Shown here: positions 1 to 64,000 of the stretch, piece after piece
Numbering within the stretch: position 1 is the first letter of the stretch
Layout of the letters: each line of letters opens with the position of its first letter
From: Azolla caroliniana
Taxonomy: Eukaryota > Plantae > Polypodiophyta
NCBI GenBank assembly: GCA_043228905.1
Contig: JBHGNT010000007.1
Span: 20,584,001 to 20,648,000, forward strand
Direction: 5' to 3'
DNA: 64,000 nt
Notes under the pieces: generated by a model
Databases searched by the model: none
What the model was told of the DNA's origin: nothing
What the model saw: the letters and a program-made list of their open reading frames with translations, nothing else
Made by a program: the position numbers and the translations under genes

Positions 1-122
1 ATAAAAGATCTACTTCTGAGGGATAATTGGTAACACCCTTGGGAATGATTGATTGTAGGCGAGGGAATCAATCCCCATATAATATTTTTGGGTAGGATAA
101 ATGACAGTCTTGTGATGGAGAG

Positions 123-677
123 TAGCAATGGGCACGGTTTCGGCTCAAACCAAACCAAACCGTTAAGCCATGGTTTAACGGTTTACTGGTTCCAATTTTT
201 TTTTAATGGTTTGGTTTGGTTTGGATTCTCGATAAATGGTTCGGTTCGGTTCTAAAACTCGGGTTTATAGGTTTAGTTTAAAGGTTTTCGGTTAACTGTT
301 TTTTTTATACCTTAATAGTTAATTGATATAATGGTTTAATTAATGGTTTTTTATTGATTTAATTAATTTAACTTAAATGTTTATTTAATTTAATGGTTCA
401 ATTAAAGTTTCTTTTATTGATTTAATAAATTTAACTTAAATGCTTATTTAATTTAATGTATTTTTGTTTCTTTAGATATTTAACTAGTTCGACTTAAGTG
501 GTTAGGTTTAAATTTTTTTATTAAATGGTTCGGTTTGGTTTTACATTTCCCTAAACGGTTTGGTTTAAACTTGTTCTTAAATGGTTTGGTTTAAATACTG
601 AGAGTTCATAAACGGTTTGGTTTGGTTTCTTTGCCTTGAAACTGAACTGAACCGAAACCGAACCGTGCCCATTGCTA
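123..677. mobile_element. hAT-superfamily MITE (non-autonomous DNA transposon)
   Basis: 17-bp perfect terminal inverted repeat TAGCAATGGGCACGGTT; 8-bp TSD ATGGAGAG at 115-122 and 678-685; many subterminal AAACC/GGTTT motifs; AT-rich non-coding core. Confidence 0.92.
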
Positions 678-1340
678 ATGGAGAGGCAACAAGTTTTGGG
701 GAAAGTCTAAAGGCTTCCCCTAGACTTGAAGTGAGCCTTAATATCTCCTTTCAACAAAAATAAATACGAGCAATAAAATCACACATAGAGTAATTATCTA
801 ATTATAAATTAAAATAATGAGAAAACATTCCATTACATCATTGTTTAAATTTCGTAGTTTGCCATGAAATGCTCATATTCTCCAATTTTTTGTATATAAT
901 CCATCATGATATGCCATTTTGTCCAATCTATGTTAAGTACATACTATACATTATTGCAAAGCTACATGCATACATGTGAATTGTGAGCAACACCACCGAG
1001 GACTTGAACCAAGGAAGCTGGGTTTGGCTAGATTTGATGACTTCAAGACCATCATCAATATCAATTGTAGTCAATCCTAGCTTTCTTCATATGATTTGAT
1101 AGATTTTGACAATGTGACTCGTGTGTCTGTGTATGTGAAATCCTACGTGTAGGTATACATTTGAGGACATGTATTGACGTTTAGGTTTATGTAATTGCCT
1201 TGCATATGTGTGTATAGATTTGAATGTGTCTTTGTATGAATATATGAATGTGTATGTTTTTTATATATTGATATCTGGAAGTGTGTAACTGTGTATGTAT
1301 ATGTATTTGTATTTATGTGTAAATTTATTGTTTACTCTGG

Positions 1341-1813
1341 GTTGGAATTAGCCTCAAACACAAGGTGTTCGTTTCGGAACACTTCACCAAAGTGGTGGTT
1401 AAGGGATGGATGTTATCCGGCTATCCGATTCCGATCCGACTAATTCCAGTTACTTCCGGGTTGTTAAGACCAAGCAGATTAGTTACAACACGCGTAAGAT
1501 TAAAAATTGAAGCGTAGAACGACAACTACACAGAGACACAATAGAATTAAAACAGAAGACTAATCTTATATTAGTTCCGTTAAACCAATTACATCGATTC
1601 CAGACCCTTTTATAAGCATTCGGTAGGAAATACAAAACGGTGCCTTACCGGCTACCGGCACTATTAATTGGTGCGGATCCAGATTGGTACAACTGTTTGG
1701 ATCCGTTTGTTCCTATAATATTTCCTAACTAATAATTATGATTCTAATTATAATATTATTCTCTGACTCGTCCTTGTACACATTAACCCTCCGGATCATA
1801 CTCTAGGCCAACA
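1341..1813 (-). mobile_element. Probable solo LTR
   Basis: GTTGG...CCAACA termini; imperfect 5-bp TSD TCTGG/TTTGG; minus strand has TATAAAA followed by TGTAA/AATATAA, an LTR-like U3-R-U5 layout. Confidence 0.55.
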
Positions 1814-3956
1814 TTTGGGTGGGTTTGTCGTTAATTGACTTGTACACCATGTTAGTCATGTGATCTCTCTACATTTATTATGTACATACACATTGACATC
1901 ATTGTCGTTCTTTGACTTGTACACCCTGCTAGTCATATCCTTGTGATATGTTCTTCTCTCCGTTAATCATCTTCTTCGGCTACTATTTCTTCTTGCCGCT
2001 CTGTTGGCTATGTTGTATTGAAGAGTTGTAACCTTTGAGCACTCATTTCCATAAACAAGCCATTTGGCTATGTAATGTATTGAATAAATATAGAACAATT
2101 TTGCCAAAATCTGTTCTATCTAGCCATTACTCCCTATTTGTATAGTTGCATATTACTATATATTTGTATCTATCAAATAAAACTAGAGATAATCCTTGGA
2201 TATTTGATTGATTTTTCATCAAGACAAGGGATCACCCTCCTCTGTAAAATGGCACAATACTCAATTCTTGCAAACATTTTGAACACACATAAACTTTCAT
2301 TACTAAAGTTAACAAAGCAAAACTATTGCATTTGGAGGGTTCGACTTGAATTATTATTCCAACACTACAAACTTTTGGATGTAGGGTCAAGAGCATGACC
2401 AAAACCTATTGCCTTTGGACCTGATCAAGTCATCTGGGAAGAGAAATACCTCGTGGAAAAGATGGAACTGCTAGTGTATATATCAAATGTTCATGGAGAA
2501 GCAATAAGAAAGCTACAAACTTTGCATCAAATTTGGGAGAAACTGAAGTCACAATATGAACCAAAGACCGATGCAACACAAGTGCACACACTACATGCAT
2601 CTGTCACAAGACCGACTAAAGGAGGAATGAAGTTCATTAAGTCTTATTGCAACATTTGCAAAAGACTAGGACACACACCACAAGAATGTAAAGTAAAGCA
2701 AAGGATTCCAAGATTACCAAGCAACATTTGTCAACCCCAAGTGCACATTGTAGTAGAATTAGAGGAAGAGAAAAATGAAGAAGAAAAGGAAAATGAGAAA
2801 GAAGAAGTTTATGCCGCCTGGATGGAAGAAAACGATGAATATGAAGAAGAAGGCTACAATGACTTGATGCAAGCTTTTGTGGCTAAAGCGCTTATCATGG
2901 ATATACCAACAAAGAAGGATGACAAATGGTATCTTGATTCTTGACACAGGAGCAACATTCAAATCATCTCACACATTGATCAAATTGTCTTTAAAGTTAC
3001 ACACCCCTCCTAAATCCAATAACCGTTAGATTTGGCAATAATGGAGTAAAATAAGCATTAGGTAAATGCCAACTTATTTTTAATCTCCCCAAAGGATGAA
3101 ACTTCATCATCGATGATGTGTACCACATGCATGGTATCACAAAGAACCTCCTATTAATAAGTCAAGCAACTTCGATTATAACCAAACCGTTATTCTTAAT
3201 TCACTCTTGAACGACCTCATAATATGAGCTTCTTGCAAAAGAAAACCTCAAGGGTTATATCCAATTAGTGTACATCCAATAACCCAATCGAAAATTGAAG
3301 TTCACACAACAAAAATCAAAAGAAAACAAGAACTCACTTTGCTTTGGCCCAACTGACTCGAACATCCACATCTTGCTGCTATGCAAACAATCCAAACTCA
3401 CAATCTCGCTGAAGGAATCCCACAGGATATGTTCTACAAACGCGACCTATGCGAAGCGTGCTTATTTGGCAAAATAACACCTTCAAAGTTTCCAACAAGT
3501 AATTCACAAAGAAGTCGACCTCTAGAATTTGTTCATAGTGACATATGTGGTCAATTCCCTAGTACTCAATCACTTTTAAAATATAAATATTTCATTAGTT
3601 TCATCAACGATTATGCAAGGTTTACAATATTAACATTCCTCAATAGTAAAGACCAAGCCTTCACTGCCTTTCAAAACTACAAACCACTAACAGAAAAACA
3701 ACTAAATCAACAATTAAAATGTCTACATTCTAAAAGAGGAGGAGAATATACATCTAACAAGTTCACAAATTTTTACAAAGACCATGGAATTAAACAACAA
3801 ATTTTTGTTCCCTTGACACCACAACAAAATGGCCTAGTTGAACAAAAGAATCGAACTCTCCTTAATTTGGCCTAAAGCATGCTTAGCCTAGAATCACTTC
3901 CACCCTCATTTTGGGAAGTTGTCGCCATAGCATGTTTGAATACTTGGGTTAATCAC

Positions 3957-4355
3957 ACCATATGAGTTATGGTTCAAACATGTAGGATCTTAAGATTTTC
4001 CGCTGCCTTGAATCCGCCTTCATTCCTGTTGATAAACGATCTAAGTTAGAGCAACGTGCTAGAAAATTGATCTTTATCGGAAATAGAGATGCAAACTACT
4101 ACAAAGCTTACTGTTTGTTCGACCTCACCAAGAACACCGTCTTCTATAGACGAACCATATGAGTTATGGTTCAAACATGTAGGATCTTAAGATTTTCCGC
4201 TGCCTTGCATCCGCCTTCATTCCTGTTGATAAACGATCTAAGTTAGAGCAACGTGCTAGAAAATTGATCTTTATCGGAAATAGAGATGCAAACTACTACA
4301 AAGCTTACAGTTTGTTCGACCTCACCAAGAACACCGTCTTCTATAGACGAACCAT
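3957..4355 (+). repeat. 197-bp tandem duplication inside element A
   Basis: Near-identical units 3957-4153 and 4154-4350, bounded by ACCAT microhomology. Confidence 0.93.
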
Positions 4356-5491
4356 CAAATTCAATGAGTCGACTCTTCTCAACTCCACAAAACCTAATCA
4401 CTACCTTATAAATGATCTTCTTGTAAGCAATGAAGAAGGTGAACAAATAAAAGATAATGCCAATATTCGTCATCTTGATGTCGATGTGACCACTACAATC
4501 CGCTGTCATTTCTTGGCCATAAAACAACGCCATTGCCATTACTGACTACCGCCGACCGCTGCACTCAAAACAATGTCACTAATGCCATGAGCCACTCTCC
4601 AAACATCGATATTGCCATTGCCATCTACCGCCCTCAATAATAGCGCCGCGATCGTTATCACCGCTAGCCACCGACAGAACTTTGATGGTGACTCCGCTAT
4701 CATATATCGCCACCTTGCTCAAAACCACAAGCATAAGACAGGATTTGTAAATCGATACGTTGTAATTCCTCATTCTCTTATACATGTTGATCAACCACCA
4801 CCTCTACCCCTTCCATCTCCTTCGATCTCCTTAGCATCTCGACCCCCTTGCATCTCCTCCAATCTCCTTTGTTCTAAGAACTCCACCCACGTGCCTTCGT
4901 TTGCACAAACGACCAACTTTTAATTTTAGAATTAATAAAAATAAAAGTAAAAGAAAATTTACACAATTAAAGCTTGGTCGTATTTGCATCAACCAACGTA
5001 AACCAACCATCCAAAATAAACTAAATAACAATATTCACACAAATCTTGAAATTGCCTACACATTGTCCAAACCTACATATACTCACTCATAACCTCACAA
5101 ACACATCTGCATCCACCTCGTCTTCCCCATAGTTAAATACACCAAACACCTCTCCACTCCCTTCATCAAATTTCTTGAGCACTAATAAATATATTCTTCA
5201 AAGCCCTCATACTCATCAAACCATTCCGCCATTTCATTTTCACTCACCCGATGTCACCAACGGTTATTTAACCAACTCAAAACTAAAACCCTAGCAAGAC
5301 TATCCAAACTCCTTGGATAACAATTCCCCACCTCACCACATGCGCTCCTTGGCTTTAGAAAAAGATAGATGCTATTGGAAACATTATACGCTTCAAATCT
5401 CATCTCGTAGATCGTGGTTTCTCACAAATACCCATAATCGACTTCAAAGACACATTCAGCCCTACATTGCGAGGAATCACATTTTGCATAT

Positions 5492-5494
<3 letters not shown>

Positions 5495-5527
<33 letters not shown>
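5495..5527. repeat. (TC)n microsatellite inside RT of element A
   Basis: About 16 TC units. Confidence 0.95.
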
Positions 5528-5531
<4 letters not shown>

Positions 5532-6824
5532 AACTCAAATTGGAAGTCCATCACTTAGATGTTCAAACCCTTTTCTTTCATGGAGAACTCGAAGAAGAGA
5601 TCTATATGCAACAACTACCACATTTCGAAGATTCAACTCAACCAAATGTTGTATGTTGCCTACACCAATCATTATACAGTTTACGACAATCTCCACGACT
5701 TTGGTACCATCGACTTCATTATTTTTTAACTAACACTGGGTATAACGGATTAAAGAATGAACCAAATGTATTAAAAGAGCTAAGAATAATTTCATCATAA
5801 TCATTGTTCTCTTGAAGTAACGCAATAGTCGTTACTTGCCAACTCACCTACTTATCTACAAATTGCAAAGAATGAAGTTCAACACAATTTTTCAATAACT
5901 AATTTTAGTCCAATGAAGTACTTCCTCGGAATGAACCTATCTAAAGAGATCATGCTAAAGGAACCATTTCTCTCTCTCAAACTCAATGCATTGAAAGTGT
6001 ATTAAAACGTTTGGACATGCTACATTCCAAGCCAATCTCTACACCCATGTCAATTGCGTGCAAGTTATCAATCGAAGATGCTTCTAGAGCTCTCAAAGAA
6101 TGAGATGCGATGCTCAATGTTCCTTCCAAGAAAATCCTTTGATGTAGACGTTACCTTGGTAGTTGTACACGCCCCAATTTATGCTTCATTAATGGAATTC
6201 TTTCAAGATTTCTACAGGACCTAGGACCCAAACATTGGAAAGTGTTAAAACGACCATTGTGCTATCTTGTTGAGATACAAGCTCAACATTGGGTGTGTAA
6301 ACCGGTGCGTAGACTGGGTGCGTAACTAAAGGCCATATTGGTGCGTAAACCAAGAGGCCGTTGGATAGATATTCCGTAGAGGAATATATTTTGGGAGTTA
6401 GTGTGGGTGCTCATTGATGAGCATTGAAGTACGAGTGAGTACTTCTGTCAGTCCGTGTGGACTTGTATAAAAGTGCTCCCTGAACACATACTATGTACAT
6501 AGCATATTGTATTGTTTGAATTAAGTTTCTCTGTCTCTCCCGCGTACTCCATGTTTTCTTTTGTTCTAAGCCTTCCATTAAACCTTCTGTTCGTTATTCT
6601 GTTGTATATATAGCTTCCGCACATAACTTTTTCATGGTATTAGAGCACCAGGGTTGAGACTCCTCTGCAGCTAACAGAAAAGCAAGAGAACAAGACAGAG
6701 ACAAGTTCTCAGTTTCGGAAAAGAAAAGAAGGAAAGAAATGGACAGAAACATCGCAAACTCGCTTCCTATGGAAAAGCTTGACCGGAGCAACTATGCGTT
6801 TTGGTCGTACAAGATGCACCAGTA

Positions 6825-7314
6825 TGTTGGGGATATGTCCCTCCAGTGGGAGGAACCGACTGTTCGGAAGTAGCCGACAGTCGAAGAGTTGACAACATAG
6901 AGTTGATTGTTTATTATTATAGCAATAATAATAATCATGATATGTAGCAATGGCTACAATTGTAAATAGGCTATACGATGTATCTAGGGCAAAATATAGA
7001 GTGTGTGTAGACTGTAGAGGTGGAACAAAAGTGTGTGTGAGAGAGATGCGCGTGCGTGAGAGAGAGTGAGCAAGCGGCGCCATAGCTGTGTGTGCAACAG
7101 CAGACACCGAGAGCCCTGTGCGGCTGATACACTCGCAAGGAGTGTTGTAATCTTTCAATTGTACATCCACTGTATAGTGAAGTTCTGTTCACCCGTGGTA
7201 TTCTCCCGTTTTAGGGTTTCCACGTAAAACTCTGTGTACTGTGTCGTTGTGTGTCTGTGTTGTGTATTTTCAGCATTGTTTTGTTCTTGAGGTTTTACAA
7301 ATCGATTCTCAACA
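6825..7314 (+). mobile_element. Solo LTR (Copia type) inserted in gag of element B
   Basis: TGTTG...CAACA termini; TSD CAGTA/CAATA; B gag reading resumes across it (MHQY|SLGHAYW); U5 motif CCGTGG...TAGGGTTTCCACGT shared with the LTRs of C, I and J. Confidence 0.9.
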
Positions 7315-9488
7315 CAATATTCACTGGGGCACGCCTACTGGCGCTATGTAGAAGGAGTAAATGTAGCAGTGTCGGAGTTAACACAGAAGGAATGTCTGGT
7401 GTGGGAACAAGGAACGAGCAGAGTGTTGTACTATCTCGCATCCTGCGTGCATGACCAGATGCTTGGCTAAATTAGAGACGCGAGGACACCGAAGGAGGCT
7501 TGAGAAAATCTGAAAAAGATTTTCGCCGCAAGTACCACGAATTAGAAGTTGCAGCTCAGGCAAGAGCTCAATAGTATTCGGCAAAGGGACATGTCAGTAC
7601 TGACTACACCACGAAGGTAAAGGAGATCTGTGACGCATTAGGGTTCATCAATGTCACGGTGGATGAAGACGAAATGGTACAGGTTTGCCTTGGTGGTCTA
7701 GCGTAAAGGTACGCGCCTATCTGGACGGATATTTGCACTCGGGAGAAAACATCATCCTTCTTCGACTTACAATCAATGCTGATGGTTGAAGAAAACCACG
7801 CGAGTGGGTTACAGACCACTCCATCGGACAACCGAATGCTGTACATAGAGGCGGAACGGTCCTGTGGGTGTGGAGGACGAGGTGGGTCGGCACACAACAG
7901 TGGCGGCTGACAAGAGCAGGAAAGAAGGCACAGAGGAAGTGCCGACAACTGTTCCTGACCCTCCACTAGTAGCGGGAGTCAAGGCGGCGCTAGAAATCGA
8001 CAATCAAAGGCCGAATCGGAATGCTAGTATTGTGGCAAGAAGGGCCACAAGGAGAGCGAGTGCTGGAAGAAGCACGCTGATTCGGAGAAGTCCGGATCCG
8101 GATCCGGATTCGGGCGGACCGAACAAGGAAATCGGCATCGATCGTAGTACGCCGGAGGATCCGAATAAGTTAGAAAAGGGCTAGCATTCGTGATGAGACA
8201 TGAGGCAAATTCGATGAACGTGACCACCATGAAATCGGATTAAGTATGGTACGTTGACTCCGGAGTGTCGAACCATATGCCGAGCCATGAAGAGTGGTTT
8301 TCGTATCTAGAGAAACCGGTGCAACCAGGAGTGATCGGAACAGGAGACGACACTCCACATCCGATTGAACATGTCGGTGAACTTCCCCTCAGCCACGTTG
8401 GACAGAAAGGGAAGCTTATGAATGTGTTACATGTCACGACAATAACAAAGAATCTAGTGTCGGTCGGATAGATCGTCGACCAGGGGATGCAAGTGTGATT
8501 CACGCATCTCGGGTGCTTCATCGAGGATGAGGGGCCAAATTATTGCGCAAGGGCGTAGAGACGAGAGGATGTTCATCCTCGACAACAATGATGCTAGGAC
8601 CGCTTTGTTTGCGAAAGGACAAAAAGTTGAGTCAGATATTGACTTATGGAATAAGCGGATAGGCCAACTACAAGAGGCTTCAGAACCTGCAATCGAAACA
8701 AGTTGTGTTCAGATTTCTGAAATTTAGTGGCCATAAGGCTCCAATTTGTGAAGCTTACCAGCTAGGGAAGCAACACTGACTTCCTTTCCCAAACGAGCGT
8801 AACCAGAGTCGAAATACGCTCGACTTGATACACTCAGATGTATGGGGATTGGCACAGAATGTAAGTCTTGGCGGGAGTCGATATTTCGTCTCCTTCATCG
8901 ATGGCTACAACCGGTACACATGGATCTACCTCATCAAAAAGAAGAGTGAATTCTTCGACTGTTTCCGCAACCTGAAAAATCTTGTTGAAAGGGAAATAGA
9001 GAGGAAGATCAAGTGCTTGCGGTCGGATGGTGGAAAATAGTACTTTTCCGGCCAATTCAACTATTATCTACAACAAATGGGAATTCGACGTGAATCAGTT
9101 GCAGATATACGCTGGAACAAAATGGCGTGGCCGAAAGCAGGAATCGTTCAGTTGTGGAAGTGGCACAGGCGATGCTGGAAGAAAAGAGCATGCCCACGCT
9201 TTATTGGGCTGAAGTGGTACGAACTGCGGTCTACATCCAAAATCGAATCGGAGAAAAGGTGTCTGCACATGAGTTGTATTTCGGAAGGAAGCCGAACCTA
9301 CGACACCTGAGGGTATTCAGGAGCATTGCCTAGGTGCACGTACCTGATGAGAAGCGAAGGAAGCTGGACCCGAAGTTTGAGAAATGCGTGTTGGTCAGCT
9401 CAAAAGAGTTATAAGTGCTATAACCCCCGAACCAAACAAGTTTGAGTGAGCCGAGATGTCGTATTCGACGAATCCACGTCGTGATACT

Positions 9489-12400
9489 TGTTGGGAATCG
9501 ACGCTTCTATTCACCTTCACCACTCGGTCACAACCGATTAATCGCGGATCAATGCAGCAGAAAATAGGAACCACACGGAGAAACAAAAAAAACGCGAGCA
9601 CACAGGGATTAACGTGGAAAACCCTAGACGGGAAAAACCACGGGAGTACAAGACTCCAAACCAACACTATACAGAGAAGTATACAATGGCGAGCTGCAAG
9701 GCGACGACCTTGAGCTCGCTGTCCTCGCCACAGGCGGCGGAAATACACAGAGGCGTCTACCTCTTCCTCTCTCGCGCTCTATCTCTCTCTCTCTCTCACG
9801 GCTGCTCTCTCTTCACTCCTCTTGAGTGGAAAAACAGGAAAATGATCAGCAAGCAAAAAATAGTTTGCCCTAAGTCATATTTATGCATATATGACTTTGG
9901 GGCTATTTACAACTATAGCCTCAGGGGCCCATAGCAAACATATTCACGGATATGTCCCTGCATCCGGATCGCTCTCCGGGTACATTCGTCATCCGGCACC
10001 GAAGCCGGGGTCTTCGTCATCCGGATCCGAAACCGAAACCGGGCTTGTCGGCATTCGTCTCCGACATCCGACCATCCCATCCGAAGGGACCGAAATCCCA
10101 ACAAACTCCCCCTTCACTTCGGCATGGGATGTCTCTCCAATCCGATCCTCTTCCGGCATGCTTCCAGCTTGTCGGGTGTGAGGACCTTGGTCAGCATATC
10201 CGACCCGTTCTCGTCCGTGTGGATCTTTGTCAGCACGAACTCCTTGTCTTCTATCCTTTCCCGGATCCAGTGATATCTTCGCTGGATGTGCTTCGTCCGG
10301 GAGTGATAGGCCGCGTTCTTCGCAAGGTGGATTGCACTCTGACTGTCGCAGTAGAGTCAGTACTCCTCCTGTTGGATACCGAGCTCTCTAATGAAGTCCT
10401 TCATCCATATTATTTCCTTGCCGGCTTCAACAGCCGCCATGTACTCCGCCTCCGTGGTTGACAACGCAACCGTCTTCTGCAGCCTCGACTGCCATGAAAT
10501 AGCTCCCCCTGCATACGTCATCACATACCCTGATGTGGACCGGCTGGTATCTGCATCAGCCGACATATCCGAATCGGTGAAACCGTCGAGTTCGGGTTTA
10601 CCGGAGCCGAATCGGAGGCACACATTCGCTGTGCCCTTCAGGTATCGGAGTATCCACTTGACCGCGTTCCAATGCTCTTTGCCGGGATTGCTCATGTACC
10701 GGCTCACCACTCCGACTGCATATCCTATGTCCGGTCTCGTACACACCATGGCATACATCAAGCTCCCGACGGCTGAGGCATACGGCACTTTCATCATATC
10801 CTCCTTTTCAGCCTTTGTCTTGGGACTTTGCTTGCTGGACAGCTTGCAGTTTGCCGGGAGGGTCGATCCGACCGGTCTTGCTTCCGACATGTTGAACCGG
10901 TGAAGCACCTTCGTCACGTACTTCTCCTGTGACAGCCACAACTGCTTCTTCTTCCGGTCCCGGATGATGTGCATCCCTAGTATTTGTCTCGCCGGACCCA
11001 GGTCCTTCATTGAGAAGGTTCGGTGAAGAGCCTTCTTCAGCATCCGTATCTTGACCTGGTCCCGTCCGACGATCAACATGTCGTCCACGTACAGGAGGAG
11101 TATTAGAAAGTCTCCTCCTTCGAACTTCTTCACAAACACGCAGTGGTCGGACTGCGTTTTGAGGTACCCTTCGTCGGTCATGAAGGAGTCGAACTTCCGG
11201 TACCATTGCCGGGGAGCCTGCTTCAGTCCGTAAAGGCTCTTCTTCAACCGGCATACAAGGTGCTCCTTCCCTTTCTTCTCGAATCCTTCCGGTTGCTGCA
11301 TGTAAATCTCTTCTTCGAGGTCACCGTGAAGGAATGCCGTCTTCACGTCCATCTGTTCTACCTCGAGGTCCATGCTTGCCGCTATGCTCAGCACCATCCG
11401 GATGGAGGTCATCTTCACTACCGGGGCAAATATCTCGTCGAAGTCGACGCCCTTCTTTTGCTGAAACCCCTTCACCACGATCCTGGCTTTGTATCTCGGG
11501 GGGTTTCCGGCATCTCCCGGTTTCAGCTTGAACACCCACTTGTTTCGAAGTGCCCGATTTCCTTTCGGCAACTCCACAAGTTCATATGTGTGGTTCTCAT
11601 GCAGGGAATCCATCTCGTCCTGCATGGCACTCAACCACCTGCGGCTCTGGGTGTCATGTTTTGCTTCTTCAAAGCTCTCCGGCTCCCCCTCGTCGGTTAG
11701 CAGCACGTGCTCTGGATCCGGAAATCTCCGGGGGGCCCTCCTCTCTCTTAGAGGATATCTCCGTTCGGGAGCTTCGGTAACCGGTTCTTCCGATTCTTCT
11801 TCTTCATCCGAATCCATTTCGGGATCGGGGCCGGTTCCGGTATCATTTTCATCTTCTTCGGCCGGTTCTGTTTCTTCACCGTCTTCGGCCGGGTCCTCGA
11901 GTGCTAACCGGTCCCTTGCCGGTCGGGACTGCTCCTCGTTGAGTTGATCCTCACCGGTCGACTTGGAGCTCTTCATCTTCTTCTCCGACTCCCAGTCGGC
12001 GAGTGTCTTGTTCTCCACGAAGATGATATCACGACTCCGGAATATCTTCTTGTCGACCGGGTCCCATACTCGGTAGCCGAACTCGTCGTCGCCGTAACCG
12101 AGGAATATGCATGGCCGGGTCTTCGGATCTAGCTTTCCTCTCCGGTCCTTTGCCACATGCACGTATGCGAGACACCCGAACACCTTCAGATGCCGGTAGG
12201 ACACTTCCTTACCGGTCCACACTTTCTGCGGCGTGTCTCCGTCCAAAGGTACTGAGGGTGATCTGTTTATCACGTATGTCGCCGTCGACATTGCCTCAGC
12301 CCAAAATCCCTTGGGTAATTTCGCATGCGCCAGCATACTCCGGACCCTCTCCATTATGGTCCGGTTCATCCTCTCGGCCAGCCCGTTTAGTTCCGGCGTC

Positions 12401-14835
12401 TTCGGCACAGTAAACTCGAGCCGGATTCCCTTCGAGCGACAGTACTCCTGGAACTGCCCCCGGTATTCCCCTCCGTTATCCGCTCGTATCGCTTTCAGCT
12501 TCTTGCCGGATTCCCTTTCCACTCTCGCGTGGAGTTCTTTGAAGACGCACAACACTTGGTCCTTTGTCTTCAGCGGTGCCGTCCACAGCTTCCGGCTGTG
12601 ATCATCAATGAATGTTACGAAGTACTGGGCTCCGCCATGTGACTTCGTTTCTACCTGACACACATCAGTGTGCACCAACTCCAATGGTGCGCTACGTCTC
12701 GTCGGTGGCCTTGAGTGGAAGGAGGTTCGGTTCTGCTTACCGGCCAGGCAATCGGTGCACTTCTCCAGGTGCACATGCTTCACTGGAATAAGGTTGTCTT
12801 CTGCAAGCCTCTTCATCCCCTTCTCGCTCATGTGGCACAGTCTTTTGTGCCACAGCTCACCGGCAGTGTCGGCTGCCACATTCAGCTCTTCCGGACATAA
12901 CCGGGCATTCATCAGGTACAATGTGTTGTCTTTCCGGGCCCGAGCCACTATCAGGCTCCCCTTGCTGAACTTCATTACGCCGTTCCGGATGCTACCTGTG
13001 TAGCCTTCATCGTCTAGCCTCCCGGCCGAAATCAGGTTCAATCGAACCTCCGGAACGTGTCGGACATCCTTCAGCAGCATTTTGCATCCGGTCGGGGTTG
13101 TCAACCACACGTCTCCGATGCCGGCAATCCGGCACGTACCTTCATTTCCCATCCGAACATAGCCATGCTCACCGGCTGTGTAGGATGAGAAGTATCTTCT
13201 CTCCGGGGTCAGGTGGAACGATGCTCCGGAATCGACCACCCAGGTCGTCTCATCGCCGGCAATGTTTAGTTCACCTTCTTCGGTGATGAGCATGATCTCC
13301 TCTTCACTTGCCGCGAGTGCCGTCGTTCCTTTCCTGTCCTGCCCTCGCCGATCCGAACCTCTCCGGTCCGTGGCTCCCCGGTATGCACCGTTTCTCTCCG
13401 GTGACTTCTTCGAATCGGTGTCGTCGGCTCCGTTGTCTTTTCGGTAATGCCGACAATTCTTTCGGAAGTGCCCCGGCTTCCCACAGTGGAAGCATGTGGG
13501 CCTTCCTCTTGACTGCGACCGGGTCCCCGACTTCTCCCGTCTTTGCGGACTCCGGTTCCATTGTCTTCCCCGATCCGATTCGGTAAGCAGCGCCTTCGAG
13601 TCGGAGGCCGGTTCTTTATCTCTCCGACGCGCTTCTTCGTTCAAAATACTTGTCTTTACCATTTGTAAGGACAAGTTATCTTCGGTGCAGGAGGTGCTGA
13701 GAGTCACCACCAAGTTCTCCCAGCTTTCCGGCAATGTACACATCAGGATGATGGCTTGCATTGCATCCTCCAACGGGAACTTGATCGCCGCAAGCTGATT
13801 CACGAATCCCATGAACGTGCTTACGTGTTCCACCATACTCTCGCCGTCCCGGTACTTGAGATTCACTATCTTCCTCATCAGGGAGGTCCGGTTCAACGCA
13901 TTCTTCCTCTCGTAGAGGCCCGACAGCTTCTTCCACATCTCATATGCGTTGGTGTCATTCGCCACGTGTTGTAGGACGCTTACATCGACATATTGTCGGA
14001 TCGTCGCTACGGCTTTCCGGTTCAGGAGCTTCCACTCCGACTCAAGTACCCCCTTCGGTATTTCCGACCTGTCAATCGGTTCGTACAGGTCCCGAACAAT
14101 CAGAAGATCCTCCATCTTGATCTTCCAGTCGGCGTAATTCTGCGCATTCAGCACCATCATCCCCGGCTGCCCGCTGCTGCCGCCTTCCATTTTCTGCAAC
14201 AGCTCGCTCTGATACCAGATTGTTGGGAATCGACGCTTCTATTCACCTTCACCACTCGGTCACAACCGATTAATCGCGGATCAATGCAGCAGAAAATAGG
14301 AACCACACGGAGAAACAAAAAAAACGCGAGCACACAGGGATTAACGTGGAAAACCCTAGACGGGAAAAACCACGGGAGTACAAGACTCCAAACCAACACT
14401 ATACAGAGAAGTATACAATGGCGAGCTGCAAGGCGACGACCTTGAGCTCGCTGTCCTCGCCACAGGCGGCGGAAATACACAGAGGCGTCTACCTCTTCCT
14501 CTCTCGCGCTCTATCTCTCTCTCTCTCTCACGGCTGCTCTCTCTTCACTCCTCTTGAGTGGAAAAACAGGAAAATGATCAGCAAGCAAAAAACAGTTTGC
14601 CCTAAGTCATATTTATGCATATATGACTTTGGGGCTATTTACAACTATAGCCTCAGGGGCCCATAGCAAACATATTCACGGATATGTCCCTGCATCCGGA
14701 TCGCTCTCCGGGTACATTCGTCATCCGGCACCAAAGCCGGGGTCTTCGTCATCCGGATCCGAAACCGAAACCGGGCTTGTCGGCATTCGTCTCCGACATC
14801 CGACCATCCCATCCGAAGGGACCGAAATCCCAACA
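9489..14835 (-). mobile_element. Full-length young Ty1/Copia element C (Tnt1/Tork-like)
   Basis: 615-bp LTRs at 9489-10103 and 14221-14835 with only about 2 differences seen; TSD ATACT both sides; PBS (tRNA-iMet) 14206-14217; PPT next to 10104. Confidence 0.98.
10114..14190 (-). CDS. gag-pol: Copia Gag-Pol polyprotein of element C, one premature stop in RNase H at 10357-10359
   Basis: 1280-aa ORF: gag, CFHCGKPGHFRKNC, VVDSGAS protease, integrase, RT LLYVDDML, RNase H; frame continues LYCDSQSAIHLAKN... to the natural stop at 10114. Confidence 0.96.
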
Positions 14836-17800
14836 ATACTTCCCTTCGCATCTAACCCCTGACAACTCCATTCTGATCTCGGAAGATGAGGTCAGTGAGG
14901 CCGAAATGCCTCTGGATGAAGAAGCAATCAGAGCTCTTGAAGAGAGTCCGATTTCATTCAAGCTAAGCGGGCCAAATGAGAGACTGAGATGGAATGACCA
15001 GTCCGATGACGAGTCGGCGAGTAGTGGACATATGGCCGTGCAATCCCCGCGCCAGAAGTCGAGAAGACGGCTTATGCGCGAAGAGAAGGGAAAGAAGAAG
15101 ATGTCGGAGTACGACGCTGATAAAGACGATTCGGATCGAAGCGAATCCAACTCCGAGAAGAACGAAGATGGACCCTCGGAAACGAAGTCCACGTCAGCCA
15201 AGAGGACCTCAAAATCGGCTCACTTGAAAGCAATTATGCCGATATACCCGCCAGAAGAACCCCGTGGTTTGGTTCAAATACAACGAGTACATGGTGCATC
15301 ATTACGCATACATGACACGAGTGACGGAAGTGCGTGAGCTAGAGAGCTACGCAGAAGCGGTGAAGGATACAAATTGGCGTGCCGTAATGGAAGAAGAGAT
15401 GCATGCATTAGCGTAAAATGAAACTTGGGACCTGGTTGGCGCCCCGAAGGGTGTAAAGCCAAATGACCTTGTACAACACCGACAACGTTGTCAACCGCTA
15501 CAAGTCCCGGTTAGTGGCGAACGGATACACACAACAACACGACATAGACTACGATGAGACCTTTGTGCCGGTCGCAAAGATGACAACCATCTATGTCCTC
15601 TTGCGGTAGCCATGGTAAAGGGGTGGCATTTACATCAGATGGATGTAAAGAATGCATTCCTGCAAGGAAAACTTGAGGAACAGGTGTACATGGTATAACC
15701 CCCGGATTTCAGTTCGGAAAGAACACCTTGGCGGTATGCCGACTGAAGAGGTTCCTCTACATACTAAAGCAAGCCCCGCATGCGTGGAATGTGAAGATCA
15801 TGCAACGCCTGTGTCAGATGGGGTTTGCGACGTCCAAATCAGACTCTTCATTGTTCGTCCGGCAAGGTCGACATAGACCGGTTAGTATTTTACTTTATGT
15901 TGATGATTTAGTCATCAACGACACTGACCTAGATGAAATTGGCCGTGTAAATTCCCAGCTCGCGGCATCATTCGACATGAAGGACCTAGGGGACCTTCAT
16001 TACTTCCTAGGGTTCGAAGTGATCCACACCCCCAAAGGAATACTAATCAACCAACGACATTATGTGTTGAGTATGCTCTTCAAGTTCGGGATGGCAGACT
16101 GTAAGTCCATCTCAACTCCTCTGGATAGAAACATCAAGCTTCGCAGAGATTCGGGAAAGGCGTGCAACCCGACATGGTTCCAACAGATTTTCGGAAGCCT
16201 AATTTATTTGACGATCACTTGGCCGGATCTCAAATACCCGGTCAGCCCGATCAGTCAATTTATGGTGCAGCCCACGGCCGAACATCTTCAATGCGCGCAA
16301 AGGATATTGCGCTATGTCTGCGGCACTAAGGATAGGGCGCTGCTATATCAGACCGGTATTTGTCAAACAGCTCGCAGGCTACTCGGATGCCGATTGGGCT
16401 GGAAATGCTGGCAATCGTAGATCCACATCTATGTTCACTTTCTTGCTTGGGAGCGTCGTGATCACCTGGAGCAGCAAGAAGGACAGTTGCACTGTTGAGC
16501 ATGGAGGCTGAGTATCGAGGAGTGGCTGTCGCGACATGCGAAGCGATTTGGCTCAAGAGGCTACTCAAGGATCTGTAGGTGGAGGTGCCCGATCCGACGA
16601 CGATCTATTGCGACAACCTCAGCTGCATCCAACTTTCGAACAACCCCGTCTTCCACACCCAGAACAAACACATTGAGGTGCACTACCATTTTCTCCACGA
16701 GCGTGTCCTCTCCGGTGAAGTTGAACTAGTATATGTTGCGACAGTTCGGCAAACTACCGACATCTTCACCAAGCCCCTTGGTCTCAACAAGTTGCGGCAA
16801 TTCTCGGGTGCGCTTGGTTTGCGGCACCTCGACGTGCCGAATTTGAGGGGGAGAAAAAACCAGGAAAGGGAGCAAGAAAGGAGCGGAAGTGACCACGAAG
16901 CCGTGTCGGATGAAGAATTCGATTTTGGGTTAGTTGAAGAAGCCGAAGGCGGAAATAGGGGCAGCAACCGAAGGGAAGAGCCAGAGTCAACCGAACGAGG
17001 AGGAGATGAAGCCAAGAAGGGCAAGAGGGCGAAGACCAAGACATGGTCAGATGTGGTCACGGGCCTGAAGACCGGAAACGAATTGGAGACAACCAATTCG
17101 GACAAAAGCGGAAACAAATCAGAGACAACCGATTCAGTTCGAAAATTCGATTCCGAGACTCCTAATCAACTAAAGGCCAAGCGGAGGAAAAGGCAGCGAA
17201 AGTGGCGCCAACATCGCGATAACAAGGGAGTTGGGAAGGGCCGCATGAGAAAACAAGCCAACCGAAAGGGTCGAGGCGCACGGAATCAAATGGGTCAAGG
17301 AGCATGACTGAGGGTTGAGCAGAAGAGCAGGTAGAACCTCAAGTTGAGCTTGAGGAGGAGTGTTGAGATACCTTCACTGCATATAGCTTTCGACGAACAA
17401 TTTTTTTGCGCTTATGCCATTTATCACTGTTGAGAATCAAGCTCAACATAGCACAACGTGTGAACACACCTTCTGAGAATCTATGATTACTCAAAGGTCA
17501 AGAGTCACACCACTACTCTCTACACATTAACTATGTGTCCTAGAATCATATTCTATGACACATAACTAATGAGTTACATATTCCCCATGACTATGAGTCT
17601 TCACATTCCCCAAGAGAGAGAGTGGTTGTTGTAAAGTTAATGAAGAGAGAGCGTGACTCTATATAAAGCACCCTCCTCATACTTCATACTAAGTTGGTTG
17701 TGACTCCTTGTAATGCTACATTTTGTATTTCCTATTCTACTTGTGAATATACACATTCTTCTTGAGTATTCCTTTTTTTATTTATCTTGTGTTCTCTCAT

Positions 17801-18045
17801 CTCTCCTCTAATTCCTCTCACACATACACATAACACACATCTCTTCCGCTACACAAGAATCATACCCGATTCTTTACATGGTATCAGAGCGATTTGGTAG
17901 CTCGATCTAGCCCACTTGCCTCTTCGTGATCGTGTGTTGTGCTCTACGCCGACGTTCAAGAAGAACCGGCTCATCGCTAGCGTAGTACCACTACATAGCT
18001 CATGTTCAAGAGAGAAGAAAAAGAAGAAAGGAAGCTTAATCGACA

Positions 18046-20800
18046 ATGAATACTCAAATGGGGAGCGCTCTCCCTAGCGAGAAGTTGGATCGCAACAACT
18101 TTGCATCTTGGTTGTACAAGACGCACCAATACCTTGTCGGCCAAGGCTACATCAAAGGAGCACAAGAAAACTGACCCGACCTGGAAGACACCGACTATGC
18201 AACGTGGGAGCAAGCGGCAAGCCGAGTGATGTATTGCTTGGCGACATGTGTTCACGACCTTGTGCTCAGGTACATTCGAGAAGCCGAGACGCCGAAGGAA
18301 GCACGGGAGAATCTACAAAAGTTTTTTGCCGCCAACACAACCGCGAGAAAGCTTCAACTCTGCCAAGAGTTGAACAACATCCAACAAAGGGATAGGTCCA
18401 TCACAAGCTACACCTTGAAGATCAAGGAGCTTTGTGACTCGCTCAGCTCGATAAGCGTCAATGTGGACGATGATGAGATGGTGCAAATATGCGTCGGCGG
18501 CCTTGCACCACGATTCGGCGGGATGAGGACTGCCATACTAGCACGGGAGAATCCACCCTCCTTCTTTGATCTTCAATCCATGTTGTTGGTTGAAGAGAAT
18601 CATGTTCGAACAAGGAACAACGCCTCGGAAGGCCAAATGCTCTACACGCATTCAGACGGAGGAAGAGGACACGACCGTGCAAGAAGAGGCCGATTCACCC
18701 AAGGACGTGGCGGACAAGGCCCGATTTACGAAAACAACTCTCAATTACGGCAACAAGATGGAGGCCATCGAGGAACCTTTGGAAGAAGGGGGAGCCACCA
18801 TTCCGGTTCGAGTCACCAAAACTCGATCGAATGCGGATATTGCGGAAAAATCGGCCATCGCGAAGAAGAGTGCCGAAAGAAGATGCGCGAGTCAGCATCC
18901 ACAAGCGGACAACTCACGAATTACGCCACCAACTCTGAGTACGACGATTACGGCGGACTATTCGTGATGAAACATAGAACAAACTCTATGTTGGCTTCTA
19001 CATCAACTAGTGCCTCCTGTCCGGAAGAAGTATGGTTCGTCGATTCCGGTGCTTCGGACCATATGACGTCCCACCAAGAGTGGTTCCGAGACTTGCGGGA
19101 ACCGGATCAACCCGGTTATGTCGAGACCGGAGACGATACCACTCATCCGATTAGGCATGTCGGGAATGTCCCATTCGGGAAAGATGGCGAACAAACTTGC
19201 ATAAAAAATGTATTACATGTACCCACCATAACGAAGAATTTGGTCTCAGTCGGCCAAATTGTGGAGCAAGGGATGTAAGTTCAATTCAACCAAGGTGGTT
19301 GCTTCATCGAGAAGGAAGGCTGACTCATCACTCGGGGTCGAAAGGAAGGTCAAATGTTTATCCTCGAGTCAAACGAAGTGAAATCGGCCATGTATGCAAA
19401 GGGCCTCAAACCCGACACCAACATAGAGCTATGGCACAAGCGAATTGGCCATATCAACCTTCAAAGCTCAAGGCAATGCAATCGAAAGGAGTCGTCATCG
19501 GACTCCAGACCTTCAAAGAGCAAGAGATTGAAGGCGTATGTGTGGCGTGCCAATTCGGCAAGCAACATCGGCATCCATTTCCGAAGGAGAGGAATGTAAG
19601 CAAAGGCGTACTTGACGTAATTCATTCTGATGTATGGGGACCGGCTCAAACGGCGACATTCGGCGGATGCCGATACTACGTGACCTTCGTCGACGACTTC
19701 TCTAGGCACACTTGGATCTACCCGATGCGGCAAAAGAGCGAAGTGTTCGGACACTTCCAAAAATTCAAGAATGAAGTCGAGAAAGCCATGGGCCGACATG
19801 TACGATGTCTTCGGTCGGATGGAGGCAAGGAATATTTCTTGGATGAGTTTATGGCATATCTAGGGAAAGAAGGAATTTGACGAGAGTTTTCGTGTCGACA
19901 TACGCCACAACAAAACGGAGTGGCCGAACGCAAGAATCGACACATCCTTGAACTGGCACGAGCTATGCTTAACGAAAAGCACATGCTGAAATCGTATTGG
20001 GCGGCATCGGCTAACACATCCGTCTATCTCATGAATCGGTGTACGACATCCGGCGTGCATGAACTCACGCTGCACGAGAAGTTCTATGGAAAGAAGCCGG
20101 ATCTATCACATGTTCGGATATTTGGTTCCATTGCATACATGCACATCCCCGACGAAAAGTGACAAAAGCTCGACCCGAAGTTGGAGAAATGTATCCTCAT
20201 AGGATACTCACTGGAGCAAAAGGGGTACAAGTGCTATAACCCCTTGACTTGGAAAGTTCGAGTAAGTCGAGACGTCGTTTTTGACGAGTCTGCATCCTGA
20301 TATGCACCAGAGACAACTTCGACTCCGATTCCGCTCGACCCGGAATCCGCCGAACAAGAGATAGAGGATGAAGATCGCCTTATGCGCATGTTCGAAGATA
20401 GTCCGATCACGACCCGACTGAGCGGACCACAAGAGCCTCCGAGCGATCAAAGCACATCTCAACTGAGTCCGAAGCTAGACAAAGGGAAGGCCAAAATGCC
20501 AGAGTATGAAGATGATCATTTCGACGACATCGAATCGACTCACTCCCTCGATAGTGAGTTTGAAGGCCTTGACATCCGGACAAATGGAGTGAAGAATGCC
20601 TTAGAATCCGCAAACGAGAAGCTCCGCCGATCCACCCGTGAAAAGAACCCTGCAAGCTACGATGAGTACATGGCGTACCATTATGCATTTATGATGAAGG
20701 TGGCAACAGTACGGGAACTAGAAACCTTTTCCAAAGCCGCGAAGGACCCGCGATGGATCGAAGCAATGAACGAGGAGATGCGTGCATTACACAAGAACGA
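18046..20800 (+). pseudogene. gag-protease-integrase of element D, disrupted
   Basis: CGYCGKIGHREEEC, WFVDSGAS, VIHSDVWGP, AERKNRH; several stops and frameshifts; RT/RNase H continue at 21407-21786 and 30860-32110. Confidence 0.93.
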
Positions 20801-21406
20801 TGTCGCGAAGATGCGCATGCGAGCATGCTTCGCTTGAGCATGACCACCGGGGTCTTGGACCAAGGAGGATGTCCATCAAGGTATTGAGAAGAAGACGATG
20901 TGAATGTAAGATTGGAGGAAGACCTATTAGACTTGAGAAGATTGAAGATTGTACACTTGAGAAGTAGATAAATAATTACAAGATAGATGTGAAGAAGAAG
21001 AAATAGAAGCTCATATTATTGATGGTGATGATGATGGTCATATCATATTGAGCCCCCCCCCTTTACACAAGCCGTACTAGGGGTTTTATAGGTTTGTCCA
21101 TGTAGGAAACCATGGGCTTAAAACCGTGGTTTTGTGTACACGGTTTTGTTCGTTTGTTTCCTACGGAATACTGAATATGAGAAAGAAATATAGAACATCT
21201 AAACCACTTAGTAGTAGCTTTAGTGGTAAGGTAATTGCCTCTTATCTTAGAGGTGCAAGGTTCAAATCCTACTTGCAATCCTCTACATGCACTCAATGCC
21301 ATTGTGACCTAGGTTTATTTATTTTCATTTTTACAAGTATTCGTGAAATGTGTGTGGATCCTCAATTTTTGACTTTTTCTTGCACTAGACATGCTACATC
21401 ATGACA
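20801..21406 (-). mobile_element. Gypsy-type solo LTR in element D
   Basis: TGTC...GACA termini; 4-bp TSD ACGA; D reading frame resumes (KNETWDLV); shares CCAC.GGGGT.TTGGAC motif with the other Gypsy LTRs. Confidence 0.9.
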
Positions 21407-22429
21407 ACGAGACATGGGATCTTGTTCCCCACTCACCGCACAAGAAGACAATTGGCTGTAGATGGATCTAGAAGGTGAAGTATAATGCCGATGGCTTCGT
21501 AAACCGTTACAAAGATCGACTCGGAGCGAAAAGATATGCAAAAACACATGGAGTCGACTATGGGGAAACCTTTGCCCCGGTGGCAAAGATGACGACGGTG
21601 TGGACCGTAATTGCACTCGCAACGGTGAAAGGTGGCACCTCCACCAGATGGACGTCAAGAACGCATTCCTCCAAGGAGAATTAGAAGAGGTGTACATGGT
21701 ACAACTTCTCGGCTTCAAATCACCCATTCATCCAAAAGCCATGTGCCGACTCAAGAAGCCATTGTACGGCCTTGAGCAAGCACCTCTGTCGTGAAAATCC
21801 GTCACTATGTGCGGATCGTGAGGTGGAACCGTCGGGGTTCTGGACTAGAAGGATTTAGTGCAACACGTACAACACAAGCAAGTTTTAAGCATAAGACAAG
21901 TGGGAGAGACAAATCATTTGTTTATTGCAAAAGAAAATCGATTCTTTATAATTTCATAATCTTGTTACAATGGGTTGGGTATGGAAATGAGAGATTAGTT
22001 TTTCAAAGAAAGGAGCCCACAACCATGCAAGGAGTGGTCCGATATGAATACGAGAGATAATTTTTTACAAGAAAGCTCAAGTAAACAAAGCTAAGAGTTT
22101 GATATCAATATGTGAGATAATTTTCTTCTCGAATCCGAGAGGGAAGAAGAAAGAAGGGGAAAAAAGAAGAAGAAAAAAAACTACGAGGGAAAAAATGGGA
22201 CATATATCGAGCTCCTCGTTGATCCTCCTCCCCAATGTTACTTTGCATGCCCACTTTTAGTCGGATGACCTCTATTTTTAGTTGCATGGCCTCTGCTTTT
22301 AGTTGCATGCTTCCATTTTTAGATGCATGCCTTTTTACTTTTAGTTGCATGGCCTTGGCTTTTGGTTGCATGCGATTGTCCGTATAATTCGGCCAAATGA
22401 CACAATCATCCATAAAGTTTAGCCCGTGC

Positions 22430-22830
22430 GCAATCGGTACGTGCGTCACAACCAAACCGTAGACGCGTCAGCGTGCAAAAGTCTCGACCACGTAGTAGTG
22501 TACTCATCCACGCATGCGCACGTCCCGACCGCGCCGTAGTGTACGCATCCACGCGCGCGCGCGTCCAACCTGCACCGTATACGCATCCGCGCACAAAAGT
22601 CTCGTCCGCACCGTAGTGTACGCATCCACGCATGCGCGCGTGCGCACACATGTGTCCGCGCCACACATACACGTCCTTCCGAAACGTCCACGCGTACGTC
22701 CACGCATCCGCACATACGCGTCCATCCGAAACTTGCACACACGTGTACATCCGAAGACGTCCATGCGGGCGTACTTTCGAAAACGTCCACCCGGCCATTT
22801 AGACGCGTGTACGCCGAAAGCGTGCACACC
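22430..22830. repeat. CpG-dense imperfect tandem repeat inside the E LTR (also about 29455-29681 and 30411-30540)
   Basis: Repeated CGTAGTGTACGCATCCACGCATGCGC and CCGAAACGTCCACGCGTAC motifs. Confidence 0.85.
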
Positions 22831-23210
22831 ATATAGTGTAGACCAAGTCACCTTGAACATCCTATGCTCCACACATTGATAGAATGAATATGTTTTGGTT
22901 TCCATTATATATTCTGGGTTCCAATGTTGTCCTATCTATGTGGGATATCTCACAATTTTGTCTTTTCTTTTCTTTTCTTCAAACTTCACACTCACATAAC
23001 TTGATACTTGTTTATCCGTTTTATGCATAGTAAAATACGTTATGAAGCTCTATAACACATCTATCTTTCCATATCCATATATTAAGCTAATCGTAAATAG
23101 TTATTTTACTAGTTTTCATATCGTGTGTGAAAAACCACACGACATTCACCCCCACCAAACCTGCACATCCACCGGTATGTGCCAATTGTGGTGAGGTTCC
23201 TCTTTTTTAA

Positions 23211-26200
23211 TTACTCTTCTTCAACCTCGATGTTCGAGGATACATCATCTAGATTTTCGATCTCAAGATTTGGGGCTTCTCTTCTCTTAAAGATCTTGAT
23301 CCTCTTCCTTGCTATCGGCAAAGCAAGTCGAGTTCTATCCAACTCCGCTAAAAAATAGGTGGCATTGCTTTCTACTTTCTTGACCATATACGGGCCAAAC
23401 CATTGTTTTGCGAACTTTCGAGCAGTGCTATATTGATTATCGAGATTACTATCATAGACAAGAACCCAATCTCCTTCTTCAATTTTTCTTTGTCTAAGAC
23501 GATGCTTTCTATCAAAATTCTCCTTGTTCTTCAATCGAGCTTGGCGCAACCGTTCTATTGCCAACTCGACATCTTCGGGCCTTCGTTCTAATTGTTGAAT
23601 CCTCGTGGCTAGCAAGTCTTCCCGACTCATTTCCTCTTGCCATGGCAAAGACGTCCACGAAGCAACACTTTGCTCAATAGGCATTATTGGTTTTTGTCCT
23701 AATATGAGTTCGGCGGGCATATATCCCGTAGTCGCGCTATGTGTAGTTCTATCTGCCCACAATGCATAAGGTAGTAATTGTGGCCAATTTCCCATCTTGC
23801 CGTCACAAGTCTTTGCTAGAGCTTTTACAATTGGACTATGTCCTCGTTCCTCCTTCCCATTTGCGTCCGGGTTGTATGCCACGGTGAGCGATAATTTGAC
23901 GCCTATTCTTGAAAAGAACTCTTTAGCTTCATTCGCATCTAATTCTCCTCTATCGGCCACTATTTTGCTGACACATCCGTATCGACAAATAACATCTTCA
24001 AGGAGAAACCTACAAACCGCCGAAGTTGTTTTATTCCTTAGCGCCCGTCCTTCTACTTGGTTGGTGAGATCCTTTCTTGCTAGCATGAGATATTTCAATT
24101 GCCCCAATCCCATTGTCATAACCACTATGTCTACCAACCACTTATAATGCATTGATAATGGATATGTCGGATGAAGTTCATCCCTATGTTGAATATTCGA
24201 GTATAATTGGCATTGCTCACATGTTTCAACATAGCTTGCTACATCATTGTAAACATAGCTTGCCACCAATACTTCTCCTTGAGCTTTGCAAATGTTGCCC
24301 ATATTCCACGATGACCTGCCCACACACTATCATGAAATTCAACAATTAGTGTTTGTTGATCTTGTTTCTTGCACACCACTCGAAGTGGAGTTCCATTCTT
24401 TTTCTTCGGAAACTTCCATAGATGTCCTTCTTTGAGGAAGAACTTGTAGGCCTTCTTCCTAATTCGGTAGAAGTCTTCCTTTGACCATGATTCATCTTTT
24501 GTAAGAGAGCTTAAGTATTTGCCAATTTCGATGAATTCACCCTCATAATCTTCTACTTTGAACACTGCTAGCACCCGAGCACAAGAAACCGTAAAGAAGT
24601 TTAGGCCAACATCCTCTTCGTCGGAGTGCAAATCTTCTTCACCCTCATACCTCGCCCTTGACAACATATCGGCCACCACATTATGCTTTCCATTTATATG
24701 CCGAATCTCGGGGTTGAGGGACTTGATATAGGCAATCCATCGCAGCATAGCAATATCCGGTGTAGCAAAACCGGATATCATTCTGAGAATAGGTAGACAG
24801 TCGGTTTCGATTATGACCTCTGTTCCTATAAGGTAGTCATGGTTGGTTTTAACCGCGGATATTATTCCCCATAGCTCTCTCTTTACTTGAGCATACTTCC
24901 TTTGTCTTTTGGTTAACACCTTCGCACCGAATCAGATTGCATACCGATTCTTTTCTTTGTCTTCTTGGTTTATCACCCACCCAATTCCGGTTGGGCTCGC
25001 ATCCACCGTCACATATATCGGGGTACCATCGGTGTAGTCGGCTTTGCGCAATGCTGGAGCTTCCAATAATAGTTTCTTTAGCTTTCGAATCGCGTAGGTA
25101 TGCTCATCTTCCCATTCGAACTTCTTCCTTTTCTTTAATAGTCCATACAATGGTTCAACGACATGGGCATAATGTGGAATCCATATGTGATAGAATGCAC
25201 ATGCTCCCAAGAATCTACGCACCTCCGTTTGAGACACACATTCTTCTTTCATCTCTTGAATAGCGTTCACCTTGGATGGAGATGGTTTCTGGCCATAAGA
25301 CCCACATAAGTGTCCTACTACCAATATTTCTCTCCCGAAACCGTGAGATTCGCATCCTCAAGCTTTTGCAACACCTTCTCGCTATCCTTTATATGATCGA
25401 TGACGAATCTTCGACAACCATCTTCATCTTTCGATTCATCTTTCTTTTCCATCAAGCATCCTTTGATTGGAATGTCATCTAACAAGGGCATTGTGATATC
25501 GGGGATGCAATCCCTCAACACTTTATTCATGGCATTCACCATGTGGGCTACGGAATTTGTTGCACCTTGGGGTAAGGTGCACATCCTTACCAACCCAATC
25601 AGCGTCCTCATTGTCGTTATGTCTCTACTATCGACGACCAATTGAAATTGATCATAACCCGAGTAGAGATCTCCAATGGAATAGATCGATCTTCCCGTGA
25701 AGGCTTCGGCAAATTCATCCACGCTTGGACCAATTCCGGAATTTCGGATCGTCACCTTTTTGACGAGTTGGAGATATTGTATAAAGCGTAAGGACCCGTT
25801 CTTCTTCGGCACCGTAAACCATCTATTAGAGTAGGGAGCATTGGATGGCTCAAGAATTCCCATCCTAACCTTTTCCTTTAGAAGCTCAATCAACTTTGGA
25901 ATGTGAGCTCTTGGAACCGGTATCAGCTTGAGGTTCCAAGGTACATGTGGCACCGTAAAAATCACCATCGGCTCTATTATCTTCGGGTCAGCACATCCGA
26001 TCTCTTGTGGAGAGAAGGCAAAGGCTTTCCCATGTCTCTCAAGCATTCCGCGGAACATTCTCTCCTCTTCAGGGAGAAGGAAATCTTCCCTTCCAACTTG
26101 TAGCTTTCCTTTCGTCTCTTTGGTGAAGACATGAACTATTGCCTTTGGATCCCTTAAGCTCGGATCATTGGCAACTTCTTTCATCTTCTACCAGCTATCT

Positions 26201-28830
26201 TCCGGTAGCGGAACCGCAACTGGCTTGATCTTCTTATCCACCGTTTTATATTTTGTGTTGACTTCAGCTTCCTCCATCAAGATGCCTCGATGATATTCAA
26301 CGATGATAGCATACATGTTGACGGAGTTAACCGAAATCACATTTTGATCGTGAGGGCAGCTCAAGTCCATGACTTCCTCGATTTCACCGATGGTGTCGTT
26401 AAATGAGGCTTCCTCTAGAATATGAGACACAAATTCTTCTTCTTCGATTATGGTTTCTTCTTTCAGCATCTTCTCGAAGTCTTGTATCTTACGCTTGTCC
26501 TTCTTGTTGAGTATTGTTAGTTTACATGCGCCACTAGGTGTCACACATGTTGCTTCTCCTTGCGATCCACTTATTTCGCTTCCTTGTGGGGACTTATGAT
26601 TGCTCGGACTATTTGTGCCCCACGTTTCAATAGTCCGCTCTAAAAATCCGAGGATTCGCCTCCAAGGCTATCTCGGTTCCTTTCGTGATTAGCCCACACC
26701 GTAAGGAATTGAACAAATCTTTGATTGTCAAGGCTCTTGACTCGCGCGAAGGCCGCTCCGTTATCGAACACCTTAGTCTCCATCCGGGACGATGTGATAT
26801 ATGGTTGTCCTAGGATGACGGGATGTGAAGCCAAGTCTTGCACGAAGAAGTGTTGATCCATCTCCACATCTCCGATCGTGACTTTAACATTGGGGCAAGC
26901 TCCATACAGGTCTTCCGTGGCCTTCGTTGCCGCTCATATCTTCCATCCGTGGTTTGTGTTGATTGGCCATCTTTCTTTCTTGTAGAATTAGGTCGACATG
27001 AGGTTGATATCCGAACCATGGTCAATCAAGGCTACCACGGTCTCCTTCTTCTCTCCGATCTTCACCGGCGTCTCTGTTGTCGCTCTTGCCCAATGAGGCC
27101 GAGAGTAATGGCTGTCCGCCATCACTTCTTCTTCCTCCTCCTCTTCGGATCTTGCCATGGTTATGGCACTTGTTTTCACCTCTTCTTCATCCGATTATTT
27201 CCGCTTCCGCTTAATCAAGTCCACGATAGTATCGTGGAACTCCTTCTTAGCAATCCCAAGTAGCTCTCTCAAAGTAAAGTCGACATGACTGTCTAAAACC
27301 TTCTCCTCAAGGACTTTCCGCAAGTTGGTTGTTTGTTCTATGTCCGACCTTAGCTTGTAAGTCGGCGCCACTCGTTCCTTTCCTTCCTTCACAGATTCAT
27401 CGACTTCCATCCGAGAAGGTTGGCTCGATCCACCGGGCTTCATGCTTGTTTCTCCTATCTCTTTTCGTAGCGTAGGTTGGGCTTGTCCTTCTTTCCCTGC
27501 ATTCCTTGTATTGTGACGCTTTGAGGTGCCATCTTCTTCACTGATTCTTTTCCTCTTCTCTTCGACAAGAGCCTCATAGTTGTCGCACACAACCTCCGCA
27601 AAGCTTGTGTTATCGTCGACTAGATCCGACCATCCGGTTACTTGTCGCACATTCCGATCAACATGTTTGAGATCCTCCAAATCTATTTTTCCTTTCTTTT
27701 CACACTCGAATACCGTTGGCCAAAACCCAATTCCCGGCTTGATCGTCTTTAGATTCTCTCTTCCAACTCGTATTCCCGCCGATGCGGCGTAGTGCATGGC
27801 TTCCACATGCCTTGCATCTTCCTCTTCCACGATCTTTTTCAGCCCGCCTCTTCCGAAGTTCACTCGTAGAGGCTTTCGGGTCTCGCTCGAGTGAATCATG
27901 TTGTTGTCCAAATAGACGACATTCTAGCGAATTGCGTCTTGCAAGTCAGTGCACTCCCTTCGTGAGTGCTCGAAGCTGTCGTACCACACACATCTATATG
28001 CTTCTTTTCCCTTTGGCCCGCGTCGACCTAAGTTGGCCAACGATACCGCTTCAAACTTCTTGGAGAGCTCTTCGATTATAGATTCCTCCATCGCTTTCTT
28101 GTCGAAATTGTTGATCGGCTTGTTAGACTCAATTGTCACAGGTGCATTCCTCCTCCACGATTGTGGATTCTCCATATCCGTTTCCTCTTGCCATTGTCGA
28201 CGCTTATCAAGATGGCTACAAGCCTTCTTCACCGCCGCCCAGTCCGCCACCAAGCCATTTGGTTGTGTTTCATCCTCCAAAAAGTTACCCAATTCACACC
28301 GATCTTTGGCATCCACTGCCTTCAGGAATAGTAGGACTTTATCTCCATCGAGAACTCGTTGATCAACACTCGGAAGTCGGTTATACTTCTGGTCGAATTC
28401 GGCATATACTCCAAACGCACACATATTCTTCCCTTTCTTCTCGATCCAAGACATTAGCGTATGTCGAGTCATCCGTGATGCGTCTTCAAGCATGTATTCG
28501 GTGAGAAGCGCCTTTTCGAACTCCGCCCAAGTTGCATGCTCGCTTTGGATTTCCATGATGCGCTCGCGGATCTGTGGTTCCACCACACGTTTGAAGCTAG
28601 AAATTTGTTTGAGATCGTTGACATCCCTTTGTTGCATCTCGTTCCGATAGGTAGCAAGAAGATCCGTGATGTTCTTGCCACCAAATCATCCAGCTATCTC
28701 GACCATACGATCAACAACTTTGTCGATTAAAGCTTCTCGATCTCTCACCTTCAGCATGTATTCCACTATGGACACCATACCTTTCGTTAATTCCTCTCCT
28801 TGAGTTCCGCTTGTTGAAGCCATTGTTGCA
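23211..28830 (-). pseudogene. gag-pro and pol (RT-RNase H-integrase) of element E
   Basis: Protease ALIDHGS, RT PYSNRWF...LLDDIP, RNase H VTVDAS, integrase with WFGPY; Gypsy domain order; stops and frameshifts. Confidence 0.94.
26586..26649 (-). promoter_or_regulatory. Putative -1 ribosomal frameshift signal of E
   Basis: GGATTTTTAG, stem1 CGGACTATT/AATAGTCCG, stem2 GTGGGG/CCCCAC; -1 frame open into the 26188-26544 ORF. Confidence 0.85.
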
Positions 28831-29681
28831 CTTGATATCCTTCCTACCACCTCTTTCACGTCGGGTTCACCACTTAATTATGTCGTGAAAATCCGTCACT
28901 ATGTGTGGATCGTGAGGCGGAACCGCTGCGGTTCTGGACTAGAAGGATTTAGTGCAGCACATACAACACAAGCAAGTTTTAAGCATAAGACAAGTGGGAG
29001 AGACAAATCATTTGTTTATTGCAAAAGAAAATAGATTGTTTATAATTTCAGAATCGTGTTACAATGGGTTGGGTATGGAAATGAGAGATTAGTTTTTCAA
29101 AGAAAGGAGCCCACAACCATGCAAGGAGTGGTCCGATATGAATACGAGAGATAATTTTTTACAAGAAAGCTCAAGTAAACAAAGCTAAGAGTTTGATATC
29201 AATATGTGAGATAATTTTCTTCTCGAATCCAAGAGGGAAGAAGAAAGAAGGGGAAAAAAGAAGAAGAAAAAAAACTAGGAGGGAAAAAATGGGACATATA
29301 TCGAGCTCCTTGTTGATCCTCCTCCCCAATGTTACTTTGCATGCCCACTTTTAGTCGGATGGCCTCTATTTTTAGTTGCATGGCCTTGGCTTTTGGTTGC
29401 ATGCGATTGTCCGTATAATTCGGCCAAATGACACAATCATCCATAAAGTTTAGCCCGTGCGCAATCCGTAGACACGTCAACGTGCAAAAGTCTCGACCAC
29501 GTAGTAGTGTACTCATCCATGCATGCGCACGTCCCGACTGCGCCGTAGTGTACGCATCCACGCGCACGCGCGTCCAACCCGCACCGTATACGCATCCGCG
29601 CAAAAAAGTCTCGTCCGCACCGTAGTGTACGCATCCACGCATGCGCGCGTGCACACACACGTGTCTGCGCCACACATACGC

Positions 29682-30410
29682 TGTCGTGCCTTTCGGCTCC
29701 GGATCGTTTGCGTGAGTCGGGTGGGAACCACTGGGGTTTTGGACTAGGAAGAAGAGAGTTTTAAGGCTAATAAGAATATAAATATGTTGTAAGAAAGAGT
29801 TATAGCAAACTCGTGAATCCCACGAGTGTATTGTATTAGATTAATCAATATGAATATAAGAATATAAACTTCGGTTGAAAGAGAATGATATAGAATTCTC
29901 GTGAATCCCACGAGTATAGTTTATTAATTGGTGTTTTTTAGAAACATATCTAGTTTCCAAATATTTTTCACACATAATTACATTGTGCTCCCCATCCTTA
30001 TGTAGTGATGAGGAAGTCTTAGTAATCCATGCTTTTTCTCTAACTATAGACCCCATGCTTTTCCTATAGATAGACTATATGCTTTATCTAAAGTGATCAT
30101 GCTTTTTTCTAACTTGTGCGTTTTTTATCATGCACGCTAGATGTGTATGTGTAGCTTTTTCTTTTGTTATGCGTTTTTCTAATGTTTATCCTAGCGTGAA
30201 TTTACCTTTCTATGTGGGACATCTATGCTTTAACACTAATGAAATGCTAGTGTAATGGTAAGACATTACATTATTAACATGGAGGTGCAAGGTTCGAATC
30301 TTGCCCTATGCATGTTCAATTTATTTTGCTATTTTCTTCTATTTCTTCATTTTTTATTGAATCTAATACTATATACGTTTTTCACGTAGTGTACAAAATA
30401 CACTACGACA
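29682..30410 (-). mobile_element. Gypsy solo LTR of family H inserted in the 5' LTR of E
   Basis: Near-identical to the LTRs at 39576-40302 and 42367-43093; TSD ACGC. Confidence 0.97.
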
Positions 30411-30915
30411 ACGCGTCCGTCCGAAACGTCCACGCGTACGCCCGAAACTTGCACACGCGCGTACATCCGAAGACGTCTATGCGAGCGTACTTCCGAAAAC
30501 GTCCACCCGGCCATTTAGACACGCGTACGCCAGAAGCGTGCACACCACATAGTGTAGCCCAAGTCACCTTGAACATCCTATGCTCCACACATTGATAGAA
30601 TGAATATGTTTTGGTTTCCGTTATATATTCTGGGTTCCAATGTTGTCCTATCTATGTGGGATATCTCACAATTTTGTCTTTTCTTTTCTTTTCTTCAAAC
30701 TTCACACTCACATAACATGATAGTTGTTTATCTGTTTTATGCGTAGTAAAATACGCTATGAAGCTCTATAACACATCTATCTTTCCATATCCATATATTA
30801 AGCTAATCGTAAATAGTTATTTTACTAGTTTCATATCGTGTGTGAAAAACCACACGACACCGCATGCTTGGCATTCGAAGATTACACACTATCTTAATCA
30901 AATCGGCTTTCGAAT

Positions 30916-31280
30916 GTCGAAATCAGACAACTCCCTCTACGTATGACACGACTCTAGAAGCCTAATTGTCATCATCCTATACGTGGATGATCCGGTCATT
31001 GGAGGTGAAAGTCTAGTCGACATCAACAAGGTCAAGTCCCTCCTCTCGGGAAAATTCGAGATGACGGACATGAAGGAGCTCCATTACTTCCTTGGAGTCG
31101 AAATTAGACAACTCCCTCGATGTATGACACGACAATAGAAGCCTAATTGTCATCATCCTATACGTGGATGATCTGGTCATTGGAGGTGAAAGTCTAGTCG
31201 ACATCAACAAGGTCAAGTCCCTCCTCTCCAGAAAATTCCAAATGACGGACATGAAGGAGTTCCATTACTTCCTTGGCATC
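30916..31280 (+). repeat. About 180-bp tandem duplication in the RT of element D
   Basis: GTCGAAAT.AGACAACTCCCTC...CATTACTTCCTTGG occurs twice, starting at 30916 and 31097. Confidence 0.9.
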
Positions 31281-33499
31281 GAAGTAATTCGGATTCCAAC
31301 AGGCATTATGATCTCTCAACGACACTACATTCTCAACTTGTTATACAAGTTCCGGATGAGTGAGTGCAAATCGGTCGCTACGCCTCTCGATCGAAACCTC
31401 AAACTAGATGCTGACTCCGGCACAAACGAGTGCGAGCCAACCCAATATCGTCAACTGATCGGGAGTCTCATCTATCTCACGATCACTCGACCCGATCTTA
31501 GCTATCCAGTCGGACTCCTCAGCCAATTCATGCAAAAACCACACGACATTCACTTGGCTTGCGCTAAGCGAGTATTACGATACATGGGTGGCACAATGGA
31601 TTACGACATTCTTTATGCATCAACCACACCAATACGACTCGAAGGGTACACCTACATGGACTGGGCAGGCTACAAAGCTGATCGACGATCGACCTCCAGA
31701 TTTGTCTTCTCGCTTGGTGGCGGAGCAATATATTGGAATAGTAAGAAGTAGCCTACCGTCGCACTTTCAAGTACGGAGGCCGAATACAGGGGCGCAGTCG
31801 TAGCTGCATGTGAAGCCGTATGGTTCAAGAGGATTTTGAAGGATCTGGGCGTCCTCATCAAGGATCCGACTCCCATTTACCACAACAATATGAGCAGTAT
31901 ATATTTGGCTTGGAACCCAGTGTTCCACGCGCAGACAAAGCACATCGAAGTGCACTATTACTTCATTCGAGAGCGCGTACAGGCCGGAGATGTTGACCTT
32001 CAACACATCAACACGAATCTTTAGACGGCCGACATCTTCACCAAAGCCTTAGGAGCCGACAAGCTTCAACAATTCACGTCAGACCTTGGATTGACGATCC
32101 CTGACTTACCAAGCTTGAGGGGGAGTACAAGCGAGAACCGGATACCGTCCGACCGGATACCATCCGAACCGGGTACGAGCCGAAGCGGACACCGGAGATC
32201 GTCCGAACCGGATACCAATCGAAGCGGACATCAATCGAAAGGAACCAACCCAAGTTGAGCTTGAGGGGGCGTGTTGAGAATCAAGCTCAACATAGCACAA
32301 CGTGTGAACACACCTTTTGAGAATCTATGATTACTCAATGGTCAAGAGTCACACCACTACTCTCTACACATTAACTATGTGTCATAGAATCATATTCTAT
32401 GACACATAACTAATGAGTTACATATTCCCCATGACTATGAGTCTTAAAATTCCCCAAGAGAGAGAGTGGTTGTTGTAAAGTTAATGAAGAGAGAGGGTGA
32501 CTCTATATAAAGCACCCTCCTCATACTTCATACTAAGTCGGTTGTGACTCCTTGTAATGCTACATTTTGTATTTCCTATTCTACTTGTGAATATACACCT
32601 TCTTCTTGAGTATTCCTTTTTCTATCTATCTTGTGTTCTCTTATCTCTCCTCTACTTCCTCTCACACATACACATAACACACATCTCTTCCGCTACACAA
32701 GAATCATACCCGATTCTTTACAATCACATTGCATGTTGCATAACAATTATAGGGATTCTTGTTCTTGCATAATAAAATGTGCACACATATTTGCACAAAT
32801 CTCTTCTTCACAATAACAAAGATATATATATATATATATATGTGAATTGTTCTTAACAGAAGTGACTAATCATTTATTGGCTCTCCAACAGGGTTATCTC
32901 TCTCTCTCTCTCTCTCTTAGTCTGTCTCTGTCGGGCTCTCTCTCTCTACACCTACAATGGAGAATATTGTTTGTCCAGGTAAGCTTTCCATAAAGAAAGT
33001 GGGCCTGCATGCTTTGTGCTTTAGGGTTTCGTTAGGGTTTGGGAAAAAAGAGCGCATTGCTAATATATTATCCTTAGTATTTTCTGTGCAGTTAAACAGA
33101 TCGTGAAGATCCATGTTAATCTAGAAAAACCCGACGATCATAATTATGCCCTCCACATTACACCAAATAACAGCCCCATCATATCAGTAGAGAATGGACA
33201 AGATCAATGGTAAATACTCGGCCACGCGCACATAGAGAATAATAAATATCAAACACATGAAGACAACATTGTGTCAACTAGTTGTTGCATCTTTGCATCA
33301 TTTTACATTTTGTGAATTTAATGGAACCAAAACAAATCTAACCTATATACTACACAAATCGGCCATATATTCTATTCCTATACTCCTACTCAAACATTGG
33401 AGAGTGGGATAGAAATTAATCCATGTCATTATGAACTTACTTTTTTTCTTATTTTTTAGATAAGAAGCATATTGGCACATAGACATATATTGCTCTCAT

Positions 33500-33850
33500 A
33501 GAAGCTTCTAGATAGGTGTTATGGTTTGTTAGAAGATGTTCCTACATGAGTTAGGCTTGGTGAAAGAACCCTATAATGTGCATTGTGATATGCAAAGGTG
33601 CGAGAACTCTTCTTTCCATTCCAAGTCTAAACACATTGATGCAACGATACCATTTGGTTCAATATGTGCTCAAAGCAAAGCAAATGTACATTGACAAGGT
33701 TGATGAAAATGGCTCTGATACGATAGTCTAAAGTGTTACCCAAGACAGAAGCTCCAACCTTACGAACAAGAAGAAGGCTTGGTTGTGCCCCCACTTCAGA
33801 TAGAGGGGGCGAATTGTGGGGTTTCTCCACACCAACAGTCCTACCCACAA
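33500..33850 (+). pseudogene. Eroded Copia RNase H end, PPT and start of a 3' LTR
   Basis: Translates to VHCD...FHSKSKHIDA..YHL-like motif; AGAGGGGGCGAAT followed by TGTGGGG at about 33815. Confidence 0.65.
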
Positions 33851-35080
33851 CTATAATGATAATAAGTAGAATCCAAGGACAATTTGTATAGTTTCAACGC
33901 TACTTTTTACGTATTCTTTATATATTTCTATAGTGGGGAAATAGAAATTTCTACGAAAGAACAAAAGCAAAAGCTGAAAACAAAAAAGAACAATTCTGAA
34001 AATATAGATAAGAAAAACAAGTGAACACTATTGAACTTCTCACCTTATTTCAGCTATGACCATCTCTCACACATCAATTGCGACAAAATTTGCATCATGC
34101 ACTATTGTGTCTCATAAAAAAGACACGGAAACTATTGACAAGTAGTTATTCCATCATTGTACATTCTGTGAATTTAATGGAATCAAAACATTGAGAAAGT
34201 TGTTGCATTAAGCTAGAATAGAAAGACTAAGCTAGCATTGAGAAAGTTCCAGGAATGCCATTATATTTTATTCTTCATTGTGCAGGTTTGGAAAATGTGA
34301 ATGTGCATATTAGACGTTCCAATGGAGATGATGGAACCTTCTCCTACACTCCAAATAACAACCCCACCATATCTCCAAGTCAACATGAGGTGGGCAGTGT
34401 CTACAATACCACTACTACTATCGAAAACTTGCCAACCCTAGAAACAGGTATAGAAGTGTTAAAATTAAAGTGGGGAGAATTTGTGGAGGCATTGTGCCGT
34501 ATAGGAAGGGTGAGCATGAGGAAAATGGAGGTCATCATGAATACTAGATAAGGGTAATTATATGCAAGAAGATATAGACATAACAAGAATGAGATAACTA
34601 TCAATAGAACAAACAATGCAATAGGGAAAGTTGAAGAACAAATGAGTTCTTTGTGATAAAACAATGCTAGATAAACATTAACACAAATGATTCAATCTTT
34701 TGTAAAGTCAAAGATTTGTACATTCTATCCTTCTCTTGAATAGAAAACATCTAAAGAAACTTAAAAATATATACAAGAAAAAGTTCTATTCTTCATCTCT
34801 TAAGAAGTCGTTGACACTCAGGAGCTCATTATGCATAAACTATATGGCTTTAGTCTCACACCATTGATTCTTTCTCTCATCAATGTTCCATCCATATAAA
34901 GTACTTAGTTTGAAAGGTAACGAGGAGAGTCATGTTAGTGTGCAAAGACTTGTGGTTGCCTATCCAATATGGCCAGGACAAACCAAACAAAATAGATGCA
35001 TAGACTTGGGAAACCATGCAGCTAAACGCAGTTTCTGTTAGGATCTCGGTCCCTTCGGATGGGATATGAAGGCCCGACAT

Positions 35081-35265
35081 CGGAAGACCCGGTGATAACT
35101 GGATGTGGAGTACCTGGCAACGGAAGACCTAGTGAGAACCGGATGTGAAGTACCTGGCAACGGAAAAGCCGGTGAGAACTGGATGACAAGTACTCGGCAA
35201 GGAAGACCCGGTGATAACCGGATGACAAGTACCTGGCAAGGAAGACCCGGTGAGAACCGGATGTT
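35081..35265 (+). repeat. 39-40-bp U3 tandem repeats in the 5' LTR of I
   Basis: Unit GGAAGACCCGGTGAGAACCGGATG..AGTACCTGGCAA; 4 full plus 1 partial here, 1 plus 1 partial in the 3' LTR. Confidence 0.9.
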
Positions 35266-38200
35266 GCAGGCCTAGTGAGAACCTCTCATCGGATGGAAGG
35301 GACATATATGTAAATATGTTCCAGAGAGCCCACTGGGGCTATATTTGTAAATAGCCCGAAAGTCATATTAGTATAAATATGATCTAGGGCAAACTTAATA
35401 GTTATGATGATAGAGTTACTGGTGTAACTTCTGTACAGTGCGTAAGAGTGAGAGAGAGAGCGATATACAGAGATCGTGTCTCTGTTGTAACCGCCGCTAG
35501 GCGAAGATTATGAGCAAGAGGTTGTTGCCTCTGTGCTCCCTGTTGTATTTATTTGACATAGTGATAGTTTGGAGTCTGTGGAGTCCCGTGGTTTTTCCCT
35601 TTCAGGGTTTTCCATGTTAACATCCTGTGTATTTTCTTTCCGTTTTACGTACTTACCCCCATTCCCATTTCTTTTGTGTTTGATTGTCATCAAGTGATCT
35701 ACGCTTCAGTTGTGGCCGGAGATTATTCCGCATATTTCTCGTCAAATTGGTATCAGAGCGAAACGACACAGAAAAATGGATGATTCGTTGGGAGGCATGT
35801 TCAAGCTCACTGTCTCCAACTTCTCAGTGTGGAAGTTGAAGATTAGGGACATGCTCATTGTTAAAGATCTTTGGTTGCCGGTTCAGTTCGGGGAGAAGAG
35901 ACCGGACAAAATCGACGTCACGATATGGGAGGTGATGCACATGAAGACGACGGCGTACATACGGTGCTTCATCGACATGAGCCTATACAACAACTTCAAT
36001 GAAGAGAGCAAGGCTCATGAGCTATGGGAGAAGATCGACATTATGTTTCAGAACAAAAATGCTTTTAATTAGGTTTCGGTATTTCGGATGTTAGTAAGAC
36101 TCTGGTACCAAGATGGCTCCAGCATGGTGGAGCACATGAATGCCTTCTAGGGGCTGATCCACCAAGCAACATCATTGGATGTACCTCTCGCCGATGAGGT
36201 ACTGGCACTACTCCTGCTCGATTCCCTCCCAGATAGCTGGGAGACGTTGGTTGTCACTTTGGGCAATGCCGGGCCGGAAGGGAAACGGTTATCCCTAGCA
36301 AGAGTGAAGTTGAGCTTGCTAGATGAGGAGGCGCGTCGGAAAGACAAGGATACGAGCTCCGACTCCAAAGCGCTCCTTACTGAATCGGAACACGGAAGAC
36401 AAAGGAACCGTAGTCCCTAGAACTGAGAAAAGTCGGGGACACGGTCAAAGTAAAGGGGGAGGCCTACTTGCTTCTATTGTGGCAAGTCAGGACACTTCTA
36501 GAAGAACCGTCGGCACTTCCGAAAAGACAAGGAAACTAACAGTACCGATTCGAAGCGGACACCGGACCGGAAGGGAATGACGGCAATCACAACAAGTGAA
36601 GAAGAGTTGATGCTCATCACCGAGGAGAGTGAGTTGAACCTTGCCGGCGACAAGATAACATGGGTTGTCGATTCCGGAGCGTCGTTCCACCTTACCCCGG
36701 ACCAGAAAGGCTTCTCATCCTACATAGGTGGTGATCATGGCTGTGTCCGGATGGGGAATGAAGGCACATGCCGAATTGTCAGCAAAGGAGATGTGTGGTT
36801 GACAACACCAACCAGATGCAAGCTGCTACTGAAGGATGTCTGACATGCTCCGGAGGTTTGACTGAACTTGATATAAGCCGGTTGGCTAGATGACGAAGGC
36901 TACACGGGTAGCATCCGGAATGGAGTCATGAAATTCAGCAAAGGGAGCCTGATAGTGGCTCAGGCCTGGAAGGTCAACATGCTGTACGTGATGAATGCCC
37001 GGTTATGCCCAGAAGAAGTGAATGTGGCTTCTGACACTGTCGGTGAGCTGTGGCACAAGAGATTGTGTCACATGAGCGTGAAGGGGATGAAGAGGCTTGC
37101 CGATGACAACCTCATTCCGGTGAAGAACGTGCATCTTGAGAGGTGCACCGACAGCCTAGCCGGTAAGCAAAACCGGACCTCCTTCCGATCAAGGCCACCC
37201 ATGAGACGTAATGCACCATTGGAGTTGGTGCATACTGATGTGTGTCAAGTGGACACGAAGTCCCATGCCGAAGCATAGTACTTCGTGACGTTCATAGATG
37301 ACCACAACAGGAGGCTGTGGGCCACACCATTGAAGACGAAAGATCAGGTGTTATCCGTCTTCAAGGAGCTCCACGCAAGAGTGGAAAGAGAAACCGGACG
37401 GAACTTAAAGACGGTTCGAGCAGATAACAGAGGAGAATACTAGGGGGCAGTTCGAGGAGTACTGCCGCTCAAAGGGAATCCGGCTCGAATTTACCGTGCC
37501 GAAGACGCAGGAACTAAACGAGCTAACCGAGAAGATGAACCAGACCATAATGGAGAGGGTTCGGAGTATGCTAGGACATGCTAAACTACCGTAGAAGTTT
37601 TGGGCTGAGGCACTGTCGACAACGACGTATGTGATAAACAGATCACCCTCAGTGCCCTTGGATGGAGACATGCCGCAAAAGGTGTGGACCGGTAAGGAAG
37701 TGTCCTACCGGCATTTGAAGGTGTTCGGGTGTCTCGCGTACGTGCATGTTGCTAAGGACCGGAGAAGAAAGTTGGATCCAAAGACCTGGCCATGCATATT
37801 CCTCGGATACGGCGATGATGAGTTCGGCTACCGAGTGTGCGATCTGGTTGACAAGAAGGTTTTCCGGAGCCAAGATATTATCTTCATGGAGGACAAAACA
37901 CTTGCCAATTGGGAGTCGGAGAAGAAGATAATGAACTCTGATGAGATTCAAACCCACCCAGCTAAGAGCCGGTTGACACTCGAGGAACCAGCCGGTTACG
38001 GTTACGATACCGAACCGGCAGAAGAAGAATTAGAGGAAGCTGAAACCGGAACCGGGCAAGACCTTGAATCGGATTTGGATGAAGAACAAATAGAGGAGCC
38101 GATTGCCGAAAACCAAAGATGGAGATATCCTCTCAGAGAGAGAAGGGCTCCCCGGAGATTTCCGAATGCAGAGCATGTGCTGTTGACCGATGAGGGGGAG

Positions 38201-39575
38201 CCGGAAAGCTTCGAAGAAGCGAAGGATGACACCCATAGCCGCAAGTGGTTGAGTGCCATGCATAATGAGATGGATTCCTTGCATGAGAACCACACGTATG
38301 AATTGGTGGAGTTGCCGAAAGGAAAGAAGGCACTTCTAAACAAGTGGGTGTACAAGTTGAAACCGGGAGATGCCGGCAACCCTCCAAGATACAAAGCCAG
38401 GATCGTGGTAAAGGGGTTCCAACAGAAGAAGGGCGTGGACTTCGACGAGATATTTGCCCCGGTAGTAAAGATGACTTCCATCCGGACGGTGCTAAGCATA
38501 GCGGTAAGCATGGACCTCGAGGTAGAGCAGTTAGACGTGAAGACGACGTTCCTCCACGGCGACCTCGAAGAGGAGATCTACATGCAGCAATCGGAGGGAT
38601 TCGTGAAGAAAGGGAAGGAGCACCTGTTTTGCTAGTTAAAAAAGAGCCTCTACGGGTTGAAGCAGGTTCCCTGTCAATGGTACCGGAAGTTCAACTCATT
38701 CATGACCGATCAAGGGTACCACAAGACGCTGGCCGATCACTGCGTATTTGTGAAGAAGTTCGAAGGTGGAGACTTCCTGATACTCCTCTTGTACATGGAC
38801 GACATGTTGATCGTCAGACGAGGCCAAGTCAAGATACGGATGCTGAAGAAGGCCCTCAACTGGACCTTCTCAATGAAAGACTTGGGTCCGGCAAGACAGA
38901 TGCTAGGGATGCATATCATCAGGGACTGGCCAACGAAGCAATTGTGGCTGTCACAGGAGAAGTACGTGACAAAGGTGCTTCAACGGTTCAACATGTCTGA
39001 TGCGAAACCAGTTGGATCGACACTTCCGGCAAACTGCAGGTTATCCAGTAAGCAAAGCCCAAAGACGAAGGCAGAGAAGGCGGATATGATGAAGATACCA
39101 TATGCCTCTGCCGTCGGGAGCCTAATGTACACAATGGTGTGCACCCGACCGGATATCAGATATGCAGTCGGAGTCGTGAGCCGGTTTATGAGCAATCCCG
39201 GCAAGGAGCACTGGAATGCGGTAAAATGGATACTCCGATACTTGAACGGCACATCAAGTATGTGTCTCCGATTCGGCTCTGGTAAACCCAAACTTGACGG
39301 TTTTACCAATTCGGATAAGTTGGCTGATGCGGATACCAGCTGGTCAACATCTGGATATGTCATGACATATGCGGGGGGAGCTGTTTCGTGGCAATCGAGG
39401 CTGCAGAAGACGGTTATGTTGTAAACCACGGAAGCGGAGTACATGGCAGCTGTGGAAGCTGGCAAGGAAATACTATGGATGAAGGACTTCATCGAAGAGC
39501 AAGGGATCCGGCAAGAGGAATACCGGCTTTATTGCGATAGTGAAAGTGCCATCCACCTTCCGAAGAACGCAGCGT

Positions 39576-42500
39576 TGTCGTGCCTTTCGGCTCCGGATCG
39601 TTTGCGTGAGTCGGGTGGGAACCACTGGGGTTTTGGACTAGGAAGAGGAGAGTTTTAAGGCTAATAAGAATATAAATATGTTGTAAGAAAGAGTTATAGC
39701 AAACTCGTGAATCCCACGAGTGTATTGTATTAGATTAATCAATATGAATATAAGAATATAAACTTCGGTTGAAAGAGAATGATATAGAATCCTCGTGAAT
39801 CCCACGAGTATAGTTTATTAATTGGTGTTTTTTAGAAACATATCCAGTTTCCAAGTATTTCACACACAATTACATTGTGCTCCCCATCCTTATGTAGTGA
39901 TGAGGAAGTCTTAGTAATCCATGCTTTTTCTCTAACTATAGACCCCATGCTTTTCCTATAGATAGACTATATGCTTTATCTAAAGTGATCATGCTTTTTT
40001 CTAACTTGTGCGTTTTTTATTATGCACGCTAGATGTGTATGTGTAGCTTTTTCTTTTGTTATGCGTTTTTCTAATGTTTATCCTAGCGTGAATTTACCTT
40101 TCTATGTGGGACATCTATGCTTTAACACTAATGAAATGCTAGTGTAATGGTAAGACATTACATTATTAACATGGAGGTGCAAGGTTCGAATCTTGCCCTA
40201 TGCATGTTCCATTTATTTTGCTATTTTCTTCTATTTCTTCATTTTTTATTGAATCTAATACTATATACGTTTTTCACGTAGTGTACAAAATACACTACGA
40301 CACTCACCCCCTCCAAACCCGCACATCCTCCGGTATGTGCCGAAGTTGTTGGTGTTTGTTAGTCTCCTCCGTCCGGTCTCTAACCGATTGGTTTCGTTGC
40401 CGGCTCGTAGTACCCTCGACTTCTCTTGTTATGTTGACTTTGTCTCTCCATTTGGAGCACATCCATTCTTTCCACCCGAACCATTGTCGACATCCGATCC
40501 ACCATAGTCTTCGTTCGCTTTTTGCATGGCCCGCTTGGTCCTTGTCATCCGCGGTAGTATCTTTTCTTGCCCTCTTTCTTTTCTTCATCAATCTCGACTT
40601 CTTTTCGGATTTTCGGTTTAGTCGGATTAGCTTACTTCCGATTCGGTCTCGTCGGATCGTCTTTCGTTTAGTTCGGCTTCCTTTCCGATTTGTATTCGGT
40701 CGATCCGGACTCGGTTGATCGGTTTTTACCGATTCAGTGCTCTTTCGGGTCGGTTTCTTTTCTTTTCTTTTCGTCCGGATTTGCTTTCTTTTCTTCGTTT
40801 TCACCTGCCTTGTCCGGTTCGACTTTCGGCACTTCTTTCCGTTGTTCGCCACGTAGGTCCTCCGATATGTGCTCGTTGTTCGGTCCTCGTGTGGTTGTAA
40901 TGCATGCTTCTTTTCTCGCCGTAGCGTGTGCTTCTTTATTCGCCATAACACGCGTTTCTTTATTCGCCGTAGAGCGTGCTCTGTATTACGCGCTTCTCCC
41001 GTCGTAGACCCGACCTCCGCATTGTCGCACTTTCTTTTAGATTGGAATTTCGGATGGATCATTTTCCATCCGAACCGACTTCCGACTTTACCTTCCTCGC
41101 CGCCATCTCCCGTCTCTCCGGTCTCACGTTGGTTCTCGGACACAACCGCCGAAGTCTCTAGATATTGTTGGCATGAATCCTCGGTATTACCTTCTTTCGT
41201 AGTTTCACCCTTAGCATTCTTCTCGGCTATCTCTTCATCGTATTCGTCGGCTTCGACATTCGTTTTCTCTCCGCCACCTTCCGTCTCTTCGGTCTCACGT
41301 TGCCTTTCGATCGCAACCGCCGGAGTCTCTGGAATCAGTGGTGGGGAAGTCTCGATATGGCCATCCGTCGTTGATTCGTCCATAGCCACCTTCGATTCGA
41401 TTTCGTCTTTTGTGGCTACCTCCTTAATCACATCCGCTTCACACTCTTTATCTGCATCAATTATGCAAACATCTATTATGCTTACCCCTTTTTGACCCGA
41501 TGTCTCGGGCACTTGTATCCCGAAATTTCCTTCTACACTTGAATTATCGGCCTTATCCTTCGCCATCGTTCTTTCACAAGACGAGTGGGTGTCTTGTTCC
41601 ACTCTTTCTCCCGTGGTACCATCATGTTGTATTTCGGCCTTCATATTGGCTTCATCGTTTTTCCTCAATCGACCATCCTTCATGGGCCATGTCGTTGTTG
41701 ACGAGATTCTCAGCTTCCTTTCATCATGTCTTCGGCATACCCTTTCGACTTTGGCCCAATCCTCGGTAAGGCCGTTCGCACCGTCATCATCTTCGAGTTC
41801 GATCCCAATGTCCATCCTTTCTTTCCGATCGATCGATCTTACGAACATTAAGACTTTATCTTCTCCCACCAATCTTCGTTCCCGCTCCGAGAGTCGAGCA
41901 AGACGATGCTCGAACTCTAGGAATGCTTGTGTTGCACTTCGGTGGGTCTTCTCCGATGCCACCCATTCGTCGAATTCTCGCCGATCTTGTCCCTTCGATC
42001 TCTTGTAATCATATGACTCTCGTAAAGCTTCTTCGAATGACCCCCATGTCGAGTTTTGTTGCCGTATCTTGTGGATTCTCTCTTGTAGCTCATCCGTGGC
42101 CACCCGATTGAAGGATGTCACTTGCAATCCTTCCGGTATCCCATATCGTATCATCTCCGCCTTGTAGTCACGTAGATAGCATGACACATCGTTTCCGTTG
42201 AATTGTCCGTTTCGTTGTACGAGCCGCTTTACTGCCCCCGTGATCTCCGACATCACTCGTTGTTCTTGTAGCATCCGCTCGAACATCATCATCATCGTTA
42301 TACTCATTGCCTCTTCTTGATTCTCCATCTCCTTGCCACCCGCCTTCACGTCGGGTTCACCAACTGTGTCGTGCCTTTCGGCTCCGGATCGTTTGCGTGA
42401 GTCGGGTGGGAACCACTGGGGTTTTGGACTAGGAAGAGGAGAGTTTTAAGGCTAATAAGAATATAAATATGTTGTAAGAAAGAGTTATAGCAAACTCGTG

Positions 42501-43093
42501 AATCCCACGAGTGTATTGTATTAGATTAATCAATATGAATATAAGAATATAAACTTCGGTTGAAAGAGAATGATATAGAATCCTCGTGAATCCCACGAGT
42601 ATAGTTTATTAATTGGTGTTTTTTAGAAACATATCCAGTTTCCAAGTATTTCACACACAATTACATTGTGCTCCCCATCCTTATGTAGTGATGAGGAAGT
42701 CTTAGTAATCCATGCTTTTTCTCTAACTATAGACCCCATGCTTTTCCTATAGATAGACTATATGCTTTATCTAAAGTGATCATGCTTTTTTCTAACTTGT
42801 GCGTTTTTTATTATGCACGCTAGATGTGTATGTGTAGCTTTTTCTTTTGTTATGCGTTTTTCTAATGTTTATCCTAGCGTGAATTTACCTTTCTATGTGG
42901 GACATCTATGCTTTAACACTAATGAAATGCTAGTTTAATGGTAAGACATTACATTATTAACATGGAGGTGCAAGGTTCGAATCTTGCCCTTTGCATGTTC
43001 CATTTATTTTGCTATTTTCTTCTATTTCTTCATTTTTTATTGAATCTAATACTATATACGTTTTTCACGTAGTGTACAAAATACACTACGACA
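39576..43093 (-). mobile_element. Young non-autonomous Gypsy element H (LTR-gag ORF-LTR, TR-GAG-like)
   Basis: 727-bp LTRs 39576-40302 and 42367-43093 with about 2 differences; TSD GCGT; tRNA-Trp PBS about 42345-42362; PPT next to 40303; no PR/RT/IN motifs. Confidence 0.96.
40304..42349 (-). CDS. gag: Gag-derived protein with long acidic then basic low-complexity tail (681 codons; first ATG about 42328)
   Basis: N-terminal about 230 aa homologous to gag of G (GQFNG.DVS.YLRDYKAEMIR.GI.EGLQVTSFNRVATD); ORF is open from PBS to PPT. Confidence 0.85.
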   Translation of the reverse strand: MKAGGKEMENQEEAMSITMMMMFERMLQEQRVMSEITGAVKRLVQRNGQFNGNDVSCYLRDYKAEMIRYGIPEGLQVTSFNRVATDELQERIHKIRQQNSTWGSFEEALRESYDYKRSKGQDRREFDEWVASEKTHRSATQAFLEFEHRLARLSERERRLVGEDKVLMFVRSIDRKERMDIGIELEDDDGANGLTEDWAKVERVCRRHDERKLRISSTTTWPMKDGRLRKNDEANMKAEIQHDGTTGERVEQDTHSSCERTMAKDKADNSSVEGNFGIQVPETSGQKGVSIIDVCIIDADKECEADVIKEVATKDEIESKVAMDESTTDGHIETSPPLIPETPAVAIERQRETEETEGGGEKTNVEADEYDEEIAEKNAKGETTKEGNTEDSCQQYLETSAVVSENQRETGETGDGGEEGKVGSRFGWKMIHPKFQSKRKCDNAEVGSTTGEARNTEHALRRIKKRVLWRIKKHTLRREKKHALQPHEDRTTSTYRRTYVANNGKKCRKSNRTRQVKTKKRKQIRTKRKEKKPTRKSTESVKTDQPSPDRPNTNRKGSRTKRKTIRRDRIGSKLIRLNRKSEKKSRLMKKRKRARKDTTADDKDQAGHAKSERRLWWIGCRQWFGWKEWMCSKWRDKVNITREVEGTTSRQRNQSVRDRTEETNKHQQLRHIPEDVRVWRG

Positions 43094-44370
43094 GCGTATC
43101 ATTCCAGAACGAAGCACATCCAACGGAGGTACCACTAGATTCGGGAGCGAGTAGAAGACCGAGAGTTCATGCTAACAAAGATCCACACGGAGGAGAACGG
43201 GTCGGATATGCTGACCAAGGTGCTGACGCTCGACAAGCTAGATGCATACTGGAAGCGGATTGGATTGACAAGGCATCCCATGCCAGAGTGAAGGGGGAGT
43301 TTGTTAGGATCTCGATCCCTCCGGATGGCATACGAAGGCCCGACATCGGAAGACCCAGTGAGAACCGGATGTGGAGTACCCGGCAACGGAAGACCCGGTG
43401 AGAACCGAATGTTGCAGGCCCGGTGAGAATCTCTCATCGGATGGAAGGGACATATATGTAAATATGTTCTAGAGAGCCCACTGGGGCTATATTTGTAAAT
43501 AGCCCGAAAGTCATATTAGTATAAATATGACCTAGGGAAAACTTAATAGTTATGATGATAGAGTTACTGGTGTAACTTCTGTACAGTGCGTAAGAGTGAG
43601 AGAGAGAGCGATATACAGAGATCGTGTCTCTGTTGTAACCTCCGCTAGGCGAAGATTATGAGCAAGAGGTTGTTGCCTCTGTGCTCCCTGTTGTATTTAT
43701 TTGACATAGTGATAGTTTGGAGTCTGTGGAGTCCCGTGGTTTTTCCCTTTCAGGGTTTTCCATGTTAACATCCTGTGTATTCTCTTTCCGTTTTACGTAC
43801 TTACCCCCATTCCCATTTCTTTTGTGTTTGATTGTCATCAAGTGATCTACCCTTCGGTTGTGGCCGGAGATTATTCCACATATTTCTCGTCAGTTTCATA
43901 CATAAGGTGTTTTATAGACATGAGTCTATATAACAACTTCATTGATGAGACCGAAGTAGATGTTTTGTGGAAGACGATAGGGAGTATGTTTGAGAAGAAA
44001 AATTCCTTGAATAGAGTGTCCATCTTTAGGAAGATAATGAGGCTGAGATACTAAGATGGCTCGAGCATGGCTGACCACTTGAATGCATTTCAAGGGCTAA
44101 TAAACTAGACTCTATGTCTAGAAATACCTCTAATAGAAAAGATATTAGCCTTATTGTTGTTGGGCTCTCCCCTAGATAGTTGGGAGACACTTGTCGTGAC
44201 CTTAGGTAACTCAACACCACAAGGAAAACAATTGACACTAGATATTCTCAACTTGAGCCTTCTAAGTCAAGAAGCAAGACAAAAAGAGTGTGGCCCCAAC
44301 TCTGAGCATAAGGCCCTAATCATAGAAGGTGGCCCTAATAGAGGAAGCATTAGACAAAGAGGTTCACAAG

Positions 44371-45392
44371 ACATCTAGTCGAATGATTATGTTGTTTTGC
44401 ACACCTCCATCTATTCATTTACGTGATATCTTCCCTCTATCAAGTATATGGCCCACACCTCTCCATGAATCAGGGCACAACCATGGTTGAACCGGTGACC
44501 TATCGGACTACCGCCGATTACTTTACCACTCAGCTATACACCCTCACCGAAAAGAAACATTCCATTGCAATCCACCATTCATTCATGTACATAGATTCCT
44601 GTACATGAAATCTAGACTTCCTTTCGAAAGACCTCAACTCTTAGACTTAGGGCTCAGCCAGGGTTGAACTAGTGACCTATCAGACTTTAGCCGATTGCTG
44701 TAGCACTGAACTTTAAACCCGCGCCCAAAAGAAACATTATGTGGCAAACTTCCATTGACTCATGTAGAAGACATCCAAACGAATTATTATTTCAGTTCGG
44801 ACATCTCCTTGAATCAGAAGGTAGCTGGGGTTCATCGGAGACTTATCATACTTTAACTGATTGGTCTACCACTAAGATATAAATACGGGCCCCTAAAGAA
44901 ATATCATGTCGAAATATCCATTCATGTACATGAAATCTACACTTCTTAGAATTTGGGCTCAACAAGGGTTGAACTAATGATCTATCAGATTGTAGCCAAT
45001 TGCTGTAGCAGTGAAGTTTACACCCGCGCACAAAAGAAACATTTCGTAGCAAACGTCCACTGATTCATATAGAAGAAGTCCACAGTAATTATTACGTCAT
45101 TTCGGACATTTCCTGGAATCTGGAGCTAGGCGGGGTTGAACCGATGACCTATCGTACTACGGCCGATTGATATATCACTTCGATATACACCCCGTCAAAA
45201 AGGAAATATCACGTCGAAATCTCCATTGATTTATCTACAATATATCTAGTCGAATTATTATGTAGTTTTGCACACCTCCATCTATTCATTTATGTGATAT
45301 CTTCATCATCCATTAGGTATATGGCACACAACATCACCTTGAATCAGGGAGAAACCGGGGTTGAACTGATGACCTATCGAACTGCGGCTGAT
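44371..45392 (-). repeat. tRNA-Cys-derived tandem array, left block (about 6 monomers)
   Basis: Same five monomer types and spacers as 51412-56517; ends mid-tRNA at the junction with Gypsy F. Confidence 0.92.
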
Positions 45393-45418
45393 GACCACGA
45401 CTCCTAGAGAAATACGGG

Positions 45419-47229
45419 TTGGACGACGCGCTCCGGCTTTCGAAACGGGACTTCATGGAATGGGTGGAGTCCCCCGGCAAGGGAAGAAACGCGTCGGCAC
45501 TCCCCCGGGAGTTCGAAGAACGCTTTGCGCGCCTTTCGGCGCTTGACCGAACCGTTCTGGATACGAGCCGGGTCCTACTATTCGTCAAGTCGGTGGACGA
45601 GCGGGACCGGGATCAAGTCGGCTCTTTGCTGGAAACCGAAGACGGGCTGACGATCGACTGGGCTGCGGTTAAGAGAGTCTGTGGCCGTTTCGACAAACGG
45701 CGAGAATGGGCTGACAACGGGGCGGCTGGTGCGGGCTCAGTCACAGCAAGGAGGCTTGAACCGGCACCGCAAGGGCGAAGGGAAGAAACCCGGAAATGGC
45801 TAGAAACCGGTCCGGCTTCGACCGGCATGGTCAGTGGCTCGTCCGGAGGAGCAGCGCTGGAGGAGTTGACGCGGGTGATAAAGGATCTCCAGATTGCCCA
45901 GACTCGAAGGGAAGGCGGCGAACCGGCTCGTGACCGACGGCCGGTAGCAGGGAACAGGTGCATGTGGTGCGACGAGGTCGGCCACATCCGGAAGGACTGC
46001 GGCGATTTCGCTGAGGCGTTGAGGAACCGGGTGGTGTACCTGTGGGAAGGCCGGGTGCACGCCAGCAATACCAGAAGGGCCCTAAACCGAAATGACGGGC
46101 GAGGAGATATGAAGAGACTGATGGAAGAGGCAGCGGCCCGACACGTGGAGACCATCCACTACTCGGCGTCGGCCGGCATCCGGGTCGGGGGCAGCGAGGC
46201 CCGAAAGGAGGGCAAAGACGGATTCTGGTCGGCAATGCTGGGAGCTCTTGCCGGCCTACGGCTGAGGAAAGATGAAACGGACCACGTTGAGAGACGGGTC
46301 CGGGAAATAACCGGGTGGAGCGATCCGGTCGAGGAGAAGACGGCCTTCGTAGAAGCCGCCTGCCGGAACTACGAGGCTCTGGTAGAAGACAAACGAGTGG
46401 GGAAAGCCAGAGCGGCCGGACCCTCACAACGGTACGAGACCCGATTCGGGCAACGACGGGACGATGCCGGTGGGTCCAGTTCGCAGGATAACCCCAGGAA
46501 GGGCGGATACCGACTGGGGACGGAAATAGAAAGGACCACGGACCTACGAAAGGTCCTAGAAGAGCGGATCCTCGACAGCAAAGTGGAGCTGTCATTGCGG
46601 GAGGTGCTAGGGATCGCTAAGAAGGAGTTCCACGACTCCATTGTGGACTTGGTGAAGCGGAAGAGGCTGTTGACGGAGACGGAACCGGAAAGGCCGGTGG
46701 AGATGCGGACGACGCACATCGACGATTTGGCGCTGGAAGATGAGTGGGCGGAGAGCCACTATTCGAGGCCACACTGGGCCCGAGCGACCACGGAGACCCC
46801 GGTAAAGATCAGAGAAGTTCAGGAACCGGTGGTGGCATTGGTGGACCACGGTTCGGAATAAACCTGATGTCCATGGACTTCTATAAGAAGGGAAAGTGGC
46901 TGATCAACACCAAGCACGGGTGGAAGATACGGGCGGCGACGCGCGCCACCGAGGAACTGCACGGGGCCTACCCGAACGTGCGAGTCAAGATCGGCGACGT
47001 CGAGATTGACCAGCACTTCTTCGTACAGGAGACGTCCTCGCACCCGGTCATATTAGGGGAACCATACATCACGGCAACGCGAATGGAGACCAAGGTGCTG
47101 GACAACGGTTCGGCCTACGCGAGGGTCAAAAACCAGGACGGGCGCCATTCGGTTCAATTTCTGACGGTGCGGCCAAACCACGAGCGAAACCGCGAATCCC
47201 TCGGTGGCGAGAACCGGGAGGATTTTTAG
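45419..47229 (+). pseudogene. gag: gag-protease ORF1 of F, 5'-truncated, one frameshift about 46858
   Basis: CMWCDEVGHIRKDC knuckle, VALVDHGSE, HPVILGEPY; ends GAT TTT TAG. Confidence 0.9.
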
Positions 47230-47286
47230 AGAGGGCTGTCAAGGCGTGGGGCCAAGATAGCCCGGACACTCGGGAAAGACCCCACG
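47220..47286 (+). promoter_or_regulatory. Putative -1 ribosomal frameshift signal of F (G_GAU_UUU, UAG, pseudoknot)
   Basis: Stem1 GGGCTGTC/GATAGCCC, stem2 CGTGGGG/CCCCACG; -1 frame is open into pol. Confidence 0.85.
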
Positions 47287-50200
47287 ACTGTACGATAGAA
47301 CCGAAACCGAAGATACCTTGCACGATAGGTAGGAAATTTTGCTTCTCCAACGACGGAGGGTGTGTAATGGTCGGCATCGTTGGCCGAGAAAAGGCAAGGG
47401 CGGAGGAGCGACTTCGAGCGTGCGGAGTCCTTGGCCTGGACGAGGAAATCAGCGGAGCCGTGGAGGCGGTCTCCTTCGACGACACCTTGGGAATGCTGAG
47501 GAAGGTAGCTGGAGAAGACCTTAACGAAGACCGGACAATACCGGTATGTTCCGAAGAGATGTACGAAGTCATCGCGGACTTCAGTCAGGGGCTCAGGTCG
47601 GATCGGACGGCCCGAGTTAGCACGAAGTACAAGACTGTGGACCGGAAGGTAAGGCCAGTCGCGGCACCCTTACCGGAGGGCAGCGAGTCCCGGATCAGAG
47701 GGGTTGCGTCGGACCCCAGTTTACGAGATCCGGTCTGCATAGGACACACCTTCACCGACGGAACGCTCCGGGAGCTCAAAATCGGTGGGGGCGGGTTCGT
47801 ACTGCCGGCGGAGGAAGACCGGTTTTGGAGAAGCTCGGAAGGCACGGGAAAGCCTTCGCATTCTCGCCGGAAGAGATCGGGTGCGTAGACCCGACAATCG
47901 TGGACCCGATGGTGATATTCACGGTACCGTATGTACCATGGAATCTCAAGCCGATTCTAGTACCGAGAACTCACATCCCGAAGTTGATGGAGCTATTGAG
48001 GCAGAAAGTCGATATGGGTATTCTCGAATCGTCGAGCGCGCCATACTCGAATCGATGGTTTACCGTACCAAAGAAAAACGGAACATTGCGCTTCATTCAG
48101 GACCTGCAGCCGGTCAACAGAGTGACCATTCGGAACGCAAGAATCGGACCGACCATAGACGAGTTCGCGGAGGCCTTCGCCGGGAGGTCGATTTACTCGG
48201 TCGGCGATCTGTACTCGGGGTACGACCAGTTCCAGCTAGTCGTGGAGAGCAGAGACATTACGACGATGCGAACTCCCCTCGGCCTAGTACGAATGTGTAC
48301 CCTGCCACAAGGAGGGACCAACTCGGTGGCCCACATGGTGAATGCAATGAACAAGGTACTGAGGGATTGCATCCCGGACATCACCATGCCATTTCTAGAC
48401 GACATCCCGATCAAGGGGTGCCCGATGGAAGAGAAGGACGCGACACTCAGACCGGATGGATGCCGGCGATTCGTGGCAGCACACATCGACGACTGCGAGA
48501 AGGTGCTACAAAGGCTAGAGGATGCGAGGCTCACCTTCTCCGGGGAGAAATCGGCCTTCGGGCAATCAGAAATCCTGGTGGTCGGACACCTATGTGGACC
48601 ATATGGCCGGAAGCCGTCTCCGGCAAAAGTAGAAGCCATCTCCGCGATGAAGACCGACTGTAGCTCGGTTACGGAAGTTCGGAGGTTCCTGGGGGCATGC
48701 GCATTCTACCACATATGGATCCCGCACTACGCCCACGTTGCGGAGCCGCTATACGGGTTGCTGAAGAAGGGGCGGAAATTCGAGTGGCGAGACGAGCACA
48801 CGGAGTCGGTCCGGAAGCTGAAGGAAGCTCTTGTGGCAGCACCGGCGCTCCGGAAGGCTGTCTACGAGAAGGGTACCCCGGTATACATAACGGTGGATAC
48901 GAGTTCGACCGGGATCGGATGGGTCTTCAACCAAGAAGACATGAATGGCATTCGGTTCCCGATCCGATTCGGCGCGAAGGTCCTCAGTGAGCGACAACGA
49001 GGGTACGCCCAGGTTAAACGCGAACTCTGGGGTATCGTTTCGGCAGTAAAGGCCTACAAAGACTACCTGATCGGGACGGAGGTGATTATCGAGACGGATT
49101 GCCTGCCAATTCTCGGCATGGTTTTCGGATGCGTGACACCGGACTTGGCAATGCTCAGGTGGATAGCGTACATCAAGTCCCTGGATCGGGAAATACGACA
49201 CATTTCCGGAAAGGACAACGCCATGGCCGACATGCTTTCGAGGGCGAGGTTTGATGACGAGGGCGGCATGGTTTCGGAGGACGAAGAAGTCGGCGTGGAC
49301 TTCTTCGAGGCGGCGTACGTGACGACCGATGGGACGAGCACTCTGGCACTTAACGACTTCGAAGAGAGCAAGTACGACGGCGAGTGGCTCCAGATCGGTG
49401 GATTTTTGAGGACAATGACGCCGGATGCGTCATGGACGAAGGACGAGGCCAACCGGATCCGGAAGAAGGCTTACCGATTCTTTCTCCGGGACGGATACTT
49501 ATGGAAGCACCCGAAGAAGAGGAACGGCGTCCCGCTCCGGGTGGTGGCGATGAAGGAAGAACAGGAGGAGCTGCTGATGGCCTACCACGATAGCCCTTGG
49601 GTCGGACACCGTGGAACCTGGGCCACGTTCGAGAAGATAAAGGGGAAGTACTGGTGGTCGGGACTGTACTGGGACGTGCATCGGTTCGTGACAACTTGCG
49701 AGAGCTGTCAGATGCACTCCATAGTCCGACACCGGGACGAACTTCACCCTACGTACCCTCCGACCATCCACTTCAAATGGATGGTAGACCTGGTGACGAT
49801 GCCGATGGGAGTAGGACAGATGCGGTATCTGGTCCTGGCTCGGGAAGATTTGACGAACCAGGTGGAAGGCCGGGCCCTTCAGAACAAAACGACTGCAGCC
49901 GTATGTCGGTTCCTGCTCGAGAACGTAATATGCCGGTACGGGTGCGTCGGGAAGATCATGGCTGATCGCGGGGAGTTGGACGCCGAAGAGGCCGAGGAGT
50001 TGTTTGACCGGTTAGGGGTCAAGCTCTCGCTTACCACTGCATACAATCCGGAGGCAAATGGAAAGGTGGAACGCGGACATGAACCGATCGTCAAGGCGTT
50101 AGTTCGGGCATGCGGAGGGCAAGTCGGGAACTGGCCACGACTGCTGCCTTACGTGTTGTGGGCTGACCGAACTACGCACAGTTCGGTAACCGGATTCATG

Positions 50201-50722
50201 CCGACAGAGCTCATGTTTGGGCAGAAGCCGGTCATGCCGATGGAACGTACGATCTCCTCATGGGCAACCGTGGACTGGAGAAACGAGATGAGCCGGGAGG
50301 AACTGTTGGTGGCGCGCATACGACAGCTTGAGCGAAGACCGGAGGACGTGGAGCAGGCTGCGGGAAAGCTTCGGGTGGCAAGGACGAGGAACAAAGCCCG
50401 GTTCGACCGGACGCACCGGCTCCGACCGAAGAAGATCGAGGAAGGCGACTGGGTGCTAGTCTATGACAGTAGCCTCGACAACCAGCACCGAGCAACACGG
50501 AAGTTCGCAAGAAGGTGGTTCGGGCCTTACGTGGTACGAAGCGCCAACGACAACGGGACGTACCATCTGGCAGAACTCGACGGCACGAGAATGGCAATAC
50601 CAGTAGTTGGGAAGCGGATCAAAGCGTTCAAGAAGCGTCACGACGACGAGCCGGATCCGGATAACCTGGACCGGGACGACGAACGATCCGAAACCGAAGA
50701 AGAACCGACGGGCGAGGAATAA
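47220..50722 (+). CDS. pol: Pol ORF2 of F (RT-RNase H-integrase), one lesion about 47825; 965-aa open segment
   Basis: RT DLYSGYDQ and PFLDD; RNase H TVDTS; integrase HHCC (YHDSPWVGHRG...CESCQ), DDE core, GPY motif; no chromodomain. Confidence 0.93.
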
Positions 50723-52036
50723 AGGCTGGACCGGTTTTTTCCGTCCCAACTCAATTTGGCGCATGCCGGTGGATGCGCGGTTAGGTGGGGGCGGATGTTG
50801 TGAAGAAAACCGTCCACGAGCGGAATCGGTGCGCCGGAGCATAGGAACCGGCTCTTCATGCACGCACGCCTTACGTTGTACATAGAAGATCCTAGGTAGG
50901 AAGATTCGGTAGGTAAGAAGTTAATAGGAAACGGCTCCCTTCTTGCCTATAAAAGGAGGGAGACGAGGAGGATGAAGGGATCGCGAAGTAAGAGAGGACG
51001 AAGTGCTGTCGGATTGTGGGCCGAAGGCTTCTCTCTCTTCCAAACTCCATAGCTCCTTTCTGTGCAGGTTTCGGGAGGCTCGCGCTGCTCTGAGGAATGC
51101 CTGAGTGCTTCCGGCAGCACCTCCAACCTACTCCTTTCTTTCTGTGCGTTTACGAACAGGCATCGGCATCTGTTCGCCGGCCTGTTCGGTTGTAACCGAC
51201 TTCGTCCTCTTGTTGTTTGTCTTTGTTCATACATACATACATTCGTGTCTCTCTGTGTCGCTGTCCCACTCGCGTCTTTGGGTCGAAGGGCCGTGTCCCT
51301 GTGGATCTATGCTCGCACGTAGTGGGTCTCTTCTCCTTTCTCTCTTGCTCTTCGGTACAGGACCCCCGAGGTCCTGCCTCTTTCTACGCATCCGCGAGGA
51401 ATACCTCGACAACGCACAAAAGAAACATTATGTGGGAAACTTCCATTGACTCATGTAGAAGACGTCCAAACGAATTATTATTTCAGTTTGGACATCTCCT
51501 TGAATCAAAAGGTAGTCGGGGTTAATCAGAGACTTATCATACTTTAACGGATTGGTCTACCACTAAGATATACAGACGGGCCACTAAAGAAATATCACGT
51601 CGAAATATCCATTCATGTACATGAAATCTATACTTCTTAGAATTTGGGCTCAGCAAGGGTTGAACTAATGATCTATCAGATTGTAGCCAATTTTTGTAAC
51701 ACTAAAGTTTACACCCGCACACAAAAGAAACATTTCGTGGCAAACGTCCACTGATTCATATAGAAGAAGTCCACACTAATTAGTAAGTCATTTCGGACAT
51801 TTCCTAGAATCTGGAGCCAGGCGGGGTTGAACCGATTACCTATCGTACTACGGCCGGTTGATCTATCACTTAGATATACATGCTGTCAAAAAGGAAATAT
51901 CATGTCGAAATCTCCATTGATTTATCTACAATACATCTAGTGGAATGATTATGTAGTTTTGCACACATCCATCTATTCATTTACGTGATATCTTCAGCAT
52001 CCATTAGGTATATGGCGCACAACATCTCCTTGAATT

Positions 52037-52108
52037 AGGGCGCAACCGGGGTCGAACCGGTGACCTATCGGACTGCAGCCGATTGCTCTACCACTGAGCT
52101 ATACGCCC
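52037..52108 (-). tRNA. trnC-GCA: tRNA-Cys(GCA)
   Basis: GGGCGTA TA GCTC AGTGGTA GAGC A ATCGG CTGCAGT CCGAT AGGTC ACCGG TTCGACC CCGGT TGCGCCC T: all stems pair, U73 discriminator, intact A and B boxes. Confidence 0.92.
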
Positions 52109-52897
52109 ACGCACAAAAGTGATATTACGTCACAATCTGCCATTCATTCATCTACTAGATATCGAGTCAAATTATTACGAGTTTAGGGAAACTTCCATCG
52201 ATTCATGTACATGACATCTAGACTTTATTTTTAAAGACATCTCAGCTTTGAGACGTACGGCTCAACCGGGGTTGAACTAGTGACCTATCAGACTTTAGTC
52301 GATTGTTGTAGCACTGAACTTTAGACCCATGTGGCAAACGTCCATTGACTCATGTAGAAGACGTCCAAACGAATTATTGTTTCAGTTTGGACATCTCCTT
52401 GAATCAGAAGGTAGCTGAGATTCATTAGAGACTTATCGTACTTGAACCGATTGGTGTACCACTAAGATATACATTCCGGCCACTAAAGAAATATCACGTC
52501 GAAATATCCATTCATGTACATCAAATATACAGTTCATTTCTAAAGGCACCTCACCTCTTAGAATTTGGGCTCAACAAGGGTTGAACTAATGATCTATCAG
52601 ATTGTAGCCAATTGCTGTAGCAGTGAGGTTTACACCCGCGCACAAAAGAAACATTTCGTGGCAAACCTCCACTGATTCATATAGAAGAAGTCCATACTAA
52701 TTATGAAGTCAATTCGGACATCCGATTAATCTAGCACTTAGATATACATCACAAAGAAAAAATCATGTCGAAATCTCCATTGATTTATCTACAAGACATC
52801 TAGTCGAATGATTATCTAGTTTTGCACACCTCCATCTATTCATTTACGTGATATGTTCATTCAATTAGGTATATGGCATACAACATCTCCTTGAATT

Positions 52898-52969
52898 AGG
52901 GCGCAACCGGGGTTGAACCGGTGACCTATCGGACTGCACCCGATTGCTCTACCACTGAGCTATACACCA
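52898..52969 (-). pseudogene. tRNA-Cys(GCA) copy with G1 and position-32 substitutions
   Basis: Same sequence as the intact copies but the first acceptor pair is broken. Confidence 0.75.
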
Positions 52970-54955
52970 TTTATTCATGTATTAGATATATCCATTCGAA
53001 CTATTATGAGATTCCGGATACTTCCATCAATTCACTAACATGAAATCTAGACTTTATTTTGAAAGGCACCGCAGTTTTTAGACGTAGGGCTCAACCAGGA
53101 TTGAACTAGTGACCTATCAGACTTTAGCCGATTGTTGTAGCACTGAACTTTACACCCGCGAACAAAAGAAACATTATGTGGCCAAATTCCATTGACTCAT
53201 GTAGAAGACGTCCAAACGAATTATTATTTTAGTTTGGACATCTCCTTGAATCAGAAGGTAGCTGGGGTTCATCGGAGATTTATCGTATTTCAACCGATTG
53301 GTCTACCACTAAGATATATATCCTCAGCACTAAGGAATTATCACATCGATATATCCATTCATTTGCATGAACTCTACACTTCATTTCGAAAGGCACGTCA
53401 CCTCTTAGAATTTGGGCTCAGCAAGGGTTGAACTAATGATCTATCAGATTGTAGCCAATTTATGTAGCACTGAAGTTTACACCCGCGGACAAAAGAAACA
53501 TTTCGTGGCAAACCTCCACTGATTCATATAGAAGAAGTCCACAATAATTATTACGTCATTTTGGACATTTCCTGGAATCTGGAGCCAGGCGGGGTTGAAC
53601 CGGTGACCTATCGTACTACGGCCGATTGATCTATCACTTAGATATACACCCCGTCAAGAAGGAAATATCACGTCGAAATCTCCATTGATTTATCTACAAT
53701 ACATCTAGTCGAATTATTATGTAGTTTTGCACACCTCCATCTATTCATTTACGTGATATCTTCAGCATCCATTACGTATATGGCACACAACATCTCCCTT
53801 AATCAGGCACAACCGGGGTTGAACTGGTGACCTATCGGACTACTGCCAATTGCTCTACCATTGAGCTATACACCCATGCAAAAAAGAAACATTACGTCAC
53901 AATCCGCCATTCATTCATCTACTAGATATACAGTCCAGTTATTATGAGATTTCAGACACTTCCATCGATTCATGTATATGAAATCTACACTTTATTTTGA
54001 AAAACACCTCAACTCTTAGACGTACGGCTCAGACGGGGTTGACCTAGTGACCTATCAGACTTTAGCCGATTGGTGTAGCACTGAACTTTAGACCCACACA
54101 TAAAAGAAAAATTATGTGGAAAACCTCCATTGACTCATGTAGAAGACGTCCAAACGAATTATTATTTCACTTCGGACATTTCCTTAAATCAGAAGGTAGC
54201 TAGGGTTCATCGGAGACTTATCGTACTTCAACCGTTTGGTCTACCACTAAGATATACATCGCGGCCACTAAAGAAATATCATGTCCAAATATGCATTCAC
54301 GTGCATGACATCTACACTTCATTTCGAAAGGCACCTCACATCTTAGAATTTGGGCTCAGCAAGGGTTGATCTAATGACCTATCAGACTGTAACCAGTTGT
54401 TGTAGCACTAAAGTTTACACCTGCACACAAAAGAAATATTTCGTGGCAAACCTCCACTGATTCCTATAGAAGAAGTCCACATTAATTATTATGTCGTTTC
54501 GGACATTTCTAGGAATCAGGAGGCAATACGGCCGATTGATCTATCACTTAGATATACACCCCATCAAAAAGGAAATATCACGTCGAAATCTCCATTGATT
54601 TATCTACAATACATCTAGTGGAATGATTATGTAGTTTTGCACACCTCCATCTATTCATTTACGTGATATCTTCAACATCCATTACGTATATGGCCGAAAA
54701 GAAACATTTTGTGACAAACCTCCACTGATTCATATAGAAGAAGTCCATACTAATTATGAAGTCAATTCGGACATCCGATTAATCTAGCACTTAGATATAC
54801 ATCACAAAGAAAAAATCATGTCGAAATCTCCATTGATTTATCTACAAGACATCTAGTCCTGACGAACGATTATGTAATTTTGCACACCTCCATCTATTCA
54901 TTTATATGATATGTTCACTCCATTAGGTATATGGCATACAACATCTCCTTTAATC

Positions 54956-55027
54956 AGGGCGCAACCGGGGTTGAACCGGTGACCTATCGGACTGCAGCCG
55001 ATTGCTCTACCACTGAGCTATACACCC
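54956..55027 (-). tRNA. trnC-GCA: tRNA-Cys(GCA)
   Basis: Complete 72-nt cloverleaf, two G-U pairs in the acceptor stem, T loop TTCAACC. Confidence 0.85.
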
Positions 55028-55385
55028 CCGCACCAAAAAAACATCTAGTGGAATGATTATGTAGTTTTGCAAACCTCCATCTATTCATTTACGTGATATC
55101 TTCAGCATCCATTACGTATATGGCCCAAAAGAAACATTTCGTGACAAACCTCCACTGATTCATATAGAAGAATTCCATACTAATTATTAAGTCAATTCGG
55201 ACATCCGATTGATCTAGCACTTAGATATACATCACAAAGAAAATATCATGTCGAAATCTCCATTGATTTATCTACAAGACATCTAGTCCTAACAAACGAT
55301 TATGTAATTTTGCACACCTCCATCTATTCATTTATATGATATGTTCACTCCATTAGGTATATGGCATACAACATCTCCTTTAATC

Positions 55386-55457
55386 AGGGCGCAACCGGGG
55401 TTGAACCGGTGACCTATCAGACTGCAGCCGATTGCTCTACCACTGAGCTATACACCC
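55386..55457 (-). tRNA. trnC-GCA: tRNA-Cys(GCA), one extra G-U pair in the anticodon stem
   Basis: One substitution relative to the copy at 54956-55027. Confidence 0.75.
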
Positions 55458-55815
55458 ATGCACCAAAAAAACATCTAGTGGAATGATTATGTAGTTTTGC
55501 AAACCTCCATCTATTCATTTACGTGATATCTTCAGCATGCATTACGTATATAGCCCAAAAGAAACATTTCGTGACAAACCTCCACTGATTCATATAGAAG
55601 AAGTCCATACTAATTATTAAGTCAATTCAGACATCCGATTGATCTACCACTTAGATATACATCACAAAGAAAATATCACGTCGAAATCTCCATTGATTTA
55701 TCTACAAGCCATCTAGTCCTGACGAATGATTATGTAATTTTGCACACCTCCATCTATTCATTTATATGATATGTTCACTCCATTAGGTATATGGCATACA
55801 ACATCTCCTTTAATC

Positions 55816-55887
55816 AGGGCGCAATTGGGGTTGAACCGGTGACCTATCGGACTGCAACCGATTGCTCTACCACTGAGCTATACACCC
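55816..55887 (-). pseudogene. tRNA-Cys(GCA) pseudogene
   Basis: T stem broken by two mismatches (ACCGG/CAATT). Confidence 0.75.
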
Positions 55888-56627
55888 ACGCACCAAAGAA
55901 ACATTATGTTGCAATCCACCATTCATTCATCTATTAGATATCTAGTTGAATTATTATGAGATTCTGGATACTTCCATCGATTCATGTACATGAAATCTAG
56001 ACTTGATTTTGAAAGGCGCCGCAGTTCTTAGACGTAGGGCTCAGCCAGGATTGAACTAGTGACCTATCAGACTTTAGCCGATTGCTGTAGCACTGAACTT
56101 TACACCCGCGCACAAAAGAAACATTATGTGGCAAACTTCCATTGACTCATGTAGAAGACGTCCAAACGAATTATTATTTTAGTTCGGAGATATCCTTGAA
56201 TCAGAAGGTAGCTGGGGTTCATAGGAGATTTATTGTATTTCAACCCATTGGTCTACCACTAAGATATATATCCCGGCCAGTAAGGAAATATCACATCGAA
56301 ATATCCATTCATTTCCATGAACTCTACACTTCCATCGATTCATGTACATGAAATCTAGACTTGATTTCAAAAGGCACCTCAACTCTTAGACATAGGGCTC
56401 AACCGGGGTTGAACTAGCGACCTATTAGACTATAGCTGATTGTTGTAGCACTAAACTTTACACCTGCGCAAAAGAAACATTACGTGGCAAACCTCCATTG
56501 ACTCGTATAGAAGACGTTGTCGTAGTGTGAATTACACACTATGTGGAATATGTAAAACACTACATCCGATTTAGAGTCCGTATAATAAATAAATAAATAA
56601 AATAAAATATTAAAAATATTTATTACA

Positions 56628-56699
56628 TGCATAGGGTAGGATTCGAACCTTGTACCGCCACATAGACAAACCTCAGGCTTACCACTATACTAGCATACT
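56628..56699 (-). promoter_or_regulatory. tRNA-like Pol III promoter in the LTR of G (homologues at 21210-21275, 30241-30312, 40133-40204, 42924-42995 on +)
   Basis: A box TAGTATAGTGG and B box GGTTCGAATCC at tRNA spacing, followed by oligo-T. Confidence 0.75.
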
Positions 56700-59175
56700 A
56701 TGAATCTTAAAAGTTAGACTAAACTTTATCCCATGTAAATATTCTAGATATGCATGGTACAAAAAGTTATTCATTCATACACACTTGAGTTAAAAGAAAA
56801 GATGGGACAAAAAGCTAATCATGCACATGCAATGTGCATGAAAACTAAAGTTAGGAAAAGCAAGATGCTTGCATGTGATAAACTTAGACTCTTTCAACAC
56901 TATATAAGGAAGGGAGAAAGATGTATAGAGGTTGTTGATTATTTTACAAGGGTTGATTAATATAATATATTCGTGGGATTTACGAATTTGCTAACTTTTT
57001 TTTCTCTCTTAATCTAACTACTCTCTAATACACTATACTCGTGGGATTCACGAGTTTTTCATCTCTTTCTTTCTTACAATATATTTCATATTCTTAATTT
57101 CCTTAGAATTTTCTTTTCTCCTAGTCCAAAACCTCAATTGTTCCCGCCCGACTCACGTAACGATCCGGAGCCGAAAGGCACGACAGATTTGGTGAACCCG
57201 ACATGAACACGGGTGGCAAGGAGATGGAAAATCAACTGGAGGCTAACAACATGATGATAATGTTGGAGCGGATGCTTCAAGAACAACGTGCAATGTCGGA
57301 GATAGCGGCGACAGTAGAGCGGCTCGTGCATTGGATCGGGCAATTCAACGGAAAGGACGTATCACGGTATCTTCGGGACTACAAGGCGGAAATGATACGG
57401 TGCGGGATTTCGGAAGGACTGCAAGTGACATCCTTCAACCGGGTGGCTACCGACAGGCTTCAAGCAAGTATCCACGGGCTACGACAACAAAATCTGACGT
57501 GGGAAGCGTTTGAAGAGGCACTAAAGACCACGTTCGCTATCGAGGACTCCTCCAAGGCAACGTGGAGAGGATTTAAGGATTGGGTGGAAACGTCGGACAA
57601 GGGGATGAAGGTCCTCAATGTGTTTTAGGCATTCGAAAGTCGGTTCGGGAGGCTGTCCGCGAGAGATCAAGCTATCCTTGCACCGAACAAAGTGATCATG
57701 TTCTTACAAGCCGTAGACATCCGGGACCGGAAGGATCTTGAAGTGCTTCTAGGGGACACGACTACCGAGAGTGGCCTCACCGAAACATGGGAAAGCGTGC
57801 AGGATATCGTCGCGCAATACACAAAGAGGGGGCAATGGCTTGCCAACGAAGAAAAGAGGGTTTCGGAACCAACTCCGGATCGGAAGACCATGAACTGCGG
57901 GCTCAAGAGACTACAACCGAGAAGGGAATCGACACAACCACGGTGGAGCAATTGTTGAAGGAGATGGAGAGTCTGAAAATCGCGATGGTGAAGAAGACGG
58001 AAGACCGTCCCACATGTTCCAAGTACATGGATTGTCGATGCATATGGTGCGATAGCACCAAACATGATCGGAGAGATTGCGACGAGCACAAGGAAATCGG
58101 ATTCATTCGATGGACTCATGACGAAGAAGGTCCTAGAGGACGAGATCGTGGCGAAAGACAATTATGTGACAACCGCAGGAATACGTGTTGGGGAGTCATC
58201 TGCAGCAAAGGTGTCTTTTTGGTCGGAAGTGTTAGAAATTTCGAAGAAAGCCGACCATGATGAAATCCGAAGCGTTGCGGAATGTATCCGGGAAGCTACG
58301 GGATGGGAGTGCCCCATAGATAAGAATAGCGTACATGCGCTATGTCAATTGCATCAAGTGTATGTGGATGAAAAATGACGGCGCGCAGATGATGCGGCCG
58401 GACCATTGAAGACACCGGAAAGCTGGAACTCCGGAGGGAAGGGAAAAGAAAAGACGATTCCGGCATTCAAGCTCGCCTTGGACATCGAACAACAAACGAA
58501 CTTGAAAAAGGTGTTGGAAGAGAGAATCCTCGATAGCTGGGTAGAATTTTCGCTTCGGGAATTACTCGGAATAGCGAAGAAGGAGTTCCATGATCTTCTT
58601 GTGGATCTCGTGAAGAGAAAAAGACAAAGTACGGAGGAAAATGCACCGATGGTGAATGCAAATACCATTTTGATGAACGACACCAAACTGGAGGATGAGA
58701 TTCCGAATTCCCACTGTACAAAGCCACACTAGGTGCGTGCAACTACCGAGACTACAGTCTGAATCGGCAACATCAAAGAGCCCGTGCTAGCATTGATTGA
58801 TCACGGATCGGAAATCAATTTGATGTCTAAGGAGTTCTACCAGAAGGGGAAGTGGCCTATTAACACCAATCATGGATGGAAGATCTGGGCGGCCACTAAA
58901 GCAACGAAAGATCTATTTGTGGCTTGTCCGGATGTGACGGTGAAGATCGGGGATGTCGAGATCGACCAAAATTTCTTCGTACAAGACGAGGTCTCACACT
59001 CTGTGATCCTCGGGCAACCCTTTACCATGACTTCACGGATGGAGACAAAGGTGCTCGATAGCGGTGCGACTTTCGCACGAATTCGGAGCCAAAGTGGAGG
59101 AAAATCCATCCAATTCCTAACTGTGCCGGCAAATCATGAAAGGAACAAGAGAGAGCTCTTGTCCCAAACAAGGAT

Positions 59176-59239
59176 GGATTTTTAGAGTGGAGTGTTGCGG
59201 AGTGGGGAAGTGATAGTCCGAGAAGCCCTGATACCCCAC
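59176..59239 (+). promoter_or_regulatory. Putative -1 ribosomal frameshift signal of G
   Basis: GGATTTTTAG, imperfect stem1, stem2 GTGGGG/CCCCAC. Confidence 0.75.
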
Positions 59240-60389
59240 ACAGGAATAAAAGTCTCGGAGCAAAACAAGTACGAATCGGTTCGGATGGGGCATCTACGTG
59301 CACGGCCGTAACCGAAGGAATGAAGAAAGAATACCGAAAAGTGGAGGATAAGTTACGGTCTGCATCAATAATAAAAGAAGACGAAGAAATCGTGGGGATA
59401 GTCGAAGAAGTGTTCTATGGGAGCACGCTACAATGGCTTGAAAAGCTCGCGGAAGATAGAAGCCAGGGAGACCGGGTAGTCTTGGTGTGAAAATGGGGCC
59501 GGATGCACTCTGCAAAAGAAGAAGCAATGGTAAGTACGAAATATAAGACTGTGGAGAAGAAACTGAAACCAACCGAGAGACCGTTACCCGCCAATAGCAA
59601 ACAAAAGAGGAAAGAAGCCTCGGGGTATCCGACACTTCGGAAGTCCATCGATATCGGACATGCCTTCACAGATGAGACCCGGAAGAAACTTCGGATCGGT
59701 GGAGGTGGGTTCCTATTAACGAATGAAGAAGAACGATTCCGTGGGATGCTAGAGCGACATGGGAGAGAATTTGCATTTACATCGAAAGAAATAGGATGCG
59801 CTGACCCGAAGAAAGTGGAGCCGATGGTGATCTTCACGATTCACCATGTGTCGTGGAACCTGAAGCCGATTCCGGTGCCACGGGCGCATATTCCAAAAAT
59901 CATTGACTTGCTCAAGGAGAAGGTGGCGATGGGGATTCTAGAGCCATCAAATGCTCCGTACTCAAATCGACAGTTTACGGTTCCGAAGAAGAATGGGTCA
60001 CTCTGGTTTATTCAAGATTTGAAACCGGTGAACAAGGTCACGATCCAGAACTCCGGAGTCGGTCTGATAGTGGACGAATTTCCGGAAGCATTTGCCGATC
60101 GTGCGATATACTCCATCGGAGACCTATACTCGGGTCGGGGTATGACCAATTTCAACTAGCCGTGGAGAGCCGAGACATCACTACCATACAGACACTGATA
60201 AGATTAGTCAGAATGTGCACACTACCACAAGGAGCAACAAACTCGGTTGCACATATGATGAATGTGATGAACAAGGTGCTTCGAGATTGCATTCTGGAGA
60301 TAATGATGCCATTCCAAGATGACATTCCGATGAAAGGATGCGCGGTAGAAGAAAAATATGAAACTATGGATGATCGGGGATGCCGAAAG

Positions 60390-63300
60390 TGTTAGGAAAC
60401 AAGTCCCTCCGGATGGGAAGTGAGAAAAACAGTACTGATGAGCAAACTCGGCCGAGGCCGATAGGTCGAGGCCAAAACCGGATGAGGAGTACCCAGCTAC
60501 GGAAGACCCGGTGAGAACCGGATGACGAGTACCCGGCTACGGAGAGCCAGATGGTGCAGACCTGGTGAGAACCGGATGAGGAGTACCCGGAAACGGAAGC
60601 CAATTTCTCCTCGGAAAGTGTTAGGTGTACATCTTCTAACTTTTGAAGCACTTTCTCGCAATCACGAATATGGTCGACTATGAACTTTCTGACAGGAACT
60701 ACACGCTCCCTATGTGCAACGCTCGGCCACAACCGAGCTTAGAATCATACACAGAAAAAACAGGGAATGAATGCACGACACAGTGAAGAGAAGAGTCCAC
60801 AGGATGTTTATGTGGAAAAACCCAAACTAGGGAAAAAACCACGGCAGCCCACAGGCTGCAAACTATCACTATGTTACAGTGTACAACAGTAAAGCACTGA
60901 GGCAACAACCTTGAGCTTTCTATCTTCGCCACAGGCAGTGGTTACAACAGAGGCAACGACCTCTTCCTCTCTCTCTCTCTCTCTCTCTCTGTACACAGTT
61001 ACGCGCTCTGATTTTGCGCAAACAAGAATGACCACAACAACCATCACTAAGTTTGCCCTAAGTCATATTTATACTAATAGGACTTTGCGGCTATTTACAA
61101 ATATGTTTTCTGAGAGTCCATCGTGGCAAACTTAGTGATGGTTGTTGTGGTCATTCTTGTTACTGCATGATCAGAGCGCGTAACTGTGTACAGAGAGAGA
61201 GAGAGAGAAAGAGGTTGGTTCCTCTGTTGTAACCGCCACCTGTGGCGAAGATAGAAAGCTCGAGGTTGTTGCCTCGGTGCTTTACTGTTGTACACTGTAA
61301 CATAGTGATAGTTTGCAGCTTGTGGGCTGCCGTGGTTTTTTCCCTAGTTTGGGTTTTTCCACGTAAACATCCTGTGTACTCTTCTCTTCACTGTGTCGTG
61401 CATTCATTCCCCGTTTATTCTGTGTATGATTCTAAGCTCGGTTGTGGCCGAGCGTTGCGCATAGGGAGCTTGTAGTTCCTGTCAAATTGGTATCAGAGCG
61501 AAACGACACAGAAAGTGGACGAATCGTTGGGAGGTATGTTCAAGCTCACCGGCTCCAATTGGTGTGGAAGTCGAAGATGAGGGACATGCTCGTGGTTAAA
61601 GATCTTTGGTTGCCGGTTCAGTTCGGGGACAAGAGATCGGACAAGATCGATGCCACGATATGGGAGGTGATGCACATGAAGACAACGGCGTACATATGGT
61701 GCTTCATCGACATGAGCCTATACAACAACTTCAATGAAGAGAGTAAGGGTCATGAGCTCTGGAAAAAGATCGGTATTATGTTTCAAAACAAAAATGCTGT
61801 TAACCAGGTTTCGGTATTCCGGAAGCTAGTAAGACTTTGGTACCAAGATGGCTCCAGCATGGTGGAGCACATGAATGCCTTCCAGGGGCTGATCCACCAG
61901 GCAACATCATTGGAAGTACCTCTCGCCAATGAGGTACTGGCACTACTCCTGCTCGGTTCCCTCCCAGATAGCTGGGAGACATTGGTTGTCACTTTGGGCA
62001 ATGACGGGCCAGAAGGGAAACGGTTATCCCTAGCAAGAGTGAAGTCGAGCTTGCTAGATGAGGAGGCGCGTCGGAAAGACAAGGATACGAGCTCCGACTC
62101 CAAAGCGCTCCTTACTAAATCGGAATGCGGAAAACAAAGGAACCGTTGTCCCTAGAACCGGGAAAAGTCGGGGACACAGTCAAAGTCAAGGGAGAGGCCT
62201 ACTTGCTTCTATTGTGGCAAGTCGGGACACTTCTAGAAGAACCGTCGGCACTTCCGAAAAGACAAGGAAACTAACAGTACCGATTCGAAGCGGACACCGG
62301 ACCAGAACGGTAAAGACCGGACGGGACCAGACCGGAAGGGAACGACGGAAATCACAACAAGTGAAGAAGAGTTGATGCTCATCACCAAGGAGAGTGAGTT
62401 GAACCTTGCCGGCGACGAGACAACGTGGGTTGTCGATTCCGGAGCATCGTTCCACCTTACCCCGGACCGGAAAGGCTTCTCATCCTACACAGCTGGTGAT
62501 GATGGCTGTGTCCGGATGGGGAATGAAGGCACGTGCCGAATTGTCAACATAGGAGATGTGTGGTTGACAAAACCAACCGGATGCAAGCTGCTGCTGAAGG
62601 ATGTCTGACACGTTCCGGAGGTTTGACTGAACTTGATCTAGATGAGGAAGGCTACACGGGTAGCATCCGGAATGGAGTCATGAAACTGGCTGGAAGCTCA
62701 AGGCGGTTCGAGCAGATAACAGAGGGGAATACCGGAGGGAGTTCGAGGAGTACTATCGGTCGAAGGGAATCCGGCTTAAATTTACCATGCCGAAGACGCC
62801 AGAACTAAACGGGCTGGCCGAGAGGATGAACCAGACCATAATGGAGAGGGTCCGGAGTATGCTGGCGCAGGCAAAGTTACCCAAGACGTTTTGGGCTGAG
62901 GCGCTATCGACAACGACGTATGTGATAAATAGATCACCCTCAGTGCCCTTGGCTGGAGACACACCGCAGAAGGTGTGGACCAGTAAGGAAGTGTCCTACC
63001 GGCATTTGAAGGTGTTCGGGTGTTTTGCATACGTGCATATAGCTAAGGATCGTAGAGGAAAGTTAGATCCAAAGACCCGGCCATGCATATTCCTCGGTTA
63101 CGGTGACGATGAGTTCGGCTACCGAGTGTGGGACCTGGTCGACAAGAAGGTATTCCGGAGTCGAGATATTATCTACATGGAGGACAAGACGCTCGCCGAC
63201 AGGGAGTCGGAGAAGAAAATAATGAACTCCGAGTCGACCGGTAAGGATCGATTCTACAATGAGCCGACCCAACCGGCAAGAAACCGGTTAGCACTCGAGG

Positions 63301-64000
63301 AACCAACCGGTTACAGTGAGGATACCGAACCGGTAGGAGAAGAAGTAGAGGAAGCTAAAACCAGAATCGGATTCAGATGAAGAGCAAATGGTGTAGACGG
63401 TTACCGAAGCCCAAAGACGGAGATATCCTCTCAGAGAGACAAGGGCCCCCCGAAGATTTCCGGATGCAGAGCATGTGCTCCTGACCGATGAAGGGGAGCC
63501 AGAAAGCTTCGAAGAAACGAAAGTTGACACCCACAACCAAAAATGGTTAAGTGCCATGCAGGATGAGATGGTTTCCCTGCATGAGAACCATACGTACGAA
63601 TTGGTGGAGTTGCCGAAAGGAAAGCGGGCACTCCGAAACAAGTGGGTGTACAAGTTGAAACCGGGAGATGTCGGCAACCCCCCGAGATACAAGTCAGGAT
63701 TGTGGTGAAGGGTTTCCAGCAGAAGAAGGGCGTGGACTTCGACGAGATATTTGCCCCGGCAGTAAAGATGACCTCCATCCGGACGGTGCTGAGTATAGCG
63801 GCAAGCATGGACCTCGAGGTAGAGCAGCTAGACGTGAAGACGACATTCCTTCACGGCGACCTCAAAGAGGAGATCTACATGCAGCAACTGGAAGGATTCG
63901 TGGAGAAAGGGAAGGAGCACCTAGTATGCCGGTTGAAGAAGAGCCTGTACGGACTGAAGTAGGCTCCCCGACAATGGTACCGGAAGTTCGACTCCTTCAT
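60390..64000 (+). mobile_element. Ty1/Copia element J (same family as I), rearranged 5' LTR, runs off the window
   Basis: LTR start TGTTAGG at 60390, LTR end TGTCA at 61484, PBS 61488-61499; gag and pol similar to I; internal deletion about 62690; stops. Confidence 0.93.
60690..61484. repeat. Long inverted repeat of LTR R-U5 sequence (arms 60690-61057 and 61125-61484)
   Basis: Arms are reverse complements over about 360 bp with a 67-nt loop. Confidence 0.92.

What the first reader, a model, noticed from the sequence alone, without database searches (positions are those of the whole stretch)
20797..56517. All six Gypsy insertions sit on a CpG: 4-bp target site N-CG-N
Seen: target sites are ACGA (20797/21407), CCGC (30860; left copy CCTC, but paralogue B reads CCGC at that position), ACGC (29678/30411), GCGT (39572/43094), ACGC (51412, right flank only) and ACGT (56514, left flank only). 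They come from five LTR families and four kinds of host sequence. The Copia TSDs in the same window (CAGTA, ATACT, ATCAC, GTTTC, GAAAG) contain no CG. Known: plant LTR retrotransposons usually have weak sequence preference, and chromoviruses reach heterochromatin through a chromodomain, which these integrases lack. Inference: the integrase selects CpG, possibly methyl-CpG, giving a DNA-level route into methylated TE nests. Caveat: n=6, and two sites are single flanks.
Basis: partly seen in the sequence, partly recalled or inferred. Interest (0 to 1): 0.85.

Follow-up and report, generated by a model that had tools for sequence, protein, structure and literature searches.

The report
Phygy retrotransposons inserting at CpG
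These plant jumping genes do insert on CG pairs, but they most likely belong to the Phygy lineage, whose four-base N-CG-N target was published in 2019; their integrase likely picks the site by bending DNA and touching bases, and whether it also senses methylation is untested.

Summary
Three insertions have perfect NCGN duplications, one has one mutated side, two have one flank; paralogous empty sites support these last three. In 38 further copies of one family from metagenome contigs, 33 flanks are NCGN (background 4%) and the other 5 are N-TG-N or N-CA-N. But this is published: Neumann et al. 2019 list the Phygy lineage with 4-bp NCGN duplications in 186 elements. The window's elements fit Phygy on duplication, size (8.3 kb), domain order and lack of extra domains; named relatives are from a liverwort, ferns and Physcomitrium. 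No labelled Phygy sequence was available for a tree. The four coding elements share one gag lineage, so they are one trait, not five. Added here: the motif is V-CG-B (32 of 33), mostly ACGT, the same edge rule as foamy-virus integrase (VYRB), which favours readout of bend and bases. Methyl-CpG sensing is neither shown nor excluded: the targets look methylated, but so does the whole nest. This scan noted NCGN duplications before in another genome (e1-10582392, likely fungal; not tested here). Low interest, unless methylation dependence is shown.

The parts
20797..21410 (.). Solo LTR S1 (20801-21406) with 4-bp duplication ACGA, inside Copia B; no coding region, lineage inferred from its ends and duplication
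21783..30863 (-). Element C (21787-30859; 8340 bp without the nested solo LTR), gag-pol broken by stops and frameshifts, PBS at the 5' LTR; flanks CCTC / CCGC in a Copia RT gene
29678..30414 (-). Solo LTR of family D (29682-30410) in the 5' LTR of C, duplication ACGC; the sister LTR of C reads ACAC at this site
39572..43097 (-). Element D (39576-43093, 3518 bp, LTRs 99.7% alike), gag-like ORF only, no pol, so non-autonomous; duplication GCGT in a Copia gene
45395..51415 (+). Element E: 5' LTR and start of gag lost; pol ORF 47621-50722 with RT, RNase H, integrase and weak SH3 match; 3' LTR 50796-51411; right flank ACGC
49508..50719 (+). Integrase of E: zinc-binding, catalytic and SH3-like parts, then a low-confidence acidic tail; no chromodomain found
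56514..60389 (+). Element F: left flank ACGT, 5' LTR 56518-57185 related to D, PBS, broken gag-pol, interrupted near 60390 by a Copia element; 3' end not in the window
44366..56513 (-). Tandem array with tRNA-Tyr and tRNA-Cys genes, host of E and F; its units show the empty sites

Best explanation
The six insertions carry 4-bp target sites centred on CG, and they are most likely copies of Phygy-type Ty3/gypsy retrotransposons whose integrase likely selects V-CG-B by sharply bending the target at a flexible pyrimidine-purine step and contacting bases. Shown: the duplications, the CG enrichment, the V and B edges, one gag-pol lineage for C, D, E and F, no chromodomain match. From print: Phygy has NCGN duplications; 4-bp retroviral intasomes unstack a central YR step and disfavour T first and A last. 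Inferred: the same geometry acts here, narrowed from YR to CG by added base contacts; D and the solo LTRs were inserted by a related integrase in trans or lost their coding part later; TG and CA centres are mostly later deamination; nesting in other elements follows from CpG-rich retroelement DNA and survival of harmless insertions, without needing a methyl reader.
For: 33 of 38 unique flanks NCGN against 4.0% background, p 4e-41; the other 5 are TG or CA. 32 of 33 are V-CG-B against 43.8% of 1756 background NCGN, and 14 of 33 are ACGT against 5.7%. Four more insertions seen from the other LTR end and two C-family flanks are all NCGN. Phygy row: 186 elements, 4 bp (100%) NCGN, 7656-9968 bp, tRNA-Trp PBS 81%, no extra domain. 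C is 8340 bp. Named relatives: Riccia 63% over pol, Physcomitrium patens 32% over gag, Ceratopteris and Adiantum. PFV consensus VYRB with T and A disfavoured at 0 and +3 (PMC4422553); PFV and Ty3 integrases are the closest solved structures. Ginger1 transposases, Gypsy-integrase-like, use CCGG, CCGT or ACGG (PMC2836005). Drosophila ZAM-group elements target CGCG, in a host that lacks CpG methylation (recalled).
Against: No labelled Phygy sequence could be fetched (Additional files 1 and 3 too large), so membership rests on features and named neighbours, not a tree. TatI also has 4-bp duplications and a tRNA-Trp PBS, though with an extra RNase H not seen here. The tRNA-Trp label of the PBS is recalled. 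YR flexibility alone predicts TA, TG and CA too, yet TA is 0 of 38 against 6.5%, so an extra contact or methylation must narrow it; no residue was identified and the model is middling (mean pLDDT 66.6, pTM 0.51). At least 20 of 38 flanks hold retroelement sequence and none of 108 ORFs hit a host gene family, which also fits methyl targeting.
Confidence: 0.75

Rival explanations
1. The integrase needs or strongly prefers methylated CpG, which steers new copies into silenced retroelement nests without a chromodomain.
For: Repeat pairs in the window show CG transitions at 65 of 334 and CHG at 40 of 235 against CHH 47 of 1223, so targets lie in likely methylated DNA. Sister copies of used sites have decayed: ACAC for ACGC. 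At least 20 of 38 flanks are retroelement DNA. Phygy nests in Tcn1 in P. patens (PMC6911290) and is enriched at centromeres of a liverwort (PMC12885004). C methylation created strong target preferences for an avian retroviral integrase in vitro (as summarised in PMC11054761; the original paper was not held).
Against: No methylation data and no genome background were available, so no enrichment could be measured. Decay after insertion is expected either way. No methyl-binding domain was found in the integrase. The V and B edges match a rule known for integrases that are not described as methyl readers.
Confidence: 0.2
2. The integrase accepts any central YR step and CG only looks dominant through small numbers or choice of copies.
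For: TG and CA centres are 5 of 38, about their background share of 13.5%. L029 has TG on both sides (GTGG / GTGT), which may be a direct TG target. The 38 flanks come from one family, found by an exact 24-mer, in records of one accession series.
Against: CG is 33 of 38 against 4% and TA is 0 of 38. The L044 flank ACAT sits where the related window LTR reads GCGC (matched by eye over 12 nt). Print gives NCGN for 186 Phygy elements.
Confidence: 0.03

Closest known systems
Phygy lineage, non-chromovirus Ty3/gypsy (Neumann et al. 2019, PMC6317226)
   Same: 4-bp NCGN duplication, 8.3 kb length, RT-RH-INT order, no chromodomain, no extra RNase H, PBS recalled as tRNA-Trp, relatives in Physcomitrium.
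   Different: Described there from P. patens alone; here a more GC-rich host with several families and a gag-only derivative. The V-CG-B edges and ACGT peak are not in the passages read; the per-element table was not seen.
Prototype foamy virus and gammaretroviral intasomes (Serrao et al. 2015, PMC4422553)
   Same: 4-bp duplication, central YR step, T disfavoured first and A last; closest solved structure to this integrase.
   Different: Their preference is weak (YR raised by about 63%); here CG is near obligatory.
Ginger1 DNA transposons (Bao et al. 2010, PMC2836005)
   Same: Gypsy-like integrase with GPY/F motif, TGT ends, 4-bp duplications CCGG 75% and CCGT or ACGG 24%.
   Different: DNA transposons with inverted repeats in animals; peak CCGG, not ACGT.
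Drosophila ZAM and Tirant errantiviruses (PMC5408687)
   Same: Gypsy integrases with a strict CG-rich 4-bp target.
   Different: Target CGCG has a central GC; different lineage and LTR ends.
TatI lineage (PMC6317226)
   Same: 4-bp duplication, tRNA-Trp PBS, similar length.
   Different: Carries an extra archaeal-type RNase H (100%), not found here; no NCGN motif reported.

Membership tests
Phygy | 4-bp duplication with NCGN motif | tested here: met
   3 perfect, 1 imperfect, 2 one-sided in the window; 33 of 38 extra flanks
Phygy | Length 7656-9968 bp, coding region filling the interior | tested here: met
   C is 8340 bp with gag-pol from 28823 to 23211; only C is whole and autonomous-type
Phygy | No chromodomain, no extra RNase H, no extra ORF | tested here: met
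   Pfam shows RT, RNase H, integrase, weak SH3 only; integrase stop lies 67-74 bp from the LTR in C and E; no such family in the domain lists of relatives
Phygy | PBS for tRNA-Trp | tested here: inconclusive
   One shared PBS in C, D and F; its assignment to tRNA-Trp is recalled, no call confirmed it
Phygy | Placement in the Phygy clade on RT-RH-INT trees | not testable with these tools
   Reference FASTA too large to read; only indirect: P. patens, Riccia and fern relatives
TatI | Extra archaeal-type RNase H | tested here: not met
   No second RNase H in the pol of E or C and no room after integrase
Chromoviruses (Tcn1 and others) | Chromodomain at the integrase end; mostly 5-bp duplication | tested here: not met
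Methyl-CpG-guided integrase (proposed) | Preference for methylated over unmethylated CpG | not testable with these tools
   No methylome, no genome; decay signature cannot separate used from unused CpGs

The most novel reading that the evidence does not exclude
Phygy-type integrases read methyl-CpG directly in the bent target, a DNA-level way into silenced chromatin that replaces the chromodomain, and the same habit may join plant Phygy, Ginger1 and the fungal elements noted elsewhere in this scan.
Probability: 0.2. Interest if true: 0.7.

Novelty: already known. Interest (0 to 1): 0.17.

Why it matters
As it stands it extends a published lineage trait to another genome and sharpens the motif to V-CG-B. 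It would matter if methylation were read: that would be a retrotransposon integrase using an epigenetic mark on DNA itself to find safe sites, a claim my searches did not find in print for Phygy, and it is testable with one simple assay.

Tried and rejected
No genome is held for the window, so no genome-wide logo. A PBS pattern in viral contigs found 0. The first read lay over 29400-31000 was too crowded to count flanks; the second showed only the best rows, 40 hidden, so it gives a peak and no fraction. The Atlas held neither protein tried. Kitamura 1992 was not held; PMC4776186 only cites it. GingerRoot (PMC6839031) has 6-bp duplications with no motif, not relevant. PMC7466625 gave no target-site data in the passages found. 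No paper held all terms for methyl-CpG targeting by a retrotransposon integrase. A first decay count with several alignments per pair was inflated and was replaced by best alignments only. Earlier-finding look-ups by sequence and by relatives gave nothing. Rejected: five independent families; the Copia sites as a strong control; a link of E to tRNA-gene targeting on one event.

Full report
Observation. Self-comparison and Pfam resolve a nest of Copia and Gypsy elements and a tRNA-Tyr/Cys array. Three Gypsy-type insertions have perfect NCGN duplications: solo LTR S1 (ACGA), the solo LTR of family D (ACGC) and element D (GCGT). Element C has CCTC left and CCGC right; 3 of 4 close Copia paralogues read CCGC at this place, one reads CCAA. 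E and F show one flank each. For F, 5 of 14 listed array paralogues read ACGT and 1 ACAT, the other 8 being a second unit type; for E, 3 of the 4 closest read GCG-. With CG at 5.2% of window dinucleotides, 6 of 6 has p about 2e-8, post hoc.

Independence. C, D, E and F match the same gag relatives, and C, E and F the same pol. D and F share LTR ends. D has no pol, so it needed an integrase in trans or lost it. S1 has no coding part and is assigned by its ends and 4-bp duplication only. The six events therefore test one lineage. The Copia control is weak: 3 of 5 duplications were confirmed on both sides, and no CG in five 5-mers is expected about a third of the time (hand arithmetic).

Larger sample. 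No genome is held. An exact 24-mer of the D LTR end found 52 metagenome loci. I dropped 11 where the flank is the element's own PBS side and merged 3 duplicate pairs, leaving 38. 33 of 38 are NCGN against 4.0% in the same flanks (p 4e-41); 3 are N-CA-N and 2 N-TG-N (5 of 5 against 14%, p 6e-5). Four more insertions seen from the other LTR end (L004, L019, L033, L043) and two C-family flanks (L027, L047) are all NCGN; L002 has ACGT on both sides and L029 has GTGG and GTGT. In 3 of 21 listed runs laid on the D junction, loose ends peak at the C of the CG (31, 23 and 12 contigs), apart from the PBS-side group; 40 rows were hidden. Limits: one family, an exact-match filter that favours less decayed copies, and records of one accession series.

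Finer motif. 32 of 33 are V-CG-B against 43.8% of background NCGN, and ACGT is 14 of 33 against 5.7%. TA centres are 0 of 38 against 6.5%.

What the elements are. Pol order is RT, RNase H, integrase; gag carries DUF4100. Named relatives are Riccia (63% over pol), Adiantum and Ceratopteris and Physcomitrium patens (32% over gag); the closest hits (up to 81% over pol) are unnamed. The host is thus likely a seed-free land plant (inference). C is 8340 bp; C, D and F share one PBS, recalled as tRNA-Trp. The integrase ends in a weak SH3 match and an acidic tail, with no chromodomain; the model is middling (pLDDT 66.6), and its closest solved structures are PFV and Ty3 integrases.

What is in print. 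Neumann et al. 2019 (PMC6317226; passages; Additional file 5 whole) state that Phygy elements have an insertion preference for NCGN, and list 186 elements with 4-bp NCGN duplications, 7656-9968 bp, tRNA-Trp PBS and no extra domain. Additional files 1 and 3 were too large to read; they may already hold the edge bias and would settle membership. Jedlicka et al. 2019 (PMC6911290; passages) report mostly 4-bp duplications for Phygy, GC-rich centres in 4-bp sites and Phygy nested in Tcn1. A liverwort genome paper (PMC12885004; passages) finds Phygy and reports it enriched at centromeres. So the headline is known.

Mechanism. Serrao et al. 2015 (PMC4422553; passages) give the PFV site as VYRB, with the central YR step unstacked in a sharp bend and T and A disfavoured at the edges in all four 4-bp viruses. 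V-CG-B is that rule with YR narrowed to CG. I infer the same geometry plus added base contacts; no residue was identified. Strict CG-rich targets also occur in Ginger1 (PMC2836005; passages; lead from e1-10582392) and the ZAM group (PMC5408687; passages).

Methylation. Seven repeat pairs in the window show transitions at 65 of 334 CG, 40 of 235 CHG and 47 of 1223 CHH positions, the mark of a likely methylated nest. 17 of 38 flanks match window elements and 3 more hit retroelement domains; none of 108 of 135 flank ORFs scanned, from 31 loci, hit a host gene family. This fits methyl targeting, but also CpG-rich retroelement DNA and selection, and there is no genome background. A review (PMC11054761; passage) says C methylation created strong target preferences for an avian retroviral integrase in vitro; the original was not held. 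Searches showed no test of methyl sensing for Phygy; subscription papers are not covered.

Verdict. Real, strong and already known as a Phygy trait. Membership about 0.85, sequence-and-shape readout with membership about 0.75, methyl dependence about 0.2. Its data were not tested here. Interest 0.17.

Noticed in passing
window 44366-56513: Tandem array with 7 tRNA genes called (2 Tyr, 5 Cys) among decayed units, inside a retroelement nest; it shows CG and CHG decay.
   Followed up: partly
window 51412-51415: The target of E lies directly at the 5' end of a tRNA-like unit of the array; one event, F lies elsewhere in the unit.
   Followed up: partly
window 39576-43093: Young gag-only element with a 713-aa frame whose last part has no family match; its family is very abundant in the laid runs.
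   Followed up: partly
window 60690-61484: An 800-bp stretch matches its own reverse complement at 87.5%, within a Copia LTR region; GAAAGTG occurs at 60385, 60614 and 61511.
   Followed up: no
window 6820-7400: LTR-like start after CAGTA with no partner LTR found in the window.
   Followed up: partly
L002:10-80: Both ends of the D-family LTR lie within about 71 bp with ACGT on each side: a tiny derivative or an assembly collapse.
   Followed up: no
L029:1497-2206: Solo LTR with GTGG and GTGT flanks: a possible direct insertion at TG, or two decays.
   Followed up: no
L044, L027, L022: D-family copies inserted into the LTR or pol of related Gypsy elements, so the lineage nests in itself.
   Followed up: partly

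What the first reader, a model, noticed from the sequence alone, without database searches (positions are those of the whole stretch)
44371..56517. tRNA-Cys gene turned into a satellite with a five-monomer higher-order repeat
Seen: about 30 head-to-tail monomers, each a 72-nt tRNA-Cys homologue on the minus strand plus a spacer built from a roughly 45-bp subrepeat (CCATTGATTCATGTA...). Five diverged monomer types recur in fixed order about every 0.9 kb. Only one type (52037, 52898, 53805, 54956, 55386, 55816) stays close to a true cloverleaf; the other four are stably degenerate. A younger 430-bp unit amplified precisely the intact type three times. Known: tandem tRNA clusters exist in plants (Arabidopsis Pro and Tyr-Ser clusters), and tRNA genes act as centromeric chromatin barriers in fission yeast. 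Inference: either a tRNA gene array decaying into satellite with one maintained gene per unit, or a TFIIIC-binding structural domain embedded in heterochromatin.
Basis: partly seen in the sequence, partly recalled or inferred. Interest (0 to 1): 0.82.

Follow-up and report, generated by a model that had tools for sequence, protein, structure and literature searches.

The report
Decaying cysteine tRNA gene array
This is a short row of 33 whole or partial copies of a cysteine tRNA gene in transposon-filled plant DNA, built by repeating a five-copy block whose other four copies had likely already died; only three copies still pair fully as a tRNA, and the rest are likely decaying under DNA methylation, much like known Arabidopsis tRNA clusters.

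Summary
The array is real. It holds 33 tRNA-Cys-derived heads (27 full length) on the minus strand, in five types and in fixed order. The spacer sub-repeat is about 55 bp, not 45.

History had two phases. While the five types diverged, the type-A head barely changed (branch ~0 against 0.21 for its trailer). After the block was amplified, A heads taken together changed as fast as their trailers, with an excess of C-to-T changes at CG and CHG sites. Three of eight A heads are badly decayed, two of them without the GCA anticodon; three pair fully. 'One maintained gene per unit' therefore fails; one kept lineage per locus is possible.

B boxes are not retained above chance, and contig depth points to low copy number, so neither a TFIIIC domain nor a major satellite is supported. 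One sequencing run suggests about ten times more tRNA-Cys-like heads elsewhere in the genome. Block-duplicated tRNA clusters are published for Arabidopsis, and this scan noted a similar tRNA-Thr array in another genome.

The parts
44366..45392 (-). Left array segment: one full A-B-C-D-E block plus an A head cut at tRNA position 26
44472..44543 (-). Type-A head, decayed (8 changes, anticodon GTA, 2 broken pairs); ARAGORN calls it tRNA-Tyr
45346..45392 (-). Type-A head lacking its first 25 bases at a deletion junction (7 changes in 47)
45393..51411 (+). Ty3/gypsy retroelement without 5' LTR: DUF4100 gag (below Pfam cut-off), RT, RNase H, integrase; purine tract 50783-50795 and presumed 3' LTR 50796-51411 (TG...CA)
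   Evidence: LTR limits read from the sequence, no second LTR in the window
51412..56517 (-). Right array segment: C-D-E, A-B-C-D-e, A-B-C-D-E, A-B-C-D-E(cut), three 430-bp units, B-C-B
52037..52108 (-). Type-A tRNA-Cys(GCA), all 21 pairs kept, best Rfam score (67.1 bits); its two differences from the type consensus are private to this copy
52898..52969 (-). Type-A head, 2 changes, first base and upstream flank lost at a deletion
53804..53875 (-). Type-A head, decayed (8 changes, anticodon GTA)
54611..55904 (.). Three 430-bp units (A head, A trailer, E remnant, part of a second A trailer), 13-19 differences between copies
54956..55027 (-). Type-A tRNA-Cys(GCA) identical to the type consensus; best candidate for a recently working gene
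55386..55457 (-). Type-A tRNA-Cys(GCA), one C-to-T change giving a G-U pair in the anticodon stem
55816..55887 (-). Type-A head, 3 changes, 2 broken T-stem pairs
53189..53252 (-). Example of the ~55-bp spacer sub-repeat (type C), an imperfect palindrome; one to two and a half copies per monomer
56518..57185 (+). LTR of a second gypsy-type element that cuts the right end of the array
   Evidence: related LTRs at 43097, 30413 and 40249
43348..44365 (+). Copia-type LTR (97% like 35201-35744) and gag-like stub, joined to the left end of the array without an LTR
   Evidence: contig 25 of run X4 bridges the junction; 'gag-like' for this stub is read from the sequence, not scanned

Best explanation
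This is a short tandem cluster of tRNA-Cys(GCA) genes and pseudogenes that likely arose in two rounds of duplication and is now likely methylated and mostly decaying. Round 1 (inferred): a ~166-bp unit of tRNA plus spacer was duplicated to five copies, related as ((B,D),(C,E),A). B to E lost pairing and anticodon, while the A head stayed equal to the common tRNA-Cys sequence of the genome although its spacer drifted about 20% (shown); selection on one working copy is the likely cause. Round 2 (inferred): the ~0.9-kb five-copy block was multiplied by unequal recombination, with patchwork exchanges and deletions, the last of which gave the 430-bp unit. Since then A heads have on average changed at the neutral rate with a CG/CHG C-to-T excess (shown), though one lineage kept a perfect head until the triplication. 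Retroelement insertions and deletions then cut the array (shown). At most one to three copies could still make tRNA, and they would need RNase Z to remove a ~140-nt trailer (predicted).
For: Types and order. Tree of type consensuses: A head branch ~0.000, A trailer branch 0.206; A-specific changes 0 of 17 in heads against 14 of 36 in trailers (p=0.002) and 1 of 29 against 12 of 35 (p=0.004). At every variable head site listed for run X1 the majority letter is that of the A consensus. Within-type diversity of heads: A 0.091, B 0.094, C 0.137, D 0.089, E 0.074. A heads 25/335 against trailers 40/710; 4 of 24 changes in the head of the 430-bp copies, 4.0 expected. C-to-T/G-to-A changes at 18/160 CG, 16/210 CHG and 21/605 CHH sites, p=0.0003. 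Nearest relatives differ by position (C53323 with C56273 0.05; D45025 with D52637 0.05; E45192 with E53651 0.05), which points to patchwork exchange. No CAA at -7..-3 and no T4 within 25 nt in 7 of 7 full A heads. Summed contig depth 200-850 on the array against 10^5 on the retroelements in X1; the window's own array would give 250-570 on the A 3' flank where 400-920 is seen.
Against: A heads are uneven (chi-square p=0.006 or 0.037, depending on the representative used): the 55027 lineage has 0/72 head changes against 13/146 in its trailer (p=0.005, one of eight uncorrected tests), so some constraint or conversion lasted into round 2. Methylation and silencing are inferred from mutations only; shared changes are counted once per copy. 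Gene conversion from other tRNA-Cys copies would leave the same signal as selection. The natural ends of the array are not in the window and no genome was held. Summed contig depth is not a copy number; my calibration ignores read errors and heterozygosity.
Confidence: 0.75

Rival explanations
1. No copy here ever worked within the array: the A head is kept canonical by gene conversion from the many other tRNA-Cys copies in the genome, and the whole array is silent.
For: Conservation is confined to the 72-nt head; A consensus equals the majority sequence in run X1, where heads are about ten times more abundant than the window explains. A copies lack the CAA motif and a near terminator, while other loci in X1 show an upstream CAA (loose ends).
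Against: B to E heads, which started from the same sequence, were not rescued (11-21 differences from A). Selection on one copy explains this more simply.
Confidence: 0.12
2. A reserve cluster like the Arabidopsis Ser-Tyr-Tyr array: normally silenced, switched on in certain cells, with A heads kept for that purpose.
For: Three heads keep all 21 pairs, GCA, the U discriminator and both boxes; the 55027 lineage was conserved. Reactivation of the SYY cluster is reported (PMC13437025 passages; PMC12308677 listing only).
Against: Neutral change since the triplication; three of eight A heads badly decayed; flanks not conserved, unlike SYY (PMC13437025 section 11); array cut by retroelements.
Confidence: 0.07
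3. A TFIIIC-binding or barrier domain in heterochromatin.
For: Types A, B, D and E keep the GTTCAA core in their consensus.
Against: B-box changes 7 against 8.1 expected, core 3 against 3.1; type C lacks the box; retroelements lie on both sides and inside.
Confidence: 0.03
4. Each monomer is a copied Pol III transcript (tRNA head, ~95-150-nt body, T-run), a SINE-like or dicistronic tRNA-hairpin RNA gene joined head to tail.
For: Most monomers end in a T-rich run a few bases before the next head; type-C trailers fold into a strong hairpin (z -2.8 to -8.4).
Against: No C or D box in the A trailer; no Rfam match to the spacers at E<=1; 6 pairs with two-sided change against 6.4 in shuffles, and no consensus structure, over 29 sub-repeats; the hairpin is weak in type A (z +0.2 to -1.5). 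Other heads in X1 share upstream flanks, which fits DNA-level duplication.
Confidence: 0.03

Closest known systems
Arabidopsis chromosome 5 tRNA-Cys(GCA) cluster (PMC10701932, parts 1-2 of 5 read; PMC7544208, passages and section 14 read)
   Same: Same isotype; head-to-tail units with 84-94% identity; a pseudogene beside genes; stem-breaking changes; variable unit number; methylated heterochromatic setting with transposable elements.
   Different: There 4-6 units of ~420 bp, nearly all high-confidence genes with CAA and poly(T). Here 33 heads at 139-225 bp spacing, four of five types dead, a second-level block repeat, and no CAA or near terminator.
Arabidopsis Ser-Tyr-Tyr cluster, 27 blocks (PMC13437025 sections 10-11 read; PMC7544208 passages)
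   Same: A multi-tRNA block repeated as a whole; copies group by position in the block (Tyr1 and Tyr2 clades), which is the higher-order structure seen here.
   Different: SYY keeps its genes and flanks conserved and mixes two isotypes; this block comes from one isotype, carries fixed pseudogene classes and is decaying.
Maize tRNA-Ile array of 28 and other plant homoclusters (PMC11700998, passages)
   Same: One isotype in a compact tandem array.
   Different: Reported as arrays of high-confidence genes; no pseudogene block structure in the passages seen.
Plant satellites proposed to derive from a tRNA gene (Benslimane et al. 1986; title seen in the reference list of PMC4411372, paper not held)
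   Same: tRNA-derived monomer of satellite size (166-167 bp in types C and E) with internal sub-repeats.
   Different: Those are high-copy satellites with remote tRNA likeness (recalled); here the ancestry is plain but the array is short and low in copy number.

Membership tests
Plant tRNA gene homocluster | At least 5 tRNA genes of one isotype within 5 kb (PMC13437025) | tested here: inconclusive
   ARAGORN Cys genes plus one mutated copy within 52037-55887, but only 3 keep all pairs; tRNAscan-SE high-confidence filtering was not available.
Plant tRNA gene homocluster | Internal A and B boxes present | tested here: met
   7 of 7 full type-A heads keep GTTCRA and an A-box-like stretch; box consensus recalled.
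Plant tRNA gene homocluster | Upstream CAA at -7..-3 and a downstream poly(T) close to the gene (PMC7544208 section 14) | tested here: not met
   0 of 7 for both; first T4 at +136 to +145 in five, +187 in one, none within 260 in one. The rule was set in angiosperms.
Plant tRNA gene homocluster | DNA methylation and silencing | not testable with these tools
   Only the mutation signature was measured.
Satellite DNA with higher-order repeat | Monomers group by position in the unit and recur in fixed order | tested here: met
   27 of 27 nearest neighbours; 27 of 31 adjacent pairs.
Satellite DNA with higher-order repeat | Long, high-copy, homogenised array | tested here: not met
   About 6.1 kb; same-type monomers 5-22% apart outside the 430-bp family; contig depth near that expected from the window alone.
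Satellite DNA with higher-order repeat | Centromeric position or CENH3 binding | not testable with these tools
   No genome held.
tRNA-derived SINE | Dispersed head-body-tail copies with unrelated flanks and target-site duplications | tested here: not met
   All copies in the window are tandem; other heads in X1 carry different 3' flanks and shared 5' flanks (10 of 46 loose-end rows shown).
Dicistronic tRNA-snoRNA gene | C and D boxes or a conserved structured RNA in the trailer | tested here: not met
TFIIIC-bound barrier or ETC-type site | B box kept above the rest of the head | tested here: not met
   7 changes against 8.1 expected, P=0.42; low power with 51 events.
TFIIIC-bound barrier or ETC-type site | TFIIIC occupancy without Pol III | not testable with these tools
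   Needs ChIP or CUT&Tag.

The most novel reading that the evidence does not exclude
The array is one member of a genome-wide tRNA-Cys expansion (of order 100 heads in several tandem families) in a likely seed-free plant, caught in the act of turning a tRNA gene into satellite DNA: a 166-bp monomer, a five-monomer higher-order unit, and one working tRNA lineage, made with a ~140-nt trailer, that is kept at each step. It would be a dated series for the old idea that plant satellites arise from tRNA genes.
Probability: 0.15. Interest if true: 0.55.

Novelty: new variant of a known kind. Interest (0 to 1): 0.3.

Why it matters
It shows clearly how a tRNA cluster can gain a satellite-like higher-order structure with fixed pseudogene classes, and it separates a period of constraint on one copy from later neutral decay. 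It also warns annotators: decayed Cys heads are called tRNA-Tyr by ARAGORN. It points to no new function, and the ingredients are published for Arabidopsis.

Tried and rejected
Whole-genome copy count: no genome held. Lineage from the protein atlas: no answer; a paper search for DUF4100 listed no paper with that word among the 8 shown, so the link of DUF4100 to mosses is recalled only. Expression: no RNA holder listed; nothing from the two RNA-labelled runs was laid on the best head or on the array (X12); this blank is not used as evidence. A 45-bp sub-repeat: no such period; offsets are 53-55 bp, and the self-alignment test is significant only for type B (p=0.005; A p=0.11, C 0.07, D 0.11, E 0.09), while the motif spacing of 55 recurs throughout. 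snoRNA or conserved hairpin in the spacer: rejected; cells paired (62%) exceed the slid controls (36-47%), which shows an old palindrome, not RNA selection. B-box retention: rejected. tRNA-Tyr identity of 44472 and 53804: rejected, they are type-A Cys heads with C34T. Assembly artefact: rejected. Literature: searches listed no paper on a five-monomer tRNA-pseudogene higher-order array; supplements were not read, and cluster tables there (PMC13437025 Table S3) may list Cys clusters in seed-free plants.
Full report
Setting. Pfam finds only copia and gypsy retroelement domains in the window: 17 of the 28 frames scanned had a match, all of that kind or DUF4100. The source is a plant by inference from these elements and the CHG-type mutation excess; earlier unchecked notes on this genome suggest a fern or other seed-free plant, which I did not test. 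No whole genome was held.

Observation. BLAST with the 54956 head finds 31 homologues, all on the minus strand between 44472 and 56465; two more remnants give 33: A x8, B x6, C x6, D x5, E x4 (one cut) and four short E remnants. ARAGORN genes and Rfam 10 tRNA matches. Among the 27 full-length heads the nearest neighbour is always of the same type, and 27 of 31 adjacent pairs follow the canonical order, against 6.4 in shuffles. The higher-order structure is therefore real, with units of 861-906 bp. The six cut or remnant heads were left out of the distance tests but included in the order test.

Bases 45393-51411 are a Ty3/gypsy element with gag, RT, RNase H and integrase, a purine tract and one presumed LTR; no second LTR is in the window. 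On its left an A head stops at position 26, and on its right the array resumes just upstream of a B head that is gone, so a deletion likely removed the 5' LTR together with array DNA. The right end of the array is another LTR (56518) and the left end joins a copia-type stub. The array proper is about 6.1 kb and its natural ends are not visible.

Monomer anatomy. Types C and E are 166-167 bp: 72-nt head plus about 95 nt. Types A and B carry one extra ~55-bp sub-repeat (220-225 bp); D is 139-161 bp. The sub-repeat is an imperfect palindrome. It folds strongly in type C (z -2.8 to -8.4) but shows no compensatory change over 29 aligned copies, a subset of the 46 motif hits. Consensus heads keep 21 (A), 18 (B), 11 (C), 16 (D) and 13 (E) of 21 pairs, with anticodons GCA, AAA, GAA, ACA and GTA.

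Phase 1, divergence of the types. Heads give ((B,D),(C,E),A) with bootstrap 99 and 94; trailers support (C,E) at 96 but do not recover (B,D) in the free tree. On the fixed tree the A head branch is ~0 and the A trailer branch 0.206. A-specific changes are 0 of 17 in heads against 14 of 36 in trailers (p=0.002), or 1 of 29 against 12 of 35 (p=0.004). In run X1 the majority letter at each listed head site is that of the A consensus, including the two sites where the 52037 copy differs. So the A head, and not its spacer, stayed equal to the common tRNA-Cys. Selection on one working copy is the simplest cause; conversion from other copies is not excluded.

Phase 2, after block amplification. Head diversity within A (0.091) matches B, D and E (0.094, 0.089, 0.074; C 0.137) and the A trailer (0.092). 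Over five independent A lineages heads changed at 25/335 against 40/710 in trailers (p=0.27), or 27/335 against 37/711 (p=0.10) with the other representative. Three A heads carry 8, 8 and 7 changes, and two of them lost GCA. Among the three 430-bp copies 4 of 24 changes fall in the head, 4.0 expected. C-to-T and G-to-A changes occur at 11% of CG, 8% of CHG and 3.5% of CHH sites (p=0.0003), the signature expected of methylated plant repeats. Against a purely neutral reading, A heads are uneven (p=0.006-0.037) and the 55027 lineage has 0/72 head against 13/146 trailer changes (p=0.005, uncorrected). One kept lineage per locus fits; one kept gene per unit does not.

Could it be transcribed? Three heads (52037, 54956, 55386) keep all pairs, both boxes, GCA and a U discriminator. 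None of seven full A heads has CAA at -7..-3 or a T4 run within 25 nt; in five the first T4 lies 136-145 nt downstream. Clustered Arabidopsis Pro, Tyr and Cys genes have both features (PMC7544208 section 14). Any transcript would carry a long trailer that RNase Z could remove (established for plant tRNA-snoRNA precursors; title seen, content recalled).

Copy number. Nine DNA runs from four studies hold part of the stretch; three were laid. Their contigs match the array closely and also show paralogous pieces about 11-12% diverged. Summed depth in X1 is 200-850 on the array, about 40 on unique pieces and 10^5 on the retroelements. A simulation from the window alone predicts 250-570 on the A 3' flank (seen 400-920), 126-250 on the 5' flank (seen about 600) and 800-1000 on the head (seen up to 12,000). 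This family is thus at most a few times larger than the window shows, whereas tRNA-Cys-like heads with other flanks appear about ten times more numerous. The tool warns that such depth is no copy number, so this is a rough lead from one run.

Structural role. Of 51 changes that separate B-E from A, 7 fall in the B box (8.1 expected) and 8 in the A box (7.5 expected). Nothing suggests selection for TFIIIC binding, though power is low.

Comparison. The Arabidopsis chromosome 5 tRNA-Cys cluster has 4-6 units, a pseudogene and stem-breaking variants (PMC10701932) and is methylated and heterochromatic (PMC7544208). The Ser-Tyr-Tyr cluster already shows position-specific clades from whole-block duplication (PMC13437025 section 11). 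What differs here is the tight spacing, four fixed pseudogene classes and the missing flanking signals. An unchecked note of this scan describes the same design with tRNA-Thr in another genome. My seven topical searches listed no paper on this exact arrangement; supplements were not read.

Verdict. A real, neatly structured, low-copy tRNA-Cys gene and pseudogene array that is mostly decaying: a new variant of a known kind, interest 0.3.

Noticed in passing
window 51411-51412: The presumed 3' LTR of the inner gypsy element ends flush against position -1 of a deleted type-B tRNA head, which recalls Ty3 insertion at Pol III start sites (recalled). One case only; the element at 56518 lies 52 nt upstream of a head.
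   Followed up: partly
run X1 laid on window 52037-52108: Head depth is about twelve times what the window explains, and loose ends show at least two other groups of shared flanks, one with an upstream CAA: probably further tRNA-Cys clusters in this genome.
   Followed up: partly
run X13 laid on window 52037-52108: Two low-depth contigs (about 3) carry tRNA-Cys-like heads with other flanks; one has the array's sub-repeat motif directly upstream, the other a box-C-like heptamer about 18 nt downstream. Single contigs, possibly errors or pseudogenes.
   Followed up: no
window type-C trailers, e.g. 53189-53252: A near-perfect 15-bp stem, far stronger in type C than in the other types; may be a template-switch correction of an old quasi-palindrome.
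   Followed up: partly
window 52105 and 52053: The 52037 copy has C4 and G56, both creating CpG and improving the tRNA score, which are nearly absent from run X1; accession difference, conversion or assembly error.
   Followed up: partly
window 60690-61484: An 800-bp inverted repeat (88% identity) made of LTR-related sequence, between a broken gypsy and a copia gag.
   Followed up: no
window 10357-14238 (-), LTRs near 9488 and 14220: A copia element with one open frame of 1293 aa and 100% identical 300-nt LTR stretches: a recent insertion.
   Followed up: no
window 40304-42445 (-): A 713-aa open frame without Pfam match between near-identical LTR copies (39576, 42367): possibly a non-autonomous element.
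   Followed up: no

Follow-up and report, generated by a model that had tools for sequence, protein, structure and literature searches.

Three decayed Ty3/Gypsy copies, here called E, F and G, lie in a 64,000-nucleotide stretch of Azolla caroliniana DNA (contig JBHGNT010000007.1, positions 20,584,001 to 20,648,000; the window in what follows), and in each of them the first open reading frame, ORF1, closes at G GAT TTT and a stop codon upstream of the pol core. How, then, is pol expressed? An earlier reading of the window had proposed a functional, virus-like recoding in a plant Gypsy lineage, with a −1 slip at GGATTTT in front of a pseudoknot.

The junction in the three window copies

From a re-reading of the window, it is clear that the positions and sequences given for the three cassettes in the original prediction are correct (Table 1), and that ORF1 ends at G GAT TTT plus stop in 3/3 copies. 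The heptamer GGATTTT has 11 occurrences in the window when both strands are counted; GGATTTTTAG has only 3, likewise on both strands, and every one is at a protease end. Stem 1 of E is formed by CGGACTATT/AATAGTCCG and its stem 2 by GTGGGG/CCCCAC, and stem 1 of G contains one mismatch. The −1 frame, said to be open into pol in E and F, is indeed free of stops in both copies between heptamer and pol core motif; over the same interval, the G linker has one stop in this frame. The statement that ORF1 includes the protease holds for intact relatives (ORF1 of about 700-770 codons), but not literally for the decayed copies. In F, a frame break near 46857 separates gag from the protease frame, a second break interrupts pol near 47800-47890, and gag is 5′-truncated where it borders on an array of tRNA repeats. 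E carries in-frame stops.

Table 1. Features of the frameshift cassettes and of the elements that carry them.
Feature	Position	Strand	Remarks
F gag	45395-46861	+	DUF4100 match below curated cut-off; ends in protease active-site motif
F protease, C-terminal part	46858-47229	+	ends ...REDF-stop; intact relatives have a predicted retropepsin fold
F slippery heptamer G GAU UUU (X XXY YYZ type)	47220-47226	+	GGATTTT; conserved in 61/80 related loci
F pol N-terminal linker and start of pol core	47220-47888	+	−1 frame
F ORF1 (gag-protease) stop TAG	47227-47229	+	adjoins heptamer
F predicted pseudoknot stem 1, GGGCTGTC / GATAGCCC	47233-47240 with 47256-47263	+	6-nt spacer from heptamer
F predicted pseudoknot stem 2, CGTGGGG / CCCCACG	47245-47251 with 47280-47286	+	
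F pol RT-RNaseH-integrase	47621-50722	+	frame break upstream in copy F
F putative 3′ LTR	50796-51411	+	after purine-rich tract; then ACGC (NCGN)
E whole element	21787-30859	−	PBS at about 28872-28857
E frameshift cassette (heptamer, stop, both stems)	26586-26649	−	heptamer 26649-26643
G 5′ LTR	56518-57185	+	preceded by ACGT (NCGN)
G PBS	57190-57202	+	
G frameshift cassette	59176-59239	+	heptamer 59176-59182; stem 2 GTGGGG/CCCCAC
Sister clade cassette	L049:2491-2569; L055:2829-2907		AG_GUU_UUU site and predicted pseudoknot, one base closer

Assignment of the elements and of the protease

Pfam matches to RVT_1, RT_RNaseH, Integrase_H2C2 and rve were found in F pol, with no chromodomain match, and the domain order is GAG-PROT-RT-RH-INT (Pfam on F pol; protease by fold). 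Target-site duplications (TSDs) of 4 bp and the form NCGN flank a short element of the window (GCGT/GCGT; 39576-43093) and a solo LTR at 29682-30410 (ACGC/ACGC). The TSD of E is CCTC/CCGC, with one mismatch, and single flanks are available for F (ACGC) and G (ACGT). In E, G and the short element, the 5′ LTR is followed after 4-8 nt by a TGG-type PBS, TGGTGAACCCGAC, which presumably matches tRNA-Trp. By these features, E, F and G appear to be Ty3/Gypsy elements of the type of Phygy, a non-chromovirus lineage of bryophytes. In the accessible text of Neumann et al. 2019 (PMC6317226), Phygy of Physcomitrium patens is given a 4-bp NCGN TSD, the order GAG-PROT-RT-RH-INT, no chromodomain and a PBS for tRNA-Trp (or Thr), and its ORF organisation is entered as 'ND' in Additional file 5. 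In contrast to that entry, the layout found here is a GAG-PROT frame that overlaps a −1 pol frame, or a −2/+1 pol frame in a single clade. The range also differs from Phygy as surveyed (Physcomitrium), since the named protease homologs include not only P. patens but also Riccia sorocarpa, Adiantum nelumboides and Calypogeia fissa. The Physcomitrium homologs have 60-68% protease identity, and metagenome protein homologs are up to 97% identical.

The domain upstream of the heptamer carries the motif AL[IV]DHGSE. By Pfam, it gives a protease match only below the cut-off, and in a PDB sequence search Ty3 Gag-Pol was the only match (E 0.18). When its model (pLDDT 64) was used in a fold search, the Ddi1 and HIV-1 retropepsins were matched (best E 5e-5), and this search settles the domain as a predicted retropepsin-fold protease. 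The active-site motif D-H-G (46846-46857 in the window, and in homologs) is nearly invariant in the lineage, D-Q-G being present in locus L058; retropepsins usually have D-T/S-G at this place.

Comparative evidence for the −1 frame

A metagenome scan confirmed 182 relatives, and the analysis was made on the best 80 of the 182, ranked by likeness to F and including many near-duplicates. Among these best 80, GGATTT[T/C] with a stop behind it closes the protease frame in 61 loci; the type of stop varies but the stop stays (TAG 30, TAA 22, TGA 9; n=61). Another 17/80 end otherwise and 2/80 have no junction, the 17 being broken copies except for L058, in which the ORF1 stop lies five codons past GGATTTC, and L049/L055, a pair described below. 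The pol core could be reached in 58 loci, in the −1 frame in 50, in frame 0 in 4 and in +1 in 4, and the 8 loci outside −1 consist of 6 broken copies and L049/L055. A pol ORF of at least 900 codons opens at the junction in 28/80 loci (26 in −1, 2 in −2/+1), and all 26 of the long-pol −1 loci end ORF1 in GGATTT[TC] plus stop. In 6 of 26 −1-type rows the pol frame closes already 1-3 codons upstream of the heptamer, and in none of the 26 (0/26) is there an in-frame AUG upstream of it. This minimal overlap, with no upstream AUG, pins the shift to the heptamer.

The same rows bear on the possibility of separate synthesis of pol, with an AUG or a transcript of its own. In most families there is a Met about 20 codons before the pol core motif, which could serve such a start, but this Met is missing from L021 and L070, and about 100 codons upstream of it are under purifying selection. 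Together with the missing upstream AUG, this makes separate synthesis of pol very improbable.

The pol-frame linker, 120-130 codons long and with a dN/dS of 0.38, is coding and under purifying selection. Among 3201 codons from 25 families, the pol frame contains 0 stops and the other frames 214 and 274, a zero that is partly built in, since the families were picked for an open linker. Synonymous divergence, taken over nine pairs, is 0.19 in the cassette, 0.36 in the linker, 0.50 in pol and 0.55 in the protease. Such a linker, stop-free in one frame only and offering no non-coding spacer, speaks against the splicing out of a stop-containing segment as in Ogre, where GAG-PROT is split from RT-RH-INT by an intron according to the accessible text of PMC6317226. 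Some gene models of Physcomitrium, Riccia and Adiantum do skip the stop, as predictions only, but splicing would leave the heptamer and the knot unexplained. No joint was seen in 26 aligned RNA reads (85-95% identity, both strands), about 6 of which cover the heptamer; this is a weak point, the reads being too few for direct exclusion. We regard splicing as highly unlikely. Joints present in DNA contigs were rejected as splicing, being low-depth deletions in single copies.

It could also be supposed that the U-run is a site of transcriptional or reverse-transcriptase slippage, with a one-base insertion putting pol in frame, and reverse-transcriptase slippage at shift motifs is reported (PMC5737442 and PMC5737552). 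However, the U stretch has no more than 4-5 bases, with 3 U and a C in L070-L072 and L058, no indel at the junction run is listed at a 5% share in four sequencing runs, and conservation includes the GGA at the front, which tRNA re-pairing needs. We give this route hardly any credence.

At the protein level, a C-terminal DF is present in 58/120 homologs among the matches listed, after linkers of varying length, and in the proteins of Physcomitrium and Adiantum DF is retained six residues from the end. Of 140 cluster representatives, 14 end in DF, 17 have DF within 8 residues of the end and 45 are truncated before the junction, the remainder ending otherwise or running on. A residue without a G-ending codon precedes DF in 0/59 distinct tails, against a background of 0.29 (the rows being related). 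Of the 120 listed homolog proteins, 27 extend beyond the junction, and most of these are gene models from eukaryotes in which the stop has been skipped; frameshifting would account for gene finders mis-modelling such loci. Four distant ORF1 homologs (P0163, P0174, P0079 and P0216) end near NF or GF, which suggests that other heptamers (A_AAU_UUU, G_GGU_UUU) may stand at the corresponding place.

A distant locus, L081, has retained GGATTTT-TGA, and its −1 frame is open. It is a plant-type retrotransposon in a cyanobacterial genome assembly (contig CADCWO010000092.1), and the contig is likely contamination. The genome-contig scan also gave one weak match, L082, which was left out of the analysis, and scans of viral contigs gave no usable related locus.

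A predicted pseudoknot downstream of the heptamer

The structure alignment contains 27 chosen rows, namely the 3 window copies and 24 loci. Stem 1 was found in it unprompted by RNAalifold, at a 5-6 nt spacer across the rows, and double changes are present in 6/10 of its pairs. Its covariation score of 0.278 was reached by 0/500 shuffles and exceeds the slid controls (≤0.159), although relatedness inflates such scores. The compensatory differences first noticed between families in this stem are thus borne out by the covariation check.

Stem 2 can be drawn as a 4-8 bp helix in 27/27 rows, which keeps GGGG/CCCC while each of the three codon phases is represented among the positions of its 3′ arm. 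Its compensations are few (UA to CG in L067/L079; GC to AU in L049/L055). Row by row, the signal is weak, with p<0.05 in 11/27 and a median of 0.09; combined over 13 lineage picks, p is about 5e-6. Thus, of the proposed pairing between the loop GTGGGG and a downstream CCCCAC, the pairing potential is present in every row, but only 11/27 rows reach p<0.05 singly. Fold prediction for F gives a small hairpin within the loop that competes with stem 2, and the single-sequence fold of G is no better than that of shuffles (z −0.2). The gap between the stems is 4 nt, longer than in compact H-type knots. In Rfam, no family matched the knot at E≤1.

Among the rejected readings were chance as the source of the cassette, the decay of a single ORF, since frame and site are uniform across lineages, and protein constraint alone, since three different codon phases are found for the stem 2 arm and synonymous divergence is suppressed.

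In L058 (5400-5500) and L081 (1110-1220), the heptamer and the −1 frame are kept and the knots are built differently, with a longer stem 1; in L058 the ORF1 stop falls inside stem 1.

Proposed mechanism

We are highly confident that gag-protease and pol are joined by pseudoknot-stimulated −1 frameshifting. Gag-protease and pol are encoded in two overlapping frames, and under this reading a ribosome at G GAU UUU would pause at the predicted pseudoknot 6 nt downstream and slip back one base, so that GAU UUU in the P and A sites would re-pair as GGA UUU through a tandem slip of tRNA-Asp and tRNA-Phe. The slipped ribosomes would read D-F-L into pol. A minority of ribosomes would presumably give the Gag-protease-Pol fusion in this way, while most would stop at the adjacent codon and release Gag-protease. 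The efficiency of the slip, the folding of stem 2 in the mRNA and a contribution of the stop codon are parts of the scheme that we infer.

None of the alternatives, be it splicing, a separate start or polymerase slippage, accounts for the combined features. The frame relation, minimal overlap, covariation, synonymous constraint and coding linker agree with one another, and on this comparative evidence a real and functional recoding throughout the lineage, as originally proposed for a plant Gypsy lineage, is very likely.

A sister clade with pol in the −2/+1 frame

The loci L049 and L055 (77.5% nucleotide identity; monophyletic in 100/100) have intact pol ORFs of 1098 and 1151 codons, respectively, which lie in the −2/+1 frame. 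Their ORF1 ends in CAG GTT TTT TAC/GAC TAG, and in the −1 frame a stop is met either immediately or after 4 codons. Since both align gap-free with the −1 type in the pol frame, their slippery site is one base closer to stem 1. At the L055 junction, contigs from three DNA runs and three organisms list no indel, and two records are gap-free. The five cluster members that extend to the end share QVFD. Proteins of Riccia and Calypogeia also end near VF.

There is about an even chance that ribosomes slip two bases at AG_GUU_UUU in this pair. The accessible text of PMC3458567 reports that −2 slips in vitro are optimal at a spacer 1-2 nt shorter, and the knot lying one base closer in L049/L055 matches this rule. 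The broader reading, in which a local pseudoknot drives a −1 shift behind the protease in the lineage and one clade has gone over to a −2 slip, also driven by the pseudoknot, for its essential Gag-Pol recoding, seems to us evenly balanced; in such a switch, the slippery site would have moved one base closer to the knot and changed to RG_GUU_UUU. Only 2 loci represent the clade, and P-site re-pairing from GUU to AGG would be poor after a −2 slip. In the accessible text of PMC3458567, a change of the first base of U6A abolished the −2 shift.

It is also quite possible, if somewhat short of an even chance, that pol is reached here by slipping +1 on UUU_U/G or by re-initiating at an AUG close by. 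Besides the poor P-site pairing after a −2 slip, this route is favoured by the UUU_U of L049, which gives perfect +1 re-pairing, and by a pol-frame AUG upstream in both loci (2 and 5 codons). However, the +1 codon of L055 would be UUG, a mismatch for tRNA-Phe, and the AUGs stand at different places, 16/26 of the −1-type rows having AUGs in that frame by chance. The knot is also kept, with compensations of its own and at a frameshift-type distance. In addition, the residue preceding VF in related proteins that end in it is Q, K, W, R or G, each compatible with RG_GUU, as judged from protein sequences.

The two-base slip would, if true, be a natural RNA-structure-driven −2 frameshift in a retroelement, and the clade a case, evolved in nature, of the rule on spacer length (mRNA tension). 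Since the −1 and −2/+1 clades have a common stimulator and differ by one spacer base, they offer a natural test of spacer length against slip direction.

Its nearest likeness is the −2/−1 site GG_GUU_UUU of PRRSV nsp2TF, an arterivirus site with a product in the −2 frame (accessible text of PMC4937337), and, as in PRRSV, the site of L055 is directly followed by a −1 frame stop. According to the same text, PRRSV needs nsp1beta and PCBP on a C-rich motif and no RNA structure, whereas a pseudoknot is predicted here, and the shifted product here would be the essential pol. The arterivirus downstream motif CCCANCUCC is absent from the 130 nt after the stop in both L049 and L055. The L049/L055 site would at most work like the arterivirus site, and we do not class it as a member.

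Comparison with known systems

The red clover necrotic mosaic virus shares the G_GAU_UUU heptamer, and to this extent the viral comparison first drawn for the window stands. It does not extend to the structure, because the dianthovirus and umbravirus sites use long-range pairing, while here both stems are local, within 60 nt. Avian retroviruses, named at first as the parallel for a gag-pro/pol split, do have one, but Ogre and Retand of the Tat lineage are closer analogues. They are also non-chromoviruses with the GAG-PROT/RT-RH-INT split point (accessible text of PMC6317226). Ogre has a spliced spacer and Retand a single stop, whereas the frames overlap here, and no archaeal-type RNase H is evident in our elements by a search without a dedicated model.

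The mechanism itself is classical and of a known kind. According to the accessible text of PMC3458567, the −1 signals of IBV, retroviral gag-pol and PEG10 have in common an X_XXY_YYZ heptamer, a 5-8 nt spacer and a downstream stem or knot. In contrast to these, the host here is a retrotransposon of non-seed plants, the shift comes after the protease and the stop is directly 3′ of the heptamer. The GGA is an imperfect XXX, as in the G_GAU_UUU of pea enation mosaic virus RNA2, where a nearby stop matters but its identity is free (accessible text of PMC5009743).

For plant LTR elements, no description of such a cassette was found in the searchable literature, a scope that leaves subscription journals and Repbase outside. 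PMC7466625 has no mention of frameshift, ORF or Phygy, and a Chlamydomonas preprint mentions frameshifting only generically. Plant elements surveyed earlier have single ORFs, +1 overlaps, stop codons or splicing, and a 2003 survey, as cited in the accessible text of PMC5009743, had only two kinds of plant element with split frames, both with pol in +1. Overlapping GAG and PROT ORFs, their direction not given, are entered for Tcn1 and Selgy in Additional file 5 of PMC6317226 (accessible part), and other non-seed-plant lineages may thus also frameshift. The cassette described here would fill in the expression strategy of a retrotransposon lineage widespread in bryophytes and ferns, and would offer a compact −1 signal native to plant ribosomes.

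Other elements in the window

The window is a nest of LTR retrotransposons, with several Copia elements besides the three copies of Gypsy type, E on the minus strand, F and G. The apparently intact Copia element at 9488-14844 is young (LTRs 99.4% identical) and has one 1293-codon ORF. The short element at 39576-43093, also young (LTRs 99.7% identical, TSD GCGT, PBS as in E and G), has a single 713-codon ORF (40304-42445, minus) that is gag-like only at its N-terminus and contains no pol; it is likely a non-autonomous partner. Its LTR is related to that of G, and the solo LTR that interrupts the 5′ LTR of E (29682-30410) belongs to its type.

The regions 44366-45392 and 51413-56517 form a degenerate tandem array of minus-strand tRNA-Tyr(GTA) and tRNA-Cys(GCA) genes (7 ARAGORN calls), which may represent a cluster of tRNA genes, repeats resembling SINEs or a site preferred for insertion. 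The 5′-truncated copy F sits inside this array, between units that are 92% identical.
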